The notes under the pieces: generated by a model
Seen by the model: the letters and a program-made list of their open reading frames with translations, nothing else
What the model was told of the DNA's origin: nothing
Database searches by the model: none
Position numbers and translations under genes: made by a program
Shown here: in pieces, positions 1-64,000 of the stretch
Layout of the letters: the number at the start of each line of letters is the position of its first letter
Position numbering within the stretch: position 1 is the first letter of the stretch
Virus genome (UHGV): UHGV-1384413
DNA length: 64,000 nucleotides
Strand: one strand, 5' to 3'
DNA from: a virus

Positions 1-380
1 ATTGCAAACTCTAACTGATTCTTAGCAGGAATGCAAGCCGGAGAATCATCCACCCATATGTCAGGGTAGATATCAAACTGTGCTAGGTAGGCTGCCTTCT
101 GCACACCGCCTGTGTAGAACACACCTACGTCCAACTCCTTGCGCCAATACTCGATGTCCACGTTGTCTTGAGTGATGAATCGGGAAGTCACAAGGTATAC
201 TGTCCACCCTTCCTTTTTCAAGTCCTTAATCAGGCGGGAGAAGATGAAAGGACTCGCATTAAATGTTCCATCAAAGTCAATGGCAATGATGTGTGTGCCG
301 TGGCGAGTCTCATATGGGTTGCTCGTGGTGAGATTGCTGTAGTTAAAAGGGACTTCTTCCCCGCAGTAGCTGTAGTCCAT
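1..380 (-). CDS. HAD-superfamily phosphatase (nucleotidase-like), partial; continues beyond window start
   Basis: Minus-strand reading frame open from ATG at about 378-380 to position 1; N-terminal IAIDFDGTF matches HAD motif I (DxDGT); GGAG upstream of start. Confidence 0.55.
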   Translation of the reverse strand, partial: MDYSYCGEEVPFNYSNLTTSNPYETRHGTHIIAIDFDGTFNASPFIFSRLIKDLKKEGWTVYLVTSRFITQDNVDIEYWRKELDVGVFYTGGVQKAAYLAQFDIYPDIWVDDSPACIPAKNQLEFA

Positions 381-382
381 AT

Positions 383-658
383 TCACACCTTCTCGTTGAT
401 AAATTTACGGGCGGTTTGGTGAGTTGTTTCTGCTGTCTTCAGAATGATATTAATTTTATCGTCAAGATCATTCATCTCAGCAGTTAATTCAGGGATCTCT
501 CCGGCATGCATGGTGAAATCATACATAGACATACCCAGGATCTCATTGATTCGGCGGTTGCATTCTGCAGCACGCTGATTCATTTTCCAAGCTAACACCA
601 GAGCCTCTTGCGTAGCCTCCAGCGCAAAGTCTAATACGTCAGCTTCTTCTTTCGTCAT
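383..658 (-). CDS. hypothetical protein (91 aa)
   Basis: ORF in tightly packed minus-strand operon; no recognised motif. Confidence 0.5.
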   Translation of the reverse strand: MTKEEADVLDFALEATQEALVLAWKMNQRAAECNRRINEILGMSMYDFTMHAGEIPELTAEMNDLDDKINIILKTAETTHQTARKFINEKV

Positions 659-713
659 CTCAGTCTCTCTTGTTGTATTGTTGGTAGGTGCATGAACACC
701 TTATAGCTCACTT

Positions 714-1280
714 TTATTCAAACTGCAATAGCAAGTCCACCACCGCACTAGGTCTGTCAACAAATTCCCCAGGCCCACATGCCCATAGAGGATATCCGTC
801 AACATACCGCCATATCCAACCTGCAGTGTGGAGCTCAAGTAGGGCAGTGCCGTCCTTACTGTCAACCACTCTTTCCCATAGTGTTGGGCAGCGAAGCTTG
901 AGAATCGGGTCCCCACCCTTATACCCGTCCATGTAGATACTCATTGCAAAGTTAAGCATCATCTTTTTGTGCACCGATCTTTTACTGAGGGTGCTCATCA
1001 CTTCCTCTTTGTGAATGTTTGTAAGCTTCTCTTTGGCTATCCGTAGATCGTTGCAACCATTGTTCAGCAGATCTTCCAGGCACTTGATCCGAAGGTCATG
1101 AATGTCTTTGTCGTGTACCGTTGGTACAGGGTCGTAGCGATAGAGCACCGTTGATACAAGGTTGCTCGGGTGTGGGTCTGACAGCAACCCATAACCCCAA
1201 TACTCCTCTGTATCTGAAAGGACAAGACACCCAATGTCTCTGTCAAGCTTTCCTGTGTTGTAAGCCACATTGACCGCCAT
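714..1280 (-). CDS. hypothetical protein (188 aa)
   Basis: ORF with GGAG-type RBS upstream of ATG; abuts neighbouring genes. Confidence 0.55.
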   Translation of the reverse strand: MAVNVAYNTGKLDRDIGCLVLSDTEEYWGYGLLSDPHPSNLVSTVLYRYDPVPTVHDKDIHDLRIKCLEDLLNNGCNDLRIAKEKLTNIHKEEVMSTLSKRSVHKKMMLNFAMSIYMDGYKGGDPILKLRCPTLWERVVDSKDGTALLELHTAGWIWRYVDGYPLWACGPGEFVDRPSAVVDLLLQFE

Positions 1281-1282
1281 AA

Positions 1283-1528
1283 TTATAGCTCCACTAGCAA
1301 AGTGCTCTCAAAATGCCTCTCATGCAGACCACTATAAGGAACCACTTCCACAACACCGTCGCGGATGTATGGAGTCATCATGGTGACATAATCACCGAAC
1401 GGGTTGGCATTATCACTAACCACGACTACATGCTGCCCCTCCTTGGCAGAGTGCCAGATAGATCTGCACTTCATCATGTGTTCGAGAGCGCCAGGTAAAA
1501 TCTTGTTACGTTCTTTACGGGTCTTCAT
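1283..1528 (-). CDS. hypothetical protein (81 aa)
   Basis: ORF, 4-nt overlap with upstream gene in same operon. Confidence 0.45.
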   Translation of the reverse strand: MKTRKERNKILPGALEHMMKCRSIWHSAKEGQHVVVVSDNANPFGDYVTMMTPYIRDGVVEVVPYSGLHERHFESTLLVEL

Positions 1529-1974
1529 AACAGATATAGCTCCTTATGAAAGTGGGCTTTCAATTTCTCACCGAGAAACTTCTTGATACCTTCCTCTAAA
1601 GTGTTTTCGATGTAGTCCAGCTTAACTGCTTCAATAGACATATCATAGATCGCCAGCTCTAAGCTGTCAAGTCCCATCATAGCATGAACCATAAGATTTT
1701 CATCTTCAGATACATTCAGGGGACTTCCTATAACATCGGGAGGTAGAATAGTTTCCCAATTATTCTGGGCGGTAGATCTCCCGCCATCCACCTTACGTCT
1801 CAGCTCGAATGTATTCTTAGTGTAGAACACTTCATAAGAGACGATACGACTGTCACTTTCATAATAGACGAAGTTCAAGTAGGAGCCTAGCCGCAGTCGG
1901 CAAACTTCTACCCCAAACCATTGTTTCTTATAGGAATTTAGGCTAATGCTGTCGCATTCACGTTTGCTCAACAC
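1525..1974 (-). CDS. hypothetical protein (149 aa)
   Basis: ORF in minus-strand operon; no recognised motif. Confidence 0.5.
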   Translation of the reverse strand: MLSKRECDSISLNSYKKQWFGVEVCRLRLGSYLNFVYYESDSRIVSYEVFYTKNTFELRRKVDGGRSTAQNNWETILPPDVIGSPLNVSEDENLMVHAMMGLDSLELAIYDMSIEAVKLDYIENTLEEGIKKFLGEKLKAHFHKELYLL

Positions 1975-1990
1975 GGCTCTCTCCTTTTTG

Positions 1991-2224
1991 TCAATCTTCG
2001 TAAATAATGATTTCTGCTTTAGGTTTTCGTGCTTTCAGGTCCAGCTCTATCCAGTGTACCATAGCTGTTTCAAGAAAAACAGCCTGGATGCATCCGTCTT
2101 CAGCGTGCCCTACCAGCATAACAAGATCTTCACCTTCATCATCTGCATCACGAACATACAGAATCTCTCCAGATTCAAAGTCTTTCACAACCTGATTGCT
2201 GGATAATTTACGAATTTTTGCCAT
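1991..2224 (-). CDS. hypothetical protein (77 aa)
   Basis: Short ORF packed between neighbours. Confidence 0.45.
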   Translation of the reverse strand: MAKIRKLSSNQVVKDFESGEILYVRDADDEGEDLVMLVGHAEDGCIQAVFLETAMVHWIELDLKARKPKAEIIIYED

Positions 2225-2225
2225 A

Positions 2226-2489
2226 TCAGAAACCCTCTAAAAAGCTCTTGTAGAAAATAATCTCAGTATCCACACCAGTCACGATCTTGTCGTTCCTGAT
2301 TTCATCTGTAAGATAGGTGTCAAAACGCAGCACCTGTGTGGTATTGTCACACATCCACTCGGCTGTTACCATGGCAAAAATCTTAGCATCTTCATTATCT
2401 GGTGTAAATGTTACCACCTCACCGCATTTAAACTTTTCGATAGGTTGCGTGTTAGCTTTCGGTTCTGCAATAGTGATTTTTGTAGTCAT
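2226..2489 (-). CDS. hypothetical protein (87 aa)
   Basis: Short ORF, 1-nt spacing to neighbours. Confidence 0.45.
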   Translation of the reverse strand: MTTKITIAEPKANTQPIEKFKCGEVVTFTPDNEDAKIFAMVTAEWMCDNTTQVLRFDTYLTDEIRNDKIVTGVDTEIIFYKSFLEGF

Positions 2490-2755
2490 TACTCTTCCTT
2501 CATAGTTTCACCAAATACTTCGATACGAGCGTCAAGCTCTGTTGCTTTCAGCTCCCCAACAAAATCTTTCAGTTCTTTCTCGTCAAGATCGTATGCCCAC
2601 ACACAAGATGAGCATGCAGATTTCACGATTAGCAGTGTAGATACACGGCCTGACTCTGTAATCATGCTCACAATGGTTCCTACAGGGAACGTGTTGATAG
2701 CTTTTTTAACTGGGCGTTCAGCTTTAATTACTACCTCTGTTGCCATAAATACCAT
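2489..2755 (-). CDS. hypothetical protein (88 aa)
   Basis: Short ORF packed between neighbours. Confidence 0.45.
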   Translation of the reverse strand: MVFMATEVVIKAERPVKKAINTFPVGTIVSMITESGRVSTLLIVKSACSSCVWAYDLDEKELKDFVGELKATELDARIEVFGETMKEE

Positions 2756-2761
2756 CCTCTC

Positions 2762-4243
2762 TTACTTAGCGTACTCGATTAATTCCACAGTTTTCCCAAA
2801 GCTCGGGATATAATTTTTATTATACCCTTCGGTGAGAACCCATAAAGTATCGTACTTTTTCCACTTGTTGTCAACAGCCTTTTGTTCAAAGTTATGCTCA
2901 AAGTATAGGTCGGTCAGGACGATGACATCTTTTGCATTCGGTATATTGGCATCCAGATACTTGAACACGCAAGCAGCTGTTGTGCCCCATGTTGAGTGGA
3001 TCTCATAGTTGATCATCTCATCTATGTTACCGCGAGTGTATACTTTAACCTCTCCAACCTCAGTTGACCAACAGAACATTGTAACCTTAAACTCTTTATA
3101 CAGATTGCACAATCCGGTGATTTCATTGAACATTTTCTTTAAAGTTCTTTGAGAGATCGAGCCAGAAACGTCTAAAGCCACAACAATATCTATAGTGTTT
3201 TCCGGATTACGACCAGGAACAATAACGTGCTGGTTCTTGTTTATGGCCCCAACTTTTCGCATTGTGCTGGTCAAAGACCCAGATCGGCGACCAGGTTTTC
3301 TGTAGGTCAGTTCAGCCTTTCGTTTAGACAACATGCGTTGCTTAATAATGTCTATATAGTTGATTACAGGCTTACCTCTGTTCTTGACGAACTCACGCAC
3401 CGCCTCGGGGCAACGACCTCCGGAAGCTTGCATTGCTGCCTCCAGCATGTCACCAGAGTCCTGCATGGCCTGATCTTTATCAGATTGGCTGATTACAGGT
3501 TGTGGCTGATCATACCCCATAGCCTTTCCAAGATCATCACTGGTGCCACCGTTCCCGCTCATGTGATCATCGGTTTGTCGTTTATCTCCTTGAGAGTTCT
3601 CACCTTTACCGTTCTTACTTTTACCGTTATTCTGATCTCTTTGTTTATCGAGAACTGCATAGACGTTTTCAGCAATCCATCCATGAAACTTCATGTCGCA
3701 GTAGCAATTAGCTAAGAAGCCAAAAGGCTTACCTTTTACGAACGTAGTGCTTTTCCCCTTCGGGAAGAAAACACAAGGAGGCTTGCTAAAGTCAACCACA
3801 AGGCCTGTGTTGATAACGTGATCACAGGCAATATTGAACAGCTCCGGCTCAAAGCTTTTACCACGGACCAAATGATCGCAGATAATATGCCCCACCTCAT
3901 GTGACAGAAGAAAGGCCACCTCTTTCACAGATTTTGGAGAATAGAAAACCTCAGCCATCTCAAACTGCTCGTCAGTTAGAGAGGCTTTAAGAATGGTTTT
4001 GCGCTCATCTGCCAACCCCATAATAAACTCAGGGCTGTAATAGATGCGTTTATGGTCTGTTGCCATAGTGGAGCACCATGTGTGGTTTTCTACGAACTGC
4101 AACCCTGATAACAGTGTGCCATAAAACGGCAGCTTTTCAAGGAGATACATACGTGCAGCCTGCAACATTCTCAGGGCATCATCTTTTTGCGAGGCAATGA
4201 TTTCTGAACTTCTGCTATCCATTAAAACTCCAGAAGGGGCCAT
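2762..4243 (-). CDS. VWA-domain protein with N-terminal HExxH metallopeptidase-like motif
   Basis: 493 aa; HEVGH motif in N-terminal half; C-terminal VVALDVSGSIS matches VWA MIDAS motif (DxSxS); Gly/Asp-rich low-complexity linker. Confidence 0.7.
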   Translation of the reverse strand: MAPSGVLMDSRSSEIIASQKDDALRMLQAARMYLLEKLPFYGTLLSGLQFVENHTWCSTMATDHKRIYYSPEFIMGLADERKTILKASLTDEQFEMAEVFYSPKSVKEVAFLLSHEVGHIICDHLVRGKSFEPELFNIACDHVINTGLVVDFSKPPCVFFPKGKSTTFVKGKPFGFLANCYCDMKFHGWIAENVYAVLDKQRDQNNGKSKNGKGENSQGDKRQTDDHMSGNGGTSDDLGKAMGYDQPQPVISQSDKDQAMQDSGDMLEAAMQASGGRCPEAVREFVKNRGKPVINYIDIIKQRMLSKRKAELTYRKPGRRSGSLTSTMRKVGAINKNQHVIVPGRNPENTIDIVVALDVSGSISQRTLKKMFNEITGLCNLYKEFKVTMFCWSTEVGEVKVYTRGNIDEMINYEIHSTWGTTAACVFKYLDANIPNAKDVIVLTDLYFEHNFEQKAVDNKWKKYDTLWVLTEGYNKNYIPSFGKTVELIEYAK

Positions 4244-4255
4244 TGGCCCCTGTCA

Positions 4256-5242
4256 TTATTTAACGTGTTTGAAAATACTCGCCAACTCGGTCATCGTCAT
4301 GCGGGTGGTCTTCATAAGGTCTGTCATAGCTTTTTCCATAATCGGTGATACTACCATGAAGTTACCTTTAGTGAAACCTTTGTTCCAATCGGTTACCAAC
4401 AGAGGTTTGATTCCTGCCCCAAGACGCTCACCAGTTAAAGCACAGCATTTGCGGATGTACGCACTCTTAAATTGGCTGAAGGACAGATCAACTTTCATAC
4501 CTGCATCGTAGAACGTTTGGCAATAGAAAGTGTAAGCCTTGGCAATCTCAACATCATCAGGCAGTGCAGGAACCTCTTCTGCAACCTCCTCTTCGACCTC
4601 CTGAGGCTCTTTTTCCTCTTCAAAGGGCTGTTGCACCATTTCTTCAATTTCTTCTGTCACAGGCTCGTTTACGATGTCTGAAATGTGTTTGTTGGCTGCA
4701 CGCTCTGCCATGAAATTCTTAAAGTCCTGCATTGGTGACATATCTTCCTCCTCTTCGTCAAATAGTGCTAGTTTATCTTCTTCTGTCCCGTATTGCAAGA
4801 TGAAATCTTCAAAAGTATATTCATCTTTTAATTCCTCCATCCTCTCTTCGCTCAGGTGGAGCATCATTTGTTGGACAATTTTTCGATCAGTTTTGTCCTT
4901 AATCAAGATTGCGGTCGTTTTATCTACCAGACAATCCTTGAGAGAGTTGCACCGAAGTCCCACCACACAACAGTTATCAATTGCGTAAGGACCTTCATCG
5001 TTTATCCGCTCCAAAGATGGGTAGAACGGATTCCCCAGCCCGTTTTCATCTGTGTGCATGTCAAAAGGAATAAGGGTGTAGTCGCATACCCCCTCTCCTA
5101 AAAGTTTTTTACCGAATAGGAGGTATTCTTCCCACGACAGGTCGAACACTATACCTCGTTTTCGGGCATTATTCTGTTTGCGTCTGTATTTTTTGAGCAG
5201 GCGTTCTAGCTCTTCTGGTGTATAATATTTTTCAAGATTCAT
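4256..5242 (-). CDS. hypothetical protein with internal duplication and acidic linker
   Basis: Start moved to internal ATG (M66 of track ORF) because the longer ORF overlaps the divergent plus gene; two related segments (FDLSWEEY / VDLSFSQF) flank a Glu-rich linker. Confidence 0.5.
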   Translation of the reverse strand: MNLEKYYTPEELERLLKKYRRKQNNARKRGIVFDLSWEEYLLFGKKLLGEGVCDYTLIPFDMHTDENGLGNPFYPSLERINDEGPYAIDNCCVVGLRCNSLKDCLVDKTTAILIKDKTDRKIVQQMMLHLSEERMEELKDEYTFEDFILQYGTEEDKLALFDEEEEDMSPMQDFKNFMAERAANKHISDIVNEPVTEEIEEMVQQPFEEEKEPQEVEEEVAEEVPALPDDVEIAKAYTFYCQTFYDAGMKVDLSFSQFKSAYIRKCCALTGERLGAGIKPLLVTDWNKGFTKGNFMVVSPIMEKAMTDLMKTTRMTMTELASIFKHVK

Positions 5243-5315
5243 GAGTTGTCTCTTGTGCTCTGTAGGTGAAGAAATCTTATCAAGTGCCTCGACAGATGTC
5301 AACCTCAAAAACGTA

Positions 5316-5344
5316 TTGACTTTACTATAAATCCACGATATAGT
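5316..5344 (+). promoter_or_regulatory. sigma70-type promoter in divergent intergenic region
   Basis: TTGACT, 17-bp spacer, TATAGT about 40 bp upstream of ATG 5385; approximate coordinates. Confidence 0.5.
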
Positions 5345-5384
5345 GCACCCATTCGAAAGAAAACGAACACAGGAGCACTTAATC

Positions 5385-6284
5385 ATGGCAAATCTTAACA
5401 GCTTTAGCACTCGGTGGAAACAAGATATCACAACCAATCTCTCAGCAGGTGATATCCTTTCTGCAATTTACGAGGCTTTGGATGATAAAGCTACTTCAAA
5501 ATCGGTTTGTACCAACCCGCTAATTCCTATAGTAATGAAGGTTATTGAGCGTAGGCTGGTATCCGGATCTGATAAGTGGACATATCTGGATAATGGAGGC
5601 CACACTTACTCCAATGGCTATGTCGATATAAAAGTAGAATATGCGGTATCATATCGCCGGAGCGGCTCTGTAACTTTCAACTTCTCTGGTGGTTTCCGAT
5701 CTCTGGCAACTTCACCTTTTGTTTCCTCAGAGGAGAAGTTTGAACTTCCGTTCCTTTGGATGATGGCTAACGCGACAGGCAAAACCCCCGTAAGCATTCG
5801 CGTAAAATACAACTACAACGGATCTAGTAAGATCTATGCCGAGAGTGTCTCAGCAAGTTTTTATTTTGTGATGGGGGATGGAATCCTCAAACATATAAAG
5901 ATGTGCGATATGCATGATGTTATAAATGAAGTGACTGATAAGAATGTTCTGGTGAAGGATCTCAACAATTTTTATACACCTGGAGACTATTACGTCAACC
6001 GTCCACTGTGTATCTTTAATGCCGCACACCCTTTAGGTGAGTATCTGATCGCCAATAGCGATATTGCCAATAACCGCTTCGAGGTAGCAAGAGTGCAGAA
6101 TGAGGTGTTGACATCTTGCAAGAGCGGTGATAAGTTTACCGAAGAAGAGATGGGTGTTTTAGAAATGATGGGATATAAGTGTAGCCTTTGGGTGGATGAG
6201 GTGTTTAATGACGGCATCTACGGACAGGGTATTTACCCGTTAAAGAAGTATACTGATTCCAGTCTAATTTACGCGGAGATTTGA
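5385..6284 (+). CDS. hypothetical protein (299 aa)
   Basis: ATG at M15 of track ORF preceded by AGGAG; first gene of plus-strand operon. Confidence 0.55.
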   Translation: MANLNSFSTRWKQDITTNLSAGDILSAIYEALDDKATSKSVCTNPLIPIVMKVIERRLVSGSDKWTYLDNGGHTYSNGYVDIKVEYAVSYRRSGSVTFNFSGGFRSLATSPFVSSEEKFELPFLWMMANATGKTPVSIRVKYNYNGSSKIYAESVSASFYFVMGDGILKHIKMCDMHDVINEVTDKNVLVKDLNNFYTPGDYYVNRPLCIFNAAHPLGEYLIANSDIANNRFEVARVQNEVLTSCKSGDKFTEEEMGVLEMMGYKCSLWVDEVFNDGIYGQGIYPLKKYTDSSLIYAEI

Positions 6285-6286
6285 CT

Positions 6287-6559
6287 ATGATGAAGTCATG
6301 TGGTAGTGTATATTATGTTGGTGAGAATGTTCAGGCAGACAATGTGTGGAAATCCATTAAGTCCACCACCGACGATGCCTTCTTGAGTGGGTTATGTTTC
6401 CCAAATCCAGGAGACATTCTCCCCCACTCCGGAGATTTTGTTGTCAACAAGACGGACGGTTATACCGTGTGCCTGATGGTTGAAAAAATCTTTTTAGACA
6501 CTAGACACAATCACCGCCTTGTGTTAAAATTTCAAGAATGTAAAATGACAGTTGCCTAA
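6287..6559 (+). CDS. hypothetical protein
   Basis: ATG at M3 of track ORF, GGAG 8 nt upstream. Confidence 0.5.
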   Translation: MMKSCGSVYYVGENVQADNVWKSIKSTTDDAFLSGLCFPNPGDILPHSGDFVVNKTDGYTVCLMVEKIFLDTRHNHRLVLKFQECKMTVA

Positions 6560-6571
6560 GGAGGCCTACCA

Positions 6572-6928
6572 ATGTCTAAAGTTACTTATCGTGCAGCTAT
6601 TTACTGCAATGAGCAACCAATCAACAGTGATGGTCACTGCTTTTTTAAAGAAAATCAGTTGGGCTGTATTGCCCTCCTTGATGAAGGGGAAGGGTATATG
6701 ATTGCATTGACAGGGTTTGAGCCTGAAGCCTTGGAAGCCAATCTGGACTACCTGGTAGAGAAGGGTGCTGCAGACTTGGTTGCCAATGGCCTCTCTATAG
6801 GCCTTGAAGAAGTGGAGCGCTTCATGGGCAATTACCGTGTAGTGCGTGAGTTTACTATCGAGGTGGAAACTCCAGAGTGGGGTAGCACTGAAACTAATGC
6901 TGAAGAAAAAGAAGAGGGGGTAGAATAA
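6572..6928 (+). CDS. hypothetical protein (118 aa)
   Basis: ORF with AAGGAGG RBS. Confidence 0.55.
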   Translation: MSKVTYRAAIYCNEQPINSDGHCFFKENQLGCIALLDEGEGYMIALTGFEPEALEANLDYLVEKGAADLVANGLSIGLEEVERFMGNYRVVREFTIEVETPEWGSTETNAEEKEEGVE

Positions 6929-7185
6929 TGAAAGTACAGATCTTGACCAATGCCGAGAAGATGTTTATTGAAGATACGCCTTTTGAAACTGGTGAGCTAC
7001 AGTTTGTATATTTTGTTGACTTAGATAAGGTTTTTCCTGCGCTGAATTTAGGCTTGGAGAAAGTACCTTATAAAACCCTGTGCCAGGTTGTCCGTGCCTT
7101 AGCGGCAGATGGGGAGTTCCACACCCTTGAAGATATTCAGACCTATGGGTATCTTGAACTGCAACGAGAAGAAGAGGTGGATTGA
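6928..7185 (+). CDS. hypothetical protein (85 aa)
   Basis: ORF coupled to upstream stop (TAATG). Confidence 0.5.
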   Translation: MKVQILTNAEKMFIEDTPFETGELQFVYFVDLDKVFPALNLGLEKVPYKTLCQVVRALAADGEFHTLEDIQTYGYLELQREEEVD

Positions 7186-7187
7186 TA

Positions 7188-7568
7188 ATGGCCCAGTGGA
7201 AGACAACAGTTGACCTTCATGATCAGTGGTTAGGACGCATAGCTGAAGACGGGAAACTGGTAGAGTGGGACAACAAGCATGTTAGCGAGTTGGCAAGTAT
7301 TGTGGCTGGCAAGTTACGCTCCAAGTTCCCTGAACAACTGGATCCTGATAGTTCAAAGTTCGATCCTGAGTTGGAGGATGTTGTATACTACTTCGATACC
7401 GTTGATGACTACGACGCGTGGTTTGCAGCACTGGAGCTTTACCCACAAGGCTCTGCTATGCGCCAGATGGAAGAAGATTATCCTCCGTGTGAGCAATTCA
7501 ATAGTGCAATGACTTGCCTCTATGATTGGGCAGATAAGAACCTTGTCTGGATTCGGACTGCATTCTAG
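7188..7568 (+). CDS. hypothetical protein
   Basis: ATG at M3 of track ORF with GAGGTGG RBS. Confidence 0.5.
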   Translation: MAQWKTTVDLHDQWLGRIAEDGKLVEWDNKHVSELASIVAGKLRSKFPEQLDPDSSKFDPELEDVVYYFDTVDDYDAWFAALELYPQGSAMRQMEEDYPPCEQFNSAMTCLYDWADKNLVWIRTAF

Positions 7569-7612
7569 TGGGCAGGAATGGCGGCAAGGATGCTGCTTAA
7601 GGAGCAGTAGAT

Positions 7613-7882
7613 ATGTTATACCAGCAGTACGAACTTCATGCAGAAAAAGAATTAAATTTTGACAGAGATATTCACAGATATTATTATGGGAAAGTTAGAG
7701 GTCAAGCAAGAAAGTGTACTCCAACACTCTTTTATGCCAGCAGACGACTAGCGCCAGAAGAGGCAACAGCAGAAAGGGTTGCGTACAACTGGAGAGTCAC
7801 GTATGATATTGACAGATCCGATGTGATATCTGTTTTGGAAAACTTTGAAAACACTTACACACAAGTAGAGGACTTTTACTAA
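7613..7882 (+). CDS. hypothetical protein (89 aa)
   Basis: ORF with GGAG RBS. Confidence 0.5.
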   Translation: MLYQQYELHAEKELNFDRDIHRYYYGKVRGQARKCTPTLFYASRRLAPEEATAERVAYNWRVTYDIDRSDVISVLENFENTYTQVEDFY

Positions 7883-9066
7883 TGTCAAGAAATGTATTCG
7901 AAAGTGGTCAAATCACTGTCCGCGAGTTGCCAGCTATTATTCAATTTGCCCAGCGTCATAACCGATCTGTCCTGATTTTAGGACCGATGGGTGTGGGAAA
8001 GAGCCAGGTGATGAAGCAGATTGCTGATAATATGTTCGGTGAGCGAGATGACAACCTGGTTGACGTGCGGCTGTCAGATAAAGATCCTGCTGACTTATCC
8101 GGACTGCCTATCCCTGTAGAGTCAGATGGAACTACACGTACAGTGTTTGCAATTCCAGAATTTTGGCCTGCAGATCCGAACTGGAGCGGAATTATCTTTC
8201 TGGATGAGCTTACTCATGCAGATAACTACCTGCAGAAGGTTGCAATGCAAATTATGCTCGACAACAAGTGCGGCACCTATGCATTTCCTAAGGGCTCTGT
8301 TTTTGTAGCTGCAGGTAACCGTGCTACAGATGGTGCTGTTCTTTCAGCGCTCGAAGCCCCTCTGGCTAACCGCTTTATCATTGTAGAAGTTACAAGCAGT
8401 GCAGAGGTATTTATTGAGGACTACGCATTCCTTAATGGTGTACACTCCTCTGTAATTGGATATCTGAAAAGAGTTCCATCAGCTATCGATAATTATGAGG
8501 CTATGGCTGAGATTAATTGTCCATCTTTTGCCACACCGCGATCTTGGGTTGCTGCATCTGACATCTTGCACGATTTTGACAGCGGTATTATTTCTGACGC
8601 TATGGCTCGTGTTCTTCTGCAAGGTGCTATTGGTCACACTGCAGCGGTGGAAATCTGGACCTACCACACTAAGAAACGAAACTTGCCAGAAATCGGTCGG
8701 ATTATGGCAGGGGGTTGCAAAGAATATGTAGGTCCTAAGCAGCCAGATATCTTGTGGATTCTTGGGTCTGAAGGTTGTATTGCTATTCGGAATATGATGG
8801 AAAATGCAAGTGTCTCGGACGAAGACCTTGTTAGCTGCGTGGCAAACTTCCTCGATTTCCTTTGGGAAAATTTCAAAGATGAAAACCGAGACTTTGTATT
8901 CTCAGTCTTTATGGCGATGATGAAACCAAACGCTCTAGGAAATGCCTTGCTTATTGGTAAAGGCAGGGACAAGATCGTTGCTCAGCTGATCAAAGCATAC
9001 CCAAACCTGATGAAGATTGTAAAAGAGTTTGGTGAAGAGTTTAGCGCCATTTTAGCTAAAGCTTGA
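7882..9066 (+). CDS. MoxR-type AAA+ ATPase
   Basis: Walker A LILGPMGVGKSQ; Walker B region IIFLDELTHAD resembling the MoxR DEhNRa motif; 394 aa. Confidence 0.7.
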   Translation: MSRNVFESGQITVRELPAIIQFAQRHNRSVLILGPMGVGKSQVMKQIADNMFGERDDNLVDVRLSDKDPADLSGLPIPVESDGTTRTVFAIPEFWPADPNWSGIIFLDELTHADNYLQKVAMQIMLDNKCGTYAFPKGSVFVAAGNRATDGAVLSALEAPLANRFIIVEVTSSAEVFIEDYAFLNGVHSSVIGYLKRVPSAIDNYEAMAEINCPSFATPRSWVAASDILHDFDSGIISDAMARVLLQGAIGHTAAVEIWTYHTKKRNLPEIGRIMAGGCKEYVGPKQPDILWILGSEGCIAIRNMMENASVSDEDLVSCVANFLDFLWENFKDENRDFVFSVFMAMMKPNALGNALLIGKGRDKIVAQLIKAYPNLMKIVKEFGEEFSAILAKA

Positions 9067-9075
9067 GGAGGTTGT

Positions 9076-9456
9076 ATGGCTAAAGCAGGTAAGAGGGGAA
9101 ACTACCTGGTGATATTGACCGAGGAGCCGGAGAAGGAGTACGAATGCAGCTCCACTTGCGTGATCGATATCCGAGAAAAAGATGTAGATGAAATCTGGTT
9201 TAAAATATTGGACGCTTGCGACAGCAGTGACTATTTCTTCATCTATGTCAACGATAAAGCGGGGTTCTTCCATGACGATGGTGAGTTACCGTATGAAATC
9301 TATGAACTTGTAGAGGCTTGCCATCGTGGAGATGCGGAGTTGTTTGGTCTACGGCTGAAAAGCGGTAAATTCTTCTATCAAGATGAATGCATGAATCTTC
9401 ACAACTTCGTAGAGGGGACTTGCAACGATGGAGAGATTTTGGCACACTACGATTAA
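9076..9456 (+). CDS. hypothetical protein (126 aa)
   Basis: ORF with GAGGAGG RBS; followed by terminator. Confidence 0.55.
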   Translation: MAKAGKRGNYLVILTEEPEKEYECSSTCVIDIREKDVDEIWFKILDACDSSDYFFIYVNDKAGFFHDDGELPYEIYELVEACHRGDAELFGLRLKSGKFFYQDECMNLHNFVEGTCNDGEILAHYD

Positions 9457-9469
9457 TTTCTAAGACACA

Positions 9470-9490
9470 CCCCGCTTCGGCGGGGATTTT
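9470..9490 (+). terminator. intrinsic terminator
   Basis: CCCCGC-ttcg-GCGGGG hairpin followed by T-run; approximate coordinates. Confidence 0.6.
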
Positions 9491-9505
9491 CTATTTGGAG
9501 TTATT

Positions 9506-10006
9506 GTGAAAATTAAGATCTTTGCTATTATTTTGAGCGCATTTTTATCGCTGCCTGTTGTTGCAGCACCAAAACAAAAAGTGTATCACACCTGCAAGCC
9601 GTCTGATACTAAGGAAAACATTCTGGCATGCAATATCTACAGGGAGGCTAGAGGGGATGGCACGATGGGTATGCTGGCATCTGGGTTTGCCACACTAAAC
9701 AGGAAATCTCACCCCAAATACCCAGACACTATAAGAAAGATTGTCTACCAACCTAACCAGTTTTCGTGGACAAACCACGGCAAAACTTTTAAGGTGACAG
9801 AAAAAGATTCATGGGATCACGCTAAAAGTCTTGCAAAGATGCTTCTAAAGGTCTATAATAACAACCATGTTGCATACATGGCTATGGATATAACAGGTGG
9901 AGCAACACACTACCATACAACAAAAGTACGACCGAAATGGGCAAAAAAGATGCAGAGGACAGCTCAATTCGGGAGTCATATCTACTACAAGGAGCGCAAT
10001 AAATGA
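9506..10006 (+). CDS. SleB/CwlJ-type cell-wall hydrolase with N-terminal signal peptide
   Basis: GTG start; hydrophobic N-terminus ending AAP; NIYREARGD...NRKSHPKYP...QFSWTN collinear with Hydrolase_2 family motifs. Confidence 0.6.
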   Translation: MKIKIFAIILSAFLSLPVVAAPKQKVYHTCKPSDTKENILACNIYREARGDGTMGMLASGFATLNRKSHPKYPDTIRKIVYQPNQFSWTNHGKTFKVTEKDSWDHAKSLAKMLLKVYNNNHVAYMAMDITGGATHYHTTKVRPKWAKKMQRTAQFGSHIYYKERNK

Positions 10007-11985
10007 TTGTAAACAGCAATGAAACTAAAGCGGTGCTAACTGGGAATATGGAGGTAACCAGGGGATCAATTTCTCTGAACAAAGAGACTTTTGGGCTAAT
10101 CATCAAAGGGATTTATGAAGATAAGGTACTGGCAAGCTGCCGTGAACCGATCTTCAATGCTGTGGACTCCCATGTTGAGTCTGGACGGGGTGATGTTCCG
10201 ATCATCATTCACTCCCCTACAGACCTTGAACCATACTTCTTTGTGCAGGACGTTGGATTAGGCATGTCAGAAGAGATGGTCCGCAACACCTTCATGAACC
10301 TCGGAGAGTCAACCAAGCGCAACAGCAACGCTCTGGTAGGCAATAAAGGTGTTGGTTCAAAGGCCCCGTTCAGTATGGTGGACACTTTCGATGTAATCAG
10401 TGTGCACAACGGTGTGGAAAGCACATACCTATTGTTCTTGGACCAGGGTATCCCAAATGTCACCAAGATCCGTGAGCGGAAGACTGAAGAGCACAATGGG
10501 GTAAAAGTTCAGTTTCATGTTAAGAAAGAGCATGTTCTGAAATATCGCACCGCTATTGCATCATGCCTGCGCTATGCAAAATTTCCGTTCACTGTCACCG
10601 ATCCGATGACGAGCAAGATGCTGGAGGGGGACAAAGTAGAGGCGCAGTATTATTATGAAAAAGATGGTTGGAAGATGACCATCCTGAAGGGCTACACCAG
10701 CTCTGACGAGAGTCGTGTGGTAATGGGTCACCAACCTTATCGTTCTAAGTTCCTGGAGACACTAACAGATTATCCTGCAATTTGTGTAGAGATCCCTATC
10801 GGAGATTGCAATATTAACCCAGGGCGTGAATGGACCATAGAAGGTCACGACGATGGTGGATTCCAAGAGCGTTTGGAAGCTTTTGTCAAAGAAGGCATTC
10901 GCCTTCGTGGAGCAGAAGTTGTTGCAGAATTGGAGACAGCAAAAACATCCTCAGAAGCACGCGAGATGATGAAGAACAGCGGAGTGTTCGGGCACATCTT
11001 CGGTAAGAATTTTATGTATGACCGCTGGGAAGAAACAGGGCTAGGGAATTTGGGAGACTGCGAGATCTTCGCAGGTGGCTTAAACAAAGGCCGCATAGGC
11101 TACTCTTGTTACGGAAAGGTAGAATTCCTACGGGGAATCTATTTAGTATTTAACGACGGAGACGGAAAATACAACCGGAATAAATGTAACTACTTAAGCG
11201 AGATTACCGGACGCAACGTTTTCTATTGCCGTAACACGGATCTGGTGAAAGAGTTTAAAGAGGCGGCACACCATCCGTTTTTTGCAGATACGGTCAAATT
11301 GTTATCGGAGCTTCCACGCCGACCTACGAAGAAAGGTGAAACCAAAACCCGTTATGAGCCCGGTTATTGGGTTAAAAAACTTGAGAAGGATGGTTACTTC
11401 CGCCGTGAGCGTATTACTAAGGCAGAGTTCAGGAAGATTAAGCACTGCATTCCTTATGAGGGAGATATTCAACGTGGAAGTTGTTGGCTGGGACAAATGA
11501 GTAACATCTACCAGCAAGATTATGACCGTGTTCGTGCGGCACTCCAGATTCCTGAAGGGGAAGACCTATACCTAGTATCGGAATCTCGCCTGCTTTGGAC
11601 TGATCCTGATTGCCAGTATGTTACAGAGAAAAATGTGGAACATTTGTTGAAAGAGGATGCTTGGAAATTCTTACTAACTCGCGCAGCAAATGAAACTTCA
11701 TATGACAGCCTGTACAGACAGTTAGGTAAAATTATCCCCATGCAGGATTTTGGAAATTATCGGCCACATTTCCACAAGTGGGAAGGTAGCACCACGTGGA
11801 AGTACGGTGAGCTAAATCATCGTGCCAAAATCTTAATCGCCAACCGGGTTAAGTGCGGGAAGGCCTATATTGCAAGATTGGAAAAGAAATATCCACTTTT
11901 GAAGCATGTAGGCTTGAAATATTGGGACACTCCTGCTATGATTGAATACCGTGAACTGATTGATACAAAGAATAACATCAAATAA
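10003..11985 (+). CDS. GHKL-type ATPase, rIIA-like
   Basis: 660 aa; N-terminal GHKL boxes (EPIFNAVDSH, DVGLGMSEEMV, GNKGVGSKAPF); size and position fit phage rIIA. Confidence 0.5.
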   Translation: MIVNSNETKAVLTGNMEVTRGSISLNKETFGLIIKGIYEDKVLASCREPIFNAVDSHVESGRGDVPIIIHSPTDLEPYFFVQDVGLGMSEEMVRNTFMNLGESTKRNSNALVGNKGVGSKAPFSMVDTFDVISVHNGVESTYLLFLDQGIPNVTKIRERKTEEHNGVKVQFHVKKEHVLKYRTAIASCLRYAKFPFTVTDPMTSKMLEGDKVEAQYYYEKDGWKMTILKGYTSSDESRVVMGHQPYRSKFLETLTDYPAICVEIPIGDCNINPGREWTIEGHDDGGFQERLEAFVKEGIRLRGAEVVAELETAKTSSEAREMMKNSGVFGHIFGKNFMYDRWEETGLGNLGDCEIFAGGLNKGRIGYSCYGKVEFLRGIYLVFNDGDGKYNRNKCNYLSEITGRNVFYCRNTDLVKEFKEAAHHPFFADTVKLLSELPRRPTKKGETKTRYEPGYWVKKLEKDGYFRRERITKAEFRKIKHCIPYEGDIQRGSCWLGQMSNIYQQDYDRVRAALQIPEGEDLYLVSESRLLWTDPDCQYVTEKNVEHLLKEDAWKFLLTRAANETSYDSLYRQLGKIIPMQDFGNYRPHFHKWEGSTTWKYGELNHRAKILIANRVKCGKAYIARLEKKYPLLKHVGLKYWDTPAMIEYRELIDTKNNIK

Positions 11986-11995
11986 GGAGACCAAG

Positions 11996-13201
11996 ATGAT
12001 TTTCATCTACGAACATTTCAAAACTCGTAAAGAAGCACGTGACCGCCGTGCAGAGCTTGAGAAGAAGGGTTTCACATGCGCTATTGAGAAAGGTAACACA
12101 ACCTGGACACTGGCAGTGGGTGCCCCAGAGTTGTTCGATCCTGACCGTGACAGCGTCTGCTACACCCGTGAGGATTTTGAAACCCGTGAAGAGGCCCGTT
12201 TATTTCGATATGGGCTGGAAGATAACGGTAAGTACGCCATGATCTTAGACTTAGGAGAAGGTTCCGTTAAACGTTGGAGCGTGGTATATCCACTGTGTGT
12301 TGTTCACGGTGTAGGGTTCACCGGGGTAGCAATCAAATCAGAAGAGCCTTCGGTAGAAGTCAAAGATCCGGTGCTGGAGGTGGTGAGTAGTGTGTCTCAA
12401 CAACAGACCCGAAGCATCGAGCCTTTGGTGGTTATTTGCGGGGAACTCCTCCAGATCACCTGCAACGAAGGTATTTTTGAAATTCGCCGCAGTGAAAGTG
12501 AGGAAGTTTACCAGAAAGTCTTCGACCATATCTCTGTTCAGGAATATGACGAGGCAATTGGTGAAATCCTTGTCTGGTTGGAACGCAAGAATGAGTTCAC
12601 TACACTTGCAGACAACCTAATCATGAAAGATGGTAAGCTCTACTACTACGGTGTAGAGATGCGATCCACCATTGCAAAGAAAATTGAGAAAGATTATGCA
12701 GACGGAACACTGGATGACCGCTATGTGAAATTCCTCGTTCGCCTGCTACGCAATCCTTCTGCAAAATCTGTAAACATGCTCTACGATTTTATGCAGGCAA
12801 ACGACATTCAGATTGCAGAAGATGGTCGAATCATTTGCTACAAAGGGGTTCAGTTTAACGGCGACAAGTGGGTGGATTGGCACAGTGGTAAAGTCCCACA
12901 ATACCAGGGAGCTTTTGTATCCATGCCTCGTAACTTTGTAGAGGATGATCCGGAAGCTGCATGCTCTTATGGTCTGCACTGTGCCAGCAAAGAGTATGCA
13001 AAGAGCTACGGCACTGTGATGACGGTTATGGTTGACCCTGCCGATGTAGTCAGTGTACCTTACCAACACAACAGCGCTAAGTGCCGTGCATGCCGCTACG
13101 AAATCGTAGTAGCTCCAGAATCGCGCAAAGATGGAGACCCAATCGAGTACGTGGTTGACCGCGACGGTAACACTATCGACATTATCTACGAGGAGGCGTA
13201 A
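11996..13201 (+). CDS. hypothetical protein, possible rIIB-like partner
   Basis: ATG at M13 of track ORF with AAGGAGA RBS; lies directly downstream of the rIIA-like gene; assignment is positional only. Confidence 0.4.
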   Translation: MIFIYEHFKTRKEARDRRAELEKKGFTCAIEKGNTTWTLAVGAPELFDPDRDSVCYTREDFETREEARLFRYGLEDNGKYAMILDLGEGSVKRWSVVYPLCVVHGVGFTGVAIKSEEPSVEVKDPVLEVVSSVSQQQTRSIEPLVVICGELLQITCNEGIFEIRRSESEEVYQKVFDHISVQEYDEAIGEILVWLERKNEFTTLADNLIMKDGKLYYYGVEMRSTIAKKIEKDYADGTLDDRYVKFLVRLLRNPSAKSVNMLYDFMQANDIQIAEDGRIICYKGVQFNGDKWVDWHSGKVPQYQGAFVSMPRNFVEDDPEAACSYGLHCASKEYAKSYGTVMTVMVDPADVVSVPYQHNSAKCRACRYEIVVAPESRKDGDPIEYVVDRDGNTIDIIYEEA

Positions 13202-14571
13202 TGGAAAAAGGGCAGTACGATGTAGGCACAGATGCTGCCCTTGTTGCAATCATGAGTGGTGAGAATGTCTTCGTAAGCGGACCTGGTGGGACCGGGAAGA
13301 CATATCTTATCAACATGATCCAGTCCATGTATGGAGACTCTTGCATAACGGTTGCCCCGACAGGGGTAGCCGCTTTAAACGTTAATGGAGCAACAGCTCA
13401 CCGAACTTTCGATCTTGCCGCAGGTGTGAGCATGGAGTCAGACTGGACAGCGATAAGGGCAAAAACAGCAAAGCCTCTGAAAAGCAAGGCATTTACCATT
13501 CTAATTATCGATGAAATCTCTATGATCCGTGCTGACAAGTTCATAGAGATGGATAGAAAACTCCGCTTTCTTCGGAAAAATGACAAACCTTTCGGAGGCA
13601 TTCAGGTGCTATTGTTTGGAGATTTCTACCAAGCACCTCCAGTTGTCTCTTCCATGGAGAAGGAAGCCTACTTCAACTTCTACCACACAGACCTGTGTTG
13701 CTATACAGAATCCTGGGAGGATCTTAATCTTCACAACATAGCCTTAGTAGACCAGTTCCGTCAGGAATCTGTTCGCTTCGCCACAATGTTGAACTGTGTT
13801 CGTGAAGGCCGTCGCATAAAAGAGGTTGTGGCAGAGCTTAACACCCGTTGCTATCATGGTGGTGTCCCAACAGATGCCTTGACCATCTGTGCCACCAATA
13901 AGCAAGCAGAGGAGGTGAACAGACGTTTCTATGATGCCATCAAGGCCCCAGAGAGGACCTACATTGGTAAAATGAAAGGTAAGTTCCCTTCCACACTGCC
14001 TGTGGAGCAGGAAATGAGGCTGAAGATAGGTATGAAGGTTATGATAACCTCAAACGATGTTGACCCTACTCATAAAGTTCCGTATTATGTCAACGGGACA
14101 CGTGCCACAGTGGTAAAATTCAAGACCAAATCCGTGGTAGTTGAGCTAGAAGACGGAACACAGGTTGAAATTGAGCCGAGATTGTGGGAGAATAACGAGT
14201 ACAAACCTTCCCAGAGGTACAATATTGCCGAAAGGAAGATGGAGAAGTTTATAGAGAGGGTTGTGATCGGATCTTATGAGCAACTTCCTTTGAAATCTGG
14301 GTACGCAGTAACATCGCATAAAAGTCAAGGACTTACGTTAGATTGTTACAACCTAGACCTCGGAAAGAACGGAGCTTTCTCTCCCGGAATGACGTATGTT
14401 GCCTTGAGTCGGGTTAAGACGATACAAGGAATAAACTTGTTGCGTCCATTAAGAGAGGTGGATATTATTGTTGACCCGAGAGTCGTAGAGTTTTATAATA
14501 CAACTTTCCCTGGCTTAGACGAGAAAGTCAGGAAAGATTTTGAAACTAGAGCAGAAAAGGGGGACGTATGA
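13201..14571 (+). CDS. SF1 DNA helicase, Dda/RecD-like
   Basis: Walker A VSGPGGTGKT; DEISM Walker B; 456 aa. Confidence 0.7.
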   Translation: MEKGQYDVGTDAALVAIMSGENVFVSGPGGTGKTYLINMIQSMYGDSCITVAPTGVAALNVNGATAHRTFDLAAGVSMESDWTAIRAKTAKPLKSKAFTILIIDEISMIRADKFIEMDRKLRFLRKNDKPFGGIQVLLFGDFYQAPPVVSSMEKEAYFNFYHTDLCCYTESWEDLNLHNIALVDQFRQESVRFATMLNCVREGRRIKEVVAELNTRCYHGGVPTDALTICATNKQAEEVNRRFYDAIKAPERTYIGKMKGKFPSTLPVEQEMRLKIGMKVMITSNDVDPTHKVPYYVNGTRATVVKFKTKSVVVELEDGTQVEIEPRLWENNEYKPSQRYNIAERKMEKFIERVVIGSYEQLPLKSGYAVTSHKSQGLTLDCYNLDLGKNGAFSPGMTYVALSRVKTIQGINLLRPLREVDIIVDPRVVEFYNTTFPGLDEKVRKDFETRAEKGDV

Positions 14572-14906
14572 GTTTGTGGAGAAATATAGTTAACTACGTG
14601 TGCGGTAATCCAAATCCTGAAGAGAAGGATGTTGTGATTCACGATTTTACTAAAAGATCTCGTGAAAAAGACCTCCTGCTAACAAAGGTGATCGATAAAG
14701 ACCCTATAGGGGACTGGGCAGGGTTTGCGTTTACATCTGACAAATACACCTTTAACAAAGGTGACTACCTTGTTGTGGATTTTAACGAAGACATCGAGGG
14801 TGCTGAACCTTACTATCAGACCCTTATCGTTGCAGAGTGTGTTGAGCTCTCTGCAAACATGCATAGTTTGATTCTTTTTGAGCTTGACTCTGAAGACCTT
14901 GAGTAG
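14568..14906 (+). CDS. hypothetical protein (112 aa)
   Basis: ORF with 4-nt overlap to helicase gene. Confidence 0.5.
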   Translation: MSLWRNIVNYVCGNPNPEEKDVVIHDFTKRSREKDLLLTKVIDKDPIGDWAGFAFTSDKYTFNKGDYLVVDFNEDIEGAEPYYQTLIVAECVELSANMHSLILFELDSEDLE

Positions 14907-14966
14907 TAAGATGTGAGTCTAAAGGGGAGGAGTTCCTCCCCACAAAAACTAAGGAAGCACTAAACG

Positions 14967-15269
14967 ATGAAACGTTATAAACCATACACTTTTGAAATCG
15001 ATTTCGAACTTGACGATATGCTTACTGTGGAGGCTCAGGCAGTTGTCCAGTTGCCAGACCCGGAGTGCCGTGATTCTGATGTTGATTATTACGGATTTAG
15101 ACAAATTACCGATGTGCATGTTTACCACAACGGTGAAGAGGTGGACTTCCACCAACTGCCAAACGATATGCGCCACTCGATTTACAAACGGGCAGCACGT
15201 GAACTAGAGTCCTATCTGGATGCAGCAACAACAGCGGCTGCATTTGCTGAAGAGACAGGAGGTTTCTAA
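14967..15269 (+). CDS. hypothetical protein (100 aa)
   Basis: ORF with AAGGAAG RBS. Confidence 0.5.
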   Translation: MKRYKPYTFEIDFELDDMLTVEAQAVVQLPDPECRDSDVDYYGFRQITDVHVYHNGEEVDFHQLPNDMRHSIYKRAARELESYLDAATTAAAFAEETGGF

Positions 15270-15664
15270 TGATTACAGATGTGAAGATTATCCAATACCA
15301 CCTAACCAAATTAGAAGATGCTGAAAAAGAGCTTTCAGAAGTTCTGAACAGTGGGTATACTTTACTGACATGCTCCTGTTCAGACACATACATTGTGTGG
15401 ACACTTGCTAAGAAGGAAGAACCAGCCGGAATCTTGGTGCCAAACCCTAAGATTATTAGTGAGGTGGACTACTACTCTCAAGATGGCCTGCCAGAAGGCT
15501 GGGAAGCATGGGAAGGTGGTGAAAACCCTGCACCAGGTAAGTGGGTAAAATACAAACTACGTAGCGGTGCACAGTATGCTGACTACTCTGATGACCTAGA
15601 CTGGAGTCACTCTTCACCAGGATCATCTGCAAGTGCATATGATATTGTTGCTTTTCAGGAATAA
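15269..15664 (+). CDS. hypothetical protein (131 aa)
   Basis: ORF with AGGAGG RBS. Confidence 0.5.
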   Translation: MITDVKIIQYHLTKLEDAEKELSEVLNSGYTLLTCSCSDTYIVWTLAKKEEPAGILVPNPKIISEVDYYSQDGLPEGWEAWEGGENPAPGKWVKYKLRSGAQYADYSDDLDWSHSSPGSSASAYDIVAFQE

Positions 15665-15676
15665 GGAGAGAGTGTT

Positions 15677-16159
15677 ATGTCAGATTTTATGTGGAAGGTA
15701 GGTTATGCCTCTCCTGAAATGTGTGAGGCTTGCTTTGTGAAAATAGGCCGCGAGGATATTGACAAAGTGATCCTTAAGTTTCGTGATGTGTCTGTAATCG
15801 GCAACCGAGTTCTTAAGCACTTAAAGAATCTGAAGCTCACCAAGAAGAAGTTCTTCGGACTTTTCGAAGAGAAAGTTGATGCTTGGACCCATTGCATTCA
15901 GGAAGCTAAATCTCACTACAGTGCTATCGTTACTCCGGAACGGGTAGCCAAGATGGAAGGATTCATCAACAGCACGGAGTTTGAGTGCCTAAAGGCTGCC
16001 CTTGATAGCTATCCAAAGTGCCTCAAACACCTTGACAAGTATGTAGAAAAGGATGGTGAAATGTATCTCACCCTAGACGCATACTATGAGATGCAAGAAA
16101 TTTTAAATTTAGATTTGACATTGGTATCTACCGAGTATACAATAGGTATCCGGGTTTAA
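15677..16159 (+). CDS. hypothetical protein (160 aa)
   Basis: ORF with AAGGAGAG RBS; followed by terminator. Confidence 0.5.
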   Translation: MSDFMWKVGYASPEMCEACFVKIGREDIDKVILKFRDVSVIGNRVLKHLKNLKLTKKKFFGLFEEKVDAWTHCIQEAKSHYSAIVTPERVAKMEGFINSTEFECLKAALDSYPKCLKHLDKYVEKDGEMYLTLDAYYEMQEILNLDLTLVSTEYTIGIRV

Positions 16160-16165
16160 CACTAG

Positions 16166-16192
16166 GCCCTGCCCGAAAGGGTGGGGCTTTTT
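16166..16192 (+). terminator. intrinsic terminator (copy 1 of duplicated hairpin)
   Basis: GCCCTGCCC-gaaa-GGGTGGGGC hairpin plus TTTTT; identical hairpin recurs near 26325. Confidence 0.65.
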
Positions 16193-16210
16193 GCATTAGG
16201 AGACAGCAAA

Positions 16211-16975
16211 TTGAAATTTATCTACAAAGAACACTACCACAAAGGTGTTGTGTGGAGTCTATTTGACGGGTCTGGTGGTGCAGTTATTGACTGGGCAAAA
16301 GCTGGGTACCTGTGCCTGTGCTTTAATGCAGAAGGTGCTGACCACGGTAGTTATGCAGAGGTGATAACCGATCATCCTAACATTCACTATGTGGATTATT
16401 GGATTGATCCATGGTTCCCTCAAGAAACTTTTTGCATGTATCCAGCTCCAGACTTTATTCTTGCATTTCCTCCGTGCACGCATTTAGCAGTATCCGGAGC
16501 TGCACACTTTAAGAAAAAGCTGGCTAAGGATCCTCTGATCCAAATTAATGCTGTGAAAGATGCTCGGGTTGCAGAAGAGTTGGGAGAGATTTACGATTGC
16601 CCGTGGCATGTAGAGAACCCTGTAGGAGTTATGTCAACACTGTGGCGAAAACCTGATTACCGTTTTCATCCTTCGGATTATGGCGGGTATTTACCAGAGG
16701 ATGATGTAAACCCATGGTTTCCTGAATTTATAGCTCCACGTGATGCCTACCCAAAAATAACTTGCGGTTGGATAGGTAATGGATTTATAATCCCCGCCAC
16801 AAAACCTGTCCCGCAAATAGTTGATGCGGTTAGCGGTTATTCCATGCAACACGCTAAGCTAGGTGGAAAGAGTGCAAGGACGAAGATGATTCGAAGCCTT
16901 ACACCACGTGGCTGGGCAAGAGCTGTATTCTTAGCAAACGAGCCTGCAGTAAGGAGAAGAATTAATGGGCAGTAA
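16211..16975 (+). CDS. C5-cytosine methyltransferase-like protein
   Basis: Motifs in canonical order: I LFDGSGG (FxGxGG), IV FPPCTHLAVSG (PC catalytic Cys), VI HVENPVG (ENV); no in-frame ATG before motif I, so TTG start with AGGAG RBS chosen; track GTG start lies inside the terminator hairpin. Confidence 0.5.
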   Translation: MKFIYKEHYHKGVVWSLFDGSGGAVIDWAKAGYLCLCFNAEGADHGSYAEVITDHPNIHYVDYWIDPWFPQETFCMYPAPDFILAFPPCTHLAVSGAAHFKKKLAKDPLIQINAVKDARVAEELGEIYDCPWHVENPVGVMSTLWRKPDYRFHPSDYGGYLPEDDVNPWFPEFIAPRDAYPKITCGWIGNGFIIPATKPVPQIVDAVSGYSMQHAKLGGKSARTKMIRSLTPRGWARAVFLANEPAVRRRINGQ

Positions 16976-19043
16976 ATTCATGGCATCTGCATACAACCGT
17001 TTCGGTGAGCCAAACCCGAAAGCAACTAAGTATAAAAGTGGGGGAAGTGTGAAACGAGACTATCGTGATGAAAAAGAAGTTGAAACTGTAGAGACTGTTT
17101 TAGAAAATACTAAAATTGTCCCTGTTCCACAACAAAATATTGGACTGATGGCTGCACAATATTTTGGTGTACGATCATCGCTATCTCAAGAGGATGGTGT
17201 AACTGTTACTGCCACCTACTTCCCGTATTATGACCGCTACGGTAATCTATCCGGCTTTAAAAAGCGGGACTGGACAATCCCTAAAGAGCAAAGGGGCCAT
17301 TTCTCGGTTGTTGGCATAGTAAAGGCCAACTCCCAAATGTTTGGTCAAAAGCTGTGTGCATCCTCCAACAACCGTAAGCAGATTAACGTTTGTGAGGGAG
17401 AAGGTGATGTTATTGCAGCATGGCAGGCTGCATATCAGGTGCAAGTAAAAGGAATTCTCACCAATGCTAAAGCCCCAGCGAAGGTGAAGCAGTGGGCTAA
17501 AGAGGTCCAGGATGGGATCGATGCAGTTATCAACGGCGGCGATCTTGCAGGAAAACCCTGCCTACCTTTTGTTGGAATTAACTGCGGGTGTGCAAACGCA
17601 GTAGACACTTTTGCGAACAATGAGAAATTTATCCGTAGCTACGGAACAGTGGTCCTTGCAATGGACAACGATGCAGCTAACGAGGTAGAGAAGCAAAAAC
17701 ACGTTATCAAAGGTGTTGAAGCCACACATAATATCGCAGCATTTTTGATGGCTGATAACGTTTACCACGTGGAATACCCAGGTGAGGTAAACGACCCTGA
17801 TGGTGTAAAAGATATTCGTGACATGCTGAAGGCTAAAAAGCTGGAAGATATTGTCAACATGTTCCGTCACCCAGTCAAATATGTGCCTGATGCTGTATCT
17901 GATTTAGAAGACTTCTCCATTGAATCTCTTCGTAAGAAGACTTCCAATGGCGTGGATATTAGTGCAGAGTTCCCTAAACTGCAGAAGATGCTGAAAGGAC
18001 TCCACAAAGGCACCTTGATGATGCTGACAGGCCCGTCTGGCGGTGGTAAAACAACTGTAGCCAAGAAGCTGGAACATTGCATTGCAAGATACTTGATGGA
18101 TCCAACATGCCCTAAAGCTGATGATTATGAAGAGGATGATCGCCTGTGCCTGATTCACCTTGAAGAGGATCCTGAGGAAGCAATCAACTCTCTGTACGCT
18201 AACCAGCTGGGGTTTGATGTTAAAGAGTTTGTTGAAGACCCCAGTCAGTTCCTGACCGATCAGGAGCACGCTGAGATTCATCAATCTTGGGCCAAGGCCG
18301 GAAAAATCAAAGTGTTCAAGCATTTCGGCTCCATCCCTGTAGATGAGCTGATCACTAAGCTTAAACAAATGGTGTGCCTGTATCACTGCCGTTACATTGT
18401 GCTGGATCACTTGTCTATGGTGATTTCAGGGCTTAATGTTAAGGATGAGCGTAAAGAGCTTGACATGGCTATGACTCAACTAGCCGCGTTCTGTAAGCAG
18501 TTTAATGTGTTTATCTTGGTGATTGCTCACCTGAAGCGCACAGAGATTGTACCTCCGAAGGATAAGGATGGAAATCCGTTACCTTTCTGGTACCCTGTAC
18601 GAAAAGAGAACCTTCGTGGTAGTGCCGGATTGGAGCAACTTAGCTGGGTGGTTGTCGGGGTAGAGGCAGAGGAGATGGTGGATCGTTCCCGTGGACGTGT
18701 CCGACTGGTAGGTCTTAAAAACCGCCCAGCAAAAACCTTAGGTATTGCAGACACTCTAGTTATGGATCCCCACACAGGCAAGTTCCATGATGCCAGCAAC
18801 TGGTACTGGGACAAAGAAATGCAGATGTTTACAGACGGGGAAGGTGGGGAGGTTGTTTGGAGACCTCAGGCTATGTTTGAGGATCAGGAGCATGCAGTTG
18901 TAGAAACACCTGTAGGCAAGGTTGTGGCTGATAAGGTTATAACCCCTGCTGTTAACCCTGTTGACACACAGGAAGATCTTCAGTATGATGATCCGTCCTC
19001 TAACCACGTTCCTGGTTTTGAAGACGACGAAACACCTTTTTAA
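16965..19043 (+). CDS. primase-helicase (Toprim primase plus DnaB-like helicase)
   Basis: 692 aa; N-terminal acidic Toprim-like motifs (CEGEGDV, LAMDNDAANE); Walker A LTGPSGGGKTT in C-terminal half. Confidence 0.75.
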   Translation: MGSKFMASAYNRFGEPNPKATKYKSGGSVKRDYRDEKEVETVETVLENTKIVPVPQQNIGLMAAQYFGVRSSLSQEDGVTVTATYFPYYDRYGNLSGFKKRDWTIPKEQRGHFSVVGIVKANSQMFGQKLCASSNNRKQINVCEGEGDVIAAWQAAYQVQVKGILTNAKAPAKVKQWAKEVQDGIDAVINGGDLAGKPCLPFVGINCGCANAVDTFANNEKFIRSYGTVVLAMDNDAANEVEKQKHVIKGVEATHNIAAFLMADNVYHVEYPGEVNDPDGVKDIRDMLKAKKLEDIVNMFRHPVKYVPDAVSDLEDFSIESLRKKTSNGVDISAEFPKLQKMLKGLHKGTLMMLTGPSGGGKTTVAKKLEHCIARYLMDPTCPKADDYEEDDRLCLIHLEEDPEEAINSLYANQLGFDVKEFVEDPSQFLTDQEHAEIHQSWAKAGKIKVFKHFGSIPVDELITKLKQMVCLYHCRYIVLDHLSMVISGLNVKDERKELDMAMTQLAAFCKQFNVFILVIAHLKRTEIVPPKDKDGNPLPFWYPVRKENLRGSAGLEQLSWVVVGVEAEEMVDRSRGRVRLVGLKNRPAKTLGIADTLVMDPHTGKFHDASNWYWDKEMQMFTDGEGGEVVWRPQAMFEDQEHAVVETPVGKVVADKVITPAVNPVDTQEDLQYDDPSSNHVPGFEDDETPF

Positions 19044-19101
19044 TGTTTAACCAAGAGTGGGAGGGGTAGTACAACCGCCTCCCCTTTAAGGAGAACTGTA
19101 T

Positions 19102-21879
19102 ATGAGTATGTGGTCTTTCGATTTTGAGGCCTCTGGCCTGCTGGAAGATCCAGATCTTTATTATCACTGCGGTTTGTTTAAAGAGTTGAATAAGAACCGT
19201 TTTATGCTGTTCCTTCCTCTAAATGACCGCACACACTACTCTGAAGAGGATGTGGAGAAAGCTAAGAACTTCATTCTGGCAAAGAAGACCCTTTATACAG
19301 ATTTTGATGTTCGCATAGCAGATTTTTCAGAGTTGGAGGGTTGGCTTACAGGTAACTCAGACTGGTCACCTACAGCTTTGAACTGTCATAACTGCTACAG
19401 CTACGACTTTATGCTGATGGAGAGATTATCCGGTATTCATTTTGATATGTTCCGTGATCCTAAATGCATGGGAACTATCAACGACCACCAGGTTAATCTG
19501 TTTGATACGTTAGCGATGAGTCGAATCTTGTGGCCTGACCGCCCTTTGCCAAAAGGTTGTCCGGACGCAGTATTCAATCCAGTTACCAAGAAAATGCAGC
19601 CTGTTGGACCTCATGGTCTTATGGCATGGGGCTATGCCCTTGGTAACCAGAAAGTTCAAATCGATGACTGGCGTGAGCTTCCGCTGTGGAAGTATGTGGA
19701 TCGTGTGTTCGAGGACGTTATCATTCAGGAGTTGCTCTGGAAGGAGTTGGTAGCGGAATCAAAAGGTGTATTCTACGGCAAATCTGACATGCAGAACTTT
19801 ATGTACGATCCTGCCAAAGAGAAGCCGAAAGGCTTCAAGAAGATCACCTGGAAGAACGCATTACGCCGAGGCATGTTACAGCACTTCCTGATGGAGCTGC
19901 AGGCTCGACAGGGGGTGTATTTCGACATAGATGGGGCTATTGCTTTACGTGACCGTTGCGATGCGTGGATGAAAGAGATCGCTGATCGTGTTGAACCACA
20001 ACTTCCTTTAAAAGAGCTATCAATGTCTCAGCGGCCTAAGTTTCCTGAAAAGCCGTTTAACCAGGATGGGACAATCTCCAATAATGGTTGGAAATGGTTA
20101 AAAGACAAGCTTGGCTACCCTGTAGACATGAGTGCTTTAGAGTTCAAAGCTCCTCCTAAGCGAGCATTTACCTCCACAGGGGATGTAAGTAAGATGGGGA
20201 TAAAATGGTGTGAAGAGATGGGCTGTAAAGACCCCGATAAGATGGCTGATTTCTTAAGGGGGTATATCAAAGGAACTTCTACACCACACCCTTTACCTAA
20301 AGAGCTGATGGATCAGGCGATAAGTGACCTACAGCAGAAGCGAATGCCTGACTGCAAGATACCTATGAAAATCAGCAATCAGGACGACATCAAGCGATAC
20401 CTGATCAGTGCTGGTTGGCTCCCAACAATGTGGAGAACTAAGGATGTAACTAAGGACAGCAAGAAGAAAGCTTTACCTGATGCAGATGTTGATGCACGAG
20501 TATATGCATATATGGACGAGCTTTTGGAGTCAGAGTATTGTGACCTAATTATCAACTTCTGGAACAAAACTGATGCTAAGTTTCAGACAACTGTACATAA
20601 GTTCAGAAGCTTCCCTAACTCTGAAAGAATTAAAAAGGAAGTGTTCGGGAAAATACGTAGAAAAGCCAGAGCGCTTATTACTTCTCCGCAACTGAAAGAT
20701 ACGTTTGGACACCTATGTCCGAATCTTGAAAAATTGAACGGAGAGATGGCTAAAGATATCGTTTTGTGGTTATCATTGCGAAACCGCAGATCGGTCCTTG
20801 ATCCAATCAAGGAAGATAAGGTCGATACTGGTCTTCTTAATCATCCACGTTTGAAGATTGACCACAAGCTTCCTGCTAAAAGTTCTGGATTAACAAACAC
20901 TTCCAGACAGAAACATAGTATTTGTGCAAACATGCCTAAACCATCTCCTAAAGTGGTTATGGGTAAAGAGATGCGTAGTCTGTGGGGTGTTCCTCCGGGA
21001 TACTTTGAGATCGGTATTGACGGATCCAACTTAGAGCAACTCATCGGGGCCTGGGGTGCCTTTGAGTTTGACAACGGTCTGTATTATGATGTTGTAAGTA
21101 ACGGGGACGCGCACCAAAACAATGCTGAGGCATATACAAAAGTAGCAGGTAGAGAGGTGTCTCGTAACGATGGTAAACCTATCACGTATGGGGTTATGTA
21201 TGGGGCACAAAAAGATAAAGTTGCAGATATGCTGGATATCTCTCCAGAACTGGGGCAGAGAGTAATTGATGCTCTCTGGGATGCCAACCCAGGTCTTAAG
21301 GGGCGCAAAGAGGATCTGGAGAAATTCTGGGAAGCAACAGGTAAGAAATTTATCTACTCTTTTGACGGGCATGCCATTTGGACCCGCTCTAAACACTCTT
21401 TGCTTAATGCATATCAGCAAAATGGCGGTGCATCGTTGTGCGACTTGGTCGGAATCCTCATGCACCACCAAATGGTGAAGCGTGGATGGTATGATGAAGG
21501 TGTTCGTCGTATTATTTATTACCATGACGAATATCAGCTTCAAGTGCCTGACACCCCTAAGTATAAAACTGTATACACCTTCGACACAATTGAAGAGCTG
21601 GAAACATTTAAGGCCAAGCAGGAGGCTAAACTTCATGTGTTCGACGGTCATAAGTACAAAAAGGCACGCAAGGATGAGGATGGAAACGAAGTGGTTGACA
21701 AGGACGGAAATACGGTATATGATCCTATCTTGAATGATGACGGAAAGCTTGAACTTATCTGGAGCCCTGTGGGCGAAATGGTGGTGCATTGCTTCTGGCA
21801 GGCTTCTAAAATGATGGGCGTTCCGTTCCAGATCACAGGTGAATACTTGTGCGGTCGTAACTGGGGCGATTGTCACTAA
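19102..21879 (+). CDS. DNA polymerase, family A, with 3-prime-5-prime exonuclease domain
   Basis: 925 aa; Exo I-like FDFEASGL; motif B-like KPITYGVMYGAQ; motif C YYHDEYQLQV. Confidence 0.85.
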   Translation: MSMWSFDFEASGLLEDPDLYYHCGLFKELNKNRFMLFLPLNDRTHYSEEDVEKAKNFILAKKTLYTDFDVRIADFSELEGWLTGNSDWSPTALNCHNCYSYDFMLMERLSGIHFDMFRDPKCMGTINDHQVNLFDTLAMSRILWPDRPLPKGCPDAVFNPVTKKMQPVGPHGLMAWGYALGNQKVQIDDWRELPLWKYVDRVFEDVIIQELLWKELVAESKGVFYGKSDMQNFMYDPAKEKPKGFKKITWKNALRRGMLQHFLMELQARQGVYFDIDGAIALRDRCDAWMKEIADRVEPQLPLKELSMSQRPKFPEKPFNQDGTISNNGWKWLKDKLGYPVDMSALEFKAPPKRAFTSTGDVSKMGIKWCEEMGCKDPDKMADFLRGYIKGTSTPHPLPKELMDQAISDLQQKRMPDCKIPMKISNQDDIKRYLISAGWLPTMWRTKDVTKDSKKKALPDADVDARVYAYMDELLESEYCDLIINFWNKTDAKFQTTVHKFRSFPNSERIKKEVFGKIRRKARALITSPQLKDTFGHLCPNLEKLNGEMAKDIVLWLSLRNRRSVLDPIKEDKVDTGLLNHPRLKIDHKLPAKSSGLTNTSRQKHSICANMPKPSPKVVMGKEMRSLWGVPPGYFEIGIDGSNLEQLIGAWGAFEFDNGLYYDVVSNGDAHQNNAEAYTKVAGREVSRNDGKPITYGVMYGAQKDKVADMLDISPELGQRVIDALWDANPGLKGRKEDLEKFWEATGKKFIYSFDGHAIWTRSKHSLLNAYQQNGGASLCDLVGILMHHQMVKRGWYDEGVRRIIYYHDEYQLQVPDTPKYKTVYTFDTIEELETFKAKQEAKLHVFDGHKYKKARKDEDGNEVVDKDGNTVYDPILNDDGKLELIWSPVGEMVVHCFWQASKMMGVPFQITGEYLCGRNWGDCH

Positions 21880-21930
21880 TGTAAACTATCAACACACGGA
21901 AGTGTTGTTAGACAAAGAGAGGAGACTTTT

Positions 21931-22215
21931 ATGGTAGTAGAACCAACAAAAACATTTACCTCCATGACTATCCCTGTCATTATGCAGGTAGAGTGCGTTC
22001 AGGTGTCCCAAGTGTGGCCCGGTACTAAAATTCCAACAGGGCCTGATTTCTTTCAGGTCGGCAAAGTGTATAATGTCTGGAAGGCACCGGATTGTTACCC
22101 TTTCATTAAAGATGACCGTGGAATGTTATGGTATCTGGGGAATGATTTGACACTGCATCTTGGAAATGCTATTATTGCAGTGTTCCGGCTCAACAAGAAG
22201 GAGACAGATCAATGA
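21931..22215 (+). CDS. hypothetical protein, paralog 1 of 3
   Basis: 94 aa; shares GKVY..W....D..G..WY motif with next two genes. Confidence 0.5.
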   Translation: MVVEPTKTFTSMTIPVIMQVECVQVSQVWPGTKIPTGPDFFQVGKVYNVWKAPDCYPFIKDDRGMLWYLGNDLTLHLGNAIIAVFRLNKKETDQ

Positions 22216-22439
22216 CAACTTTGGTTAAAGCTACGTTTGTAGAAGAAAAGATGACAGACCTGTCATTCTTTGAAGAAGGTAAGGTCTACAAGGTTTATTA
22301 CGATAAGGATCGCAGGAACAATATGATCGAAGACGAGGACGGTATCTCCTGGTATATCTCCCATCTGGCAAATGGTGAGTATCATATCTATGGGACCACC
22401 CTACTTGCCAAGTTTGTAGTTGTTGAAGAGGATCTATGA
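22212..22439 (+). CDS. hypothetical protein, paralog 2 of 3
   Basis: 75 aa; EGKVYKVYYD...GISWY motif; 4-nt overlap with neighbours. Confidence 0.5.
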   Translation: MTTLVKATFVEEKMTDLSFFEEGKVYKVYYDKDRRNNMIEDEDGISWYISHLANGEYHIYGTTLLAKFVVVEEDL

Positions 22440-22630
22440 AAGTAAAGTATCTGGCTGAAGGTATGAGTAGGTATTTTACCCTTGGGGAAGAGTATTGGCC
22501 CTTCACGGAAAATGGAGATGTATACGTGAAGGATGACCAAGGTGTGCCGTGGTTTCTGCACCATAATGGGTTGGGATATTCCATCTACTGCGGTGCGGTG
22601 AACAACACAACCCTTGCAGAGTTTGTATAG
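22436..22630 (+). CDS. hypothetical protein, paralog 3 of 3
   Basis: 64 aa; GDVYVKDDQGVPWF motif. Confidence 0.5.
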   Translation: MKVKYLAEGMSRYFTLGEEYWPFTENGDVYVKDDQGVPWFLHHNGLGYSIYCGAVNNTTLAEFV

Positions 22631-22640
22631 AGGAGGTAGA

Positions 22641-23012
22641 ATGTTAGTAAAAGGTACCCACACAGTCAAGCAACGTATTGAAGTTGAGATTGATGACTGC
22701 GAGCTGAAGCATATTTTACAGTCATGCTCCAACGTTTTGCTCCTCAGTATTCTCCAGGAGCGAGCGGAGAACGAGTTCTTAAATGCACTGGCAGGCCGCC
22801 CCGGTGACTTCTGTGTGCGTAAGCGTGGTGACAACAAGTCATGGTTGTGGGAAATCGATGCCGACTGGGATTACCACAAAAATGAGGGTATAGATGAGCC
22901 TATTCGTGAATTGACAGACAAAGAGATTCAGATGTACAATGAAGTTTGTCATTGGGCAAAACGCCAACAAATTTACCTCGACCCTGTGTGGCTGATTGAA
23001 AATAGCCATTGA
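22641..23012 (+). CDS. hypothetical protein
   Basis: ATG at M10 of track ORF with AGGAGG RBS. Confidence 0.5.
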   Translation: MLVKGTHTVKQRIEVEIDDCELKHILQSCSNVLLLSILQERAENEFLNALAGRPGDFCVRKRGDNKSWLWEIDADWDYHKNEGIDEPIRELTDKEIQMYNEVCHWAKRQQIYLDPVWLIENSH

Positions 23013-23087
23013 CAAGAAGTAAGATTAGATATAAGATGCTTCACACAAACAGAGCGTTGATTTCAAATAATTAAGGAGACCTCCAAG

Positions 23088-23342
23088 ATGAAAATCACTT
23101 TGAAGCCAGAATGCGTTGCAAATGACCGAGCTTTTAAAGATTGCACAGTCGGTGCAATTTATGAAGCAGAGTTTTGTGAGAATCCCCTGGTAAAAGCCCT
23201 TCTGGAAGAAGGGGCCCCTTTATCACAAGAAGAGATTGATGAGCTGGAAAACTCAGCACAGTGCCTTACCTTTAAAGATGATGAAGGAGACTCTGTCTGG
23301 TGCACTGTTAATGAAGTAGTTTTTGTAAAACCTGAACATTAA
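23088..23342 (+). CDS. hypothetical protein (84 aa), paralog pair with 23406..23678
   Basis: AAGGAGA RBS; DCTVGAIY...DDEGD motif shared with next gene. Confidence 0.5.
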   Translation: MKITLKPECVANDRAFKDCTVGAIYEAEFCENPLVKALLEEGAPLSQEEIDELENSAQCLTFKDDEGDSVWCTVNEVVFVKPEH

Positions 23343-23345
23343 TAC

Positions 23346-23374
23346 TTGACAACAGTGATGGGGCCTAATATAAT
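23346..23374 (+). promoter_or_regulatory. sigma70-type promoter
   Basis: TTGACA, 17-bp spacer, TATAAT; approximate coordinates. Confidence 0.5.
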
Positions 23375-23405
23375 GGCCCTATCAAAACGAAAGGAGACCA
23401 CAGCA

Positions 23406-23678
23406 ATGACCAAACAATATCAACGAATTAAAGCCAAGGTTAAGCCAGACTATCTGGAGAAGGACTCTGCTTTTCGGGACTGCACAGCAGACAAAATTTA
23501 CACAGGGGCCGTCCTGCTAAACGATGAATTTGAAGTGGATGTGCTAGGTAAGGAGGCTACTATCAAGGATGACCAGGGAGATTATGTTTGCTGCACCACA
23601 CGTGAGCTAGAAATCTTAGAATACTTCGGTGAAATCTTCACCTCTCTTGATGATTACTTAGATGACGAGGCAGAGTGA
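23406..23678 (+). CDS. hypothetical protein, paralog of 23088..23342
   Basis: ATG at M21 of track ORF with AAGGAGA RBS; DCTADKIY...DDQGD motif. Confidence 0.5.
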   Translation: MTKQYQRIKAKVKPDYLEKDSAFRDCTADKIYTGAVLLNDEFEVDVLGKEATIKDDQGDYVCCTTRELEILEYFGEIFTSLDDYLDDEAE

Positions 23679-24079
23679 TGAAAAACATTTGGGATATTAA
23701 TATCTTTGAAGCCTCTGAGCTTGACGGTGCCGATGGGGTTATTATAGTTTCTGATGGAAAGGCAACACTGACCTCTGGACTGACCTATGAGGACACTACC
23801 TACGCACTGGGAGATCTTGCCTTGTTGAAATCAACAGGTGACTCTCTGGAAGAACGTCTGCAAGGATTTGCCTTTAAAGAAGGCACAAGCACCACACTGA
23901 TGTGCACTACACGCACTGTTCAGTTGGGCAACGGGGTCTATATGGTCATTGCAGTGTGCCCCAAATTTAGCAACATCAATAAAGATGATGCTGACGCTGT
24001 CAACGACGTGGTTGTCCTCTTCGTTGGTGACGCTATGGCAGATCTGATGAATGCAGGAGAAGCAGCAAATGAAGACTGA
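23678..24079 (+). CDS. hypothetical protein
   Basis: ATG overlapping upstream stop (TGATG). Confidence 0.5.
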   Translation: MKNIWDINIFEASELDGADGVIIVSDGKATLTSGLTYEDTTYALGDLALLKSTGDSLEERLQGFAFKEGTSTTLMCTTRTVQLGNGVYMVIAVCPKFSNINKDDADAVNDVVVLFVGDAMADLMNAGEAANED

Positions 24080-24371
24080 AAACATCAACCCAACAGGATT
24101 CTTGAAAGTATACCGTGAACTGCTGTATACTACAGAAGATAGTGTTCTAGAGTATCCAGAATATCTTTTGCTGTATAAGTATCTACAGGAAGCTGGTGAA
24201 AATCTACCAGTTAGTGCAGAAGGCGGTCCGAACTGGATATACAGCGCATGGAGAAAGGTTGACATTCTCCCAGATCCAGGAAAAGATATGGTAGTTTGGC
24301 AGCTTATCAACAACATCGGGATTCCAATCTTTGATGAGGCTGTTAAAATCTATTTTGAACTTGACGATTAA
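24069..24371 (+). CDS. hypothetical protein
   Basis: ATG at M7 of track ORF with AGGAGA RBS. Confidence 0.45.
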   Translation: MKTENINPTGFLKVYRELLYTTEDSVLEYPEYLLLYKYLQEAGENLPVSAEGGPNWIYSAWRKVDILPDPGKDMVVWQLINNIGIPIFDEAVKIYFELDD

Positions 24372-24388
24372 TATCAGGAGACCTTAAG

Positions 24389-24634
24389 ATGGCTGAAGTA
24401 GTTGCTCGCGCAGGACAGAAAGTACGTTGTGTTGAAGTTGGTTTCGGCGGCAAAGGTTGCCAGAACCTAACACAAGGTAAGGAATACGCTGTTATTTCTG
24501 GTGGTGGCGATAAGAGCATTGTGTTCGATGACCATATTCTGGATGTTGAAAACTTTGAAATAATTGACGATGATGGTGATCCGATCACCTGCCTGCTGAA
24601 CGGGAGTTGGGGTACTTTCGAAGTAATTGGCTAA
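24389..24634 (+). CDS. hypothetical protein (81 aa)
   Basis: ORF with AGGAGA RBS. Confidence 0.5.
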   Translation: MAEVVARAGQKVRCVEVGFGGKGCQNLTQGKEYAVISGGGDKSIVFDDHILDVENFEIIDDDGDPITCLLNGSWGTFEVIG

Positions 24635-24717
24635 CAAATACCTGTTGTAATTTGCAGAAGGAGATGCTAAAATGGTGTCTCCTTCTATGTTGTTCAAATA
24701 AAATCGGAGATTCCATA

Positions 24718-25083
24718 ATGGAACAAATGAACGATCAAGCGTCGGTTGCGATGAACGAGCAAGAACAACCTCAAGAATTTTTCTTAGGGTTAAGTAAAGA
24801 TCAAGTGTCTCTTCTGCTAGTGCTTTCTTCTTTCATGGGAAGACTTCAGGAGCTTACACAACAGCCAGAGGCTGAACAATTATTCCAGGCTCTGCGTGAA
24901 GAAGAAAAATATCGTCGTTTGGACTATGCCTTAGGTTGGGTAGCTCAACAACGAGATATGCTGATGGCCCTCTCTGGGACCACAAGTTTTGCAATGGGCC
25001 TGTTGGCTCAAGTTCAGGACAAATTAATTCAAGCAGGGTTTGCACACACGGCAAACACTAACGAAGAACAAGGAGATAAATAA
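24718..25083 (+). CDS. hypothetical protein
   Basis: ATG at M38 of track ORF with GGAGA RBS; upstream part of track ORF is Cys/Leu-rich and lacks an RBS. Confidence 0.45.
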   Translation: MEQMNDQASVAMNEQEQPQEFFLGLSKDQVSLLLVLSSFMGRLQELTQQPEAEQLFQALREEEKYRRLDYALGWVAQQRDMLMALSGTTSFAMGLLAQVQDKLIQAGFAHTANTNEEQGDK

Positions 25084-26309
25084 TGAGCGTTATTCAACAA
25101 TTCGCTAACCCGATGAATCCGCGTGAAACTGTTTTACTGGCTCACGGCATGATTAAACGTGTCAGCATCAAGCCTATCAAAGGTGCTGATCCTACAACAG
25201 GTATTAAAACCACTGTGTGGCAAGGTAAGAAAATTGAATCCAGCCACACCATCTCTTTACTGATTTCTGAACTGGATTCCTCTGATAACCTGCTTCAAGG
25301 TGGTGAAGAAGTTTGGATCAGTATGGGTGATAAGCTGCTTAAACCGGGTCATCAAGACTCTGTCTCTGTTAAAATTGATGACAAGTGGGAAACTGTAACG
25401 CCAGGATGGATCGTAAATATCCCTTTGAAGGCAAACGAGCATAACGGTAAGACCTATTACAAAGGCTCCCTGGCTAAGATGGTCAAGCTGGGTGCAGGAG
25501 AGGCTCCAGCAGCGACTCAGCAGCAAAAACAGCAACAAGGTGCACAATCACAAGGCCAGAAGCAGAAACCTCAGCAGAATGCCAATCAGGACGTTTTACG
25601 CATCTATGGCGATGTGACTCAGATTGTTGGCAACGTGGTTACTGTCAATGATCACAAGATTGGTGAAGGTGCTATGGTTGTCTCTGATGAGCAGCTTAAA
25701 GACCTGGTGGTAGGTGGTCGTGTTGCAGCTATTGTTGACAAAGACACCGGGAATATTATCAGCGGTTTTAAAGCCTACCCCCCAAAGGCAGAGAACAGCA
25801 CTCAAGGCTCTGGTGGTAAGCGTAAATCTTCTTATGATCCTATCGGTGTAGAAACAGGGCATAGCATCAATGCGTTGCAAATCATCCTGGATCGCGGGTT
25901 TAAGGTAGACAATCCTTTAGACGTGGCTAAAACACTACACGTTGTCACCATTGAGCTTAAGAAAGAGTACGCTCAAGCCACCAACCGAACTGAAGATGAA
26001 GTAGGTGCCAGTGTTGGTAATGCGGTATTGAACGCTTGTCGCCGTATTGACAAGAAAACGAAAGTTGACGATTTTGCAGTAGCAATTACTGCAGAAGCAA
26101 AAGATGTCTTGACTAATCTTGCTGAACCGTTGTATGATTGGATCAAGAACGGTGCTGGGGCCACTGACCATCAAGAACCTCAAGCTGCCAAACAGGAGGC
26201 CGCTCCACAGCAAAACACTGTAGACGCTCCTCCTGTAGATGATGGGGAAGACGACCCTATGGATCAGAATCCAGCACAGTACGCCTTTGATGATGACATT
26301 CCTTTTTAA
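25083..26309 (+). CDS. SSB-like protein with E. coli SSB-type C-terminal tip
   Basis: 408 aa; ends in DDDIPF, the E. coli SSB C-terminal tip as I recall it; Gln-rich linker; N-terminal domain not recognisably OB-fold by eye. Confidence 0.5.
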   Translation: MSVIQQFANPMNPRETVLLAHGMIKRVSIKPIKGADPTTGIKTTVWQGKKIESSHTISLLISELDSSDNLLQGGEEVWISMGDKLLKPGHQDSVSVKIDDKWETVTPGWIVNIPLKANEHNGKTYYKGSLAKMVKLGAGEAPAATQQQKQQQGAQSQGQKQKPQQNANQDVLRIYGDVTQIVGNVVTVNDHKIGEGAMVVSDEQLKDLVVGGRVAAIVDKDTGNIISGFKAYPPKAENSTQGSGGKRKSSYDPIGVETGHSINALQIILDRGFKVDNPLDVAKTLHVVTIELKKEYAQATNRTEDEVGASVGNAVLNACRRIDKKTKVDDFAVAITAEAKDVLTNLAEPLYDWIKNGAGATDHQEPQAAKQEAAPQQNTVDAPPVDDGEDDPMDQNPAQYAFDDDIPF

Positions 26310-26324
26310 CATCTAGTTAACATA

Positions 26325-26353
26325 GCCCTGCCCGAAAGGGTGGGGCATTTTTG
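26325..26353 (+). terminator. intrinsic terminator (copy 2 of duplicated hairpin)
   Basis: Same GCCCTGCCC-gaaa-GGGTGGGGC hairpin as near 16166, followed by T-run. Confidence 0.65.
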
Positions 26354-26371
26354 TATAAGGAGGCCTGAAAA

Positions 26372-26788
26372 ATGACATTAGAAGATATCATTGTTAAACC
26401 TGAGAACTATGACCAATACAATCTATCAACTCAATCTGTGGACCTTGGATGCGCCACTGTCAGTGCGTGGCTGGTTAACGGAAAAGAGCTGGATAAATGC
26501 TTAGAAGCTCACATAACTGTTAACAAGTTCCTTGATGAAAATACTCACTGGCTTGAGGGTGCAGGTGTATACGCTTCGTGGCTAGAGAGTATGGGATTTG
26601 ACTACCAATCTGAAGAGGGGTGGTGGAGCTATCTGGCTATCTGTCCGGAGACGTTGCAATGCTTCATGAAATATTCTGAGGATTTGGAGTACCGGGCGGT
26701 GGTTGACAGTGCTATTGCCCGTTATAGCCGCAAACCTTTTTCCCACGACATTAAAACTGTGGGAGAATTTGTTGAAGTTTTCTGTTGA
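26372..26788 (+). CDS. hypothetical protein (138 aa)
   Basis: ORF with AAGGAGG RBS. Confidence 0.5.
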   Translation: MTLEDIIVKPENYDQYNLSTQSVDLGCATVSAWLVNGKELDKCLEAHITVNKFLDENTHWLEGAGVYASWLESMGFDYQSEEGWWSYLAICPETLQCFMKYSEDLEYRAVVDSAIARYSRKPFSHDIKTVGEFVEVFC

Positions 26789-26884
26789 CACAGGTTGTAA
26801 GGTGTGCAATTATAACCTTGTTGAGCTGGAGGATGTGATGAACGAAGAAAACTGGGATGTGTAACTAACAGGAGGCCACTGCCC

Positions 26885-27082
26885 ATGATTTATCGAATCC
26901 GTGTGAGAGAAGATGCACCAGGTTGTTACTTTGACTGGCGTGGGTGGTGGTTTCTCCACCCAATGGATGGACTCACAGATAGAATGCTAGATGCTGCCCT
27001 TTACACAGATACTGACATAGAGTATAATCTTTACTTGAAGGATGGTATCGATAACGGCCTGTTTGAAGCAATTCCTGCGTAA
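26885..27082 (+). CDS. hypothetical protein (65 aa)
   Basis: ORF with AGGAGG RBS. Confidence 0.45.
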   Translation: MIYRIRVREDAPGCYFDWRGWWFLHPMDGLTDRMLDAALYTDTDIEYNLYLKDGIDNGLFEAIPA

Positions 27083-27147
27083 GAGAATGTGATCGCCATG
27101 TTTTATGATCTTCCTGTAGCACCACCTATTGATCCTGGAGAACTACG

Positions 27148-27573
27148 ATGATTTATGAAATGCCAAAACTGATTCGTGACGATGCACGAAACGCCCACAC
27201 CTTTATTATGGGCAAGCGCATGGATATTATTTGTCACAAAGACTTCTGGGAAGGGAGCTACTTCACAGAATATTTTGGAAAAATGGATGATGGCCTACTG
27301 ATCCAGTTTTACACCGATGCGGAAAACAACATTAGTTGGGAGTTCGAGACCGAAGATATCCATAAACTTTTCACCTTCCTAGACATTAAGGTTAAGGCCA
27401 AGTTTGAAGAAGGTGAGTGCGACGATTGTGGATTTTATGAGGTAACAGATTTCTATCTTCCGAGCGGTAAAAACCTTTACTATGAAAGCCACTTCGGTAA
27501 CTCCAATATGCCACAGTGCTGGACTGAGTTTTTTGAAATTGTGGAAGAGGAGCTGGAATATCGTGATTATTGA
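27148..27573 (+). CDS. hypothetical protein (141 aa)
   Basis: ORF with GGAG RBS; immediately upstream of macro-domain gene. Confidence 0.5.
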   Translation: MIYEMPKLIRDDARNAHTFIMGKRMDIICHKDFWEGSYFTEYFGKMDDGLLIQFYTDAENNISWEFETEDIHKLFTFLDIKVKAKFEEGECDDCGFYEVTDFYLPSGKNLYYESHFGNSNMPQCWTEFFEIVEEELEYRDY

Positions 27574-28021
27574 TACTGTGGAGGGAGATTTAATCTCCCT
27601 TTTTAAGAGCGGTGCTGGTCACCTGATCCACGGTTGTAACTGCTTCCACACAATGGGTAAGGGTGTAGCGAAACAGATTGCCCGTGAGTTCCCTCAAGCA
27701 TTGGAAGCTGATAAAATGACTATGCACGGTTGCCTAAGTAAACTGGGCGCGTTCTCCCGCTGGGAGCACTTATCTCCGAGAGGTATTGTCTACGGAATAA
27801 ATCTGTATACTCAGTTCTACCCAGGGCCTAATGCTGAATATTTCTCAATACTGAAAGGCTTTGAGCGAGTCAATGAAGTATTTGAGGGGTCGATTTTACC
27901 ATTCTACATCCCTAAGATCGGGTGCGGCATAGGTGGTTTGAAGTGGGAACATGTAGAGGACATTATTAACCTTGCCACTTTTGATATAGATATTATCGTG
28001 GTGGAGTACAAAGAGTGTTGA
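27563..28021 (+). CDS. macro-domain protein, TARG1/DarG-like
   Basis: GDLISLF...HLIHGCNCFHTMGKGVAKQI and IPKIGCGIGGLKWEHV collinear with TARG1/OARD1-type macro motifs as I recall them; start set at in-frame GTG (V28 of track ORF) overlapping upstream stop. Confidence 0.6.
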   Translation: MIIDTVEGDLISLFKSGAGHLIHGCNCFHTMGKGVAKQIAREFPQALEADKMTMHGCLSKLGAFSRWEHLSPRGIVYGINLYTQFYPGPNAEYFSILKGFERVNEVFEGSILPFYIPKIGCGIGGLKWEHVEDIINLATFDIDIIVVEYKEC

Positions 28022-28046
28022 CAGCTATATTTTAAGGTGGTATAGT
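28018..28046 (+). promoter_or_regulatory. sigma70-type promoter
   Basis: TTGACA, 17-bp spacer, TATAGT; approximate coordinates. Confidence 0.5.
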
Positions 28047-28075
28047 CACCACAACGATTAAGACAGAGGAGCACT

Positions 28076-28276
28076 ATGGAGACTAAAATCTTAATTCTAG
28101 CTGTGATAGATACAACAGAAGGAGCCATGTTTGAATCTGCAGGAGGGTATTTCTACCTGCCCTACGGAAAAAGAACTTCCGAGCCGAGTAAAGATTCAAT
28201 CCTCAAAGTGTTCCCGTGTGCTTTCTGGCTGGAGATCCTGGTAGAAGATTGCAGAGGATTGGGGAGAGAATTATGA
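28076..28276 (+). CDS. hypothetical protein (66 aa)
   Basis: ORF with GAGGAG RBS. Confidence 0.45.
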   Translation: METKILILAVIDTTEGAMFESAGGYFYLPYGKRTSEPSKDSILKVFPCAFWLEILVEDCRGLGREL

Positions 28277-28467
28277 GAAACAAGAAAGAGCTTTACTCTG
28301 GTGAGTGGATAAACGATCAACAGGTAGGAGAGGTAACCTGCTTCCGGTGCTTTACTCGGTACAATCTTAAAACTGCACCAAAAAGTGTTCCAAAGACTGA
28401 TGGTTATTACATAAAAGAACCTCATTGCCCAAAATGCAAATGCCGAGTATACTGGAGTAACCTGTAA
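28273..28467 (+). CDS. small zinc-ribbon protein
   Basis: ATG at M20 of track ORF with GGGAGAG RBS; CxxC...CxxC pairs (CFRC, CPKC). Confidence 0.45.
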   Translation: MRNKKELYSGEWINDQQVGEVTCFRCFTRYNLKTAPKSVPKTDGYYIKEPHCPKCKCRVYWSNL

Positions 28468-28471
28468 AAGG

Positions 28472-28499
28472 TTGACATCTGAAAACTGCGGTGTATAAT
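28472..28499 (+). promoter_or_regulatory. sigma70-type promoter
   Basis: TTGACA, 16-bp spacer, TATAAT; approximate coordinates. Confidence 0.55.
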
Positions 28500-28530
28500 A
28501 TAAACATAAACTAGCAGAGAGGGATAAATT

Positions 28531-28722
28531 ATGGTAATTTTTAATCGAGACGGTATCATAGTTAGACAGCACCCATTCCTTGAATACTATCAAGTTGAGC
28601 AATGGTGTTACGGGGATTGCAGTCATTCCTATGGGCAAAGTTGGGGATATCGAACAGTTTTTGAATCAACAAATCTTGATAAAGTAAAACAGAAAGTCTT
28701 AGAACTTCTTAACAACAAGTGA
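28531..28722 (+). CDS. hypothetical protein (63 aa)
   Basis: ORF with GAGAGGG RBS. Confidence 0.45.
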   Translation: MVIFNRDGIIVRQHPFLEYYQVEQWCYGDCSHSYGQSWGYRTVFESTNLDKVKQKVLELLNNK

Positions 28723-28732
28723 GTATTATACT

Positions 28733-29065
28733 ATGGTAACATTAGAAAGACGTAAAGCTATCGCCGCCACACTGGCAGATATCTTTTGGGATTGCAATTT
28801 AAAAGATACTCGAAATTGTGGCGCATCTGTAGATGTATTATTTCCACGACCTACCATTATTGCGATGGGTAACCTGCTGGATACAGTTACAGGTGCATGG
28901 GATAAGGAGGGCGGTTTCTATATCTGGCAACCTGTCTACGGAGCCTGGAAAGAGGTAAGAGGCGCTGATGACTTTGGGCCTACAGCCGCTAAGATGGATG
29001 GTTGGAAAATTTATGTTGGGAACGATATGAAGCTGAAAGGTGAGATTGTTTACTGGTTACCTTAA
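28733..29065 (+). CDS. hypothetical protein (110 aa)
   Basis: ORF; weak RBS. Confidence 0.45.
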   Translation: MVTLERRKAIAATLADIFWDCNLKDTRNCGASVDVLFPRPTIIAMGNLLDTVTGAWDKEGGFYIWQPVYGAWKEVRGADDFGPTAAKMDGWKIYVGNDMKLKGEIVYWLP

Positions 29066-29085
29066 TAAAACGCAGGAGATAAAGT

Positions 29086-29331
29086 ATGAACAAAGGGTGG
29101 ACATTTGTAGACGGCGTTAAAAACATGCCTCTCGGAAAGTATATCGTAGCCATGGCTGACGAGAATGGTAATGTGGATTTCGGAGTTTGCGAGATTGTTC
29201 TTGCAGGATCTGGTGACTATGCCCACAAAACTGGGATAATTAACGGTCATTTCTACTTTGATTACAACCCTGTTGTGGCGTATATGGCTATGCCAGAGTT
29301 AGAGCTCCCAAAGGAGGGTGCAGATGTTTAA
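29086..29331 (+). CDS. hypothetical protein (81 aa)
   Basis: ORF with AGGAGA RBS. Confidence 0.5.
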   Translation: MNKGWTFVDGVKNMPLGKYIVAMADENGNVDFGVCEIVLAGSGDYAHKTGIINGHFYFDYNPVVAYMAMPELELPKEGADV

Positions 29332-29521
29332 GCTTAAATCTGCATGGAACATTGCTGTGGGTGATGAGATCCGCATTCCGGGTGGGAAGACCGTTATGAA
29401 GATATCCCGTATTGAATACGAAGGCGACCGTGTATTCCACATCTTTGCAGAAGATGGTCGGGAAATTTATGTACAAGCAGGCTCTCACATCTATATCCGT
29501 AAGAAAGGGGGTGACAAATGA
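29324..29521 (+). CDS. hypothetical protein
   Basis: ATG at M3 of track ORF with AAGGAGG RBS. Confidence 0.5.
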   Translation: MFKLKSAWNIAVGDEIRIPGGKTVMKISRIEYEGDRVFHIFAEDGREIYVQAGSHIYIRKKGGDK

Positions 29522-29847
29522 CAGAGATCATTATTTCAACTGCAGGGTATGTATTCCTGACAATCATTGCTCTGACCATTTTGGTGGCGGTATATGGATT
29601 TGTTATTCTACCTATTCTTGAGACAATTAGTTTGTGTCGGTGTTGGAGAAAGGCTTACGGTCCACAGCCGTGGAGGGACTGGCCCCACCTGGTTCGCATA
29701 GCGTTCTCTTATGCTTATGATCACGCCAGCAGTGCATGCATAACCGGGTATCACGCTCACAATTGGAACTGGGAAGGGTTGGGTAGATGGAATGTTATAA
29801 AGACCATACCTCTACGTATGCACAAGCCTAAAAACAAAGACAGTTGA
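29518..29847 (+). CDS. predicted membrane protein (109 aa)
   Basis: N-terminal hydrophobic helix (YVFLTIIALTILVAVYGFVILPIL); GGGGTGA RBS. Confidence 0.5.
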   Translation: MTEIIISTAGYVFLTIIALTILVAVYGFVILPILETISLCRCWRKAYGPQPWRDWPHLVRIAFSYAYDHASSACITGYHAHNWNWEGLGRWNVIKTIPLRMHKPKNKDS

Positions 29848-29878
29848 TACTTGAAAATCCCTGGCACATCAAGTATAA

Positions 29879-29905
29879 GGAGGATTTCTAAAATGGATTT
29901 CCTCC
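29879..29905 (+). promoter_or_regulatory. hairpin pairing the RBS with an anti-RBS across the start codon
   Basis: GGAGGA ... TCCTCC inverted repeat enclosing the ATG of the 35-codon ORF; approximate coordinates. Confidence 0.35.
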
Positions 29906-30000
29906 TTTTGATATTTTACCTGGCCGGATATTTTAAAATCCTTAGAAAATCAGAAAATGGATCGAAAACTAAAATGGATTTTTCAAGACAGGCGCGATAA
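29893..30000 (+). CDS. small hydrophobic peptide (35 aa), tentative
   Basis: ATG with AGGAGG 7-8 nt upstream; MDFLLLIFYLAGYF...; not in ORF track (below 60 aa); approximate coordinates. Confidence 0.3.
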   Translation: MDFLLLIFYLAGYFKILRKSENGSKTKMDFSRQAR

Positions 30001-30156
30001 GATGTGCTGCTCATTCTATCGTTCGCACCGTACTTTAAGTCACTATTCCAGATTTTCCGCACATACTCTCACCCTTCTACCAGAACTTTCCCAGCTTACC
30101 TCTGACCTTTTATAACAATAAGTCCATTATTATCAGAAAGTTTCGGCACATCTCTC

Positions 30157-30340
30157 TCGGTACTCGATCTGTTTTTCATTTCAAAGACCTGATTTTCTGA
30201 AAATTTTTCTCGATAAATTTCTTAGTACTCGATCTGTTTTTCGTTTTCTGAATCAGATTTTCTGGAAATCGTTCCGGCGCTCGACCTAAAATTTTTGGGG
30301 ACGAAATCGATTTTTCGTTTTCAGAAATGGATTTTTAAAA
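30157..30340. repeat. tandem imperfect direct repeats (about 66-bp units) in AT-rich non-coding region
   Basis: GTACTCGATCTGTTTTTC(A/G)TTT...ATTTTCTG(A/G)AAAT occurs twice in tandem, with further degenerate copies (TCGATTTTTCGTTTTC); approximate coordinates. Confidence 0.5.
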
Positions 30341-30487
30341 TTTATATATGGGAATATTTTATTGGATATTGTTTTATAGGAAATTGTTACGGAGGGTAAT
30401 TAGCATGCTAATTAAATTTATTAAATGCGAGGAGTTCTCATTTAGAATTTTGAATGATAATCATTCTCGTTTGCAGAATAACGGGCA

Positions 30488-30522
30488 CCCCCGGTGATTG
30501 TCTCCCGGCCCCTGTTGCCCCG
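30488..30522. repeat. GC-rich element, copy A
   Basis: CCGGTGATTGTCTCCC core shared with 30623-30659 and, inverted, 39596-39640. Confidence 0.5.
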
Positions 30523-30622
30523 GCTTGTTATTATAGTATCACACAGGACAAAGAAAGCAAGGATTTTTTGCATGAATTTTTAAACGATAATGATAACAGT
30601 TCTCATCTCATGCAACGCCCAT

Positions 30623-30659
30623 CCCCGGTGGTTGTCTCCCCCGTCACCGGTGCCTGCCG
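30623..30659. repeat. GC-rich element, copy B
   Basis: CCGGTGGTTGTCTCCCCCGTCACCGGTGCCTGCC; about 90 percent identical to the reverse complement of 39596-39640. Confidence 0.5.
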
Positions 30660-30868
30660 TCCTTCCGATAAGTATATTGTGCCACCTAGCGGGGCCGCTG
30701 TCAACACCTTTTCAAAAAATTTTCTAACCTGGTTCGTCCACCGCCGCAACCTGGCGGGGCCAACCATGCCGGGGGGCAAAATTATAAAAGTGGTTGCGCC
30801 TGGTCCTGAAAGGCAGTATAAAAGAATCAGGAAAGAGAGATACCCAACAAGGCGAGGAGGAAAATAAA

Positions 30869-31039
30869 ATGAAAGGTAAAAATAAAAAAGATATCTCAAT
30901 GAACTGCAAGGATATTAATGCAAAACGTGAAAAAGCGGCCCGTGATGCCCTGGTCAACTGGTTGGACTATGAAAAAAGGATGGTTGAAGCTGCAGGAGCT
31001 GCCGCCGGAGCTTTTTACCCTAAAAATAATTTAAGATAG
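30869..31039 (+). CDS. small basic protein (56 aa), tentative
   Basis: ATG at M26 of track ORF with GAGGAGG RBS. Confidence 0.35.
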   Translation: MKGKNKKDISMNCKDINAKREKAARDALVNWLDYEKRMVEAAGAAAGAFYPKNNLR

Positions 31040-31128
31040 CTATTGACAACGTGGCGAGTAACCTGGTATTCTTATCCACAAGATGAACAACACCGCTACA
31101 CCATGCAGCTAACAGAGAGGAAAACAGC

Positions 31129-31326
31129 ATGAACGCATACGGCATTAAAGTACGTCGCAATATTCGCCAGGTGGTCACCGATCAAATGGTTTGCCGGGTG
31201 GATGTAACCATCAACAATGGGCAAGGTCTTTATAAATTCCGTCGCGGTCAGAGCTATACCCGGCAACAGCTTAATCGTTGCGCCCTGACAAAAGGACAGA
31301 TCAACCACTGGTTTAATAAAAAATAA
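31129..31326 (+). CDS. hypothetical protein (65 aa)
   Basis: ORF with GAGAGGA RBS. Confidence 0.5.
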   Translation: MNAYGIKVRRNIRQVVTDQMVCRVDVTINNGQGLYKFRRGQSYTRQQLNRCALTKGQINHWFNKK

Positions 31327-31329
31327 GTA

Positions 31330-31358
31330 TTGACATATAGTCCGACACCAAATACACT
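31330..31358 (+). promoter_or_regulatory. sigma70-type promoter
   Basis: TTGACA, 17-bp spacer, TACACT; approximate coordinates. Confidence 0.45.
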
Positions 31359-31390
31359 AAAAGCACAAAAGACACTGAGAGGATAAAATC

Positions 31391-31789
31391 ATGAAAACCA
31401 CTACCTTTAATTTTGATAATGCGGACTTTTCTTTTTCTGATGTCAAGAACTGCCGTCGTGATCGTGGATTTTACAAGGCTTATAATCTGGTGGGCCTGGA
31501 CGATGACAATAATTTGCACGAAGTAGCTGAGATCCGGTATTATGCCGCCGCCAGCGGGAACACTCAATACTGCGTTTTTTGGATTCACGACAACAAGAAC
31601 AATAAGTACGGTTATACTGGCGGGAAGGCGAGCGGTCACGGTTACGATAAAGCTAATGCAGCACTTGAGAGCGCATTAAATGCTATGGGGATCACTGCCA
31701 ACGGCTGGATCTATGAAGAAGAGTTTTTGTCGGCACTTGCTAACCACCTGGGCTATAAAAAGCACATTGTAACATGCGCCCACGAATAA
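31391..31789 (+). CDS. hypothetical protein (132 aa)
   Basis: ORF with GAGAGGA RBS. Confidence 0.5.
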   Translation: MKTTTFNFDNADFSFSDVKNCRRDRGFYKAYNLVGLDDDNNLHEVAEIRYYAAASGNTQYCVFWIHDNKNNKYGYTGGKASGHGYDKANAALESALNAMGITANGWIYEEEFLSALANHLGYKKHIVTCAHE

Positions 31790-31871
31790 AAATTGTTGAC
31801 ACGCTGCAAAATTCAAGTAAACTAATCACAAAAGGCGGGAAACATTCCCGCCAACACAAAGGAAAAAGATC

Positions 31872-32276
31872 ATGAATAAGAACGTACGCCGCATCATGAA
31901 CGAGCTGGCAAACGATGAAAAAATTATTGACATGCATTTGATCAACATTTGCCGCCGTTGTGTAACATATAACAACCGCGCCGCAAAAGCGCGTGAGATG
32001 AACGCAAAAGGCACCTTAAAGCCCTTCCAGGTGGTGGTAAAGGCCATTAAAGATGTAACTAATACGGCAAACCAGGTACAGGGGAACACCAACGAGAGTA
32101 CCAGTATTGATCCGGCTTACATCATGAAACGGATCCGGACCTGCAAGAACAAAGAGCAAGTGTATAACGTCATAGACTGGTTGGATTCCATGGGCGACGT
32201 GGTGTACAATAGGTTTTCTGCAGCTATCGAGATCCAGCTTGACAGGTTGGACGGGAAAGTACTGAAAACTTACTAA
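31872..32276 (+). CDS. hypothetical protein (134 aa)
   Basis: ORF with AAAGGAAAAAG RBS; TTGACA promoter-like hexamer about 75 bp upstream. Confidence 0.5.
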   Translation: MNKNVRRIMNELANDEKIIDMHLINICRRCVTYNNRAAKAREMNAKGTLKPFQVVVKAIKDVTNTANQVQGNTNESTSIDPAYIMKRIRTCKNKEQVYNVIDWLDSMGDVVYNRFSAAIEIQLDRLDGKVLKTY

Positions 32277-32277
32277 G

Positions 32278-32322
32278 TTTATTTTTAGATGGCCTTGACT
32301 CCAGGGCCATCAATAAAGTAAA
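32278..32322. repeat. conserved 45-bp hairpin element, copy 1
   Basis: TTATTTTTAGATGGCC-ttgactccag-GGCCATCAATAAAGTAAAC directly after stop codon; 7-bp stem GATGGCC/GGCCATC. Confidence 0.55.
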
Positions 32323-32356
32323 CTAATCTCAGTTAAGCGAAAAAGGGGGCTTTAAG

Positions 32357-32476
32357 ATGAGCACTACACGCCAATACACAAAGGTAACTATTATCGTTTG
32401 CGTTGTCGGTTACATCCTGGCGCAAATGTTAATGAGTAGCGCTAACAGTTTTGCAAAATTTTTCTTAAATTTTTAA
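32357..32476 (+). CDS. small hydrophobic peptide (39 aa), tentative
   Basis: ATG after GGGGG RBS; TM-like KVTIIVCVVGYILAQMLM; not in ORF track; approximate coordinates. Confidence 0.3.
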   Translation: MSTTRQYTKVTIIVCVVGYILAQMLMSSANSFAKFFLNF

Positions 32477-32504
32477 TTGACAAGCTAACTTAGATTGATA
32501 TACT
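32477..32504 (+). promoter_or_regulatory. sigma70-type promoter
   Basis: TTGACA, 16-bp spacer, TATACT; approximate coordinates. Confidence 0.55.
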
Positions 32505-32555
32505 TAAACACGTAAACGGGAAAACTTCCCAGAACACACAAAAGGAGAAAACATT

Positions 32556-32906
32556 ATGAATACTTCCATCACTATGACCGCCGAAGAAAAAGCCCTGCAG
32601 ATCGCCGCTCTGAAAAAACAGATTGCAGAACTTGAAGACAAGATCGACAATTTTGAAATCGACGAAGACAAATACGACGATAAATATGATGAATGGCTAG
32701 ACGAAATCTATGGCGAAATTATGATCGGTTGTATCTCTTTTCTTCCGTCGCATATCCTCAAAGAGCTAGATCCTATCGCTTACCGCTGTGGCTTTAGTGA
32801 TTATATTGATAGCCTAGATATTGAAGATGACGAAGACTATCAGGAATTGCAAGCGGAGCTTGAAGAAGTGAAAGAAGAGCTTGCAGAACTGGAAGAAAAC
32901 GAGTAA
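32556..32906 (+). CDS. hypothetical acidic coiled-coil protein (116 aa)
   Basis: ORF with AAGGAGA RBS; Glu/Asp-rich with heptad-like repeats. Confidence 0.5.
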   Translation: MNTSITMTAEEKALQIAALKKQIAELEDKIDNFEIDEDKYDDKYDEWLDEIYGEIMIGCISFLPSHILKELDPIAYRCGFSDYIDSLDIEDDEDYQELQAELEEVKEELAELEENE

Positions 32907-32907
32907 G

Positions 32908-32952
32908 CTTATTTTTAGATGGCCTTGATTCCAGGGCCATCAATAAAGTAAA
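32908..32952. repeat. conserved 45-bp hairpin element, copy 2
   Basis: Near-identical to copy 1, directly after stop codon. Confidence 0.55.
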
Positions 32953-32995
32953 CTTTACACTGTTAACACTGAACTAATACAGAGGAGTTAAAACC

Positions 32996-33241
32996 ATGGC
33001 CGCACTAATTACCAAATATTATGCCCCTACCAACACCAAAAGCGCCCGTATCATGGTAAAAGGCTTCGGACGTAAAAAGGTTTACACCTGGGATTATTCC
33101 CTAGACATGGAAGACAACTACACCAACGCAATGACCGATTTTATTAATGATCTGAATAAACAGATCTTGACCGACTACAAAGTGACCGATATTGCCTACG
33201 TCGGGGAAGGCGGGATCTGTTTTGTAGGCATTGTGAAATAG
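32996..33241 (+). CDS. hypothetical protein (81 aa)
   Basis: ORF with GAGGAG RBS. Confidence 0.5.
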   Translation: MAALITKYYAPTNTKSARIMVKGFGRKKVYTWDYSLDMEDNYTNAMTDFINDLNKQILTDYKVTDIAYVGEGGICFVGIVK

Positions 33242-33287
33242 TTATTTTTTCGGTGGTCCTGGCTGCAGGGCCATCTATAAAGATAAT
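33242..33287. repeat. conserved hairpin element, diverged copy 3
   Basis: TTATTTTTTCGGTGGTCCTGGCTGCAGGGCCATCTATAAAGATAAT; same position relative to stop codon. Confidence 0.4.
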
Positions 33288-33316
33288 TTATTAACACCAT
33301 GAAAGGAGAAAGTAAC

Positions 33317-33670
33317 ATGATCAGCGGTGCAAGTTTTATCATTGGCGCTATTGCTACGGCTTTAATTGTAAACAAGATCCAATCCAAAAACGAAAAAGAG
33401 AGCAACGCCTTTACAGAATACCCATTTTGGGTATTCAACGACAACGAAGACTATATAATCAAGTACAAGGATGAGAAGGGCGACCAGGTAACACCACGAC
33501 CGATCCCGGCTTACAAGATGCAAGAAACACTATACCGCCTAAAGGCTGGAGGCGCAAAAATCGTAGACTTTTGGGGATATGATTGCAAGGATCAGGAGGT
33601 TATAAAACGGCGTATCCGTGCGATTCAGGCAAATATTGAAATCAGTAAAGGGGGAAGTTATGAAAATTAA
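33317..33670 (+). CDS. predicted membrane-anchored protein
   Basis: ATG at M7 of track ORF with AAGGAGA RBS; N-terminal hydrophobic helix. Confidence 0.5.
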   Translation: MISGASFIIGAIATALIVNKIQSKNEKESNAFTEYPFWVFNDNEDYIIKYKDEKGDQVTPRPIPAYKMQETLYRLKAGGAKIVDFWGYDCKDQEVIKRRIRAIQANIEISKGGSYEN

Positions 33671-33857
33671 TTTCGAAAAAATTGTAAAGCGCCCTCATGA
33701 TTCCGAAGAGTTGCCGAAACGCCGCCAGCGTAACAATAAACTGAATAAGCCAAAAAGGTTTGGGAAGATCTGGCGGAATCACTATGATCGCAAATTACCG
33801 GGCCTGCTTTTGGAACGTGAACGACAGGCAGAACGATACCGCCATAAAGACAAATAA
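33660..33857 (+). CDS. small basic protein
   Basis: ATG at M15 of track ORF with GGGGGAAG RBS; Lys/Arg-rich. Confidence 0.4.
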   Translation: MKINFEKIVKRPHDSEELPKRRQRNNKLNKPKRFGKIWRNHYDRKLPGLLLERERQAERYRHKDK

Positions 33858-33868
33858 CAACCAACGCC

Positions 33869-33893
33869 CCGCCATTGTGCGGGGCTTTTTATT
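33869..33893 (+). terminator. intrinsic terminator
   Basis: GCCCCGC-cattgt-GCGGGGC hairpin plus TTTTT; approximate coordinates. Confidence 0.6.
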
Positions 33894-34038
33894 TCTATCC
33901 CGCCGATAGCGCCCCTGGTTGGCCCCACAAGCCCCCTAAAAGCCCCTACCTATGCAATCCCCTTTCTTAACCTGAAAACAGCGCCCAGGGCCGTTTTATG
34001 GCGTTAAAAATATTATTGACAGTGATTTTATTTAAAGC

Positions 34039-34066
34039 TTGACATCTTAAACAGGTTAGATATACT
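34039..34066 (+). promoter_or_regulatory. sigma70-type promoter (second TTGACA 23 bp upstream)
   Basis: TTGACA, 16-bp spacer, TATACT; approximate coordinates. Confidence 0.55.
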
Positions 34067-34098
34067 AACCACATCAAAGAGAGAAAGGAGTAAACGCC

Positions 34099-34359
34099 AT
34101 GCGTAAATTAAAAAATTTTGATAAGGTTGATGTTGTCCTGAATAATTTTTACTACTGCAACAACAAGGCCATTTGGTGGCGTGATAGTTCCACCGATAAA
34201 GTCAAGGCGCGCTTTCTCCAGGGGCACTGGCAAGGCCGCCCAGTGATTAAAATCATGGGGCAATTGGCAGCGTTTAAAAATTGCCGCCGTGTTGATGACG
34301 TTGAAGAGATTTTAAACATTTTGCGCCACAATAATTTAAAAAATAGCGTTGACAAGTAA
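34099..34359 (+). CDS. hypothetical protein (86 aa)
   Basis: ORF with AAAGGAG RBS. Confidence 0.5.
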   Translation: MRKLKNFDKVDVVLNNFYYCNNKAIWWRDSSTDKVKARFLQGHWQGRPVIKIMGQLAAFKNCRRVDDVEEILNILRHNNLKNSVDK

Positions 34360-34375
34360 ATCTAGATAAGTATAC
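34348..34375 (+). promoter_or_regulatory. sigma70-type promoter overlapping the 3-prime end of the upstream gene
   Basis: TTGACA, 16-bp spacer, TATACT; approximate coordinates. Confidence 0.5.
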
Positions 34376-34433
34376 TTAAACACACAGGCGGGAAAACTTC
34401 CCGCCACTAACAAAGAAAATAGGAGAAAATATC

Positions 34434-35057
34434 ATGACCACCGTTAACATTACCACAGGTTACAATTTATCTTTCGACGTGCTGACCGATGAACAAAAAG
34501 AAAAAGCTATTGAAATGGTCCGCGAAAGAGAAGAACACAGCGGGGATAACTTTTTTGCAGAAAGTGTAATTGAAGACTATAAAGAATATATCTTTCCAGA
34601 GTATGGCCTTGAAGATACCAAGGTACATTGGTCCGGCTTTTGGTGCCAGGGTGACGGCGCGTCAATCAGTGCGGAAAACGTGGATTTAGAAAAATTCTTG
34701 CGTAAAGTCAAGTCTCTGACTAAATTCCGCTCAATTCGTCACTTGTTCGGCACAATGCACGATGGCGAGCTATCCGCAAGTGTTGAGCGTGATCCATATA
34801 GCCGCTATAGTCACGAAAACACTGTAAGCGGGTACATCGATACTACATGGCTAGACCTGACAGCCAAGCAAGAAAGTAAGGTTGAAGAGCTGGAAGAGTT
34901 GATCACCGAGACGGTGCGGGAGCTATCCCGCAAGGTTTACGTAGACCTGGAGCAAGCTTATCTTGAACAATTTACTACCGAAAACCTGATCGGCCTTATC
35001 GAGGCCAATGATTGGCGGTTTGATGTGGATGAATATGGCGAGATGACTTTTTCATAA
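34434..35057 (+). CDS. hypothetical protein (207 aa)
   Basis: ORF with AGGAGA RBS; HWSGFWCQGDGASI motif not assigned to a family. Confidence 0.5.
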   Translation: MTTVNITTGYNLSFDVLTDEQKEKAIEMVREREEHSGDNFFAESVIEDYKEYIFPEYGLEDTKVHWSGFWCQGDGASISAENVDLEKFLRKVKSLTKFRSIRHLFGTMHDGELSASVERDPYSRYSHENTVSGYIDTTWLDLTAKQESKVEELEELITETVRELSRKVYVDLEQAYLEQFTTENLIGLIEANDWRFDVDEYGEMTFS

Positions 35058-35065
35058 ATAAAGTG

Positions 35066-35093
35066 TTGCAATAACCTAAAAACCTGCTATATT
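35066..35093 (+). promoter_or_regulatory. sigma70-type promoter
   Basis: TTGCAA, 16-bp spacer, TATATT; approximate coordinates. Confidence 0.45.
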
Positions 35094-35145
35094 AAAACTC
35101 AAGGGGCAAGACGTTTGCCCCACACAAAACAAAGAGGAAAACATT

Positions 35146-35526
35146 ATGAAAAGCACCACTAAAGCCATTGACACCGTTATGTTTAACCTGGTTACCTTTC
35201 GTGAGGATATGAAAGATCTTCCACGTGAAACAGTGTGCGATCACATCGAAAACTATCGCAAACTGATCAAACAACTGCCTTTAAAACGTGACCAATATGC
35301 GGCTAACGCTATGCTTAACGCCATGATCAAAAAGATGATCCAGTGTGATTTAACTCTGGCCTATGATTATGCAGGCGGTCGTTTTGCAGTATACAATCAG
35401 CCCGTGCCCGGTATGAGCACCACTGAAGAATTGCACGCGTTAAATCTAAAACAAGATGTATGGGATAGCATGCCCCGCGTGGTGGTGTGGGCAGAAAGCG
35501 GAAAGATTTACGGCGATAATTTTTAA
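35146..35526 (+). CDS. hypothetical protein (126 aa)
   Basis: ORF with AAGAGGA RBS. Confidence 0.5.
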   Translation: MKSTTKAIDTVMFNLVTFREDMKDLPRETVCDHIENYRKLIKQLPLKRDQYAANAMLNAMIKKMIQCDLTLAYDYAGGRFAVYNQPVPGMSTTEELHALNLKQDVWDSMPRVVVWAESGKIYGDNF

Positions 35527-35593
35527 TCAGGTAACAGGCGGCGGCATATTTGCCGCCTTATTGTTAAGCAGAATTGTAAGAGAGGTACACAGA

Positions 35594-35965
35594 ATGGAAT
35601 TTATTATTTTGGCTGTATTAGTTGCCTTGTTCAACGCCTGGATAGCTGGCAAAACAGGTAGATCCGCTTTTCTATGGTTTGTTATATCTATTTTCCTGGG
35701 AGTGGTTGCAACCATTGTATTAGTTATCCTTGCAATTGTTGACAAGGATAATAATAAGAAAGGTAAAGTATTTTCCGACCTGTATGACGCTCAAACTTTT
35801 GTTAACGCCTATTATAGTGATCTTCCGGTCTCCTTGCGCTGCAGCCTAGCGCAACAAGTTTTCGATGAAGCTAAAACCAGAGAACAGGCCCATGAAATAT
35901 GTCTAACCGAGGCAGATCGCCTATTCGAGAGGAATAGAAAATATGTGGACCAGCCGTTTAAATAA
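35594..35965 (+). CDS. predicted membrane protein (two TM helices)
   Basis: ATG at M47 of track ORF with AGAGAGG RBS; two hydrophobic stretches. Confidence 0.5.
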   Translation: MEFIILAVLVALFNAWIAGKTGRSAFLWFVISIFLGVVATIVLVILAIVDKDNNKKGKVFSDLYDAQTFVNAYYSDLPVSLRCSLAQQVFDEAKTREQAHEICLTEADRLFERNRKYVDQPFK

Positions 35966-36184
35966 TGCCACGTTAATTAATCCCTTTAGTGAAGATTTGA
36001 AGCCAGCGGCCTGGCGTGAGGGATTCAACACAGAAAGATTTATTTTCAGGCCTGACCTTGAGGAATTTTATAACAATGGATCGAACAACGACAGAGATAA
36101 TTTTTCTTGTAATGTGCGTGGTGATAATACTCCTGGGGGCCATTACAAACCACGTCACTGCTAACAGGAGGAAAGGGGGAGACG

Positions 36185-36304
36185 ATGACAACCAAGGATA
36201 AGCCCCGCACCGATAAGGTGCGCCGTGTTATGGTATGGCTTGAGATCATCGCCCTTGAAATATTGTTAGGCGTAGGGATGTACTTTATCGCTGTAAGTAA
36301 CTGA
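36185..36304 (+). CDS. small membrane peptide (39 aa), tentative
   Basis: ATG with AGGAGG/GGGGGAG RBS; hydrophobic C-terminal half; followed by terminator hairpin; not in ORF track; approximate coordinates. Confidence 0.35.
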   Translation: MTTKDKPRTDKVRRVMVWLEIIALEILLGVGMYFIAVSN

Positions 36305-36308
36305 TAAC

Positions 36309-36338
36309 GGCCCCCAATCCCTGGGGGCTTAACTTTTT
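36309..36338 (+). terminator. intrinsic terminator
   Basis: GCCCCCA-atccc-TGGGGGC hairpin then T-run; approximate coordinates. Confidence 0.5.
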
Positions 36339-36360
36339 CAAAAATTTTTCTTCTAGGGTG

Positions 36361-36389
36361 TTGCAATCCGGTCCGGAATATGGATAATA
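36361..36389 (+). promoter_or_regulatory. sigma70-type promoter, extended -10
   Basis: TTGCAA, 17-bp spacer, TGgATAATA; same ATATGGATAATAA box as promoter near 37170. Confidence 0.5.
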
Positions 36390-36440
36390 ACAATCAACGG
36401 GGAGCAATCCCCACCACAAAGACTAGAAAGGAGAAACAAA

Positions 36441-36641
36441 ATGAGTAACAATATCCGCGTTATTAACTTCAAAAAAGAAGAAAAAATTGCCGTGCTGATT
36501 GACGGTCAAGAAATCTTTAAAGGTGATTATGAAGATCATCAAACGGCGATTAGTATCACTCGCGTGATTGGTTACCATAATTTTTACCCTCAAGGCGCTG
36601 AGGCAGCAGTAAAACGAATTAAAGAGATTGTAGGCCTGTAA
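36441..36641 (+). CDS. hypothetical protein (66 aa)
   Basis: ORF with AAAGGAGA RBS. Confidence 0.5.
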   Translation: MSNNIRVINFKKEEKIAVLIDGQEIFKGDYEDHQTAISITRVIGYHNFYPQGAEAAVKRIKEIVGL

Positions 36642-36643
36642 AA

Positions 36644-36688
36644 TTTATTTTTAGATGGCCTTGATTCCAGGGCCATCAATAAAGTAAA
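36644..36688. repeat. conserved 45-bp hairpin element, copy 4
   Basis: Near-identical to copies 1 and 2, directly after stop codon. Confidence 0.55.
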
Positions 36689-36726
36689 TTTAAACCCTGT
36701 TAAAATAATCAGTGCAAAAAGGAGTA

Positions 36727-37044
36727 ATGATCATGTTTATCCAGGCTAATAATCTTTATTTCTTTGATGGTCAGATCGTAGACGGCGTGGAGGTGGAAAT
36801 CACTGGGTGCCCTGGCGGTCAGGTTATGACTTTTCGGAATAATGCCTTTGATGATTCTCATATCGTTATGAGAATGGAAGTTAGTAAGCTGGATGATAAG
36901 AAAACATTGATTGACTATTCCGTCAAAGATCATCCAGACTACCACATGATCTATGGTGATTTGTGCATTGTTGACCGTGACAAGGTGAACGGCATTGTTA
37001 TAGCCATTGTGAACGATGTTTTCTCTGAGTATTCCGGCAAATGA
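36727..37044 (+). CDS. hypothetical protein
   Basis: ATG at M6 of track ORF with AAGGAG RBS. Confidence 0.5.
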   Translation: MIMFIQANNLYFFDGQIVDGVEVEITGCPGGQVMTFRNNAFDDSHIVMRMEVSKLDDKKTLIDYSVKDHPDYHMIYGDLCIVDRDKVNGIVIAIVNDVFSEYSGK

Positions 37045-37089
37045 TGCAAAATAAGGCCCCTGGCAGGGCCTGCAGCGATATAATCACAT

Positions 37090-37123
37090 AAAGGCTATGC
37101 GGTTGCATGGCCTTTATTATTTT
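37090..37123 (+). terminator. intrinsic terminator
   Basis: AAAGGC ... GCCTTT hairpin followed by ATTATTTT; approximate coordinates. Confidence 0.45.
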
Positions 37124-37169
37124 AGCGTTACAGCTGCCCCCAAGGCGCTTAAAAAATTTTTAAAGAAGT

Positions 37170-37198
37170 ACTTGCATCAAGCCCCACAATATGGATAA
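37170..37198 (+). promoter_or_regulatory. sigma70-type promoter, extended -10
   Basis: TTGCAT, 17-bp spacer, TGgATAATA. Confidence 0.5.
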
Positions 37199-37255
37199 TA
37201 AGAGTTGTCGAGGGGGCTATGCCTCCAATCATTAACAGAAACAGGAGTTAAAACT

Positions 37256-37540
37256 ATGGCTATTGTTACCGCTGGCGATGTAGTAGAAATGGAAGCAAAA
37301 TACTTAAAAGCGGGTATGCATATCCTACGGAATGATCAAGAGTTATTATTAACGATGGTCGACTATAATCCCGGCCAGGATTATCCAAGCATCGACTACT
37401 TTTTTGAGTATGTTGATGAAGAGTTGAAAGAGGATGAGGCCTATTGCGGTGAGTTCTGCAACTTCTTTTGTCCTGATGAGGTTGTAAAGGTTATTTATCA
37501 ACCTGGCGTAGCTTTCCCGCTGCACGCTATCAATAAATAA
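37256..37540 (+). CDS. hypothetical protein
   Basis: ATG at M18 of track ORF with AGGAG RBS. Confidence 0.5.
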   Translation: MAIVTAGDVVEMEAKYLKAGMHILRNDQELLLTMVDYNPGQDYPSIDYFFEYVDEELKEDEAYCGEFCNFFCPDEVVKVIYQPGVAFPLHAINK

Positions 37541-37595
37541 ACCTGGCGGGGCCGAAAAGGCCCCCAATTATGAAAATAAAGATAGGTTAATCATC

Positions 37596-37829
37596 ATGAT
37601 GGAACAAATTAAACGCGCCGAGGCTATTAATGGCAATGTGATCTATTCTGTCAGCAAAAACGAAAAAGGCGTACCATATGCGGCGGTAATAGTACAGCCT
37701 GACGGCGATTATTGGCTTACTGTGTACGGCGCGTATTCTTTCGGTCGTCCAGTGCATGATAAAATTTTGAAAGTAGCTAACCCTACGGGGAAGAATATCA
37801 CGGCAGAAAAATTTTTTGAAAATAATTGA
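37596..37829 (+). CDS. hypothetical protein (77 aa)
   Basis: ORF; weak RBS. Confidence 0.45.
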   Translation: MMEQIKRAEAINGNVIYSVSKNEKGVPYAAVIVQPDGDYWLTVYGAYSFGRPVHDKILKVANPTGKNITAEKFFENN

Positions 37830-37854
37830 CATGACCGCCTGAAAGTGTAGTATA
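37827..37854 (+). promoter_or_regulatory. sigma70-type promoter
   Basis: TTGACA, 16-bp spacer, TAGTAT; approximate coordinates. Confidence 0.5.
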
Positions 37855-37901
37855 TAAATCAAAGGGCAAGCCCCGCCAACCACAAAGAGGATAAAAAAAT
37901 C

Positions 37902-38081
37902 ATGGCTATTATTGCAAAGACCGAGATTGCAGGTTTAGATTCTATTCTCCTGGCATATGAGGAAGCTATAGAAATGTATGTGGTTTCCTATGGTGAGTAT
38001 ATCCGTGAATATACATCTATTGATCTGGCTTTTGAATGTTATATCCGCCAGGTAAATAAAGCATATGATGATTATCGTTAA
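37902..38081 (+). CDS. hypothetical protein (59 aa)
   Basis: ATG after AAAGAGGA RBS, downstream of the promoter above; not in ORF track; approximate coordinates. Confidence 0.4.
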   Translation: MAIIAKTEIAGLDSILLAYEEAIEMYVVSYGEYIREYTSIDLAFECYIRQVNKAYDDYR

Positions 38082-38172
38082 AATAGTTTGACAACAAACA
38101 ACTATCTAACAAAGCATAATACATAAGGTGGTAGAATGATCCGCCACCTGGAACAAAGAAGAGGTAAACACC

Positions 38173-38418
38173 ATGAAAAGCAATAAAGGTTATAACGGTC
38201 ACAAAAACAAAACTCATTGGAATGTAAGCCTTTGGATTAATAACGATGAATCATTATACTTATACGCTGTAGGCTTAATAAATGAGTGCGGCAATAAAGA
38301 TAAAGCGGCGGATCTAATGTGCTACAGATTAAAACAGGACGGAATCACTCATACACCTGATGGTTTCAAGTATAGTAAAACTGCAATCCGTGCCGCTATG
38401 GTAGGAATGAAACACTAA
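38173..38418 (+). CDS. hypothetical protein (81 aa)
   Basis: ORF with AGAGGTAA RBS. Confidence 0.5.
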   Translation: MKSNKGYNGHKNKTHWNVSLWINNDESLYLYAVGLINECGNKDKAADLMCYRLKQDGITHTPDGFKYSKTAIRAAMVGMKH

Positions 38419-38492
38419 AAGCACATAGCCGCCTTACCCTGGGGCTGTGGTAGCGGCCCCATGAATAAGGTTACTAACAAAGAATAGAAAAC

Positions 38493-38597
38493 ATGAAACA
38501 GAAATTAATTGATGCGGTAATCCTGGTTATTGCCCTGGGTATTGGCCTGATTGCAACCATGGCTAATATGATCTTGTCTTCCAACGGTATCGGATAA
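38493..38597 (+). CDS. small hydrophobic peptide (34 aa), tentative
   Basis: ATG followed by a single TM-like helix; weak RBS; not in ORF track; approximate coordinates. Confidence 0.25.
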   Translation: MKQKLIDAVILVIALGIGLIATMANMILSSNGIG

Positions 38598-38606
38598 GGT
38601 GGGCAA

Positions 38607-38822
38607 ATGATCACCAACAAAACAGGCAAAACAGAATTTTTACGCAACTTGCAGATCGGCAAGCCCGAGATCTGGTATTGCACTAAAACACCACGTGACG
38701 AAATGAAAGACTTCACCGCCACGCTGCAACGGGTAAAGATATCTATCACGCAGAAAAAAGCCTTGATAGTGGTTGAAGGTGAGATCCCTCAAGCCGTTGT
38801 TATAATTGAGCGTACAGCATAG
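38607..38822 (+). CDS. hypothetical protein (71 aa)
   Basis: ORF with AAGGTGGG RBS. Confidence 0.5.
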   Translation: MITNKTGKTEFLRNLQIGKPEIWYCTKTPRDEMKDFTATLQRVKISITQKKALIVVEGEIPQAVVIIERTA

Positions 38823-38913
38823 TTTAATTTATACAGATACCCGAAAATTAACCAACAAAGCATAAACAGGCGGTTACCGCCGCCTTAAACGTAGCAGAAA
38901 GAGGATAGACAAC

Positions 38914-39198
38914 ATGAAAAAGATGATCGCAGTGGTTGCCCTGGTTGTTGGACTTAATGCGCCTGTAATGGCTAAAGAGCTGGCAAAAGAGGTTGATCTA
39001 ACGGATATCCATGCCGTCAATCAAATCGGGGTTACTTATCGCTTATGCCTTGCCGCTAAAACTTTTAATGACGGTACAACAGAGTACTACGGATTCGAGG
39101 GTATCCGGTGCGGTGAGCTTGCTCGCGACCTTAAGGAAGATCCAGACCTGGAGGATCTGCCCATCACCGTAAACGGTAAAGCTTACGTAAACCGTTAA
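38914..39198 (+). CDS. predicted secreted protein (signal peptide)
   Basis: N-terminus MKKMIAVVALVVGLNAPVMA resembles a Sec signal peptide; AGAGGA RBS. Confidence 0.5.
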   Translation: MKKMIAVVALVVGLNAPVMAKELAKEVDLTDIHAVNQIGVTYRLCLAAKTFNDGTTEYYGFEGIRCGELARDLKEDPDLEDLPITVNGKAYVNR

Positions 39199-39343
39199 CC
39201 ATGAGAAAGATGATCATCACCTTGGGGATTGTGGCGGGATTGCTGGCGCTCTTTCCCCTTATGGTTAGGTATGTGCTGATCAGTGTTGTCCTGGTAGTCA
39301 GCGATCTAATGTTATATATTAACTCATTGTTTTAGGTGGAATA

Positions 39344-39535
39344 ATGACAGCAGAAGAAGTTAAAAAAGTACTGGCAGTACTACGTTACCATAATCATTGT
39401 AAGGTGAAGAATGATCCTGATTATCTCGATTCATCCCTTGAAGAGGATACACTACAAGCCATAAGTAACATGCAAGAATTGCTAAAGCGCATGACAGAGA
39501 AAAACCGACCGGACTACATAGGCGAAAAAATATAA
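39344..39535 (+). CDS. hypothetical protein (63 aa)
   Basis: ORF with GGTGGA RBS; followed by terminator. Confidence 0.45.
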   Translation: MTAEEVKKVLAVLRYHNHCKVKNDPDYLDSSLEEDTLQAISNMQELLKRMTEKNRPDYIGEKI

Positions 39536-39550
39536 TCCTTATTGACTAGA

Positions 39551-39579
39551 AAACAGGGCTTGCAATGGTCCTGTTTTTT
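39551..39579 (+). terminator. intrinsic terminator
   Basis: AACAGGGC...GTCCTGTT hairpin followed by TTTTTT; approximate coordinates. Confidence 0.55.
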
Positions 39580-39595
39580 GTTATACTTATTCCAC

Positions 39596-39640
39596 GGCAG
39601 GCACCTGGCGACGGGGGGAGACAATCACCGGGCCTGCCTG
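39596..39640. repeat. GC-rich element, copy C (inverted relative to copies A and B)
   Basis: Reverse complement matches 30623-30659 over about 35 bp; flanked by GGCAGGC/GCCTGCC inverted repeat. Confidence 0.5.
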
Positions 39641-39663
39641 TCATATAAGAACTATAAAAACCG

Positions 39664-39692
39664 TTGACATCTGCCAGGGGGTGGGGTAACAT
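39664..39692 (+). promoter_or_regulatory. sigma70-type promoter
   Basis: TTGACA, 17-bp spacer, TAACAT; approximate coordinates. Confidence 0.45.
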
Positions 39693-39746
39693 TTATCTTG
39701 AAGGGGCAAAAGTGCCCACACAACAACCAGAAGAGAGGAAAACATT

Positions 39747-40019
39747 ATGTCAAGCTGGATTAATCAAGAAGTCGAATCACGTTTTAATGCTATCTGGGAT
39801 CTCGTAGAAAAAGAGGACGGAACATCAAGCCCCTACCTCAACAATTTGGAATTCCATTTTGTGGAAGCGATGAACGCAGAACATGATCACGAAGGTGGCG
39901 CGGATGAGTTCGCTAAAGGTTATGGCTTTAACAATGCCAACGAAATGATCGAGTCGGTTGTACTCCAAGCCGAGGAAGATTATCAATTAAAAACGCTTGA
40001 ATTCTGCCGCCGCAAGTAA
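39747..40019 (+). CDS. hypothetical protein (90 aa)
   Basis: ORF with AGAGAGGA RBS. Confidence 0.5.
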   Translation: MSSWINQEVESRFNAIWDLVEKEDGTSSPYLNNLEFHFVEAMNAEHDHEGGADEFAKGYGFNNANEMIESVVLQAEEDYQLKTLEFCRRK

Positions 40020-40079
40020 TAAGATAATGACAAGGGCCGAAAGGCCCACTAATCAGAACCGCACAAAGAGGAAAACATC

Positions 40080-40343
40080 ATGAAACGTCTTGATCAGCTC
40101 AAATTAGTTCAATATATGGCTTATCGTGTTCTTGAAGTACAGAAAGGCAGCAAAAAAGAAGTTTGCGAGAAAGCGTACAAGATCTTTACTCGCAAAAAAG
40201 ACGATTGGATGTTACGCCAGACTAAAAAGGCTGACATCTTGGGGTACCTGGAAGAAGAGATCCGGCTTGAAGAACAAGAAGAGATCCGCCGTAGTGAGGC
40301 AGATTATCAGGCAGCTTGGGAAAACTGGATGAGCAACAAATAA
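40080..40343 (+). CDS. hypothetical protein (87 aa)
   Basis: ORF with AAGAGGA RBS. Confidence 0.5.
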   Translation: MKRLDQLKLVQYMAYRVLEVQKGSKKEVCEKAYKIFTRKKDDWMLRQTKKADILGYLEEEIRLEEQEEIRRSEADYQAAWENWMSNK

Positions 40344-40406
40344 TACAACAAGTTACATGGTCAGGGGCAATAAAGCCCCTTGATCACACAAAAATTATGC
40401 TATCCT

Positions 40407-40435
40407 TGTTGACAGAGATCGGCAGTTTTGCTATA
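40407..40435 (+). promoter_or_regulatory. sigma70-type promoter
   Basis: TTGACA, 17-bp spacer, TATATT; approximate coordinates. Confidence 0.55.
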
Positions 40436-40485
40436 TTCTTTTTGAAGGGCAGTTGTAAGAAAATTAACTAAGAGGTAAAAACACC

Positions 40486-40905
40486 ATGAACATTAAATCT
40501 GATAATCCGGCATATAGCTTTGATAACGCTTTTTGTCACGGTCCGGCGGCGAAAGGATTCGAAATCGATGGTAAACTAATTATTGTCAATGTTGACGGGG
40601 AAGAGGTTGCAGTATATCCGGTGGCAGACGTTAAAAGCCGTCTACAATGCCGCATCGATGTTACCGCCTACCAGCTTGATCCGGTCCGGGTAGTTGCCCT
40701 GGTCCTGGAAGAAGAAATTAAAGCAATGCACCACAGCAACAAGTTTATTGGTGACGCTCAAGATAATATGCAGGTATGCCGCTATAAAGTTAATGAAGTG
40801 CTTAAAGAGTACGGCTATAAGGATTTAATGATCAAGCGTGATGAAAAATTCCGCTACCGTAACGACCTGGCAAATCGGATTTTTGAAATATACGAATCAT
40901 TATAA
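40486..40905 (+). CDS. hypothetical protein (139 aa); last gene of plus-strand block
   Basis: ORF with AGAGGTAA RBS; followed by strong terminator. Confidence 0.55.
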   Translation: MNIKSDNPAYSFDNAFCHGPAAKGFEIDGKLIIVNVDGEEVAVYPVADVKSRLQCRIDVTAYQLDPVRVVALVLEEEIKAMHHSNKFIGDAQDNMQVCRYKVNEVLKEYGYKDLMIKRDEKFRYRNDLANRIFEIYESL

Positions 40906-40923
40906 TTTCTTAACTGAATTATC

Positions 40924-40950
40924 AAGGGGCTTAAAGGCCCCTTTCTTTTT
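40924..40950 (+). terminator. intrinsic terminator closing the plus-strand block
   Basis: AAGGGGC-ttaaag-GCCCCTT hairpin plus TCTTTTT; approximate coordinates. Confidence 0.6.
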
Positions 40951-41539
40951 GTCTGCTCTTCTCCTACCATAAACGGCCCTACCTGGCAAGTGGAATAATT
41001 GACTAGCCATCAATCCCACACACTGTATAAATATACATGGAAAATAACTATTGCATAATTTTTCATTGTGTGGTAGCAAGGCCATTTTTACCCGTTTTCT
41101 CTCCCAAAATTGCACGTAATGCCGCTATTGCACAAAATTTAACCTGATGCACATCTTCAACATCTTGTCAATAACTAAAAATCTTTATAAGTCATACACT
41201 TACACAACCATAAAGCCGTGTTCTACGTGAAAAATCGAGTATAACTATAGCCGCCAGATCTCAGAATTTACGTACGTTCACCATTCTATAGCCTGCAAAG
41301 TATTTATTCCAACCACAGAATAACGGAATAGTCAATACCTGCATAAAATAATTATTCGTGTAAACTGCATAACATAAATCAGCTCAGGTGTCAACATTTT
41401 TCGTAAGCAGTTCGAAATTGTCACGATAAGTTATTATACACAAAGAAATCTTTAGTCGTCTAATGGTTACTATACATTACTAATCTGACTGGAATCATTA
41501 GATGACTAAGAGAAAGATAAGAAATAATTAATAATGTAA

Positions 41540-41850
41540 TTGTTTTACCTGTAACAATAAGGCAACTATGCAAACGAATGGCATGGCGCGACGGAGTCGC
41601 GACATAATATAAAAGCAGTAACCATCACCCCCGTGATAGTTTTTCTGCAATCTATTACTCAGATCATAGTTGCCTTGTATTTAGTTAATCATGACATAAC
41701 AAGCAAGGCAACTATAGATCTTCTAATAGTTGCCCTGCTTTTATATTATGTCATAGAAACGCCCGAAGGGGTGACCTAGTCACCTGGCATAGCCAGCGAA
41801 AGATTATTATCTTGTTAATTGTTTTCATGCAAACGAATGTCATGGCTTAT
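41540..41850. repeat. iteron / inverted-repeat cluster (candidate origin or regulatory hub)
   Basis: 9-mer GGCAACTAT in alternating orientation near 41560, 41667, 41707, 41726; 18-bp perfect inverted repeat GACATAATATAAAAGCAG near 41601 and 41735; flanking direct repeats ATGCAAACGAATG(G/T)CATGGC near 41568 and 41826; small palindromes GCGACggaGTCGC, GGTGACctaGTCACC. Confidence 0.6.
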
Positions 41851-42596
41851 CATCTATGCGTGAACTATCCAGGCGTAAACAGTCTATGCGGGAACAATCT
41901 ATACGGGAACAGTGAGGCATGCAATAGTAACAACTGTTATTGTATCCGGTGTGTTGAGTATGCCCGGTGTGTCACTATTATGTCACATTATGTCAGACAA
42001 GTTTTTCTCCTCTTTGTCAAGTGCTGCATGAAAAATTTACAAACTGGTATGGTAGCATTTTTGCGGCCCTGTTTACATTCAGAAATGTATGTATAATCCT
42101 TGGTGTGTGGGCGTTTAGACGTCTGGACGGTCAGAAGTCCGCAGGTCAATATCTAATCTATTGGTTGCTAACTATATCCCACACAAATAGTAAGAAATAT
42201 AATTGTTATGTGCGTAAACAGTAACCCATGTTATCAATCCCTGTATGTATCGCCAGTGGTGCGCATAATGGGTATTATGTTAAATTGCCCGTAATGATAA
42301 CTATTCTCACAATGATAGGTATTCTCATTCATCCCCACAAGATAGATTGCAAATGTTGTGCCACTGTGTGAACGGCCTGGTCTATTAATTTGCCTCACTG
42401 CCTCGATATTTGAGAATTATTATAAAAATGAGAAGTATTCCCATTCCGTCCGCCTGGCAGCACTCCTGTAGGACAAGCACAAAATCGGGGCATAACTGAC
42501 CTGTTCAGATATTTCTGGCTGACTCTTCAGGTCTGTGTGGGAAAAGCCAACCTCTCCGGCGGCGGGGTAGGGGTCAATTAAAAAATTTATGCGGTG

Positions 42597-42652
42597 TATG
42601 AAACCCTCTTCAGGCAAGGTGTGTATTATGGTATGAAACCCTCTTCAGGCAA
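42597..42652. repeat. two perfect 21-bp direct repeats
   Basis: TATGAAACCCTCTTCAGGCAA twice, 35 bp apart; related CTCTTCAGG and CGGCGGGGTAGGGGT motifs recur nearby; approximate coordinates. Confidence 0.55.
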
Positions 42653-43411
42653 TGATATTTGTGGGTGTGATATTTGCTGGAAAGCCAGATATGACGGGAC
42701 TCCCGGCGGGGCAGGGGTAGTACAGACAGGGAAAATGTGGGGATGTAGTTGGGGAAATTGATCAGACAGGTAGAGTATGGAATATGTTATGAATATGTTA
42801 AATATGGAGGGTGAATATCTGTAGGATTTGTGTGTAAAATCAAAGACTTAAGTGGTGTTGTGGTATTTTCTATAAATAATTCAAGTTTAATAGGTAATAT
42901 TTGTCTCTATCCACTTTGTGTGGTAAACAGATTTAGATGAAATTGGTTTACAAGTGTATACATAATATACAAATTAAAGATACAAGAAACCCCCCTCCCC
43001 CTTCGGCTACCATTCACCTTTTCCTCTGACTGGTACTTAAACACTTATTCAGACTCTTCAGGTTATCACCCATATACTATATGGCAGTGACTGGTGTCCT
43101 CCGGCCCCTCTTTCGTCACCCGTCCGCTTCGCCAAGCTAATGCCATAGCCAAATGTTCGGTTGTTCACCCTGTTCACTCAGGTGTATCTCCATACCCCTT
43201 CAAACCGAAGAGAACAGAAAACCCGAATTACTCGGTAAAAGAAAAGAGAAGAACTTAATTTTATCAAGATAGGCAAGAATGTCAAGGGATGACTGCTCAC
43301 TAAACAAGCAAACAGTCATGTGTGGTAGGTAAGTGATTGTAGTGGTGGAAAATTTAGTTGAAAGATGTGTTATAGTGCTCCCAGCACTTTAGCCGGGCAG
43401 CTAATTGTGTG

Positions 43412-43627
43412 TCAGTCCAGAGGTTCATCCTCCACTTCACTGAAATCAATGTTCATGGTCTCTTCCCAACCATCGATCTCAGCACAAGAGTGAAGTTCTT
43501 TAGGGTTTACTCCCAAAGCCTCAGCAACAGAGTCTATATTTAACACCTCTGGCAGGTATGATTCATCAAATTCAAGGTAAATCAGGCCACGAGTGTTGTC
43601 AGCCCCACCAAATATTTCTATTTTCAT
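43412..43627 (-). CDS. hypothetical acidic protein (71 aa)
   Basis: ORF with GAGGAG RBS; last gene of minus-strand block. Confidence 0.5.
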   Translation of the reverse strand: MKIEIFGGADNTRGLIYLEFDESYLPEVLNIDSVAEALGVNPKELHSCAEIDGWEETMNIDFSEVEDEPLD

Positions 43628-43746
43628 GAAATCTCCTCTGGAAATGAGAGTGTGAACAGGGTTATACGTTCCAATATGATGGAATTATGCACGTTTGCCT
43701 CTTCAGGCCATGCTTTAGCATGATAAACTTATGTGGGCTCGGTGCT

Positions 43747-43959
43747 TCATAGTCTCCCACCTCTGAACTCTTCGTGCTCAGGCATAATAGAGAACCAGAT
43801 ATCTACGATGTCTTCCCACGTTAGGTCATCAGCCTCAGGATCTACCTGGAGCGAAGATGGAGAATCTTCAGAATCGAAGTTTTCCTCTTTCACTGGCTCA
43901 GCCAAGGGACATATGGTCACTCCTTTGGATGTCTCTTCAGATGCATGTGTGTTGATCAT
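43747..43959 (-). CDS. hypothetical acidic protein (70 aa)
   Basis: Minus ORF preferred over overlapping plus ORF on composition and operon direction. Confidence 0.4.
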   Translation of the reverse strand: MINTHASEETSKGVTICPLAEPVKEENFDSEDSPSSLQVDPEADDLTWEDIVDIWFSIMPEHEEFRGGRL

Positions 43960-44265
43960 GTTCCACCCGTGAGTATTCCGGCAACAGCTGCTATGGACGT
44001 GATGATCATCAGGATCACCACTAAAACCTCTGACAATGTTTTCATTGTGTATTCCATATTATCCAAACAATGTGTGGATATTATCACAGGAGCGGTAATG
44101 TGTCAACAGAAGCGCCGCGAGGGTTTGGTTAAAATCCGAGCGTATGGTGATTTGGGTCAAAACGGACGTGCGTTCTCGCTACGCTCGAAATAGAGAGTTG
44201 TTTACAGGCCGTCCTTAAACGCTCTGTAATAAGATTATCCATCTAAGGTATGCAATCGTGCACCA

Positions 44266-44295
44266 GATAAAGAAAAGGACGCCACAGAGCGTCCT
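44266..44295 (-). terminator. intrinsic terminator (minus strand)
   Basis: GGACGC-cacaga-GCGTCC hairpin followed on the minus strand by a T-run; approximate coordinates. Confidence 0.45.
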
Positions 44296-44319
44296 AGGTG
44301 CCTTAAATTTGATATTTTG

Positions 44320-44631
44320 CTATACCCATGAGGGCTTGTCCAGGTTGGAGTAACTGAAAGGGGTCAAAAGGTGACTGTCAAAATCTTTCAAACTGTCCAG
44401 ATCTTTTTCCTCGTCCTGACACCATCTGTGTCTACATTTATTGTTGTAGTGCATGGAATGCATAGCGTTCTGCAACTTAATAGGCACAAGTGATTCAGGA
44501 GTAGATAGAATTGTTGGGTATGCCAGGACTATCTCAAACAATGGAAACACATCGAAACTGAAGTCTATTTCTGCTGAGGTTGCTGGCATATAGGAGTATT
44601 TAGCTGTCGTTGTAGACATAATCCACCTCAC
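44320..44631 (-). CDS. hypothetical protein (103 aa)
   Basis: ORF, 4-nt overlap with upstream gene. Confidence 0.5.
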   Translation of the reverse strand: MRWIMSTTTAKYSYMPATSAEIDFSFDVFPLFEIVLAYPTILSTPESLVPIKLQNAMHSMHYNNKCRHRWCQDEEKDLDSLKDFDSHLLTPFSYSNLDKPSWV

Positions 44632-44960
44632 ACAGGCTTGATAATACCTTCACCGAATAACTCTTTATATTTAATCTTATCAGGATCCCACTCCTGGATA
44701 ATTTCGAAGACAATATCCAGCCCGGGGATAATCACTTCTCCAGTATCAAGTCTGGCAAGAACAAAACCGGAAGGTTGAATGGTTTCCCAGTTACGGCGAT
44801 CAGAATAGAATACTTCGAAAATATCACCAACCTCAATCCGTTTCTGTTGCTCAAGATGATCCAGGTTCTCTTTCATGCGGATGCAGCGTATTTTACGTGC
44901 AGGCCACAGGCCACCTGCATCACGTTCATTTAGCTCTTTTACAGTAATCGGCATTAACAT
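44628..44960 (-). CDS. hypothetical protein (110 aa)
   Basis: ORF in minus-strand operon. Confidence 0.5.
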   Translation of the reverse strand: MLMPITVKELNERDAGGLWPARKIRCIRMKENLDHLEQQKRIEVGDIFEVFYSDRRNWETIQPSGFVLARLDTGEVIIPGLDIVFEIIQEWDPDKIKYKELFGEGIIKPV

Positions 44961-45014
44961 CTCTGATCTCCTTCATAGGTAGTAAAAAGAGGGGCTTTGA
45001 GCCCCTCTTTGTCA

Positions 45015-45320
45015 TTATTCTACAGAGCGTTTGAACAGAATGTCTGCTTCAGACATGTGCTCAACCTCCTCTTCGATTTTAGCTCGACGTTTTTCAGCTT
45101 CGTAGCGGATATCGAACTCGGTAGCCACCAATGACTTGATAAACTTAGGAGAATACAAGTGATCCTGTTTCTCGACAAGAATAATATCCTTGATAGCGTC
45201 TTTCAGATCTTTAATCTGAAGCTGAAGTTCCACCAGCTCTTCAATTGTTTTACGGAGGCGATCACGCTCTGCAATGTCAGAAGGAAGAGAGGTGAACAGT
45301 TCAACTTTAGATTTAGCCAT
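45015..45320 (-). CDS. hypothetical coiled-coil protein (101 aa)
   Basis: ORF with AAGGAG RBS; charged heptad-like sequence. Confidence 0.5.
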   Translation of the reverse strand: MAKSKVELFTSLPSDIAERDRLRKTIEELVELQLQIKDLKDAIKDIILVEKQDHLYSPKFIKSLVATEFDIRYEAEKRRAKIEEEVEHMSEADILFKRSVE

Positions 45321-45348
45321 AGTAAGAGTCTCCTTATATTGTTTTAAA

Positions 45349-45600
45349 TTAGCGTTCTACAAAAATACCGTTCAGTTCGATAACCAGGAATTTCTGGTCT
45401 TCACTATCGTCACGTGCCAGCACCTCACAGACGTAACGGTCATCTCCGTCATCATCGCAGTCAAATACAAGGCTGAGGACTTTATCATGATAAACCTTCG
45501 CCACTACCGCCTCGTAAGTGTTGCCGATTGTGAATCCAAGATAGTCCCCGATGCATTTGACAACAACATGGTCGCCAGCATTTAAGTCAATCTTCGCCAT
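45349..45600 (-). CDS. hypothetical acidic protein
   Basis: Start moved to internal ATG (M23 of track ORF) with AAGGAG RBS. Confidence 0.45.
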   Translation of the reverse strand: MAKIDLNAGDHVVVKCIGDYLGFTIGNTYEAVVAKVYHDKVLSLVFDCDDDGDDRYVCEVLARDDSEDQKFLVIELNGIFVER

Positions 45601-45755
45601 TACTGTGCTCCTTGGGTGATAATATGGTATGTAAAACTTTAACCAGAGATGTGAATAACGCCCCAAAACACACAGATAGCGCTAAAACGGATAAGGCCAT
45701 CATTAAAGCTTCAGTAAAATCAGTCATTCCTCACCTCTTGTTAGTAACTATACTA

Positions 45756-46019
45756 TCATTTATCTTTGCCGTCAAGAACTTTTTTAAATCTCTCAGGAAT
45801 ATCTCCTGTTCTTAGATAGTTCATGACCTCACAAGGTTCCCACTTAAACTTCTTACACAGCAGGGCGGCTGAGATTGTCTCATTGCGAAAAGAAAGGATA
45901 TCAATATCCCACTCTGAGAACCCTAATTTCCGAAGAGTGGCTATAGAAATCCTCACAGCAACCCAACAAGAGAGGCACGCAACAAACGCTACTGCTACAA
46001 CCCACACCAAGATGTTCAT
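45756..46019 (-). CDS. predicted membrane protein (87 aa)
   Basis: N-terminal hydrophobic helix; AAGGGGG RBS. Confidence 0.5.
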   Translation of the reverse strand: MNILVWVVAVAFVACLSCWVAVRISIATLRKLGFSEWDIDILSFRNETISAALLCKKFKWEPCEVMNYLRTGDIPERFKKVLDGKDK

Positions 46020-46108
46020 ACAGCCCCCTTAATGAAATACAAGACATAGTGCCAAGGTCACTATCCCGCAAATAATTAACAGTGTCGTTGCAACCTTGGC
46101 AAGATTTA

Positions 46109-46396
46109 TCATAGCGTCTCTAAAATTTCATACCCTTCGGGTCGGAAAACAAGCCACTCAGGTGCTCCATTTGGTCGATACGCTTTATACAGAACAACCT
46201 GATCTCGGCACATACACATTGCTACATAGTTTTCATCCACACCTGCAGCCTGCATTGCATCTTCTTCTCCGGCAACCGCTTTGCTTACAACTTCCTTGGT
46301 AGGCAGGTGGGCGATCAGCTCGTCACCATCGTTAATTCCAAAATGGCTGAGTTCTCCATTGGTGTCTTTAATCTTGATCTTAACCAAATCTTTCAT
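46109..46396 (-). CDS. hypothetical protein (95 aa), small-paralog cluster
   Basis: ORF abutting neighbour; MK..VKIKIKD N-terminus. Confidence 0.5.
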   Translation of the reverse strand: MKDLVKIKIKDTNGELSHFGINDGDELIAHLPTKEVVSKAVAGEEDAMQAAGVDENYVAMCMCRDQVVLYKAYRPNGAPEWLVFRPEGYEILETL

Positions 46397-46725
46397 TAGT
46401 CTTCCCCCAAGTTCAAAGGTCCTAAGATCTCATATGCCAGATTAGAAGTTACCAGAGGATCTTCTGCATCTTTAGTATTATACCACCCGTGAATAACCAG
46501 AGTCCCACTTTGCTTCATGTCTAACTGGAACTGTTCTGCCGTTTCCTCATCCATCTCCAAGATCTCCATGAGGTATTTGATGTTAGGAAGGTATGCAGCT
46601 GTTACAGTCCCCTCTACTAGGCCTTCAGGCCAACCTACATCCGGATGACAAGTAGGGACCAGAGAGGTCAGCTTGATAGTGTATGCTTTTTCTGCACGAG
46701 CCTTCAGTAACGGATCAATTTTCAT
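46396..46725 (-). CDS. hypothetical protein (109 aa)
   Basis: ORF, 1-nt overlaps both sides. Confidence 0.5.
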   Translation of the reverse strand: MKIDPLLKARAEKAYTIKLTSLVPTCHPDVGWPEGLVEGTVTAAYLPNIKYLMEILEMDEETAEQFQLDMKQSGTLVIHGWYNTKDAEDPLVTSNLAYEILGPLNLGED

Positions 46726-47075
46726 TATTCTTCCTCCTCTTCGGTGCCTGCTTCCAGTAGTAAGTTAAGAACATCTTCAGCAGAAGGTTCGTAGAACTCT
46801 TGGCCTTCGTTGTCGATGATACGATAGTCATCACCACGAATAATCAGAGGATCGTTATCAAAACCTTCAAGACCTTTAACAACGACAACACGGTCGATTG
46901 CCATCATTGTAAGAACTTTATCAACATCTTCCTCTGCCACACCATACTGCAGCAGGATGTCTTTGGTAGGAGGAACAGCATCAACCACAACACCGTTACC
47001 AAAACCTTCCGGAAGTTTAGCTAAAATATCTTCCGGAACCGCATTCATATCAAAACCTGTGATCTCTACTTTCAT
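46725..47075 (-). CDS. hypothetical acidic protein (116 aa), small-paralog cluster
   Basis: MKVEITG N-terminus, poly-Glu C-terminus. Confidence 0.5.
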   Translation of the reverse strand: MKVEITGFDMNAVPEDILAKLPEGFGNGVVVDAVPPTKDILLQYGVAEEDVDKVLTMMAIDRVVVVKGLEGFDNDPLIIRGDDYRIIDNEGQEFYEPSAEDVLNLLLEAGTEEEEE

Positions 47076-47336
47076 TTACAGCACCTCTTCGTCAACTACT
47101 TCATAAAAATGGCTTGGGATTGCAATGGCGTTCTCGCCTTCACCTAAGAACACTGTCCCACTAACGATTAACATTAGAAGAACGTCTGCGATACCTTCCT
47201 CGGGTACGTTGCCAAAACCTTTAATCAGCTCGTAGGTTGGAAGATTTACCTCTAAGATGTCACCATCCTTAGAACGGAAATCAACACCGTCCTGAATCTC
47301 TGCCGTTTCAAGGTTTTTCAATTTAATCTTCATCAA
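47076..47336 (-). CDS. hypothetical protein (86 aa), paralog family B
   Basis: MKIKL N-terminus and C-terminal G.GE..I..P..YEVVDEE shared with 48500..48769. Confidence 0.5.
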   Translation of the reverse strand: MMKIKLKNLETAEIQDGVDFRSKDGDILEVNLPTYELIKGFGNVPEEGIADVLLMLIVSGTVFLGEGENAIAIPSHFYEVVDEEVL

Positions 47337-47412
47337 TCAGTCTCCTGTCTTGTTAAGATGGAGGTATTATTGCACACAGGGTTGGTGTTGTCAACACCTG
47401 TGTGGCATAAAA

Positions 47413-47808
47413 TTACTGAAATAGTGCAGATAAATTACCTTCTGGTGGGAACTTATCTGCCAGGAATGGGGTTAGAACAGTGGCCTTCTGAATATCAGGG
47501 GTCCACTCATTGTTCAGAACATCCCAGTAGTACGCAATGTTACTGTGTGGGTGCCGCATTACGAACTTTTTCCCTTCGTAGTCAGTTGAAACCTCTACAG
47601 AAGAAATAACAACAGAGTCTTCAAGGGTTTCTTCATAGAAAGATCCACCCTCAAATTTCCAACGAGATGCAAGAGCTCCTGCCTTGAACGCTGCAGATAA
47701 CGGACTGTCTGCAAGAACATACATTTCTTGCACTCTGTCACTGCGATCTTTGCTTCTTACATTGTATACAGTATCCGAGCTATACTCAACACGGTATAGA
47801 CTTACCAT
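47413..47808 (-). CDS. hypothetical protein (131 aa), paralog family C
   Basis: HPHSNIAYYWD...EWTP motif shared with 49615..50013. Confidence 0.5.
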   Translation of the reverse strand: MVSLYRVEYSSDTVYNVRSKDRSDRVQEMYVLADSPLSAAFKAGALASRWKFEGGSFYEETLEDSVVISSVEVSTDYEGKKFVMRHPHSNIAYYWDVLNNEWTPDIQKATVLTPFLADKFPPEGNLSALFQ

Positions 47809-48140
47809 TACCTAACCTCCTCAATAACTTCCACATCTGAACCCACCACAAATGCAAAAGGGCAGGTTTCATGAAAGATATCCGGATCTCCACCAAGCTT
47901 GCTAACTATCTCTCCACCACTAATAAACACAAGCTCACCAATATTCATCAGATTGCTAAAATAGTAGCCATAATGATTGAAGAATGCAGCTGGGTCAGGT
48001 AGACTGGTGGCCTCAAGCTCTACATTGCTTGAGATCACTTTCTTATCATACCCTCTCGCCTTTTGAGATGCAAGATCTGCAGAGTCTTCAGGAGACCGGA
48101 GATGCACAGGAATTGTTTCACCAATAAAGCGTACTTTCAT
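47808..48140 (-). CDS. hypothetical protein, paralog family A-like
   Basis: Start at ATG (M6 of track ORF, which begins TTG) with GGGGTGAGA RBS; C-terminal FVVGSDVEVIEEV. Confidence 0.45.
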   Translation of the reverse strand: MKVRFIGETIPVHLRSPEDSADLASQKARGYDKKVISSNVELEATSLPDPAAFFNHYGYYFSNLMNIGELVFISGGEIVSKLGGDPDIFHETCPFAFVVGSDVEVIEEVR

Positions 48141-48144
48141 ATTC

Positions 48145-48408
48145 TCACCCCACAATCATAGCTTCAAAAGGTGTCATAAACGAATAAACAGCATCATCAT
48201 CTGCTTCAGGGAATGCCCCCAAAGACTTTATGTCTGATCCCTTGACAAATACAAGGTTTTGATCAAAAGCTTCTTGGGGATCAATCCGATACATATCTCG
48301 TAGGATATTGCTTACCTCCTCATCAAGAGGTGAGTATGCTGTGCACGTTTTTCCAATCAAGCTTTGAGAATCAGGGTATCCACCTGAAGTTTTAAAATAA
48401 ACAATCAT
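48145..48408 (-). CDS. hypothetical protein (87 aa), paralog family A-like
   Basis: VFVKGSDIKSLGAF motif; GAGGTGA RBS. Confidence 0.5.
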   Translation of the reverse strand: MIVYFKTSGGYPDSQSLIGKTCTAYSPLDEEVSNILRDMYRIDPQEAFDQNLVFVKGSDIKSLGAFPEADDDAVYSFMTPFEAMIVG

Positions 48409-48499
48409 ATAGTATCACCTCTGGCAAGAGATGGGGATTCCTTTCCCACAAATAATTACAAACCTTCCTTATCGAGGAAGCATGCTAATCCAAGCAGGA

Positions 48500-48769
48500 T
48501 TATTCCTCTACAATCTCATACACATCAGGAGTTACAATCAACTCTTCTCCGTTACCCGGTGCAACAAACACCACCAAGCCTTCAGGTGTGTGCTTTTTAG
48601 CCATCTCGATAACATCTTCTCGCAGAGCTGGCTCCATCAGATCAAAGCCTTCACCCAGGGCATCACGAACCACCTTCATATAGTCCACTGGTTGTGCTTC
48701 AACAATCATGCCTTCAACCAGTCCACAGTTTTTGTCTGCCAGCTCAGTTTTGAATAATTTAATTTTCAT
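48500..48769 (-). CDS. hypothetical protein (89 aa), paralog family B
   Basis: MKIKLFK N-terminus; C-terminal LIVTPDVYEIVEE; GAGGAG RBS. Confidence 0.5.
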   Translation of the reverse strand: MKIKLFKTELADKNCGLVEGMIVEAQPVDYMKVVRDALGEGFDLMEPALREDVIEMAKKHTPEGLVVFVAPGNGEELIVTPDVYEIVEE

Positions 48770-48906
48770 TTAGAGGTCTCCTCAATTATTTGATATTAAT
48801 AGCCGTAACCTAACACATTAACTACAACTACGATTGCAAACATAATTTCAAAGCATGCAATCTCTACATTTGGGACTAATTTCTTAATCATACCCATTGT
48901 AGCACC

Positions 48907-49224
48907 TCATTCTCCAAAGTCAATCTTTACTTTGCCTTTCCCCTTACCTTTCTTTCCACCACATTTAGCCAACTGACGTGCTGCAACATCTACCATACGG
49001 TCAGTTGCCTCGTAAGCATCACTGCCTTTAGCTTTGGCAATAACTTCTTTTCCGGAAGTGTCAAAAATGAACGCCATAACTTCCTGGTGATCATTTTCAA
49101 CTTTTACACTCACACGTGCATAGTTGGCAGAGGGGTGCAAACGCTCCAGCTTAGACATTTTGTGGGAAATGAAAGACACCATACCTTCAGTGATTTCTAC
49201 GTTGCCAGTGATTTCAATTTGCAT
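48907..49224 (-). CDS. ribosome hibernation factor homolog (HPF/RaiA, S30AE family)
   Basis: 105 aa; MQIEITGNVEITEGM...KLERL...VSVKVEN and ...ARQLAK collinear with E. coli HPF as I recall it (MQLNITGNNVEITEAL...KLEQY...VLKVEK...LARQLTK); Lys/Gly-rich C-terminal tail. Confidence 0.65.
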   Translation of the reverse strand: MQIEITGNVEITEGMVSFISHKMSKLERLHPSANYARVSVKVENDHQEVMAFIFDTSGKEVIAKAKGSDAYEATDRMVDVAARQLAKCGGKKGKGKGKVKIDFGE

Positions 49225-49306
49225 AACGTGTTCCTTTTAAAGAAGAGGGAACCAAACCCTCTTTGAAAACAATGATACTAAATCTGAAGCGTTGTGTCAA
49301 CAGTTT

Positions 49307-49597
49307 TTACAGCTTGTCGTCGATAGTTTTTAAAATATCCACAGCAAGATCTGCCATTTTTCGAACATACTCTGCAAACTCAACAGGATCCTTGATCAAA
49401 GAATTCACAGGGTCGTACCCTAGAGCGTTCAAAATGGCTGCAGCATCTACAACCTTCTCATCATTTGCGAAGATCTCTCCATCAAACTTGTAGGTCCATT
49501 TTGAGTCAATCTTGGCAGAGAAGGATTGGTCAACGCTTGTTACACCATCCTTTTTAAACTCTCCAGTGTTATCAGTGTCCAGAACTAAATCCATCAT
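49307..49597 (-). CDS. hypothetical protein (96 aa)
   Basis: ORF with GTGAGGT RBS. Confidence 0.5.
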   Translation of the reverse strand: MMDLVLDTDNTGEFKKDGVTSVDQSFSAKIDSKWTYKFDGEIFANDEKVVDAAAILNALGYDPVNSLIKDPVEFAEYVRKMADLAVDILKTIDDKL

Positions 49598-49614
49598 GTT
49601 AGTACCTCACTGTT

Positions 49615-50013
49615 TCAGTCTAGCTTTTCTTCAACAACCCCATAACTTGGGGCAGAGTCAAGAGCTTTCTGGTTTAAAAGTGGCGTAGCAGAATCTGCAA
49701 ACGGTGTCCAAGTTTTTGTTCTGGCATTCCAGTAATGCTTCACTCTGGAATCTGGATGCACTATAACAAAAACTTTTTCACTTGTCAACACATTAATTTC
49801 TTCTACACCCTTGCTGATAATTTCTCCGTCATAGCCACCAGTCTGGTATCCTTCGTACCAGGTTCTTGCATATGCATAGCCAGCCTGCCAGCATGCAGCC
49901 TCCTCCGAGGTGGAGACTACGTAGAAGTCTTTCTCAAATTCTGGGATACGCCCTTGCTTTACGCTCCAAGACCCGCGAATTTTCATTGTAACTTTGAACA
50001 GTTTATTTTTCAC
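49615..50013 (-). CDS. hypothetical protein (132 aa), paralog family C
   Basis: HPDSRVKHYWN...TWTP motif shared with 47413..47808. Confidence 0.5.
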   Translation of the reverse strand: MKNKLFKVTMKIRGSWSVKQGRIPEFEKDFYVVSTSEEAACWQAGYAYARTWYEGYQTGGYDGEIISKGVEEINVLTSEKVFVIVHPDSRVKHYWNARTKTWTPFADSATPLLNQKALDSAPSYGVVEEKLD

Positions 50014-50025
50014 AACGGTTACCCC

Positions 50026-50280
50026 TCACAGCTCTACAATCTCTGCATCTGACCCTGCCCCAAAGGCATAATAGGATTCTTCCCCGAAATAATATTCCGG
50101 TGCACCAGCAGCGATCAGGTCTGATCCCAAGATAAACACCACGTTGTGGCCTACATAACTGTGATGTTGCCGCACAGGATCATCCCACGGCAACCCTTCA
50201 AAGTATACCGCAGGAACGACCTTTCCATTCAGGAAGGATTGTCCCAAGTAGACGTTAGAATCAAGAATTTTAACCTTCAT
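50026..50280 (-). CDS. hypothetical protein (84 aa), paralog family A
   Basis: MKVKILDSNVYLGQ ... SDLIAAGAPEYYF ... AEIVEL. Confidence 0.55.
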   Translation of the reverse strand: MKVKILDSNVYLGQSFLNGKVVPAVYFEGLPWDDPVRQHHSYVGHNVVFILGSDLIAAGAPEYYFGEESYYAFGAGSDAEIVEL

Positions 50281-50497
50281 TCTCGTCCTCCACTATCTCT
50301 ACATCCTCACCAAGGGCAAAGTTGTAGGTCCACTGACTGTCAAAGCAGTCCTGAGATGCACCAGCGGCAATAAGATCTGCACCTTTTATTTTTAAAAGGT
50401 CAGGATAATCTTCGTTAGGGATAGCGGTAAACACTTTCCCCACTAAGGGCTCCTGACCAATATAGAAGCTTGAATCTAAAACTTTAACTTTCATCAA
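50270..50497 (-). CDS. hypothetical protein (75 aa), paralog family A
   Basis: MMKVKVLDSSFYIGQ ... ADLIAAGASQDCF ... VEIVEDE. Confidence 0.55.
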   Translation of the reverse strand: MMKVKVLDSSFYIGQEPLVGKVFTAIPNEDYPDLLKIKGADLIAAGASQDCFDSQWTYNFALGEDVEIVEDENEG

Positions 50498-50778
50498 CGG
50501 TCTCCCTCAGGCGGTTGTGGAACGTAAACACTGTTACGAATCTCGTCAGCAGTGTAGTAACAAGTTTTCCCCTCTCTGCCCCTGGCAGCAATGTATTCAG
50601 CTATACCAATAAGTGCCATAGCCTTGGTGGCGTATCTCTTAAGCTCGTTAGCTCCCCAGCAAAATCTCTGCCAAAACGGTATGAAACCGAATAGGTACAC
50701 CTTCTGTTTCACTATCCAATAAGTTCCTTTACAGATCACTTTAAACTCTGCAGCACTATTGCTAACACCATTGCTCAT
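50494..50778 (-). CDS. hypothetical protein (94 aa)
   Basis: ORF, 4-nt overlap with downstream gene. Confidence 0.5.
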   Translation of the reverse strand: MSNGVSNSAAEFKVICKGTYWIVKQKVYLFGFIPFWQRFCWGANELKRYATKAMALIGIAEYIAARGREGKTCYYTADEIRNSVYVPQPPEGDR

Positions 50779-50790
50779 TATCTTCTCCTT

Positions 50791-51075
50791 TTATTTTTCT
50801 GGGTTTGGCAGATATTGCACATTGGCAGGAGGAACACCGGATAGCTCCCAAACAACCATAGTGCTGTACCCTGGCACACTTCTAACATTTAAAAGAGTAG
50901 GAGCACCAACACATTTAAACTTCCTTTTCCCAAATCCGTTCTCCATCATAACCCAGTATCCGGTATCCTGATCACCGGGAATTTGTGTTCCATCATCGTC
51001 CACCCAGCGGACGGTCCATTTCGATACAGCAACGGCTCGGTATTTAAACTTTTTAAACCACTCAAACAGTTTCAT
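50791..51075 (-). CDS. hypothetical protein
   Basis: Start moved to internal ATG (M13 of track ORF) to reduce overlap. Confidence 0.45.
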   Translation of the reverse strand: MKLFEWFKKFKYRAVAVSKWTVRWVDDDGTQIPGDQDTGYWVMMENGFGKRKFKCVGAPTLLNVRSVPGYSTMVVWELSGVPPANVQYLPNPEK

Positions 51076-51259
51076 CTTCAGCCTCGCTTGGCAGCCCTTC
51101 CATTTTGACATACCGGAAAGTGTTGCCGTAATAGTTGATCCATGACATCAGCTCACTTTCTTGCTCTTCCTCTGGGATGGACTCTCTAACGCTGACAAGT
51201 TTTAAGAAAACCCAATCACAATCCACCCCCATCCTACCAGACAGACAATAGTGCTTCAT
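51062..51259 (-). CDS. hypothetical protein (65 aa)
   Basis: ORF in operon. Confidence 0.4.
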   Translation of the reverse strand: MKHYCLSGRMGVDCDWVFLKLVSVRESIPEEEQESELMSWINYYGNTFRYVKMEGLPSEAEDETV

Positions 51260-51277
51260 AAAACCCTCCCGCCTGGT

Positions 51278-51472
51278 TTAGAATATTGCTTCTTCCATTG
51301 CACCTGAGAGCAACAAAGAGGTAATCTGGCTAACATTCATCTCAGACTCCACTTCCTCTCCTTTGAAAGGTTCGCGGCAGAATAGGACTGTTTCAGGATT
51401 TTTACTTCGAACAATATAATACAAATCATTCAAAGTGTTGTAGTAATAAGTGTTAAAATGTAAGTTTTTCAT
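51278..51472 (-). CDS. hypothetical protein (64 aa)
   Basis: ORF, 4-nt overlap with upstream gene. Confidence 0.45.
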   Translation of the reverse strand: MKNLHFNTYYYNTLNDLYYIVRSKNPETVLFCREPFKGEEVESEMNVSQITSLLLSGAMEEAIF

Positions 51473-51756
51473 TTTCTAGTCCCCTTTTTAGATTTTTGTG
51501 CAGAAACGCTTTCTGCAATACGAGACAGGCGTTCTTCTGAAGCTTTACCTACCCCAGGTTTCTTGAGCGGGTTATCTTTATGACCGCAATCCAATTGGAT
51601 GCTAGATACATCCCCAACCTTGTAAGTCAATTCTAGCAAAAGGTTGTCGTCCTTGTCAAATGTTTTTACGATAAATTTTTTATCGTCCTCCTTAACTTCA
51701 TATCTAGTACCTGCAGTATACAGCATGGTGCCATCAGCGTAGGATATCCAGATCAT
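51469..51756 (-). CDS. hypothetical protein (95 aa)
   Basis: ORF, 4-nt overlaps both sides. Confidence 0.5.
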   Translation of the reverse strand: MIWISYADGTMLYTAGTRYEVKEDDKKFIVKTFDKDDNLLLELTYKVGDVSSIQLDCGHKDNPLKKPGVGKASEERLSRIAESVSAQKSKKGTRK

Positions 51757-52100
51757 TGCACCTCCTTCTGCTGCAACAGCATCAACTCTTTGTTGGAAAT
51801 CTTTACTGCTGTCTTTATTGTCCCATCTTCACGGAACCACGACCAGAATTCTACAGTATCACCACTATCAAGCAAGGCATGACCATGGTAAAAATCTTTG
51901 TCCTTAGACAGTTTCTCATCTATATCTGCATCGACACATTCGTGATCCATAGCATTCTGCCTGAATGCATCGGTTATGCCAATGCACGCCTTACTCTCAA
52001 GGCTGGTATACCCAATATCTTTTAATTCAGTTTCCCAAGTCCAGTATCCTACAAAAGCTACAACAGCCACCCACATTAATATAGATTTAATCTTTGACAT
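51753..52100 (-). CDS. predicted membrane-anchored protein (115 aa)
   Basis: N-terminal hydrophobic segment ILMWVAVVAFVGYW. Confidence 0.5.
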   Translation of the reverse strand: MSKIKSILMWVAVVAFVGYWTWETELKDIGYTSLESKACIGITDAFRQNAMDHECVDADIDEKLSKDKDFYHGHALLDSGDTVEFWSWFREDGTIKTAVKISNKELMLLQQKEVQ

Positions 52101-52160
52101 TCTCTCTACCTCTTTCTTAGTTTATTTAGTTATGGCACATCCTTTGTGCCATAATGCACA

Positions 52161-52622
52161 TTACTTAAACAACAGTTCAAAATAGTGCAAAATTAACAGA
52201 AGTTGAATTACGCCTAGCACAACTGCAAGTATGTTGATCTTAGAATCAAAAAACTTCTTAACTTTTACCCTAAAAGGCTCCTTAATGTCCTTTACGATCC
52301 TATTTATAGATGATTTCATATCCCTGATTACCATCCTAAACATTAGAGACGGATCTTCCTTCTCTGTAACGGAATCGAAAACATACTCTCTTCGGTCATA
52401 AGGACCTCCAGATCTGCGTATTAACCTCTCCACAGATACCTCGTACGACACACCTGTAACGTAATCATCTATGACAAGTAGTGACGGGTCTTTATCGTCC
52501 AAAGGTATCAAAGTTATCTTTCCAGATTTTGTTAAAATTTCTCCTTTTTCAAGCAGTGTGTACCAATGCTCTCTACCAAGGTTGTTGAGGCACGTTTTTA
52601 CATATTTAACAAACATCGTCAC
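52161..52622 (-). CDS. predicted C-terminally membrane-anchored protein (153 aa)
   Basis: C-terminal hydrophobic segment ILAVVLGVIQLLLIL. Confidence 0.5.
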   Translation of the reverse strand: MTMFVKYVKTCLNNLGREHWYTLLEKGEILTKSGKITLIPLDDKDPSLLVIDDYVTGVSYEVSVERLIRRSGGPYDRREYVFDSVTEKEDPSLMFRMVIRDMKSSINRIVKDIKEPFRVKVKKFFDSKINILAVVLGVIQLLLILHYFELLFK

Positions 52623-52822
52623 CCCTCATCGCACGTCTGATATAGCCATTCTATGAAATCTTGATACCACTCTCCCTCTGAGCGCTCCGTAGGCCAATAA
52701 TCTTCCCCCTCTCTTGCATTAAAATCTGAGTATTCAACTTTCCACTCCTTTACCAGCTCGTGGAGAAGGTTTTCAGCCTGTTCTAAGGATTTATTTTTTG
52801 TCATTACTGTCCCCTTTTTCAA
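52619..52822 (-). CDS. hypothetical protein (67 aa)
   Basis: ORF, 4-nt overlap with downstream gene. Confidence 0.45.
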   Translation of the reverse strand: MKKGTVMTKNKSLEQAENLLHELVKEWKVEYSDFNAREGEDYWPTERSEGEWYQDFIEWLYQTCDEG

Positions 52823-53039
52823 GATAATTATACATCAGCGCCGCGCCACCTAAAATGGCTACCAGCAGTAATACCCCAGAGAGCATTTCAATAAACATGG
52901 CTTGAAACATTAGAAGGCCCCCTAATTTCACGCACCATTTTAAATACATATTCTTTTCCCATAAAGGTGCCCGGCTAAGATCTGCGTAGAATGCAATCTC
53001 TTTAAGAACAGTATAAACAGTTTTAGGTGCGGTATCCAT
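52791..53039 (-). CDS. predicted membrane protein
   Basis: Start moved to internal ATG (M16 of track ORF); hydrophobic helix. Confidence 0.45.
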   Translation of the reverse strand: MDTAPKTVYTVLKEIAFYADLSRAPLWEKNMYLKWCVKLGGLLMFQAMFIEMLSGVLLLVAILGGAALMYNYLEKGDSNDKK

Positions 53040-53259
53040 CCCTACTCTCCTTTTTCCCCTTACGGATATTCTTGTGGTAATCAACTAGGCACATTATTAC
53101 GATGAAGATAACAACAGGCCAAAAGGGCGCAGCAGTGATGATGGTGATAAAATCATCAAACTTCACCCTTCGTGTAGACACGATGCATATACCTGCCAAG
53201 ATTACTGCTGTTAGAACAGCTACTACCAGGTAACCTATCAGCACAGCATCTATACTCAT
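53023..53259 (-). CDS. predicted membrane protein (78 aa, two TM helices)
   Basis: Two long hydrophobic stretches. Confidence 0.5.
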   Translation of the reverse strand: MSIDAVLIGYLVVAVLTAVILAGICIVSTRRVKFDDFITIITAAPFWPVVIFIVIMCLVDYHKNIRKGKKESRDGYRT

Positions 53260-53277
53260 TGGCTCCTCCTTTGTAGG

Positions 53278-53823
53278 TTAAATTGTACACTGCAGGTGGT
53301 TGCCGAGGGTGTCAAGAAAATTATCCCGTTCTTTCTCAGAGTTTTCATGGGTGTAGCTGAAAAACATATCTAGAATAACCTTATTGATATATTCCAGCTC
53401 CTCTGTGTTCAGGTACTTAGCAGGATCTACAATGACATCCCAAATATCATACAAACCGCACTCATGATACCCCCAACGCCGCTCAATTGTCAAACTGAGC
53501 GGCAAATCTTTACCATCACAAACAACCTTCCATCTGCAGATGTTGGTATCTGGACGTACCTGTGTACGGTATACCTGTACAAAATCCAATTTGAATTGGA
53601 GGTACTCGTCATACAATTTAAGTACAAAACTCTCGATTTGTGGAGATACTTTTGCAGCAAACTGTGCGTATTTGTACTTGCACTGGATGATCTTTCTGCG
53701 TTTTGCAGTTAAATTTTTTGCAGCCAGTTGTTCTTCAGTGTACCTCCACCTACGATCAACAAACGCAACAGGGTCTTTGTCCCCATAGAGGTCTTCCCAG
53801 TTAATCAGAAGCATACCTGCCAC
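53278..53823 (-). CDS. hypothetical protein (181 aa)
   Basis: ORF in operon; several Cys/His. Confidence 0.5.
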   Translation of the reverse strand: MAGMLLINWEDLYGDKDPVAFVDRRWRYTEEQLAAKNLTAKRRKIIQCKYKYAQFAAKVSPQIESFVLKLYDEYLQFKLDFVQVYRTQVRPDTNICRWKVVCDGKDLPLSLTIERRWGYHECGLYDIWDVIVDPAKYLNTEELEYINKVILDMFFSYTHENSEKERDNFLDTLGNHLQCTI

Positions 53824-54053
53824 TCCTCCACAACTTCAAGGCCTTTGCCGCCTCGTTCTGGTAGATTACTTAAAGACAGGTAATACGTATAGTCAGGAGA
53901 GATCCTGCCAGACTCTGCACCTGCAGCTAGTAAATCTTTTCCCTTAACCATGACAACATTATCGTTTGCAGATAGCCGTTTTGCTTCCACAATTTTACCA
54001 ACGCAGTCAACCAAGGAAGGGTACCCTAAATCTGTAAGAAATTTAACTTTCAT
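53805..54053 (-). CDS. hypothetical protein (82 aa), paralog family A
   Basis: MKVKFLTDLGYPSL ... KDLLAAGAESG. Confidence 0.55.
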   Translation of the reverse strand: MKVKFLTDLGYPSLVDCVGKIVEAKRLSANDNVVMVKGKDLLAAGAESGRISPDYTYYLSLSNLPERGGKGLEVVEEWQVCF

Positions 54054-54092
54054 GCTACCTCCTGCTTTTACCGTCCCTGGTAAGATAAATTA

Positions 54093-54491
54093 TTACTGAA
54101 CAGATCGCGGAGCTGGGAAGGATAACTCTTCTAAAGAGAAGATTTCATTTCCCACAATCCATGTTGCCGGATCATCCGGGTTGACTGGATAGATAATCAT
54201 CACCTCGTCCGTGTTACATACTCGCTTTTTACCTGTGGAGTTATCAGCAACTAGCATGCGAGGCTCTTCAGAGATACACAAGTATCCACCACGTCCAACT
54301 GTCCCTTCTACAGGATCCTGGCCTTTTATCACGATGAATATCTTCTCTCCTGAGGTGATATTACCTTGCACACTCACCGTTTGACCAACCTTGGATGTGC
54401 CAATCTTAGTGACTTCGAACATTACATCACGGATAACTGTTGCATAGTTACCAGAGACTTTCTTACCTTCTTCAGTAATCTCAATCTTCAT
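54093..54491 (-). CDS. hypothetical protein (132 aa)
   Basis: ORF in operon. Confidence 0.5.
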   Translation of the reverse strand: MKIEITEEGKKVSGNYATVIRDVMFEVTKIGTSKVGQTVSVQGNITSGEKIFIVIKGQDPVEGTVGRGGYLCISEEPRMLVADNSTGKKRVCNTDEVMIIYPVNPDDPATWIVGNEIFSLEELSFPAPRSVQ

Positions 54492-54760
54492 AATCTAGGC
54501 TCCTTAAATGAATCTATATAGTCAATTAAATCCCAAGCATCCCTATGACCTGTCAGAGGGTATACTTCTCCAAGAGGGATCATAGCAATAAGCCTATCAA
54601 AAACCCAGTCTGGACGCAACATTTTATGATGATATTCCCACTCACCTTCCACAGATTTTTTCTGAGTGATCAGAATCTCTGTGTAGTGTTTTGCCTGTCT
54701 TGAGTAAATTGAAAATGACTTATACATAGATGACCCCCTCTTGTTGAAAACAAAATACAC
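54488..54760 (-). CDS. hypothetical protein (90 aa)
   Basis: ORF, 4-nt overlap with downstream gene. Confidence 0.5.
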   Translation of the reverse strand: MYFVFNKRGSSMYKSFSIYSRQAKHYTEILITQKKSVEGEWEYHHKMLRPDWVFDRLIAMIPLGEVYPLTGHRDAWDLIDYIDSFKEPRL

Positions 54761-54762
54761 TA

Positions 54763-55047
54763 CTACCAGGTCACTGTCAAGTAGGCAACTGTGTTATTTT
54801 TCTCCGGGGAGATGCCAACAACATCCACCTGCAGACCTCCTGCCCTCAAATCCCCAACGATGTGTGGGAAGTAGTCTGAGAGGTGTGATGGAAGATTTAT
54901 CGAAAATCCGCATCCCAGAAAGCCTGCTAACGCCTTATTTTGTATCTCCCCTACAATCGCATCATAAATGGAGTTAAGCTCGTCAGGGAGAGTTACAGGA
55001 CGTTTTAGCGCTAACTGGTGCAACTTGTCCTTAGCACTCATTTTCAT
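54763..55047 (-). CDS. hypothetical protein
   Basis: Start at internal ATG (M24 of track ORF), giving ATGA overlap with the Dam stop; GGAGG RBS. Confidence 0.45.
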   Translation of the reverse strand: MKMSAKDKLHQLALKRPVTLPDELNSIYDAIVGEIQNKALAGFLGCGFSINLPSHLSDYFPHIVGDLRAGGLQVDVVGISPEKNNTVAYLTVTW

Positions 55048-55577
55048 TTCAAGTCTGCCTCCGGAGGTGCCAACCACATAAATGGTGGTAGGTCTAAACG
55101 GTTCTTCTTGTCCCACACAAAATATGCATATGCTTGCCCGTCAGTTCTGCCATTCGATTGGAATGATGGACGCTTAGATATTGTGATCACAGTGGTAGGG
55201 GCATTATCAAGCCACCATTCAAATCTGGCCTTGCTTTCCAGAAAATTAAGACGCAAAAGCATAATAACTACGTCGGCATCTTTCAACGCCTTGTCCACAA
55301 ACTCACGAGCCAGGCTGTACGGCGGGTTGGTGATAATACAGTCAACATGGTTGTATTCTGTATTCAGATAGTCAACACCTTCTTGGATTTCTCCCCATGC
55401 AGATCCTAACGGCATACGGGAGTAGAACACACCTGAGGCGCTATTCCTGCAAGGCTCCAAATAGGTCCAATCTTCTGGGAACGGAATGAGGTCATACAAC
55501 CCTTCTGCACACCACTCTGGTGTCACATATTCATCATAGGCGTTACGTTGTTCGTCAGGTTTTCTAGCACAAGTCAT
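55044..55577 (-). CDS. DNA N6-adenine methyltransferase, small phage Dam type
   Basis: 177 aa; DCIITNPPY (motif IV NPPY); size fits small phage Dam-type enzymes. Confidence 0.6.
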   Translation of the reverse strand: MTCARKPDEQRNAYDEYVTPEWCAEGLYDLIPFPEDWTYLEPCRNSASGVFYSRMPLGSAWGEIQEGVDYLNTEYNHVDCIITNPPYSLAREFVDKALKDADVVIMLLRLNFLESKARFEWWLDNAPTTVITISKRPSFQSNGRTDGQAYAYFVWDKKNRLDLPPFMWLAPPEADLK

Positions 55578-55591
55578 GCAAATCTCCAGAT

Positions 55592-55617
55592 CATAAAAGC
55601 CCTCCGAAGAGGGCTTT
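55592..55617 (-). terminator. intrinsic terminator (minus strand) downstream of the protease gene
   Basis: AAGCCCTC-cgaa-GAGGGCTT hairpin followed on the minus strand by TTTTAT; approximate coordinates. Confidence 0.5.
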
Positions 55618-55628
55618 AAGATTAATGT

Positions 55629-56678
55629 TTAAGCTTCTTCGATAATTCCTGCGCCCAGGATTTTTTCATTGAGCTCTTTTGCTGTTTTAATAATATTGTC
55701 CACCAGACGCTTGCGGGTCTTATCTTTAACCTGAACTTCTTCACCTCCGTTCAGGGTGGTTTTCAATTGGGACAAAATGTCCTGAAGCTCTACCACAGAG
55801 AATCGCTGCAGATCTTCCGAGGTAATCTCACTCAGTGCAATCTTAACGGTCTCACCACTCTCCATCTGCAGATTCAGGAACACAGTGTGAACATCACCTT
55901 TCATACCATTTGCTTTTGCAGACTCAACAGCGTGAACCAGCTCGTCCAGAGATGTGCATTGGTGAATCTCTGGCAGGCCTGCTTCGCCTAGCACACCTTC
56001 TTCATCACTTTTTGCCAAAAGCTTTTTCGGTTTCTGCCCATTCTGAATGCGCTGAATGTTTTCATCGTCCAGAATGATAGCACCAGTTCGAGCTGCCAGC
56101 TCTTCTCCATCCAACCACACTTCTCCACCAGCCGTGATGGATGCGATCTCATCTTCTGTCAGAACCCCACCGTAGTATTTTTCGATCAGGCGTTCAAAAC
56201 GTTTCTTCCAGTAGTTGACCTGAGTATTCATGTTCACACCGTTGCCATAGGTGCCACCTTGATAGTAGTGGAACATAAACTCTGTGTCCGGAGCCACAGT
56301 TCGTTCTTTGCAACCCAGCCATAAGATTGTTCCTGCTGAGCAGCACATCCCTTCAGCGTGTACAACAACGCTTGCCTGAGACTCGCGGAATGCCTGCAAA
56401 TACGCCATGGCAATGTGGACGCAACCACCAGGGCTGTTAACAATTACACGGATACTTTCTTCCGGCTGTGCCATACGAATTGTTTGCAAACGGGACATAT
56501 GATCCTGCAAATCATCAAGATCGTCAATATAAAGCACGTGGTCAACAACTGGCGTTGGGTAGCTGTATGTTTCCATAATACCACCAGGCATACCAAACAT
56601 TTTATTACTCATCGGTTCGAAGCCGTTCTGTTTTTCTTTCATGCCGTGTACCATGGTGCTGCGAGGTGTTAAATTCAT
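55629..56678 (-). CDS. ClpP-fold serine protease with C-terminal extension
   Basis: 349 aa; RVIVNSPGGCVHIAMAYLQAF, GMCCSAGTIL and FMFHYYQGG collinear with ClpP motifs as I recall them; about 180 aa of extra C-terminal sequence. Confidence 0.6.
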   Translation of the reverse strand: MNLTPRSTMVHGMKEKQNGFEPMSNKMFGMPGGIMETYSYPTPVVDHVLYIDDLDDLQDHMSRLQTIRMAQPEESIRVIVNSPGGCVHIAMAYLQAFRESQASVVVHAEGMCCSAGTILWLGCKERTVAPDTEFMFHYYQGGTYGNGVNMNTQVNYWKKRFERLIEKYYGGVLTEDEIASITAGGEVWLDGEELAARTGAIILDDENIQRIQNGQKPKKLLAKSDEEGVLGEAGLPEIHQCTSLDELVHAVESAKANGMKGDVHTVFLNLQMESGETVKIALSEITSEDLQRFSVVELQDILSQLKTTLNGGEEVQVKDKTRKRLVDNIIKTAKELNEKILGAGIIEEA

Positions 56679-56738
56679 GTGAGGTCCTTAATGTTGGAAA
56701 GTTAAAAGCGATCTATTTAAACCTGATTCTCATTTACT

Positions 56739-57050
56739 TTATTTAGCAATTACCATGGAATACTTACAATTGTCAGAAGCATCACAGGTCAACGATTGCC
56801 AGTCTACCACATACCACGTGTCATTGTCAACAATTACTTTATCCCCTGTTCTGTAAAATGTGTTGCTTTCAATAACACGGGACTCAGTGAAGAATCGGTG
56901 TCTTCGCTCACGTAGTAGCGCCAAGTTGATTATGTTACCACCGCTGTCCTTAATCCACACATTCTTGTATCCTTTGTTTGCCAAAATTGTCTCACCGTTA
57001 TAGACAAATAGGCAGTATATCTTATTCAGTCTCTCTTGTATTGTAGCCAT
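56739..57050 (-). CDS. hypothetical protein (103 aa)
   Basis: ORF in operon. Confidence 0.5.
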   Translation of the reverse strand: MATIQERLNKIYCLFVYNGETILANKGYKNVWIKDSGGNIINLALLRERRHRFFTESRVIESNTFYRTGDKVIVDNDTWYVVDWQSLTCDASDNCKYSMVIAK

Positions 57051-57149
57051 ACTGTCATTCTCCTTGTTTTGTTCGATAATACCTAAAACTTATCTGTTTG
57101 TCAATAATTGTTTTAGATATTTAAGGGTGGAATAACCACCCTTTTTGTA

Positions 57150-57938
57150 TTACTCGGAAACAGGCGTCCAAATATGATTTGCACGATCCTTAATAAGATT
57201 GAGTGCAATCTGACGACCCAACCCGGAACGAACGACATCATCTGGGCTATCAAAGCTAATCATCCCAACCTCAGGATCTGGATGACGAGTAAAGAAATCC
57301 GTTACCCATGCAAGCCCAGACTTACCAGGGATGTCACGTTGGCTATTATCACCCATGATTACAAGTGTGGCCTGATCAGAGATCCTTGTGATAATTGACA
57401 ACATCTCTTCAGGGTTAGTTTGCTGTGCCTCGTCAATTAGGACAAAGCATCGCTCATCGAAACTACGACCACGAATGCTTTCAACTTCACAGATCTCGAT
57501 ACGACTGTTCTGACCATCTCCCAGCATTGCGGCAAAAGCACCTTTGCCAACACGACGACAAATCGTGTCCATCATGCTTCGGAGATAGGGCCACAGTTTC
57601 TGCATTGCGTTTCCAGGTTTAAACCCTGAAGTCTTTCCTGTCTGAACGTAAGGGCGTGCAACAATGATCTTATCAATCTCGTTCTTACGCAAAAGATCAC
57701 CTGCATATGCGGATGCCATGAATGTCTTACCGGATCCAAACACACCGTTTACAATAATAATCTTACGCGATCCTAGATAATCAAGATACTTTTGCTGCTT
57801 TTTGTTCATTGGTCTGAGAGCTGGAGCTGTGTGCTCTCGTTCGTCAGCAAATTTCTCAGCAGCCTTACGCAGACGATCAGATTTGCGAGCCTCTTTGGCT
57901 TCATCACGCATGCGTTTTGTTTCTTTAGCTCGACCCAT
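57150..57938 (-). CDS. phoH: PhoH-like ATPase
   Basis: Walker A GVFGSGKTF; VLIDEAQQ Walker B; 262 aa. Confidence 0.75.
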   Translation of the reverse strand: MGRAKETKRMRDEAKEARKSDRLRKAAEKFADEREHTAPALRPMNKKQQKYLDYLGSRKIIIVNGVFGSGKTFMASAYAGDLLRKNEIDKIIVARPYVQTGKTSGFKPGNAMQKLWPYLRSMMDTICRRVGKGAFAAMLGDGQNSRIEICEVESIRGRSFDERCFVLIDEAQQTNPEEMLSIITRISDQATLVIMGDNSQRDIPGKSGLAWVTDFFTRHPDPEVGMISFDSPDDVVRSGLGRQIALNLIKDRANHIWTPVSE

Positions 57939-57976
57939 GTTGGGACTCCTTTCAGATTGAGATGTGTCAAGAACTT

Positions 57977-58327
57977 CTACTGCAACAGTTTTTCAATAGC
58001 CGCTTCCATGCTGCTTGCAACAGCCTGAACTCGGATATTCATCTCTTCTTGGCGGATCAGCTCCTTAAGCTCTTTAACGGTGAATTCTTTGGAGAAACCT
58101 TCCACCATAATCTTGTGCAAGGCTTCTTGCGTGTCTACTTGCAAGAACTTTTCCAGTTTGTTGGCAGAGGCCTCTAAATCGGCCCGAATACGTGGGTCAT
58201 CTGTTCGGTTCAGCATTAGGCGTAAGCCATCAAGATTGGTAGAAATAGCGTCTGCATGTTGAGTAACCAACCGTGGCAAAATGAGATCTACAAACTTACT
58301 GGCTAAATCAATACGCTCTTGTGTCAC
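57977..58327 (-). CDS. hypothetical protein (116 aa)
   Basis: GTG start overlapping stop of the upstream small peptide. Confidence 0.45.
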   Translation of the reverse strand: MTQERIDLASKFVDLILPRLVTQHADAISTNLDGLRLMLNRTDDPRIRADLEASANKLEKFLQVDTQEALHKIMVEGFSKEFTVKELKELIRQEEMNIRVQAVASSMEAAIEKLLQ

Positions 58328-58437
58328 TGTTGCACCCCCTCTTCATCTCCATGATATTTCTTTTCACGCTTGTGTTTTTTCTTAAGCTCAAGCGCAATCT
58401 CTTTCTTGTACGCCTTCTTCAAGGCTTTTTTAGCCAT
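58324..58437 (-). CDS. small lysine-rich peptide (37 aa), tentative
   Basis: ATG to TGA read on minus strand; MAKKALKKAYKKEIALELKKKHKREKK...; not in ORF track. Confidence 0.3.
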   Translation of the reverse strand: MAKKALKKAYKKEIALELKKKHKREKKYHGDEEGVQQ

Positions 58438-58499
58438 TTGGCACCTCCTCTGCTTTCATTACGATAATTATAACCAACTTACCAAAGCTTTGTCAACGA

Positions 58500-58973
58500 T
58501 TAGTCAACCTGAACCCAACCGCCTGCTACCTTTTTAAACATTCTTTGGTTATCGCTGCCTCGGAATGGTTTCTTTGTTGGTAAATCTTTTACATACTTGC
58601 CATCAATGATGATATCAGCCAGCTCAAGAACATCACTAGAGATATGCTCAAATGTGAACCCAGTATACACAAGAATAGTTTTCTTGTCACCAAACTTTTC
58701 CTTAATTCTCCTCATAAGTTTAATAATACCGGGCTCATTATACGTAGCCAAAGGCTCTCCACCAAGCAAAGAAATACCGCATATAGATTCATTGTCTAAA
58801 TCTGACAAAATTCTCTGCAAATCTTCTTCGGTGAATTCTCTTCCCTTATCTTTTGACCAAAATGCTTGATTAAAGCAACCAGGACAAGCGTGTGGGCACC
58901 CAGATACCCACAAGGCCGTCCTGAGACCTGGCCCTTCGGTGTAGGATATTTCTGTGTATCCGACAATATTCAT
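58500..58973 (-). CDS. nrdG: anaerobic ribonucleotide reductase activating protein (radical SAM)
   Basis: CPHACPGC (CxxxCxxC); 157 aa; adjacent to nrdD. Confidence 0.8.
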   Translation of the reverse strand: MNIVGYTEISYTEGPGLRTALWVSGCPHACPGCFNQAFWSKDKGREFTEEDLQRILSDLDNESICGISLLGGEPLATYNEPGIIKLMRRIKEKFGDKKTILVYTGFTFEHISSDVLELADIIIDGKYVKDLPTKKPFRGSDNQRMFKKVAGGWVQVD

Positions 58974-59086
58974 AAGTACTCCGCATCACATTTAGGACAA
59001 TGCCAAATAAAATCGTCCAGTGCCTTGCACCAACGAAGATTGCAATGACAACCACACTTGCAAATTTTATAAATACCTGACGACAT
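58970..59086 (-). CDS. small cysteine-rich zinc-ribbon peptide (38 aa), tentative
   Basis: AGGAGGTG RBS; MSSGIYKICKCGCHCNLRWCKALDDFIWHCPKCDAEYL; stop overlaps nrdG ATG; not in ORF track. Confidence 0.4.
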   Translation of the reverse strand: MSSGIYKICKCGCHCNLRWCKALDDFIWHCPKCDAEYL

Positions 59087-59149
59087 ACTGCACCTCCTAG
59101 TTTACTGTGTAACAACAATATGCCACATCCTTGTGGCTTTTGTCAAGTA

Positions 59150-61273
59150 TCAGCAACCACAGCTTCCGTAGTGCTTAACCCGTTCTATAACTTCCGCTTG
59201 CTTACCTTTGTTGTAAGGTCGGGAGTTTGGACTGGACAGATACCCAGATACACGTCTAATCACACTGATCGTTCCATCTTCATGGTTTCCGCACTCTGGG
59301 CATACAAAGCCTTTAGCTGTTGCACTGAACTCACCAGAGAATCCACACTTAAGACATTTATCCACAGGTTGGTTAATACCAAAATACATAATGTGTTTAT
59401 ACCCGAAATCGACAAGGGATTCCAAAGCATCCAGGTTGTTTTTCAGGTTAGGTGTTTCTATGTATCCAATGTTGCCGCCAGAAGAGATCATAGCAAAACC
59501 TTCCTCATACTTCCACTTGTCAAAAGGTGAGCTATTGATCCACACGGGTTGGTGGAAACTGTTGGTAAGGTATTCGTGCTCGTGCTTCAACACTTCAGGA
59601 TATTCACGATCTAGACATGTTGCAGCCTTATAGCACAAGCTCTCTGAAGGAGTGCCGTACAAGCTGAATGCCAGACCACTTTCTTTTTTGTACCGATCAC
59701 AAGCGTCTTTCATGTGTTGAAGGATCCCAAGAGCTAAGGACTTGTCTCCCTCTCTGCCTAAAATCTGGCAGGTTTCATACACACCAATATACCCAATACT
59801 TATGGAAGCATACCCGTCATAGAAGAGTTTATCAATACTCTCTTCAGGATCCAGGCGAGCAAGGGCCCCTTCACACCACATGATGGGGTTCTGCCCTGCC
59901 TTTGTTCCTTTTAGACGGTTAACCCTTACAAGGTGAGCCTCGTATGCCAGATCCAAGTACTCGTCAAGAACTGCAAAGAAATCAACACCTTCCGTTTTAG
60001 CTTTTGCCGCAATCATTGGTAGGTTAAGGCTAACAACACCTAAGTTGAATCTGCCAAGGTATTTCTCCTCTCCTGTTTCCAAGTCATTGTATTTGCTAAG
60101 AAAACTCCGGCAACCCATGCTTGTGACATTACCTTCTGTTGAACCTGTCACTTTTCTATTTAGTGGTACAGATACGAAGTCAGGATAAATCCGCTCTGCA
60201 GAGCATTCCAGAGCTAATCGTTTCAAATCATAGTTAGGATCCCCGGGGTTCATGTTGATACCCTCCTCCAGGAAGAACAGCACCTTAGGGAACACAGGTG
60301 TGATACGTTCTTCACCAAGACCCATTTTGTGGACTTTCAGGTAGTTTTTGGTAATCATTCTACCAAAGATTGAGGTATCCAGTCCTAAACTTAATGTGAT
60401 GAATGGGGTTTGCCCGTTGACAGAAGTTAACGTATTGATTTGGTATAGCAAAGTTTGCATACTATCAAACACGTCTTTATCCGTCATTTGCATTGCAACA
60501 GTCTCAGCATCAGGCAACCATTGTTCCTGACAAAATTTAAGATTCTTCTCATAGGTTGCTTCAGCATACTGCGCCAGATAATGATCAATATGGCTCATGG
60601 TCTGACCACCATATTGAGCACTAGCTACTGCACTAGAGATTTGGCTGAGGATTGTTGTTGCAACCCCTATTGACTTCGGCTTACTGACATGGGCGTTGCC
60701 AATGTTGAATCCGTTTTCCAGCATATCCGGATAATTCACCAAACAACAGTTTGTTAACGGACTGATCAGATAGTCAAGATCATGCACATGGATGAATCCC
60801 TTGTTGTGCTCTTCGGAGACACGATCTGGCAGTATCTGTGTTGATGCAAGGTGTTTGCTAAGGATACCTGCAAGCAGGTCACGATGAGTATGTACATGAT
60901 TAGTGGGCTTATTTGCGTTTTCTTTTGTAAATTCATCACAAGTTCGATCCAAGAAGCCACTAATATCTGCAAGCAGTTTTCCACCTGCCTCTCTGTTATT
61001 ATCTCTTGTCTGTCTATACTGGATATATTCTCTGGCTGCACATTTTAAACCCATATCCATAAGAGCATCTTCAACAAGGATATGGATATTTTTTACAGAG
61101 ATCGTGCACTGGTCGGTTGGTAGATTGTTGGCAACAACTTCATTAACCGCACAAGCGATCCGGTAAGCTTCTTCTTCAGTATGCCCAGATTCAAGTAAGG
61201 CGGACTCTGCCGCCTTGATTACCTTAACTCCGTTATAGACCTCTTCTCTACCGTCCCGTTTTACAACTTTCAC
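59150..61273 (-). CDS. nrdD: anaerobic ribonucleoside-triphosphate reductase (class III)
   Basis: 707 aa; C-terminal RRVSGY glycyl-radical motif; CLKCG...CPECG zinc ribbon; adjacent nrdG. Confidence 0.85.
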   Translation of the reverse strand: MKVVKRDGREEVYNGVKVIKAAESALLESGHTEEEAYRIACAVNEVVANNLPTDQCTISVKNIHILVEDALMDMGLKCAAREYIQYRQTRDNNREAGGKLLADISGFLDRTCDEFTKENANKPTNHVHTHRDLLAGILSKHLASTQILPDRVSEEHNKGFIHVHDLDYLISPLTNCCLVNYPDMLENGFNIGNAHVSKPKSIGVATTILSQISSAVASAQYGGQTMSHIDHYLAQYAEATYEKNLKFCQEQWLPDAETVAMQMTDKDVFDSMQTLLYQINTLTSVNGQTPFITLSLGLDTSIFGRMITKNYLKVHKMGLGEERITPVFPKVLFFLEEGINMNPGDPNYDLKRLALECSAERIYPDFVSVPLNRKVTGSTEGNVTSMGCRSFLSKYNDLETGEEKYLGRFNLGVVSLNLPMIAAKAKTEGVDFFAVLDEYLDLAYEAHLVRVNRLKGTKAGQNPIMWCEGALARLDPEESIDKLFYDGYASISIGYIGVYETCQILGREGDKSLALGILQHMKDACDRYKKESGLAFSLYGTPSESLCYKAATCLDREYPEVLKHEHEYLTNSFHQPVWINSSPFDKWKYEEGFAMISSGGNIGYIETPNLKNNLDALESLVDFGYKHIMYFGINQPVDKCLKCGFSGEFSATAKGFVCPECGNHEDGTISVIRRVSGYLSSPNSRPYNKGKQAEVIERVKHYGSCGC

Positions 61274-61548
61274 TTTTTCTCTCCAAAACCATTCTTAACA
61301 AAAGAGATGAAATCGTCAGCACCACCTATGTGGACACTATCAAGGTTGCTTTCCAAGAAGATCTGAGGCAACGTTCTGGGAACAAATGGACTACACTTCT
61401 CAATAAGCTCTTCTTTTGTGTATCCTTCACCGAGCGTCTTGTATACGAAAGGTATACCTTTGCTTGCTGCAAATTCTTTTGCTCTTACACAATGTGGGCA
61501 GTTATCCTTACCGTAGATGATAATGAAAAAAGATTTTTCACAGCTCAT
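61270..61548 (-). CDS. glutaredoxin-like redoxin (NrdH/Grx-like)
   Basis: 92 aa; CPHC active site; sits between nrdB and nrdD. Confidence 0.65.
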   Translation of the reverse strand: MSCEKSFFIIIYGKDNCPHCVRAKEFAASKGIPFVYKTLGEGYTKEELIEKCSPFVPRTLPQIFLESNLDSVHIGGADDFISFVKNGFGEKK

Positions 61549-61551
61549 GTA

Positions 61552-62640
61552 TTAAAACTCCCAAATTTCTTCTTCAGCGTCATTAACAGTTGTGTTGACG
61601 CGATAGTCGGTGTTAGACATTTCCTGGTTAGCCGTCTGTTGCAGTGAAGGTTTCATCCACACCTGCATAAACGGTAACGGGTCTTTTGTTGGCGGCACAA
61701 AGTCTTTGTCGATGTTATAGTAATCATAAATCGGTGAACAGTTATAGTCAACCCATTCTTTAAGTAATGGTGAGTTAAGCCCTATAATCGCCCTTCCTTC
61801 GCTGAAAATATAGTCACTCCAACCGTACTCCTTGATCCGTACTTCGTCAAGAATCTCTTTTAACTCTCCCTTAATCTCAAGAAAGCTTTGCTCCCATGTA
61901 GGATCATCAAGCAGGATATCGATGATAGCAAAATCACCTTTCGAATGCAGCATCTCATCAAGCATAATTTTTTGAACGAGTTGTGCAACTTGAACAAAAA
62001 TACCTTGCTCAGCTACTGCGAACGTACATGCAAAACTTGCAATAAACTCAATACTCTCTAGAGCTAAAAGTGCAAAAAGTGCTCTAAGGATACATTTCCG
62101 TACAACATCTTCTTCAACACTGGAAGGATCCAGTCGGTATTTTGCACCAATAACCTCAAGCTCTTGCATATATTTGACAATAACTCCAGACCTGCTTAGC
62201 ACGTTCTGGTTTTCCTGAATCTCTTCTATAATCTCACGAGCATTAGGAAGGCATTGTCTAACAATCTCTGAGTAAGTTAGTGCATGAAGAACCTCGATCT
62301 CAGACTGCTTCATCAACAAGGTGAAAAGTTCACTATTAGTGATAAATGGTGAAAACAGACAAATGATAGATCTTGCTGCAACACTGTCTGCCTCCCATTG
62401 CCACATCAGTGTCTGCACCATTACATCGTAAGTTGACTTTGAGCATGTTACGAAATCCGAAATAGACTGTGACAAATCTACTTCGTCCTCTGCCCAATCT
62501 TGTTCTTTTTGTTTTTTGTATAGTTCAAACAGCTGTGGGTACTTTTTGTTAATAGAGTCGTACATCCCCATCTGCTGTCCTAAAAACAGCGGATAATCAC
62601 CAGTTTTATGAGCAGTGTTCTCAGTATTAAATACAGCCAT
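61552..62640 (-). CDS. nrdB: ribonucleotide reductase class Ia small subunit
   Basis: Start at internal ATG (M31 of track ORF) with AGAGGTAG RBS, about 362 aa; downstream of nrdA; call rests on size and operon context. Confidence 0.7.
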   Translation of the reverse strand: MAVFNTENTAHKTGDYPLFLGQQMGMYDSINKKYPQLFELYKKQKEQDWAEDEVDLSQSISDFVTCSKSTYDVMVQTLMWQWEADSVAARSIICLFSPFITNSELFTLLMKQSEIEVLHALTYSEIVRQCLPNAREIIEEIQENQNVLSRSGVIVKYMQELEVIGAKYRLDPSSVEEDVVRKCILRALFALLALESIEFIASFACTFAVAEQGIFVQVAQLVQKIMLDEMLHSKGDFAIIDILLDDPTWEQSFLEIKGELKEILDEVRIKEYGWSDYIFSEGRAIIGLNSPLLKEWVDYNCSPIYDYYNIDKDFVPPTKDPLPFMQVWMKPSLQQTANQEMSNTDYRVNTTVNDAEEEIWEF

Positions 62641-62680
62641 TATTCTACCTCTAAAATGGGGCCGAAGCCCCTTTTTTAAA

Positions 62681-64000
62681 TTACAGTGCACAACTTTCGC
62701 AATACGGATCTTCAACTGAACTATCTGCAATCAAAGGATAGTTCTTTCTGGTTTCATCTTCAGCCTGTTTCTTCGCGTGAAGCTCCTCTGTCAAAGAGTC
62801 ACCAGCACCAACCCGAGAGTTTAAGTAATACCATGTCTTCATCCCGAATTTAGTAGCACGGATAAGATACCCCAGCTGCTCTTTCATTGAAATTTTACCA
62901 TCTTTCAACTTGGTGTAATCAATATATAGGTCAGCACTGATTGCCTGTCCTGTGAATTTTTGAATCACAGCATACATATCAATCATGTCGTTAGTATCAA
63001 CGTCCCAAGCCGAGGTATAATACTCTTTCAGTTCATCATATTCAGGAACGATAAACAGCACCTGTCCTTGTGGCGACTTTTTAAAGATAATGTGCTCACG
63101 GATAGGATAAACCCCGTTAGTGGTGTTTGTTGCCAGCGAAGAGCTTTCATTAGGCATATATGCTTCAAGAACGCTATTACGTAGCCCACCATTTTCAATG
63201 ATTTCTTTACGTAACCCTTCCCAATCCTGCTTAAGAGAAGGATCTTTCACCACACTATCGACCTCTTTGTTATAGGTGTCGATTGGTAACCAACCCTCCG
63301 GGTATTTTGTTTTATGCATCCACTCACAGACACCACGCTCTTTTGCCAATCGTAAACTTGCCTTATGCAAGCTGTAGCTGTGAAGTTCTGCAAGATCGTG
63401 AACAAGCTGTTTACTTTCAGGAGATCCGTAAGTAACCTTGTGGCTGGCAATAAAATGTGCAACATTAGTAAGGCCAACCCCAATGGATCTGCGTTTTTTA
63501 ACAGTGCTCTCCATATTTTCATACGGATATGTCATGATTTCCATAACATTGTCAATCATAAGCACCGTGTAGTATGCAACATCCTCATACTCCTCTGGGG
63601 TAACCCTTCCAGCTACAAGAGATGACAGGAAGCACAATGCAACTTCGCCATCATCAACATCGTACTTGAAGATATTACGCATATCTGAATAGCCTTTTGT
63701 CGGGAGGGCTATTTCTGCACACAGGTTACTTGAATAGATTACATCTTTAAAAGGTGTATGTCTATTCATCTCATCTGTCCAGTATACGTACAGCCTTCCA
63801 ACCTCGGTACGCTGCGTGATCAGCTCAACAGCAAGATCTCTAGCTCGGATCCATGTTTTAGGAATACTGTCATCTTTAGCGATACGATCAACCTCTGCAT
63901 CAAACTCCTCCATAGACATGGTGAAGATACCCTCATGCAGTTGAGGCGCATGCTTATAAGAAACAAGCATCCAATCTAAATTCTTAGCCACACGGTTGAT
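62681..64000 (-). CDS. nrdA: ribonucleotide reductase class Ia large subunit, C-terminal part; continues beyond window end
   Basis: SNLCAEIALP catalytic-Cys motif; C-terminal CESCAL tail; ATG at 63991 in the track is an internal Met. Confidence 0.8.
   Translation of the reverse strand: MNRVAKNLDWMLVSYKHAPQLHEGIFTMSMEEFDAEVDRIAKDDSIPKTWIRARDLAVELITQRTEVGRLYVYWTDEMNRHTPFKDVIYSSNLCAEIALPTKGYSDMRNIFKYDVDDGEVALCFLSSLVAGRVTPEEYEDVAYYTVLMIDNVMEIMTYPYENMESTVKKRRSIGVGLTNVAHFIASHKVTYGSPESKQLVHDLAELHSYSLHKASLRLAKERGVCEWMHKTKYPEGWLPIDTYNKEVDSVVKDPSLKQDWEGLRKEIIENGGLRNSVLEAYMPNESSSLATNTTNGVYPIREHIIFKKSPQGQVLFIVPEYDELKEYYTSAWDVDTNDMIDMYAVIQKFTGQAISADLYIDYTKLKDGKISMKEQLGYLIRATKFGMKTWYYLNSRVGAGDSLTEELHAKKQAEDETRKNYPLIADSSVEDPYCESCAL

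Follow-up and report, generated by a model that had tools for sequence, protein, structure and literature searches.

In phage T7 the primary origin of replication consists of an AT-rich region preceded by two promoters in tandem, phi1.1A and phi1.1B. The T4 origins oriF, oriG and oriE also have promoters that fire into AT-rich DNA, and oriE combines iterons with an origin transcript. At lambda ori a palindrome flanks the AT-rich tract. Promoter-proximal elements of another kind, the cis-acting RNA elements lambda nut and HK022 put, belong to phage early operons, and the antisense RNAs P1 c4 and P4 CI belong to the C4 family of Rfam. The iterons and AT-rich tract of lambda ori depend on transcriptional activation from pR (PMC7466680).

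The locus studied here lies in a 64-kb stretch of DNA, which we call the window. The region around it matches 122 phage records at 80-95% identity, mostly Escherichia Vequintavirus phages such as rV5, FFH2 and ECP2303, and the window therefore represents an rV5-like virulent myophage. It carries a GC-rich element in three copies, which we name A, B and C. Copies A and B point leftward through boxes that resemble Fur operators toward a set of iteron-like repeats; copy C stands alone about 9 kb away. The rV5 genome paper sought an origin by skew analysis and found none, and its genome map labels a box simply as ‘non-coding’ (PMC3606486). Literature searches gave no relevant paper on Fur boxes, or on origins, in phages of the rV5 type.

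As in T7 and T4, one or two promoters, here predicted ones in tandem, point into an AT-rich region near replication genes, and, like T7, this phage encodes a gp4-type primase-helicase. The promoter-like sites are conserved and have the orientation needed to fire into AT-rich DNA; the -35 element at copy A is weak, and the corresponding promoter in phage PAK_P3 is one without a mapped start. Unlike those of T7 and T4, the promoters are of the host sigma70 type, the conserved GAGACAAnCACCG block of the leader has no counterpart in either phage, Fur-like operators lie between leader and iterons, and both priming and origin activity are putative. The likeness to lambda ori consists of direct repeats beside an AT-rich tract, predicted transcription passing nearby, and a GC-rich, partly palindromic block that flanks the tract. 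The region differs from lambda ori in being intergenic rather than within an initiator gene (no initiator gene was identified, the neighboring genes matching only families of unknown function), and its candidate sites for host factors are like Fur boxes rather than binding sites of DnaA or IHF. With nut and put the element shares its occurrence in several copies per genome and in both genomic orientations, just downstream of an early promoter, with constant relative orientation and the potential to form a hairpin. We know of no sequence resemblance to nut or put, however, and here two copies lead into non-coding DNA rather than operons and the structure is weakly supported. The short, repeated, complementary elements could pair in trans, as P1 c4 and P4 CI do in phage early regions, but they have no Rfam match even at permissive thresholds, and the promoter orientation argues for same-sense transcription of all copies.

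Results

The element occurs three times in the window

As first written, the motif reads CCGGTG(A/G)TTGTCTCCC, and it has exactly three occurrences in the window, at 30491 (+), 30625 (+) and 39616-39631 (-). The exact 16-mer CCGGTGRTTGTCTCCC is present at all three sites (30491-30506 and 30625-30640 on the plus strand, 39616-39631 on the minus strand), against an expectation of 0.47 chance matches when three mismatches are allowed. This bears out the preliminary description of two direct copies and one inverted. Its figure of about 90% identity between copy B and the reverse complement of copy C was also accurate, with 34 identical positions over some 37 shared columns and two gaps (30623-30659 against 39596-39640). 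On the other flank it is copy A that matches copy C, as a 29-nt inverted repeat with 86% complementarity (30478-30506 against 39616-39644; repeat I3). Copy C is thus like B in one flank and like A in the other. The stem-forming flanks ascribed to two of the copies are indeed there, as GGCAGGC/GCCTGCC around copy C (39596-39602 and 39632-39638) and CCGGTG/CACCGG at copy B. Copy A gives a covariance-model match of 45 bits at 30473-30528 (-). The exhaustive motif search that had been suggested, which we ran over the 64 kb with a profile HMM of the core, recovered the three copies and no fourth, the next match having E = 1.9. Positions are collected in Table 1.

Table 1. Positions of the element, its predicted promoters and neighboring features in the window.
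Feature	Position	Strand	Description
ORF-free control region	29848..30868		1,021 bp; both Fur-like boxes, the iterons and copies A and B lie within it
Iteron-like direct repeats (three)	30150..30335	-	about 47 nt each, spaced 65-74 nt (family D3)
Fur-operator-like box TTGAATGATAATCATTCTC	30450..30468		23 nt past copy A in the direction of predicted transcription
Copy A	30480..30513	-	reads GGGGCCGG GAGACAATCACCG GGGG TGCCCG on the minus strand
Predicted promoter into copy A	30530..30535	-	perfect -10 TATAAT, 25 nt before the core; poor -35 TTGCTT, 19-nt spacing
Fur-operator-like box GATAATGATAACAGTTCTC	30586..30604		just past copy B in the direction of predicted transcription
Copy B	30614..30646	-	reads CACCGGTGACGGGG GAGACAACCACCG GGGA TGGGCG on the minus strand
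Predicted promoter into copy B	30676..30704	-	TTGACA, 17-nt spacer, TG-extended CACAAT; end of -10 is 37 nt before the core
Predicted promoter into copy C	39560..39587	+	TTGCAA, 16-nt spacer, TG-extended TATACT; end of -10 is 30 nt before the core
Copy C	39596..39642	+	predicted hairpin, stem GGCAGGC...GCCTGCC, loop holding GAGACAATCA

Across 28 unique units of the element from the window and its relatives, the block GAGACAAnCACCG-N4-TG is invariant or nearly so. A 137-aa ORF (30454-30867) spans copies A and B, and a search for a protein-coding reading found no ORF conserved across relatives.

A second GC-rich motif, ACCT(A/G)GCGGGGCC, also occurs three times in the window (30684-30696, 30749-30761 and 37541-37553). 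One copy forms the spacer of the copy B promoter and one lies within the hairpin GGGGCCGAAAAGGCCCC that follows ORF 37205-37540; the motif is found twice more in locus L044.

A predicted promoter lies at a fixed distance upstream of the element

The promoter scan placed the copy B and copy C promoters in the same orientation relative to the element. The copy C promoter overlaps the terminator of the upstream gene. The site at copy A fails strict promoter criteria, having no usable -35, and its counterparts in relatives are good promoters. We counted promoters over 32 distinct units drawn from 27 loci in many phages. In the sense that is minus for A and B and plus for C, a promoter-like site lies within 90 nt upstream of 23 of these units, and in 21 the core begins 27-37 nt downstream of a sigma70-type -10. 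In the opposite orientation such a site accompanies only four of the 32, and 8.7% of background 90-nt windows score as promoter-like. Between genera the promoter hexamers are kept and the spacers vary. Because the association is so one-sided (23 against 4), the functional strand is probably the reverse of the motif as first written, and we read it as GAGACAAnCACCG-N4-TG.

The preliminary description placed the copies near promoters or terminators. The nearness to promoters holds and can be stated more precisely, since the element follows a sigma70-type promoter of its own at a constant distance and reads in the reverse sense of the written motif. The terminator scan flagged no intrinsic terminator at any copy on either strand, and the sequences after the hairpins are not T-rich. 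A resemblance to the RfaH ops site was discarded as coincidence; GGCGGTAG occurs in locus L044 and is found neither in the window nor in rV5.

The element is conserved across phage genera

With copy C as the query, 129 phage records were matched, 117 of them over at least 80% of the query length, and the related genomes have two or three places each for the element. It is present in Vequintavirus, Seunavirus, Certrevirus, Mydovirus, Phapecoctavirus, Erwinia phage Hena1 and Pseudomonas phages of the genus Nankokuvirus (PAK_P3, KPP10), and pattern and covariance-model searches added the Pseudomonas phages PAO1_Ab03, KPP10, PAK_P3 and PsgM04F. Across Vequintavirinae and Phapecoctavirus it lies at matching positions. 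The conservation in related genomes on which the preliminary description made its proposal depend is therefore real. Copy A together with the adjoining AT-rich box segment retains 80-90% identity in five or more further genera. The phages concerned are much more distant ones, namely phages of Klebsiella, Proteus, Cronobacter, Pectobacterium, Serratia and Erwinia, Salmonella PVP-SE1, and Phapecoctavirus, and such identity is unusual for non-coding DNA at that distance. Most matches to the exact 16-mer in IMG/VR proved to be chance hits inside an unrelated coding sequence of a prophage.

The element is a real, conserved family of promoter-proximal leaders, and as far as these searches show it is undescribed. 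Full-text literature searches with the core sequence on either strand returned unrelated papers only. No Rfam family matched the window at gathering score; a permissive scan of 29800-31000 gave two chance-level matches (E about 10), both to animal lncRNA models, and seven related loci yielded no match with an E value of 1 or less. By covariance-model score the element belongs to none of C4 antisense RNA, RyhB, PrrF, the riboswitches or the ribozymes.

In Seunavirus, Certrevirus, Mydovirus, Phapecoctavirus and Hena1, another conserved GC-rich element, some 85 nt long (...CGCCACCCCACGGCG...GGAAGGTGGATCGCCGGTAG...), adjoins copy A and comes with a predicted promoter (loci L123 1380-1460, L124, L125, L126, L198, L247 1085-1175, L249, L250, L276 and L283). 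A consensus structure that includes some compensatory pairs is predicted for this element, and no Rfam family matches it. The window lacks it and has copy B in its place.

Copies A and B lie in an ORF-free region with Fur-like boxes and iterons

The preliminary description gave the setting of the copies as AT-rich intergenic DNA, which is correct as far as it goes but missed the iterons and the Fur-like operators, as well as the ORF-free region of 1 kb. That region is flanked by plus-strand early genes and contains short ORFs only, none of them conserved. Gene calls within it differ between records, with a 92-aa ORF in the rV5 record, other small ORFs in MiataMamis and none in many others. Genes for a Dda-like helicase, a gp4-type primase-helicase and DNA polymerase lie on the same strand at 13.2-21.9 kb, 8-17 kb upstream, and from about 26 to 43 kb the window is dense with small plus-strand ORFs, many with their own promoters and hairpins. 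No tRNA gene was found in the 64-kb window.

Both boxes match the E. coli Fur consensus GATAATGATAATCATTATC at 15 of 19 positions, and they are the only two such sites in the 64 kb. By consensus match these flanking boxes, and not the GC-rich core itself, are candidate Fur boxes. Patzer and Hantke (2001) reportedly described the Fur operator of the E. coli mntH promoter. It is this promoter that the box by copy A resembles, the shared GATAATCATTCTCGTTTG..GAATAAC giving 92.9% identity over 28 query bases with one 2-base gap; the match falls at a listed cluster of Fur sites that lies 56 nt upstream of mntH, which both Fur and MntR repress (PMC2189734). The box at 30586-30604 has no counterpart in the E. 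coli chromosome. Unlike the mntH operator, the phage site is the flank of the element rather than its GC-rich core, belongs to a virulent phage and has no iron-related gene nearby, and Fur binding to it is a prediction.

A palindrome, AATGA(G/T)AATCATTCTC, was seen in over 120 viral contigs that come from many environments and are otherwise unrelated (IMG/VR loci L127-L246), often in two to four copies in non-coding DNA and often near contig ends, which suggests that Fur-type operators are common in phage genomes. In one Salmonella phage record an ‘attL’ repeat stands by the Fur box where the record begins; it was considered as a physical genome end and set aside, as it looks like an assembly overlap.

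Beyond the boxes, the region has two features of an iteron-type origin, three regularly spaced direct repeats in non-coding DNA and an adjacent AT-rich tract. The iteron core ATCGAGTAC is found on the minus strand at 30168-30160 and 30233-30225, and it also lies downstream of the element in PVP-SE1, CR3, ChuuTotoro, PAO1_Ab03, PAK_P3 and L273. The order of the module is the same throughout: a promoter, the leader with its invariant block, 100-250 nt of AT-rich DNA, and two to four iterons (ATCGAGTAC or GTCGAGACC). We found it in the same relative orientation in PVP-SE1, CR3, ChuuTotoro, L273, PAO1_Ab03 and PAK_P3. The order recurs in every related group whose flank was read, and loci L319 and L333 keep the order with iterons of another sequence. 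The core ATCGAGTAC is kept across Vequintavirinae, and PAK_P3-like Pseudomonas phages carry GTCGAGTAC.

The leader is conserved more in sequence than in structure

Single-sequence folds usually show an imperfect hairpin, beginning within a few nucleotides of the predicted start site, with the invariant block in its loop or next to it. Copy C has a predicted fold of -23.8 kcal/mol (z = -2.58 against shuffles). Copy A of CR3 (z = -3.35) and L329 (-2.36) likewise fold better than shuffles; the values for copies B and A are -1.27 and -0.12. RNAalifold on a plain sequence alignment found no consensus structure. A structure-guided alignment yielded an outer helix, joining AUAGCG at the RNA 5’ end with CGCUAU, that is 83-86% paired. 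It includes one compensatory pair (AU/GC, with GU intermediates) and frequent G-U pairs that would be C-A mismatches on the other strand. On the wide set of sequences covariation was no better than in shuffles (122 of 500), and the inner helix differs in register between sequences. Of the check on RNA structure and covariation that the preliminary description proposed, the outer-helix pairing is thus the part that came out in favor, against an absent RNAalifold consensus and covariation without significance. Sequence conservation exceeds structural conservation, and a 5’ RNA hairpin is therefore plausible but undemonstrated. The structured RNA motif that the same description had offered as one option is plausible to that extent, and weakly supported.

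Mean GC content is 65% in the leader and 34% in the 100 nt after it. An excess of G over C is strong only in the rV5-type copies A and B, with a mean skew of +0.09. As this skew is not kept elsewhere, an R-loop driven by excess G is not a conserved feature, and we dropped that mechanism. A G-quadruplex was also rejected; by eye, four G-tracts of at least three are present in copy A only, not in B or C.

Copy C and transcript data from PAK_P3

Flanked by a terminator and a second promoter, copy C precedes ORF 39747-40019, whose mRNA it would head. Counterparts of copy C in CR3 and POP17 have a Fur-like box downstream of the leader. A shared gene after copy C was looked for and rejected, the downstream ORFs in the window and in CR3 being unrelated. 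Iterons are found beside copies A and B only. A role at an origin alone therefore cannot explain all three copies, and we read copy C as the same leader reused outside the iteron region.

Start-site mapping is available for one related phage, the distant relative PAK_P3, in which the counterpart promoter has a weak -10 (CATTCT). Its ONT-cappable-seq data list no start site between 48,439 and 51,049, where one is predicted at about 50,880 on the minus strand. The method misses RNAs shorter than about 80 nt (PMC10914365). Transcript mapping, another of the checks first proposed, accordingly gave no support from this phage. Among the plus-strand reads from upstream promoters, the longest stop at 50,787-50,897, at the element. 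The PAK_P3 RNA-seq paper does not discuss the region.

PAK_P3-like phages also contain a 696-aa minus-strand ORF with 76-100% amino acid identity in 41 records (L267 4855-6945 (-), L345 3723-5806 (-)) and no Pfam match. At this ORF the PAK_P3 record annotates small plus-strand ORFs and the ‘putative antisense RNAs’ as16 and as17 instead. It is possible that as16 and as17 are the mRNA of a missed gene.

Discussion

We read the three copies as paralogous promoter-proximal leaders, A and B for origin-directed transcripts that are possibly Fur-gated and C for an early mRNA. The reading is tentative, and we put its probability at about 0.45. The motif, its conservation, its orientation and association with promoters, and the module order are results; transcription, hairpin formation, the origin and Fur binding are inferences. 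The elements are GC-rich, some 45-55 nt long, and marked by the invariant GAGACAAnCACCG-N4-TG. Each may be transcribed from its own host sigma70-type promoter, on the minus strand for A and B and on the plus strand for C, and the first 50 nt or so of the RNA would fold into an imperfect 5’ hairpin with the invariant block in or beside the loop. The progression from promoter through AT-rich DNA to iterons is laid out as at replication origins, and it is for this reason that A and B are read as origin-directed leaders. Their promoters, in tandem, would fire against the flanking genes, through the AT-rich stretch and the Fur-like boxes and into the iterons. The transcripts may serve in transcriptional activation or priming of the putative origin, possibly gated by host Fur. 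Copy C would place the same leader at the head of an early mRNA. The invariant block might be recognized by some factor, either as RNA or as DNA.

The main rival takes recognition as DNA to be the whole function. The element would then be an operator, located at about +20 to +40 of the three promoters, with GAGACAAnCACCG-N4-TG as the site for a conserved protein of the phage or the host. Binding would repress or time the promoters, for example where an initiator active at the origin also controls its own expression. It is an asymmetric sequence, rather than base pairs, that is conserved; its spacing from the -10 is fixed, and the motif is kept where flanking stems differ or are lost (copy B, L281). 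The fixed distance is, however, equally expected of a hairpin at the 5’ end of an RNA, the G-U-compatible substitutions in the outer helix favor the RNA reading, and no candidate binding protein was found among the neighboring genes. We keep the protein-binding site of the preliminary description as the leading competitor, and consider it unlikely. The opposite strand might instead be the one that matters. Plus-strand RNAs of copies A and B, C-rich and made from Fur-repressed promoters that overlap the Fur boxes, could pair with the copy C leader in the manner of P1 c4, P4 CI or the tandem Fur-regulated sRNAs of the PrrF type. Copies A and B are inverted relative to C, and their plus-strand RNAs would be about 90% complementary to it over some 37 nt. 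The box by copy A resembles the mntH promoter-operator, and a plus-strand promoter of TTGAAT, an 18-nt spacer and CAGAAT can be read there, where L044 has TTTAAA-18-TATATT. Yet promoter-like sites in that orientation accompany just four of the 32 units, and the CR3 copy C unit, with its Fur-like box downstream of the leader, lacks a promoter facing that way. Nor is the element followed by an intrinsic terminator on either strand, and there is no match to Rfam C4 or any other family. We regard antisense pairing as improbable, and a Fur-repressed sRNA like RyhB or PrrF was rejected as the main reading, since its promoter is not conserved and no terminator follows.

Two further readings, like antisense pairing, are less likely than an operator. 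The ends of the longest PAK_P3 reads at the element, and the GC-rich hairpins themselves, are what one would expect of a barrier or insulator that stops plus-strand read-through from the early genes into the ORF-free region. Such a function would make the invariant loop sequence and the attached promoter superfluous, though, and no U-tract follows the hairpins, the terminator scan flags none of them, and copy C is already downstream of a normal terminator; we think a barrier slightly less probable still. The miniature mobile element named in the preliminary description, or a neutral duplication without function, would account for a short intergenic repeat. It fits poorly with only three copies, their matching positions across genera, an invariant core, and flanks that carry neither terminal inverted repeats nor target-site duplications, and we have all but abandoned it.

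Returning to the leader reading, it is tempting to speculate beyond it. The ORF-free region could be an origin common to rV5-like, phAPEC8-like and PAK_P3-like myophages. Leftward transcripts led by GAGACAAnCACCG would be needed for its activity and, in the enterobacterial phages, gated by host Fur on the operators that resemble the mntH site, so that replication would be coupled to iron, with copy C extending the control to the early gene block. We hold this wider proposal to be doubtful. If the element is only a leader hairpin that stabilizes RNA, the finding is an ordinary one. The conserved non-coding module of promoter, invariant leader, AT-rich tract and iterons is a concrete candidate for an origin and control region in rV5-like, Phapecoctavirus and PAK_P3-like phages, groups in wide use for phage therapy and for typing. 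The Fur-like operators, one of them nearly identical to the host mntH Fur site, suggest a possible link between host iron status and the development of a virulent phage.

Related records and other repeats in the window

The records nearest to the window (MG065654.1, MG065666.1 and others) are 100% identical over copy C and are labeled ‘Campylobacter phage’; they are Vequintavirus-like genomes of about 135-141 kb. Several other short repeats lie between genes of the window. A 63-nt intergenic cassette occurs four times (32274-32336, 32904-32966, 33238-33300 and 36640-36702; family D1) and contains a hairpin, GATGGCC...GGCCATC, with TTGAC embedded in it; the cassette has the look of a unit that joins a terminator to a promoter between early genes. 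A 66-nt repeat at 32477-32542 and 34349-34414 (family D4) holds a strong predicted promoter (TTGACA, 16-nt spacer, TATACT), followed in the leader by a small hairpin, GGGAAAACTTCCC. Finally, the terminator-like hairpin GCCCTGCCCGAAAGGGTGGGGC, followed by a T-run, is present in two near-identical copies at 16166-16192 and 26325-26351 (family D13).

What the first reader, a model, noticed from the sequence alone, without database searches (positions are those of the whole stretch)
30900..40950. Promoter-dense early region with several small membrane or secreted proteins
Ten kilobases carry at least 14 near-consensus sigma70 promoters and about 25 genes of 34-207 aa. Several have one or two TM helices or a signal peptide (33317, 35594, 36185, 38493, 38914, 32357). 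Small membrane proteins expressed early are classic candidates for superinfection exclusion or injection blockers and for host-takeover factors.
Basis: partly seen in the sequence, partly recalled or inferred. Interest (0 to 1): 0.45.

Follow-up and report, generated by a model that had tools for sequence, protein, structure and literature searches.

The report
Accessory small-gene block of rV5-like phage

Summary
Window 30869-40905 carries 29 + strand genes of 34-207 aa. It has 14 intergenic sigma70-like promoters at >=9/12 (2.7 expected) and 9 at >=10/12 (0.4 expected). Seven products have a TM helix or signal peptide: the six listed plus 39201.

The block is the homologue (~92% identity) of rV5 ORFs 164-197. 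Its promoters, terminators, small ORFs and five of the seven membrane proteins were published in 2013. Promoter density equals that of the neighbouring block, so the boundaries are not special.

New here:
- Most gaps are promoter + G/C stem-loop + conserved leader cassettes, like the PeSL cassettes of T4-type phages.
- A 63-nt repeat occurs four times.
- The distal 4 kb is a mosaic of single-gene gains and losses.

Published transposon data on the orthologues in phage Bas54 show that nearly all are dispensable on K-12, including the 'putative holin' (gene 13). Several soluble genes (4, 28, 29 and others) matter on a clinical isolate. Only the membrane-anchored orphan gene 8 is called essential.

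Early timing is inferred, not shown. Superinfection exclusion is untested, and no protein resembles a known exclusion factor. Verdict: ordinary and largely known; interest is low to moderate.

The parts
30869..31039 (+). gene 1, 56 aa, basic
   Evidence: SD AGGAGG; phrog_21957. Only 48% identical to bas54_0103, which is called 'intermediate'. The 5' half is replaced relative to 7 of 8 relatives.
31043..31072 (+). promoter TTGACA-18-TATTCT (10/12) for gene 2
   Evidence: listed by the rV5 paper as P195A (the GenBank record labels the same site P195B)
31129..31326 (+). gene 2, 65 aa, pI 11
   Evidence: orthologue bas54_0104 non-essential
31330..31358 (+). promoter TTGACA-17-TACACT (10/12) for gene 3
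   Evidence: rV5 P195
31391..31789 (+). gene 3, 132 aa
   Evidence: phrog_7028; no match to solved structures; orthologue non-essential
31796..31852 (+). cassette: promoter TTGACA-16-TAAACT (10/12) plus leader hairpin GGCGGGAAACATTCCCGCC (31834-31852) for gene 4
   Evidence: leader MFE z = -6.5. The hairpin is present as its exact reverse complement in 6 relatives. rV5 P194.
31872..32276 (+). gene 4, 134 aa, basic, soluble
   Evidence: phrog_13245. Insertions in orthologue bas54_0106 are depleted on E. coli CFE311 (log2FC -3.18, q reported as 0.00000), while both neighbours are unaffected.
32274..32336 (+). D1 repeat, copy a. It has a 9-bp stem (32288-32311) whose loop and 5' arm hold a -35-like TTGACT, followed 18 nt later by TAAACT (9/12). 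It lies upstream of gene 5.
32357..32476 (+). gene 5, 39 aa, 1 TM helix
   Evidence: KD19 2.03; rV5 ORF193 '1 TMD'; orthologue non-essential
32477..32530 (+). cassette: promoter TTGACA-16-TATACT (11/12, TG) plus hairpin GGGAAAACTTCCC (32518-32530) for gene 6
   Evidence: rV5 P192; paralogous to the gene 11 cassette at 76% over 66 nt (family D4)
32556..32906 (+). gene 6, 116 aa, very acidic, coiled-coil-like
   Evidence: phrog_9294. The methods of the HIDEN-SEQ preprint report orthologue bas54_0108 as depleted on E. coli CFE303.
32904..32966 (+). D1 repeat, copy b, upstream of gene 7
32996..33241 (+). gene 7, 81 aa
   Evidence: phrog_3199; orthologue non-essential
33238..33300 (+). D1 repeat, copy c (63% identical to copy a), upstream of gene 8. 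The stem is kept through G.U pairs, the -35-like motif is lost, and the -10-like hexamer is GATAAT.
33317..33670 (+). gene 8, 117 aa: N-terminal TM anchor plus a compact beta-beta-alpha-beta-alpha domain; an orphan family
   Evidence: - KD19 1.88.
- Orthologue bas54_0110 is called Essential, with 9 of 31 TA sites hit.
- The family has 7 clusters, all from rV5-like contigs or fragments.
- One remote relative was found among 1.84 billion representatives.
- AF2 gives pLDDT about 90 for residues 40-112.
- No informative fold match.
33660..33857 (+). gene 9, 65 aa, basic; T7 gp1.1 family; overlaps gene 8 by 11 nt
   Evidence: PF08200 E 4.2e-10, 40.3 bits against a cut-off of 21; also noted for rV5 ORF189; orthologue non-essential
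33866..33894 (+). intrinsic terminator after gene 9
   Evidence: 7 G-C pairs followed by TTTTTATTT
34039..34066 (+). promoter TTGACA-16-TATACT (11/12) for gene 10
   Evidence: rV5 P186
34099..34359 (+). gene 10, 86 aa, basic
   Evidence: phrog_11241; orthologue non-essential
34349..34405 (+). cassette: promoter TTGACA-16-TATACT (11/12) plus hairpin GGCGGGAAAACTTCCCGCC (34387-34405) for gene 11
   Evidence: leader z = -5.1; rV5 P185
34434..35057 (+). gene 11, 207 aa, acidic; the largest gene of the block
   Evidence: phrog_5162; no Pfam or PDB match; orthologue non-essential
35066..35121 (+). cassette: promoter TTGCAA-16-TATATT (9/12, TG) plus hairpin GGGGCAAGACGTTTGCCCC (35103-35121) for gene 12
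   Evidence: leader z = -4.0; the hairpin is reverse-complemented in FV3
35146..35526 (+). gene 12, 126 aa
   Evidence: phrog_7352; orthologue non-essential
35540..35565 (+). intrinsic terminator after gene 12
   Evidence: rV5 t184
35594..35965 (+). gene 13, 123 aa, 2 N-terminal TM helices plus a ~72-aa tail. Some records label it 'putative holin' or 'membrane protein'.
   Evidence: KD19 2.09 and 3.13. Orthologue bas54_0115 is non-essential, 27 of 28 TA sites hit. Found only in Vequintavirus: 119 records, all >=90% identical.
35943..36164 (+). gene 14, 73 aa; overlaps gene 13 by 23 nt
   Evidence: phrog_12060; orthologue non-essential
36185..36304 (+). gene 15, 39 aa, 1 TM helix
   Evidence: KD19 max 2.15; rV5 ORF181 '1 TMD'; orthologue non-essential
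36309..36338 (+). intrinsic terminator after gene 15
   Evidence: rV5 t181
36361..36412 (+). cassette: promoter TTGCAA-16-GATAAT (9/12) plus hairpin GGGGAGCAATCCCC (36399-36412) for gene 16
   Evidence: leader z = -3.4
36441..36641 (+). gene 16, 66 aa
   Evidence: phrog_12347; 100% identical to bas54_0118, which is non-essential
36640..36702 (+). D1 repeat, copy d, upstream of gene 17
36733..37044 (+). gene 17, 103 aa. It is the last gene of the part that is collinear in all 8 relatives.
   Evidence: phrog_7366. A 351-nt extra gene follows it in 4 of 8 relatives.
37090..37123 (+). intrinsic terminator after gene 17
   Evidence: rV5 t177
37172..37226 (+). cassette: weak promoter TTGCAT-16-GATAAT (8/12) plus hairpin (37210-37226) for gene 18
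   Evidence: leader z only -0.7
37256..37540 (+). gene 18, 94 aa, acidic
   Evidence: phrog_12610; orthologue non-essential
37548..37564 (+). hairpin GGGGCCGAAAAGGCCCC between genes 18 and 19, with no promoter
37596..37829 (+). gene 19, 77 aa
   Evidence: phrog_9227; orthologue non-essential
37826..37873 (+). cassette: promoter TTGACA-16-TAGTAT (10/12) plus short hairpin (37864-37873). It marks the start of the predicted unit gene 20 to gene 26.
   Evidence: rV5 P174
37902..38081 (+). gene 20, 59 aa, acidic
   Evidence: phrog_9374; orthologue bas54_0123 depleted on CFE311 (-2.85, q 0.0012)
38088..38148 (+). cassette: doubtful promoter TTGACA-18-AAGCAT plus hairpin (38127-38148) for gene 21
   Evidence: leader z = -2.9
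38173..38418 (+). gene 21, 81 aa, DUF7249. It is the most variable position of the block.
   Evidence: PF23907 E 4.2e-11. Deleted or replaced in 6 of 8 relatives and absent from Bas54.
38441..38460 (+). hairpin before gene 22, with no promoter
38493..38597 (+). gene 22, 34 aa, 1 TM helix
   Evidence: KD19 2.55; only 56% identical to bas54_0125, which is called 'reduced fitness'
38607..38822 (+). gene 23, 71 aa
   Evidence: phrog_5988; orthologue depleted on CFE311 (-2.34, q 0.018)
38869..38884 (+). hairpin GGCGGTTACCGCCGCC before gene 24, with no clear promoter
   Evidence: reverse-complemented in FV3, and nearly so (one base differs) in WM
38914..39198 (+). gene 24, 94 aa: Sec-type signal peptide and a 74-aa mature domain with 2 Cys
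   Evidence: - Signal peptide called from the sequence.
- Family found in rV5-like and phAPEC8-like phages.
- AF2 model confident in only 1 of 5 runs.
- Orthologue non-essential on K-12 and depleted on CFE311 (-2.24, q 0.025).
- Deleted in phage WM.
   Evidence: KD19 2.53; rV5 ORF170 '1 TMD'; deleted in MiataMamis
39344..39535 (+). gene 26, 63 aa
   Evidence: phrog_9599; deleted in FV3 and WM; 83-94% nucleotide identity to jumbo phages PBECO4, A4, G17 and SD-6_S16
39550..39580 (+). intrinsic terminator after gene 26, overlapped by a promoter-like site TTGCAA-16-TATACT (39560-39587)
39664..39717 (+). cassette: promoter TTGACA-17-TAACAT (10/12) plus hairpin GGGCAAAAGTGCCC (39704-39717). It marks the start of the unit gene 27 to gene 29.
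   Evidence: rV5 P168
39747..40019 (+). gene 27, 90 aa, acidic
   Evidence: phrog_7287. Homologues at 37-54% identity occur in unrelated ~45-50 kb phages (U136B, Punny, SorkZaugg, McMelon) and in the 145-kb phage A7_1. The rV5 record notes similarity to an RB49 protein.
40034..40047 (+). hairpin GGGCCGAAAGGCCC before gene 28
   Evidence: rV5 and Bas54 carry an extra gene at this gap, with 27 nt of overlapping homology at the junction.
40080..40343 (+). gene 28, 87 aa. Some records label it 'DNA translocase FtsK', which is unsupported.
   Evidence: No Pfam or PDB support. Orthologue bas54_0133 shows the strongest depletion of the block on CFE311 (-5.18, q 0.003).
40409..40437 (+). promoter TTGACA-17-TATATT (11/12, TG) for gene 29
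   Evidence: rV5 P164
40486..40905 (+). gene 29, 139 aa; the last gene of the arm
   Evidence: phrog_12277. Orthologue bas54_0134 is 'intermediate' on K-12 and depleted on CFE311 (-2.88, q reported as 0.00000). Deleted in FV3 and WM.
40924..40950 (+). intrinsic terminator closing the arm
   Evidence: rV5 t164

Best explanation
Window 30869-40950 is the distal end of the long small-gene arm of a Vequintavirus (rV5-like E. coli myovirus). It corresponds to rV5 ORFs 164-197 and Bas54 genes 0103-0134.

It is a hyperplastic accessory-gene block. Its 29 small genes are packed into roughly fourteen short transcription units. Each unit is driven by a promoter read by the unmodified host sigma70 RNA polymerase, and six intrinsic terminators divide the block.

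Most gaps are built on one plan: an AT-rich tract, -35/-10 hexamers (mostly 16 nt apart), a G/C-rich stem-loop, then a conserved CACAAAGAGGAAAACAnnATG leader.
- In most gaps the stem-loop lies 9-13 nt after the -10 hexamer.
- In four copies of a 63-nt repeat it lies over the -35 hexamer.

This is the same design as the promoter-early stem-loop (PeSL) cassettes of T4-type phages.

Inferred mechanism:
- The genes are transcribed by host polymerase soon after injection, as many small, mutually insulated units.
- The stem-loops attenuate read-through from upstream units, stabilise the 5' end of each mRNA, or both.
- The repeated leader sequences give short homologies at which single genes are gained, lost or swapped.

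The products are individually dispensable host-interaction factors. Some are needed only on particular hosts. Seven are small membrane or periplasmic proteins of unknown role, and one of these (gene 8) is needed even on K-12.

Shown: the sequence architecture, the mosaicism, and the published fitness data on orthologues. Inferred: early timing, what the stem-loops do, and every protein function.
For: Identity of the block:
- It is 92% identical over 99% of its length to Vequintavirus genomes.
- It is collinear with the annotated rV5, navn, SophiaRose, DrSchubert and MaxBurger records.

Promoters:
- They are strand-specific and intergenic, far above chance.
- Nine were already listed for rV5.

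Stem-loops:
- A hairpin lies between the -10 hexamer and the SD site in front of genes 4, 6, 11, 12, 16, 18, 20, 21 and 27. Hairpins without a good promoter precede genes 19, 22, 24 and 28.
- Seven of 14 leaders have MFE z <= -1.9. The mean z is -1.7, against -0.03 for 22 other promoters in the window.
- Only 2 of 24 - strand promoters at >=10/12, and few of the + strand promoters outside the block, are followed by such a hairpin.
- Among nine phages the stems are kept while the loops vary. Some relatives carry three of the hairpins as the exact reverse complement, so selection acts on the stem.

D1 repeat: four copies, all on the + strand and all directly after a stop codon.

PeSL definition: from Arbiol 2010 and Comeau 2014.

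Mosaicism:
- Genes 1-17 are collinear in all eight relatives.
- 37025-40950 shows single-gene insertions, deletions and replacements at genes 17|18, 20-22, 24, 25, 26, 27|28 and 29. Overlapping junction homology of 11-27 nt lies in leader sequences.
- Gene 26 is shared with jumbo phages. Gene 27 is shared with unrelated ~45-50 kb phages and a 145-kb phage.

Dispensability, from Bas54 Tn-seq:
- 27 of the 32 block genes are non-essential on K-12.
- Three are intermediate, one is reduced-fitness, and one (the gene 8 orthologue) is essential.

Host-specific need, on isolate CFE311:
- Orthologues of genes 4, 20, 23, 24, 28 and 29 and of rV5 ORF166 are depleted at q < 0.05.
- The two depleted runs (0123-0129 and 0131-0134) match the units I predicted from a promoter at 37826 to a terminator at 39550, and from a promoter at 39664 to a terminator at 40924.
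- The isolated hit in gene 4 matches a monocistronic unit closed by a D1 element.
Against: - No transcript data exist for any Vequintavirus, so 'early' rests on promoter type alone. The same promoter type also occurs in front of late genes in rV5.
- The stem-loops lack a following T-run, so termination is not predicted by the usual rule. Their function was not tested.
- The D1 stem never varies among orthologues, so there is no covariation evidence for or against an RNA structure.
- Only about half of the breakpoints lie in intergenic cassettes; others are inside genes. With eight relatives I did not test this against a null model.
- The difference in leader folding energy between this block and other promoters is not significant by raw MFE (Mann-Whitney p = 0.13).
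- The runs of depletion on CFE311 may be polar effects, so the responsible genes are not identified.
- The Tn-seq study is a preprint on a phage whose proteins are mostly 82-100% identical to these (three fall to 48-75%), not on this phage.
Confidence: 0.7

Rival explanations
1. One reading: the small membrane and periplasmic proteins (genes 5, 8, 13, 15, 22, 24, 25) are made early. They act at the envelope to exclude superinfecting phages or block DNA injection, as T4 Imm and Sp do.
For: - Seven predicted TM or secreted products sit behind host-type promoters.
- Six of the seven orthologues are non-essential or only 'reduced fitness' in single-phage infection of K-12. That is what an exclusion factor would show.
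- Gene 13 has two N-terminal TM helices and gene 8 has an N-terminal anchor plus a ~95-aa domain. These loosely recall Imm and Sp (from memory, not tested).
- Genes 22, 24 and 25 lie in the variable part of the block, as expected for arms-race genes.
Against: - There is no sequence match to any exclusion, immunity or injection-blocking family in PHROGs or Pfam.
- Fold searches for genes 8 and 24 were uninformative.
- The gene 8 orthologue is essential, which does not fit an exclusion factor.
- TM proteins are barely enriched here (p = 0.065). The opposite arm has as many.
- The fraction (7 of 29) is close to the fraction of membrane proteins in ordinary proteomes (from my own knowledge).
Confidence: 0.15
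2. Gene 13 (35594-35965, 2 TM) is the phage holin, as annotated in the BASEL genomes, so part of the block is a lysis function rather than an early accessory function.
For: It is annotated 'putative holin' in DrSchubert, MaxBurger and AlexBoehm. It has two TM helices and is a small protein. It is conserved in all 119 Vequintavirus records searched.
Against: - The orthologue tolerates insertions at 27 of 28 TA sites.
- It lies about 40 kb from the endolysin (rV5 ORF89 against ORF183).
- The rV5 authors nominated a different protein, gp129.
- That candidate (window 53023-53259, - strand) is also non-essential in Bas54. The two could be redundant, which keeps this rival alive at a low level.
Confidence: 0.1
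3. The promoters do not define an early class. Host-type promoters are used throughout infection in this phage family, so the block is expressed constitutively or late as well, and 'early region' is a misnomer.
For: The rV5 authors found sigma70-type promoters distributed over the whole genome and concluded that polymerase modification might not occur. In the window, promoter density in the direction of transcription is 0.64-1.10 per kb in every arm.
Against: - The rV5 late genes also carry a distinct TGGTAAAATA-type motif that is absent here.
- rV5 encodes a Srd-like anti-sigma candidate that could switch off these promoters.
- The block promoters differ in form from the rest: 16-nt spacers, weaker -10 hexamers and leader hairpins. 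This hints at a separate class.
Confidence: 0.25

Closest known systems
rV5 ORFs 164-197 and the homologous blocks of other Vequintavirus genomes (Kropinski et al. 2013, PMC3606486; Bas54/MaxBurger genes bas54_0103-0134)
   Same: - Same genes in the same order at about 92% nucleotide identity.
- Same promoters (P164, P168, P174, P185, P186, P192, P194, P195, P195A) and terminators (t164, t177, t181, t184).
- Five of the seven membrane proteins were already flagged '1 TMD' or '1-2 TMD'.
- The 'mainly small ORFs' and the adjoining ORF-free stretch were already described.
   Different: - This isolate has its own combination of variable genes. It has gene 21. It lacks rV5 ORF166 and the 351-nt gene that follows gene 17 in four relatives. 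The 5' end of gene 1 is different.
- The cassette architecture, the D1 repeat, the hairpin flips and the signal peptide of gene 24 are not described in that paper.
PeSL (promoter-early stem-loop) cassettes of the hyperplastic regions of T4-type phages RB49/phi1, PST/T4, nt-1/KVP40 (Arbiol 2010, PMC2839356; Comeau 2014, PMC4122927)
   Same: - A near-consensus sigma70 promoter with an AT-rich upstream tract.
- A G/C-rich stem-loop placed after the -10 hexamer or over the -35 hexamer, then SD and ATG.
- Cassettes sit between small ORFans in a variable region.
- Neighbouring single-gene indels between close relatives, with junctions in the -10-to-SD leader.
- rV5-like phages even share several small genes with RB49/phi1.
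   Different: - A different phage family (Vequintavirinae).
- Stem sequences differ and spacers are mostly 16 nt.
- Terminator activity and mini-circle formation are not shown here.
- Only about half of the observed breakpoints fall in the cassettes.
- I found no paper reporting PeSL-type cassettes in rV5-like phages.
T4 Imm and Sp (superinfection immunity/exclusion) and T4 RI/T (lysis control): small early or envelope proteins of a lytic myovirus
   Same: Small size and one or two TM helices, or an N-terminal anchor with a ~90-aa domain, encoded among non-essential genes of a large lytic coliphage (comparison from memory).
   Different: There is no detectable sequence or fold relationship. 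Positive residues follow the TM helix of gene 8, which suggests a cytoplasmic domain, unlike Sp, RI and T. The gene 8 orthologue is essential.
T7 early gene 1.1 (Pfam PF08200 Phage_1_1)
   Same: Gene 9 (33660-33857) matches the family above the curated cut-off. It is small and very basic, and sits behind host-type promoters.
   Different: It is 65 aa, longer than the 40-position Pfam model, of which the match covers positions 1-33. It is embedded in an unrelated phage. The function of gp1.1 itself is unknown (from memory), so the match says little beyond 'early-type accessory gene'.

Membership tests
Vequintavirus small-ORF arm (rV5 ORFs 164-197) | Nucleotide homology and gene order shared with rV5 and its relatives | tested here: met
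   92% identity over 99% of the query; 71 records cover >=80% of it. It is collinear with 9 annotated relatives, and 28 of 29 proteins have Bas54 orthologues.
PeSL cassettes | Sigma70-like promoter (-35 and -10) in the gap between small genes | tested here: met
   14 intergenic sites at >=9/12 against 2.7 expected; 9 at >=10/12 against 0.4 expected
PeSL cassettes | A stable stem-loop, typically G-run/C-run, in one of five positions relative to the promoter | tested here: met
   13 gaps have a G/C stem-loop after the -10 position, and 4 D1 copies have the stem over the -35 hexamer. Seven of 14 leaders have z <= -1.9.
PeSL cassettes | AT-rich tract upstream of the -35 hexamer | tested here: inconclusive
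   Visible in many gaps when reading (for example TTATTTTTA in D1, AAAAATAAGTA before gene 3, TTAAATTTTTAA before gene 6), but not quantified against background.
PeSL cassettes | Located in a hyperplastic region, next to genes that differ between close relatives | tested here: met
   The distal 4 kb shows single-gene gains, losses and replacements in all 8 relatives.
PeSL cassettes | Recombination junctions inside the cassettes | tested here: inconclusive
   Some junctions lie in leaders with 11-27 nt of overlapping homology (gaps g27|g28 and g9|g10), but others lie inside genes. No null model was run.
PeSL cassettes | Stem-loop acts as a terminator or attenuator; mini-circles form by recombination between cassettes | not testable with these tools
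   Needs reporter assays and inverse PCR on infected cells (methods in PMC2839356).
Superinfection exclusion / immunity proteins (T4 Imm, Sp and similar) | Sequence or profile similarity to a known exclusion family | tested here: not met
   All 29 proteins hit only PHROGs of unknown function. No Pfam hit of this kind was found.
Superinfection exclusion / immunity proteins (T4 Imm, Sp and similar) | Blocks a second infection when expressed | not testable with these tools
   Needs an experiment.
Holin (gene 13) | Small protein with one or more TM helices and a charged C-terminus | tested here: inconclusive
   It has two TM helices, but the tail is a ~72-aa mixed-charge domain rather than a short basic tail.
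Holin (gene 13) | Required for lysis and plaque formation | tested here: not met
   The orthologue bas54_0115 is non-essential, 27 of 28 TA sites hit (published data). Redundancy with the gp129 orthologue is not excluded.
Holin (gene 13) | Encoded next to the endolysin (common but not universal) | tested here: not met
   The rV5 lysin ORF89 is at 71.6 kb and ORF183 is at 111.5 kb.
Pfam PF08200 Phage_1_1 (gene 9) | Score above the curated gathering threshold | tested here: met
   40.3 bits against a cut-off of 21, E 4.2e-10
Pfam PF23907 DUF7249 (gene 21) | Score above the curated gathering threshold | tested here: met
   44.1 bits against a cut-off of 27, E 4.2e-11
Sec signal peptide (gene 24) | Basic n-region, hydrophobic h-region, small residues at -3 and -1 | tested here: met
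   MKK / MIAVVALVVGL / NAPVMA|KEL, read from the sequence, and conserved in 19 of 20 aligned homologues. This is a heuristic call, not SignalP.
FtsK DNA translocase (label on gene 28 in some records) | FtsK/SpoIIIE ATPase domain | tested here: not met
   It is 87 aa with no Pfam hit and no PDB sequence hit.

The most novel reading that the evidence does not exclude
Two readings are not excluded by my evidence.

(1) Gene 8 (33317-33670) is a membrane-anchored orphan protein. It is confined to rV5-like phages, with one remote relative among 1.84 billion representatives. Its orthologue is the only gene called essential in this otherwise dispensable block. Both annotated 'holins' of the family are individually dispensable. 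Gene 8 could therefore be an unrecognised essential envelope function, such as lysis, DNA entry or membrane anchoring of replication.

(2) The promoter plus stem-loop cassettes are a Vequintavirus version of PeSL mobile regulatory cassettes. They would move single genes between unrelated phage families: gene 26 with jumbo phages, gene 27 with unrelated ~45-50 kb phages. The hairpin 'flips' would then be a footprint of DNA-level hairpin extrusion.
Probability: 0.3. Interest if true: 0.5.

Novelty: already known. Interest (0 to 1): 0.27.

Why it matters
As stated, the finding re-describes a feature published for rV5 in 2013, so it adds little by itself.

It still matters modestly. These blocks hold the 'dark matter' that decides which hosts a therapeutic phage family can infect. 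In the published Bas54 screen, orthologues of genes 4, 6, 20, 23, 24, 28 and 29 matter only on clinical isolates, so this block is a shortlist for new counter-defence genes.

The operon map derived here (promoters, terminators, insulating cassettes) explains the runs of apparently co-depleted genes in that screen. It also shows which clean deletions are needed to find the responsible genes.

If the cassettes behave like PeSLs, the mechanism of modular gene shuffling proposed for T4-type phages would extend to a second large family of coliphages.

Tried and rejected
- Pfam and PHROGs on all 29 proteins. Only PF08200 and DUF7249 pass their cut-offs, and every PHROG is of unknown function.
- tRNA scan of the window: none found.
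- Rfam on 28000-45000 at E <= 1. The two hits are far below their gathering scores (37 bits against 94; 31 against 80) and were rejected as chance.
- Gene 8:
  - The homologue search gave 7 clusters.
  - The exhaustive HMMER profile search gave one real remote relative plus repeats and noise.
  - The AF2 model is good for the soluble domain.
  - Foldseek against the PDB gave a best E of 0.09, to phycobilisome linker fragments. BFVD returned only its own orthologue and uncharacterised proteins. No function could be assigned.
- PDB sequence searches for genes 3, 4, 11, 28 and 29 found nothing below E 0.2.
- Covariation test of the D1 stem: abandoned, because the stem is invariant in 33 copies from 10 genomes apart from one divergent paralogue. 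Invariant pairs carry no information.
- I considered whether the published anti-defence gene bas54_0140 lies in this block. It does not; it maps to 44320-44619 on the opposite arm.
- I looked for the CFE303 dataset to check the gene 6 orthologue. The stored supplement holds only a duplicate of the CFE311 sheet.
- I searched for transcript-timing or exclusion studies on Vequintavirinae and found none.
- Raw folding energies of leaders in this block against those elsewhere: not significant (p = 0.13), so I rely on z-scores and do not claim more.

Full report
WHAT THE WINDOW IS. The region is 92% identical over 99% of its length to Vequintavirus (rV5-like) E. coli myoviruses. 294 phage records match it, and 71 of them cover at least 80%. 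Comparison with annotated relatives places window 30869-40905 as the homologue of rV5 ORFs 164-197 and of Bas54 genes bas54_0103-0134. The relatives used were navn, SophiaRose, rV5, DrSchubert, MiataMamis, FV3, WM, phiWec193 and MaxBurger/Bas54. This is the distal end of the transcription unit that Kropinski et al. called '10-1-238-164'. All the genes are on the + strand. An ORF-free stretch follows, and then a convergent arm on the - strand.

CHECK OF THE OBSERVATION: GENES. I find 29 genes of 34-207 aa with Shine-Dalgarno sites. All 29 fall in PHROG families. 28 of the 29 have Bas54 orthologues, mostly at 82-100% protein identity; genes 1, 22 and 25 are at 48%, 56% and 75%.

CHECK OF THE OBSERVATION: PROMOTERS.
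- On the + strand of 30900-40950 there are 11 sites matching TTGACA-N16-18-TATAAT at >=10/12, against 1.9+-1.3 in 300 dinucleotide shuffles.
- There are 4 at >=11/12 against 0.13, and none on the - strand at >=10/12.
- Counting only sites whose -10 hexamer lies in the 23% of the block that is non-coding gives 14 at >=9/12 (2.7+-1.6 expected) and 9 at >=10/12 (0.4 expected).
- So 'at least 14' is right at the looser threshold, and nine are truly near-consensus.
- The density (1.09 per kb) equals that of the adjoining block 20000-30900 (1.10 per kb). It is only about 1.5 times that of the other arms. The left boundary of the finding is therefore arbitrary.

CHECK OF THE OBSERVATION: MEMBRANE AND SECRETED PRODUCTS. 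A seventh (39201, 44 aa) was missed. These are hydrophobicity-based calls of my own.

WHAT WAS ALREADY PUBLISHED. The 2013 rV5 paper reports the following:
- 33 sigma70-type promoters, nine of them in the homologue of this block.
- 20 terminators, four of them here.
- TMD calls for ORFs 170, 173, 181, 183 and 193, which correspond to genes 25, 22, 15, 13 and 5.
- The Phage_1_1 domain of ORF189, which is gene 9.

Using that paper's own calls, TM proteins are only weakly enriched in the block: 5 of 16 TMD entries fall in 34 of 233 ORFs, p = 0.065. The opposite arm has as many. The finding as written is therefore a correct re-discovery.

ANATOMY OF THE GAPS.
- Nine gaps, in front of genes 4, 6, 11, 12, 16, 18, 20, 21 and 27, share one plan. 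It consists of -35/-10 hexamers, usually 16 nt apart, then a G/C-rich stem-loop 9-13 nt after the -10 hexamer, then a conserved leader of the form CACAAAGAGGAAAACAnnATG.
- Four more gaps (before genes 19, 22, 24 and 28) have the stem-loop and leader without a convincing promoter.
- Four gaps (before genes 5, 7, 8 and 17) hold a 63-nt repeat that I call D1: TTATTTTTA-GATGGCCTT-GAYTCC-AGGGCCATC-AATAAAGTAAAYT. Its 9-bp stem carries a -35-like TTGAYT in the loop and 5' arm, and TAAAYT follows 18 nt later.
- Six canonical intrinsic terminators follow genes 9, 12, 15, 17, 26 and 29.
- Seven of the 14 leaders fold far better than shuffles (z from -1.9 to -6.5). The mean z is about -1.7, against -0.03 for 22 other promoters in the window.
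- The raw energies do not differ significantly (p = 0.13).
- Outside the block, promoters mostly use 17-nt spacers and lack the hairpin.

CONSERVATION OF THE CIS-ELEMENTS. Among nine phages the stems are conserved while the loops vary. At three cassettes (genes 4, 12 and 24) some relatives carry the exact reverse complement of the whole hairpin. This shows that the stem is what is retained, not the loop or its orientation. It also shows that these palindromes are active at the DNA level. D1 is almost invariant within and between genomes: in 33 copies, variation is confined to two loop positions. The exception is the divergent copy before gene 8, which keeps the stem through G.U-compatible changes but loses the -35-like motif. 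Invariant pairs say nothing about RNA structure, so I make no claim there.

COMPARISON WITH PeSL CASSETTES. Arbiol et al. 2010 and Comeau et al. 2014 describe promoter-early stem-loop cassettes in the hyperplastic regions of T4-type phages.
- Each has an AT-rich tract, a near-consensus sigma70 promoter, a stem-loop (often a G-run/C-run), then SD and ATG.
- The stem-loop takes one of five positions, including after the -10 hexamer and over the -35 hexamer.
- The cassettes lie between ORFans and sit next to indels between close relatives.
- Crossovers were mapped between the -10 hexamer and the SD site.

The design here is the same. I found no paper reporting it in rV5-like phages. rV5-like phages also share several small genes with RB49/phi1.

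MOSAICISM (gene tables). Genes 1-17 (30965-37025) are collinear in all eight relatives compared. From 37025 to 40950 there are many single-gene events:
- A 351-nt gene is inserted after gene 17 in four relatives.
- Gene 21, sometimes with gene 20 or 22, is deleted or replaced in six.
- Gene 24 is deleted in WM.
- Gene 25 is deleted in MiataMamis.
- Gene 26 is deleted in FV3 and WM.
- Gene 29 is deleted in FV3 and WM.
- rV5 has an extra gene between genes 27 and 28, with 27 nt of overlapping homology in the leader.
- phiWec193 has an extra gene after gene 26.
- MiataMamis has a 538-nt insert between genes 9 and 10.

Roughly half of the breakpoints lie in gaps and the rest lie inside genes; I did not run a null model. 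Gene 26 alone is 83-94% identical at the nucleotide level to jumbo phages (PBECO4, A4, G17, SD-6_S16). Gene 27 has 37-54% identical homologues in unrelated ~45-50 kb phages and in a 145-kb phage. This is what a shared, mobile accessory gene pool looks like.

EXPERIMENTAL DATA FROM THE LITERATURE: K-12. A 2025 preprint (HIDEN-SEQ, doi 10.1101/2025.11.20.689424) made a saturated transposon library of Bas54, which is phage MaxBurger, MZ501093. I confirmed orthology by BLASTP. The results on K-12 are:
- 27 of the 32 block genes are non-essential, including the 'putative holin' bas54_0115 (gene 13; 27 of 28 TA sites hit).
- The orthologues of genes 1 and 29, and bas54_0130, are 'intermediate'.
- The gene 22 orthologue is 'reduced fitness'.
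- bas54_0110, the gene 8 orthologue, is 'essential' (9 of 31 sites hit).

EXPERIMENTAL DATA FROM THE LITERATURE: CLINICAL ISOLATES. I identified the uropathogenic isolate as CFE311 because the authors' own hits, bas54_0063 and bas54_0140, are the most depleted genes in that sheet. On CFE311 insertions are depleted at q < 0.05 in these genes:

| Bas54 gene | Window gene | log2FC |
|---|---|---|
| 0106 | gene 4 | -3.18 |
| 0123 | gene 20 | -2.85 |
| 0126 | gene 23 | -2.34 |
| 0127 | gene 24 | -2.24 |
| 0132 | (rV5 ORF166) | -4.34 |
| 0133 | gene 28 | -5.18 |
| 0134 | gene 29 | -2.88 |

The neighbours 0124, 0125, 0128 and 0129 sit at about -2.1 to -2.4. The methods section also names bas54_0108 (gene 6) as depleted on CFE303. 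The authors did not follow these genes up.

HOW THE OPERON MAP FITS THOSE DATA. The run 0123-0129 matches the unit I predicted from the promoter at 37826 to the terminator at 39550 (genes 20-26). The run 0131-0134 matches the unit from the promoter at 39664 to the terminator at 40924 (genes 27-29). The isolated hit in gene 4, with unaffected neighbours, matches a monocistronic unit closed by a D1 element. This agreement supports the map. It also warns that several of the depletions may be polar.

PROTEIN FUNCTIONS.
- Only gene 9 (T7 gp1.1 family) and gene 21 (DUF7249) reach a Pfam cut-off. Both families are of unknown function.
- Gene 8 is an orphan. It has 7 sequence clusters, all from rV5-like contigs or fragments. 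One remote relative with the same layout was found among 1.84 billion representatives.
- Its soluble domain is confidently modelled as beta-beta-alpha-beta-alpha. It has no informative structural neighbour.
- Positive residues follow the TM helix, both in gene 8 and in the remote relative. This suggests a cytoplasmic domain (inference).
- Gene 24 has a conserved signal peptide and two cysteines. Its model is unstable and matches nothing.
- Gene 13 occurs only in Vequintavirus.
- The 'FtsK translocase' label on gene 28 has no support.
- The rV5 authors' own holin candidate, gp129 (window 53023-53259, - strand), is also non-essential in Bas54. The family's holin is therefore still unidentified, or it is redundant.

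VERDICT ON THE INTERPRETATION.
- 'Early' is a reasonable inference from promoter type and from the analogy with T7 and T4, but it is not shown. The same promoter type also occurs before late genes in rV5.
- 'Superinfection exclusion or injection blockers' remains a generic possibility for the six dispensable membrane or secreted proteins. There is no specific support for it.
- The available phenotypes point instead to host-specific roles for soluble genes, and to an essential role for gene 8.

Overall, this is an ordinary and largely published feature of a well-sampled phage genus. It carries a few modest additions:
- PeSL-like cassettes in a second phage family.
- The D1 repeat.
- Hairpin flips.
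- An operon map that explains the Tn-seq runs.
- An essential membrane-anchored orphan (gene 8).

Noticed in passing
window 30140-30870 (just upstream of the block): This ORF-poor flank has three 47-nt direct repeats at 30150, 30215 and 30289, spaced 65 and 74 nt apart. Its Bas54 counterpart is intolerant of transposons. bas54_0101 (= 30295-30399) has 0 of 11 TA sites hit and is called 'essential'; bas54_0102 (= 30454-30719) is called 'strong fitness defect'. The annotated ORFs are doubtful, so a cis-acting element (origin, packaging or regulatory site) or a small RNA seems more likely.
   Followed up: partly
window 40950-43411 (between the block and the convergent arm): This ~2.5 kb ORF-free gap matches the Bas54 intergenic region in which the HIDEN-SEQ authors saw no insertions. 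It holds a 15-nt tandem array (41853-41912), an exact 22-nt repeat (42596 and 42631) and several inverted repeats (41552-41752). Its function is unknown.
   Followed up: partly
window 30453, 30589, 42293, 42311, 42427 (+ strand): The motif AATGATAAnnrTTCTC occurs only in the two ORF-free flanks of the block and nowhere else in the 64 kb. Three copies are exact; across all five matches at <=2 mismatches the chance expectation is 1.7. The copy AATGATAATCATTCTC resembles the E. coli Fur-box consensus (from memory). This suggests a shared protein-binding site in the two insertion-free regions.
   Followed up: partly
window 31834-31852, 35103-35121, 38869-38884: Some relatives carry the leader hairpins of genes 4, 12 and 24 as the exact reverse complement (loop 'flipped'; one base off in WM at gene 24). 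This is a footprint of template switching or cruciform processing at these palindromes.
   Followed up: partly
window 39344-39535 (gene 26): This single 63-aa gene is 83-94% identical at the nucleotide level to jumbo phages PBECO4, A4, G17 and Salmonella phage SD-6_S16. That indicates recent transfer between unrelated phage groups.
   Followed up: no
window 44320-44619 (- strand): This is the orthologue (92% nucleotide identity) of bas54_0140. The HIDEN-SEQ preprint reports that gene as required to overcome the predicted defence system DS-28 of E. coli CFE311. It lies on the opposite arm, outside the finding.
   Followed up: partly
window 53023-53259 (- strand): This is the orthologue of rV5 gp129 (78 aa, 2 TMD), the rV5 authors' holin candidate. 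Its Bas54 orthologue bas54_0164 is non-essential (17 of 19 TA sites hit). Neither annotated holin of the family is individually required.
   Followed up: yes
window 30766-30964: The 5' half of gene 1 and its upstream ~100 nt are replaced by unrelated sequence in 7 of 8 relatives. Only MiataMamis aligns through this stretch. The gene 1 protein is only 48% identical to its Bas54 counterpart.
   Followed up: no
window 40080-40343 (gene 28): Several GenBank records label this 87-aa protein 'DNA translocase FtsK'. No domain or sequence evidence supports the label, which looks like a propagated annotation error.
   Followed up: yes
public records matching the block: 23 records named 'Campylobacter phage' (MG0656xx, host C. 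jejuni) are about 93% identical to this E. coli phage block. They are probably rV5-like coliphages that were mislabelled or carried along in Campylobacter phage preparations.
   Followed up: no

Follow-up and report, generated by a model that had tools for sequence, protein, structure and literature searches.

The early region of an rV5-like phage carries four copies of an intergenic element that are clearly under purifying selection as a sense-strand RNA structure, judged from how their bases substitute. On the evidence of sequence comparison, the best reading of the element is a composite cassette like the promoter-early stem-loops (PeSLs) of T4-type phages (Arbiol et al. 2010, PMC2839356; Comeau et al. 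2014, PMC4122927), with an RNA hairpin resembling the RNase III sites of T7. The joint reading, in which a single cassette in an early ORFan region would serve as RNA structure, promoter and recombination site, is given a probability of about one half. The element is real but not radically new, because T4-like and T7 phages already show the outline of its design.

Four copies at stop codons in the early region

The window, i.e. the whole 64,000-nucleotide stretch analysed, comes from an rV5-like coliphage (Vequintavirus) and contains exactly four copies of the element, each beginning at a stop codon and all confined to one 4.4-kb stretch. A preliminary description had reported a four-copy repeat, three near-identical and one diverged, behind ORFs ending at 32276, 32906, 33241 and 36641; the ORF list agrees with these ends, and motif, 45-mer and covariance-model searches all recover the repeat. 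The near-identical copies lie at 32279-32323, 32909-32953 and 36645-36689 and the diverged copy at about 33240-33288, while the 63-nt repeat unit spans 32274-32336, 32904-32966, 33238-33300 and 36640-36702. Allowing up to two mismatches, the core GATGGCC-N10-GGCCATC occurs at four sites in the window, all on the + strand (32288, 32918, 33252 and 36654), against a chance expectation of 0.12; four sites were reached in 0 of 100 shuffles. The full 45-mer with at most one mismatch has three matches in the window (0.00 expected). An unfiltered covariance-model search of the 64 kb returned only the four copies, at 69-84 bits, the next match scoring 13.6 bits, and likewise only four were found in a complete relative genome. 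The related phages to which the preliminary description had pointed for comparison do carry the element, and conservation at each position extends over about 120 genomes; it was found in none of the bacterial genomes searched. The four copies, E1 to E4, are laid out as follows.

32276..32324, + strand: copy E1, two-tier hairpin (-25.0 kcal/mol, z -5.7; 83.8 bits)
32276-32285 pairing with 32315-32324, + strand: E1 lower stem
32286-32287 and 32312-32314, + strand: E1 internal loop
32288-32297 pairing with 32302-32311, + strand: E1 upper stem, with tetraloop 32298-32301
32295-32300 and 32319-32324, + strand: E1 hexamers, -35-like TTGACT and -10-like TAAACT
32274-32276: TAA stop of the ORF194 homologue, whose last base is the first base of E1; next gene from 32357
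32906..32954, + strand: copy E2, architecture as E1 (-22.3 kcal/mol, z -4.4; 80.7 bits)
32918-32927 pairing with 32932-32941, + strand: E2 upper stem
32925-32930 and 32949-32954, + strand: E2 hexamers, TTGATT and TAAACT
32904-32906: stop of the ORF192 homologue, followed by E2; next gene from 32996
33240..33288, + strand: copy E3, diverged (69 bits; 63% identity to E1 over the 63-nt unit); + strand fold -22.4 kcal/mol, z -4.6; - strand fold -10.5, z -0.4
33252-33261 pairing with 33266-33275, + strand: E3 upper stem, with three G.U/U.G changes; the E3 lower stem (+ strand) has compensatory swaps, and E3 has no -35 match
33239-33241: stop codon followed by E3; next gene from 33317
36642..36690, + strand: copy E4 (-23.6 kcal/mol, z -6.0; 80 bits)
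36654-36663 pairing with 36668-36677, + strand: E4 upper stem
36661-36666 and 36685-36690, + strand: E4 hexamers, TTGATT and TAAATT
36689 and 36643: T36689 of E4 pairs with A36643; the corresponding pair in E1 is C-G
36639-36641: stop of the ORF179 homologue, followed by E4; next gene from 36733

A two-tier hairpin in the sense-strand RNA

The hairpin had been described as a 7-bp stem with a 10-nt loop, which proves incorrect: folding gives a 10-bp upper stem with a tetraloop, standing above a lower stem of 10-13 bp in which the 'T-run' pairs, on the sense strand, with the A-rich 3' AATAAAGTAAA segment. From the base upward the layout is thus 10 bp of lower stem, an internal loop of 2x3, 10 bp of upper stem and the tetraloop. 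About 20 genomes supplied 33 distinct copies, all of which adopt the same fold at -20.7 to -30.1 kcal/mol, and RNAalifold run on the copies gives an identical structure. Rfam yielded no match at gathering thresholds over the whole window, and a local E-value search gave only chance-level overlaps (16.2 and 22.2 bits, where the gathering scores are 90 and 55).

Across the 33 copies 98.5% of pair cells are paired, compared with 35-55% after a shift of the 3' partners by 1-3 columns. Double compensatory changes are seen at four lower-stem pairs (GC/AU/GU, UA/CG, UA/AU/GU/GC and AU/UA), and at the four variable pairs of the upper stem every change passes through G.U only. Because of its G·U wobbles the fold is specific to the sense strand, the + strand counting 79 wobble cells and 10 mismatches and the - strand 7 and 82, respectively, and the + strand fold is the more stable in 33/33 copies, by a mean of 8.8 kcal/mol. 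Every copy has the 2x3 asymmetric internal loop, which never closes and reads AAU, GAU, AGU, AAAU or UAU. The stem bases of E1, E2 and E4 are near-invariant throughout and, among 11 genomes, diversity in these copies is 0.018-0.039; the values are 0.09-0.18 for third codon positions and 0.06-0.11 for the remaining sequence of the same spacers. Gene conversion by itself would also reduce inter-copy diversity.

It is the covariation and the strand asymmetry that show purifying selection on the hairpin structure, which is larger than the preliminary description saw and fits the 'processing site' half of its suggestion that the element could double as a promoter or processing site. The genomes compared are all 90-99% identical, so the compensatory changes amount to a handful of independent events. 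Meanwhile, a 5-bp deletion in the E1 of phage Gotham destroys the upper stem, and at least that copy is therefore dispensable.

Module exchange and promoter-like hexamers

Genome comparison shows the copies to be crossover points for the deletion, insertion and transfer of small early-gene modules, a process that homogenises the copies. The genes flanking them fall into unrelated PHROG families whose function is unknown. One module lies between E1 and E2:

32325..32905, + strand: gene module between E1 and E2, absent from three relatives
32357-32476, + strand: small ORF
32477-32504, + strand: predicted strong sigma-70 promoter
~32518-32530, + strand: 5' stem-loop
32556-32906, + strand: ORF192 homologue

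In phiWec189, ECP26 and one IMG/VR contig, 630 bp comprising this module and one element copy are missing, leaving a single chimeric element with its left flank from E1 and its right flank from E2. One metagenomic E3 is a recombinant between the two E3 haplotypes, and rare loop variants are seen only as E2+E4 pairs within a genome (ATTC in the window, ACAC in UViG_3300010279). Furthermore, a Vequintavirus module of about 440 bp that ends in the element is inserted in Justusliebigvirus KKE7M, with its junctions in promoter homology, a transfer between phage subfamilies. In KKE7M, as compared with muut, the TAAATT of the element exactly replaces the -10 (TAAACT) of the resident promoter, 11 nt ahead of the resident 5' stem-loop, and the element is the only promoter-like sequence before the resident gene, in register with the promoter it replaced.

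The suggestion of a promoter stands in part: a sigma-70-like TTGAYT-18-TAAAYT layout is present at the sequence level, but E3 is without a -35 and some E1 spacers are altered. The DNA of E1, E2 and E4 keeps the order T-tract, TTGACN, 18 bp, TAAAYT. The -35-like hexamer lies in the apical loop and the -10-like hexamer on the 3' side of the lower stem, so the DNA could also act as a promoter. The hexamers of these three copies match consensus at 8-9/12 positions, E2 and E4 of the window, with TTGATT, reaching only 8/12; most relatives have TTGACT, a 5/6 match to the -35. Matches of 9/12 are frequent by chance (43 sites against 28.5 expected in 12 kb). PhagePromoter calls overlap E2-E4 in the Gotham record. 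A comparable design is found at 39547-39590 of the window, where a -35 (TTGCAA) in a hairpin loop is followed by TGnTATACT, and hairpin-embedded promoters are also present in KKE7M and Av-05. It is the geometry of the element, together with the one natural promoter replacement, that points to a promoter role.

A tenable but less probable reading is that the element is purely an RNA element, either a site for an endonuclease (RNase III or other) or a 3'-end stabiliser in polycistronic early mRNAs, with the hexamers an unused promoter relic. Selection evidently follows base pairing and not the hexamers, as in E3, where the -35 is lost and the '-10' drifts in step with its pairing partner (GATAAT, GATAGT, GACAGT), and in the E1 variants whose insertions of 1-2 nt give a 19-20 bp spacer and leave the fold intact. 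In E1 and E4 the C or T at position five of the -10-like hexamer likewise changes in concert with the G or A that it pairs with upstream, several E2 copies leaving it mismatched (A.C), and agreement at 9/12 positions is weak support for a promoter. Set against this are the exact register of the sole promoter-like sequence before the resident gene of KKE7M, the recurrence of hairpin-embedded promoters in this phage group, and a TTGAC that is invariant in 27 E1, E2 and E4 sequences despite two of its bases being in the loop.

Proposed mechanism and relation to known systems

In the joint reading, the cassette would be an apparent early sigma-70 promoter folded into a hairpin. Transcripts reading through from the upstream gene would fold, as sense RNA, into a 20-24-bp two-tier hairpin at the stop codon, acting as an intercistronic processing or stability signal. 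This would most likely be an RNase III-type single-cut site like the early R sites of T7, the cut leaving a protective 3' hairpin on the upstream cistron; its minimum role would be that of a barrier against 3' exonucleases. The DNA of the element may also drive the next gene as a modest internal promoter, and transcripts initiated there would be without the hairpin. The repeat of about 50-63 bp is, in addition, a homologous recombination site for small gene modules, as the genome comparison shows.

[quoted passage not shown] The 10-bp upper and 10-13-bp lower stems of the element provide the two turns, and its 2x3 loop corresponds to the internal loop that confines cleavage to one strand, a structural match only. 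Read downward from the loop, the upper stem has the closing pair, U-A and U.G, which is the canonical distal box as in T7 R1.1. The proximal-box positions are U-A, A-U, G-C and A.A, of which the A-U at the key position 2 fits, while positions 1 and 3 are suboptimal (U-A where G-C is preferred, and G-C beside the internal loop); E3 carries G.U at position 2.

The T7 early sites (R0.3, R0.5, R1, R1.1 and R1.3) and the element are alike in being intercistronic hairpins of about two helical turns in which an asymmetric internal loop separates upper and lower stems of ~10 bp, and in both cases the copies within one genome resemble each other. The hairpins of T7 share a spacer with promoters that lie beside them, whereas the promoter-like sequence of the element is nested inside its hairpin; there is no sequence homology, and the internal loop of the element is smaller (2x3). 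The likeness to the cleaved T7 sites is structural, and cleavage at the element hairpin is proposed by analogy.

Like PeSLs, the element is a small repeated intergenic cassette in which sigma-70-like hexamers are combined with a stable stem-loop and an upstream tract rich in A and T; in either case the neighbours are small ORFans of a plastic early region, and the cassettes are crossover points for module deletion, insertion and replacement. A stem-loop that overlaps the -35, as the apical loop and stem do here, is one of the five PeSL subclasses. However, the phage belongs to a different lineage (Vequintavirinae), and it has four copies per genome within 4.4 kb whereas many PeSL copies densely populate hyperplastic regions (PMC2839356). 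Unlike PeSLs, the element has a two-tiered hairpin with a conserved internal loop and no U-tract, and its promoter-like part is sub-consensus (18-bp spacer, 8-9/12) and missing from one copy. The unit at 39547-39590, an example of the coupled terminator-promoter units of bacteria and phages, has the same loop-borne -35 with a -10 close behind, but it is a canonical terminator because a T-run follows its stem, whereas the T-run of the element precedes the stem and forms the lower helix.

It is unlikely, though compatible with the near-invariant stems of E1, E2 and E4 and with an internal loop that never closes, neither of which requires it, that the hairpin is the recognition site of a dedicated factor, such as a phage early protein or nuclease binding the RNA or an extruded DNA hairpin. 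If so, the four sites would form a small regulon over ORF193, ORF191, ORF190 and ORF177, switching from read-through to autonomous, hairpin-dependent expression, and the promoter would be nested in an RNA structure because the two are mechanistically coupled, not through an accident of descent.

Slightly less likely still is a regulated promoter, in which the palindrome GATGGCC-N10-GGCCATC would be an operator in the double-stranded DNA, bracketing the -35 and bound by a dimeric regulator from phage or host. Three copies do have a perfect 7-bp inverted repeat around the -35, and the ~45 bp conserved exceed the need of a plain promoter. However, the E3 changes (A to G, C to T) preserve G.U pairing on just one strand and degrade the palindrome to 5/7, and the lower stem covaries, always with a U.G, both of which are unexpected for a protein-binding DNA palindrome; the half-site centres, 17 bp apart, would not share one helix face.

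There is scarcely a better case for a transcription attenuator or terminator, even though the GC-rich hairpin is stable and stands right after stop codons, and PeSL stem-loops acted as terminators when assayed with a reporter (PMC2839356). The preliminary description had already set aside a canonical intrinsic terminator, and on sequence criteria the element indeed lacks this PeSL trait because no U-tract follows the upper stem or the whole hairpin on either strand. The sequence 3' of the stems is A-rich, the upper stem being followed by AAUAAAG, and 0 copies pass a terminator scan, while nearby sites at 33866, 35536, 36309 and others do. Least probable of all is a functionless repeat or MITE-like mobile mini-element made uniform by gene conversion: copies do swap variants and mediate indels, and E1 is broken in one phage, but the substitutions of the diverged E3 lineage, compensatory or wobble-only, reveal selection on pairing, each position is conserved in the ~120 genomes, the KKE7M transfer went via promoter homology and not transposition, and no consistent target-site duplications were found around the four copies (a flanking repeat at E4 only, 35/2000 shuffles, was not significant after correction for four tests).

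Phages of the rV5-like group are widely isolated and are used in E. coli biocontrol and therapy. To our knowledge, their transcription is known solely from promoter and terminator predictions. The element is not known to have been described for these phages; the rV5 genome paper is silent on it, and in GenBank records it is covered by no more than an automatic 'promoter' call. The advance is modest and brings no new principle. If the joint reading is true, early operons would be processed post-transcriptionally in a phage family where no such processing has been studied, and the PeSL idea, of regulatory cassettes doubling as recombination sites for ORFan shuffling, would reach beyond the T4-like phages, with one example here crossing phage subfamilies. 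The element would also be a compact natural part that holds a promoter and an RNA hairpin in the same 50 bp.

Copies, placement and fold of the element

Escherichia phage rV5 and about 120 other Vequintavirus genomes match this region at 92-94% identity. The preliminary description had reported four 45-bp hairpins directly after stop codons, and the core GATGGCC-N10-GGCCATC indeed occurs four times, always on the plus strand, where 0.12 would be expected by chance; the 45-mer gives three matches at no more than one mismatch (0.00 expected). A repeat finder gives a longer unit, of 63 nt, and also picks up the diverged copy (33238-33300); every copy starts at the stop of a plus-strand ORF (ends 32276, 32906, 33241 and 36641).

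Element copies and neighbouring features
32276-32324 (+), E1, element copy
32477-32504, P192, sigma-70 promoter ahead of the ORF192 homologue
32556-32906, ORF192 homologue, between E1 and E2
32906-32954 (+), E2, element copy
33240-33288 (+), E3, diverged element copy
36642-36690 (+), E4, element copy

The four-copy observation is both real and complete, since a covariance model of 33 distinct copies, run with filters off, returns only E1-E4 in the window (69-84 bits; next match 13.6 bits) and only four copies in the complete 137-kb RudolfGeigy genome. Comparison with related phages, suggested at the outset as a check, places copies in GenBank relatives and in IMG/VR and metagenome contigs. No further diverged copies were found in Avunavirus early regions or at unrelated loci with a homologue of the neighbouring 207-aa gene, and scans of IMG/VR and metagenomes gave no distant family members, only a handful of extra rV5-like contigs. 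The element matches no Rfam family, its exact pattern has no match in 185,579 species-representative genomes, and the repeat is not described in the rV5 genome paper, which gives 33 promoters and 20 terminators. Among the database records, 17 GenBank entries (MG0656xx) are named 'Campylobacter phage' with host C. jejuni; they are 92-96% identical to rV5-like coliphages over the region, and this name or host assignment looks doubtful.

The 7-bp stem and 10-nt loop originally described, which left the T-run unexplained, understate the structure: the sense-strand fold is larger in all copies. A lower stem of at least 10 bp (AGUUUAUUUU paired with AAAGUAAACU) begins with the third base of the stop codon and is separated by a 2x3 internal loop from a 10-bp upper stem (GAUGGCCUUG paired with CAGGGCCAUC) capped by a tetraloop. 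Folding energies of the window copies lie between -22.3 and -25.0 kcal/mol (z-scores between -4.4 and -6.0), and RNAalifold recovers the same two-tier structure from the element alignment. Although the sequence of the internal loop differs between copies (AAU, GAU, AGU, AAAU, UAU), it stays open in all of them, as would be expected of a structural determinant. The E1 of phage Gotham (about 4396-4440) reads GATGGCCTTGACTCCAATCAATAAAG because GGGCC is missing from the upper stem's 3' arm; neither the hairpin nor the promoter spacing survives this deletion, and Gotham can therefore do without E1.

Selection on the RNA and the promoter-like sequence

Copies gathered from GenBank relatives, two IMG/VR contigs and several metagenome contigs give 33 distinct sequences, in which standard pairs occupy 98.5% of 660 pair cells, against 35-55% after a shift of the 3' partners by 1-3 columns. 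Four lower-stem pairs have changed on both sides while remaining paired (6/52: GC, AU, GU; 7/51: UA, CG; 9/49: UA, AU, GU, GC; 10/48: AU, UA), and the four variable pairs of the upper stem all change only via G.U. In genomes this closely related, few independent events lie behind these changes, and the covariation rests on a shallow tree, the scans having added so few rV5-like contigs. Wobble pairs are present in every copy (2-5 each, n=33) and distinguish the strands: the plus strand has 79 wobble cells and 10 mismatches, whereas its complement would have 7 and 82. The plus-strand fold is the more stable in 33/33 copies, by a mean of 8.8 kcal/mol, and the minus strand of E3 folds no better than shuffled sequence (z -0.4). 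All neighbouring genes are encoded on the plus strand, which points to a structure in the mRNA. Among 11 genomes, E1, E2 and E4 are less diverse (0.018-0.039) than the remainder of their spacers (0.06-0.11) or the third codon positions of the flanking genes (0.09-0.18), a difference to which conversion between copies also contributes. Overall, selection on a sense-strand RNA hairpin is the reading we hold, at a probability of roughly 0.9.

The element can also be read as a promoter. The TTGA(C/T)T and TAAACT hexamers, 18 bp apart, that first suggested this hold as a sequence layout, with TAAATT also used downstream and a T-tract upstream, but fail in E3, which has no -35. The loop region reads TTGACT in most relatives and TTGACA in one, and TTGATT in E2 and E4 of the window is derived. 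Early promoters of the phage itself share this layout (TTGACA-16-TAAACT at 31796, for instance), but 8-9 matches of 12 are weak evidence alone, as a scan of 12 kb finds 43 such sites against 28.5 expected.

Stronger evidence comes from a natural experiment in phage KKE7M, a Justusliebigvirus of another subfamily (Stephanstirmvirinae) with one element copy. Alignment of KKE7M with its relative muut and with the window places a Vequintavirus module of ~440 bp, running from the P192 -10 through a 5' stem-loop and ORF192 to the element, inside the resident promoter TTGACAAGATAACTAAAATCAGTAAACT. The left crossover lies within 20 nt of -35 and spacer sequence common to both, and the right crossover at AGTAAA(C/T)T, shared by the resident -10 and the element's -10-like hexamer. 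Consequently, the element's TAAATT occupies the exact former position of TAAACT, 11 nt ahead of the resident 5' stem-loop, and the other KKE7M cassettes have 8-13 nt between -10 and stem-loop, a range including this distance. Such exact replacement implies that the 3' arm of the element shares its origin with a real -10 region, for which it can substitute.

Several observations nevertheless count against the promoter as the selected feature. Besides lacking a -35, E3 carries GATAAT, GATAGT or GACAGT in place of the -10, changing with its pairing partner, and two E1 variants have insertions of 1-2 nt that stretch the spacer to 19-20 bp with the fold intact. Position five of TAAAYT (C or T) covaries with its upstream G or A partner in E1 and E4; several E2 copies have a mismatched A.C. 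We conclude from these comparisons that the element descends from an early promoter and may still fire as one, with selection mainly on the RNA; the odds of its being an active promoter are about even.

Other readings survive less well. A double-stranded DNA operator palindrome is disfavoured by the wobble-only and compensatory changes. A MITE-like insertion is excluded by the lack of a target-site duplication consistent across copies. The direct repeat CCTGTAAAAT / CCTGTTAAAAT flanking E4 (36635-36644 and 36696-36706) is matched by 35 of 2000 shuffles and is probably chance, because no equivalent was found around E1-E3. The genes flanking the element are unrelated ORFans of unknown function, all in different PHROG families, and so are not the paralogues that would point to a duplicated gene cassette. 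Nor is the element a host-derived repeat of REP or ERIC type, since a search of 5,426 complete E. coli genomes gave no match. A stimulator of stop-codon read-through or frameshifting was dropped, as the frames after the four stops have no common pattern. An intrinsic terminator, already doubted in its canonical form, is excluded because neither stem has a U-rich tail on either strand; the terminator scan passes over E1-E4 but detects the real terminators at 33866, 35536 and 36309. Elsewhere, the window has a near-identical pair of terminator-like hairpins (GCCCTGCCCGAAAGGGTGGGGC), each with T-rich sequence behind it, at 16166-16192 and 10 kb further on at 26325-26351.

Exchange at the copies and related promoter-hairpin units

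Sequence comparison shows the element copies to be crossover points, on the basis of chimeric E1/E2 copies, a recombinant E3, shared rare variants and the KKE7M insertion, a module transfer between subfamilies. Phages phiWec189 and ECP26 and IMG/VR contig 2051223002_000007 have a single element with the left flank of E1 and the right flank of E2, and lack the 630 bp between them, while one metagenomic E3 takes its 5' part from one E3 haplotype and its loop and 3' part from the other. The rare ATTC occurs only in E2 and E4 of the window, ACAC only in E2 and E4 of UViG_3300010279, and internal-loop variant G in E1 and E4 of PDX as well as E1 of rV5; rare variants common to two copies of one genome indicate conversion across 3.7 kb. 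The element is thus very probably a recombination hotspot.

Hairpins enclosing a promoter hexamer recur in the group, in the window (39547-39590), in KKE7M (4470-4566) and in three Av-05 spacers. The window example combines a hairpin (AAAACAGGGC/GGTCCTGTTTT) with a T-run and then an extended -10 (TGTTATACT); it shares with the element a -35 in the hairpin loop, but it alone has a canonical terminator tail. The KKE7M and Av-05 examples are non-homologous, with similar design.

Hairpins enclosing a sigma-70 hexamer, and promoters followed by a stem-loop
39547-39590 (+), window: compact terminator-promoter unit, -35-like TTGCAA in loop
4470-4566, KKE7M: long interrupted hairpin starting at or near a stop, -35 TTGACA in loop
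13337-13413, 16391-16482 and 17560-17656, Av-05: long interrupted hairpins of the same design, -10 (TAGAAT or TATAAT) in loop
32477-32530, 34349-34405, 35066-35121, 36361-36416, 31796-31852 and about 40034-40047, window: sigma-70 promoter and stem-loop

Nearly every strong sigma-70 promoter of the early region has, 8-13 nt past its -10, a short GC-rich stem-loop such as GCGGGAAAACTTCCCGC, which would form a hairpin at the extreme 5' end of the transcript and is possibly an mRNA stabiliser. Most KKE7M spacers carry the same promoter/stem-loop cassette, with near-identical stem-loops. Separately, three direct repeats of ~47 nt (core TCGATCTGTTTTTCGTTTT) spaced at 65-74 nt occupy a stretch without long ORFs at 30150-30335 (+); similar repeated TCTCGATCG motifs occur in the long non-coding region of Av-05, and the window repeats may be iterons or origin-like repeats.

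Resemblance to RNase III sites and to promoter-early stem-loops

In T7, gene 1.1 lies immediately after R1.1, an RNase III site of the early region. In the window, a 65-aa ORF at 33660-33857 (+), the final gene of the operon holding E2 and E3, matches Pfam PF08200 'Bacteriophage 1.1 protein' (T7 gp1.1; E = 4e-10). Like the T7 early sites, the element consists of about two helical turns split by an asymmetric internal loop and lies between cistrons of early polycistronic mRNA; its sequence, imperfect proximal box and nested promoter set it apart. Two turns are the primary requirement of an RNase III substrate, the preferred distal box is U-A/U.G, and internal loops limit cutting to one strand, leaving a 3' hairpin that protects the upstream RNA (PMC1540722). 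Folded here, R1.1 has a 10-bp upper stem that reads, from the loop down, closing pair, U-A, U.G, and the element reads G-C, U-A, U.G. The proximal box fits in part: the A-U at the critical position 2 agrees, whereas positions 1 (U-A) and 3 (G-C) deviate.

By this analogy, host RNase III would cut once, on the 3' side of the internal loop; as a fallback, the hairpin would merely block 3' exonucleases. A single cut is favoured, because of the RNase III site-like architecture and the variable, never-closed internal loop, and RNase III is proposed only tentatively as the acting nuclease.

Promoter-early stem-loops (PeSLs) of T4-type phages are composite cassettes of early promoter and stem-loop between ORFans, subclassed by stem-loop position relative to -35 and -10, that drive modular shuffling (PMC2839356; PMC4122927). 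The element shares their recombination behaviour and genomic role, but it differs in phage lineage, in copy number (four), in its two-tier hairpin with an internal loop and no terminator U-tract, and in a sub-consensus promoter that is missing from one copy. It therefore looks like a PeSL in genomic role and like a T7 RNase III site in its RNA: a clean, hitherto undescribed regulatory element, built on established phage logic, from a group of phages relevant to therapy.
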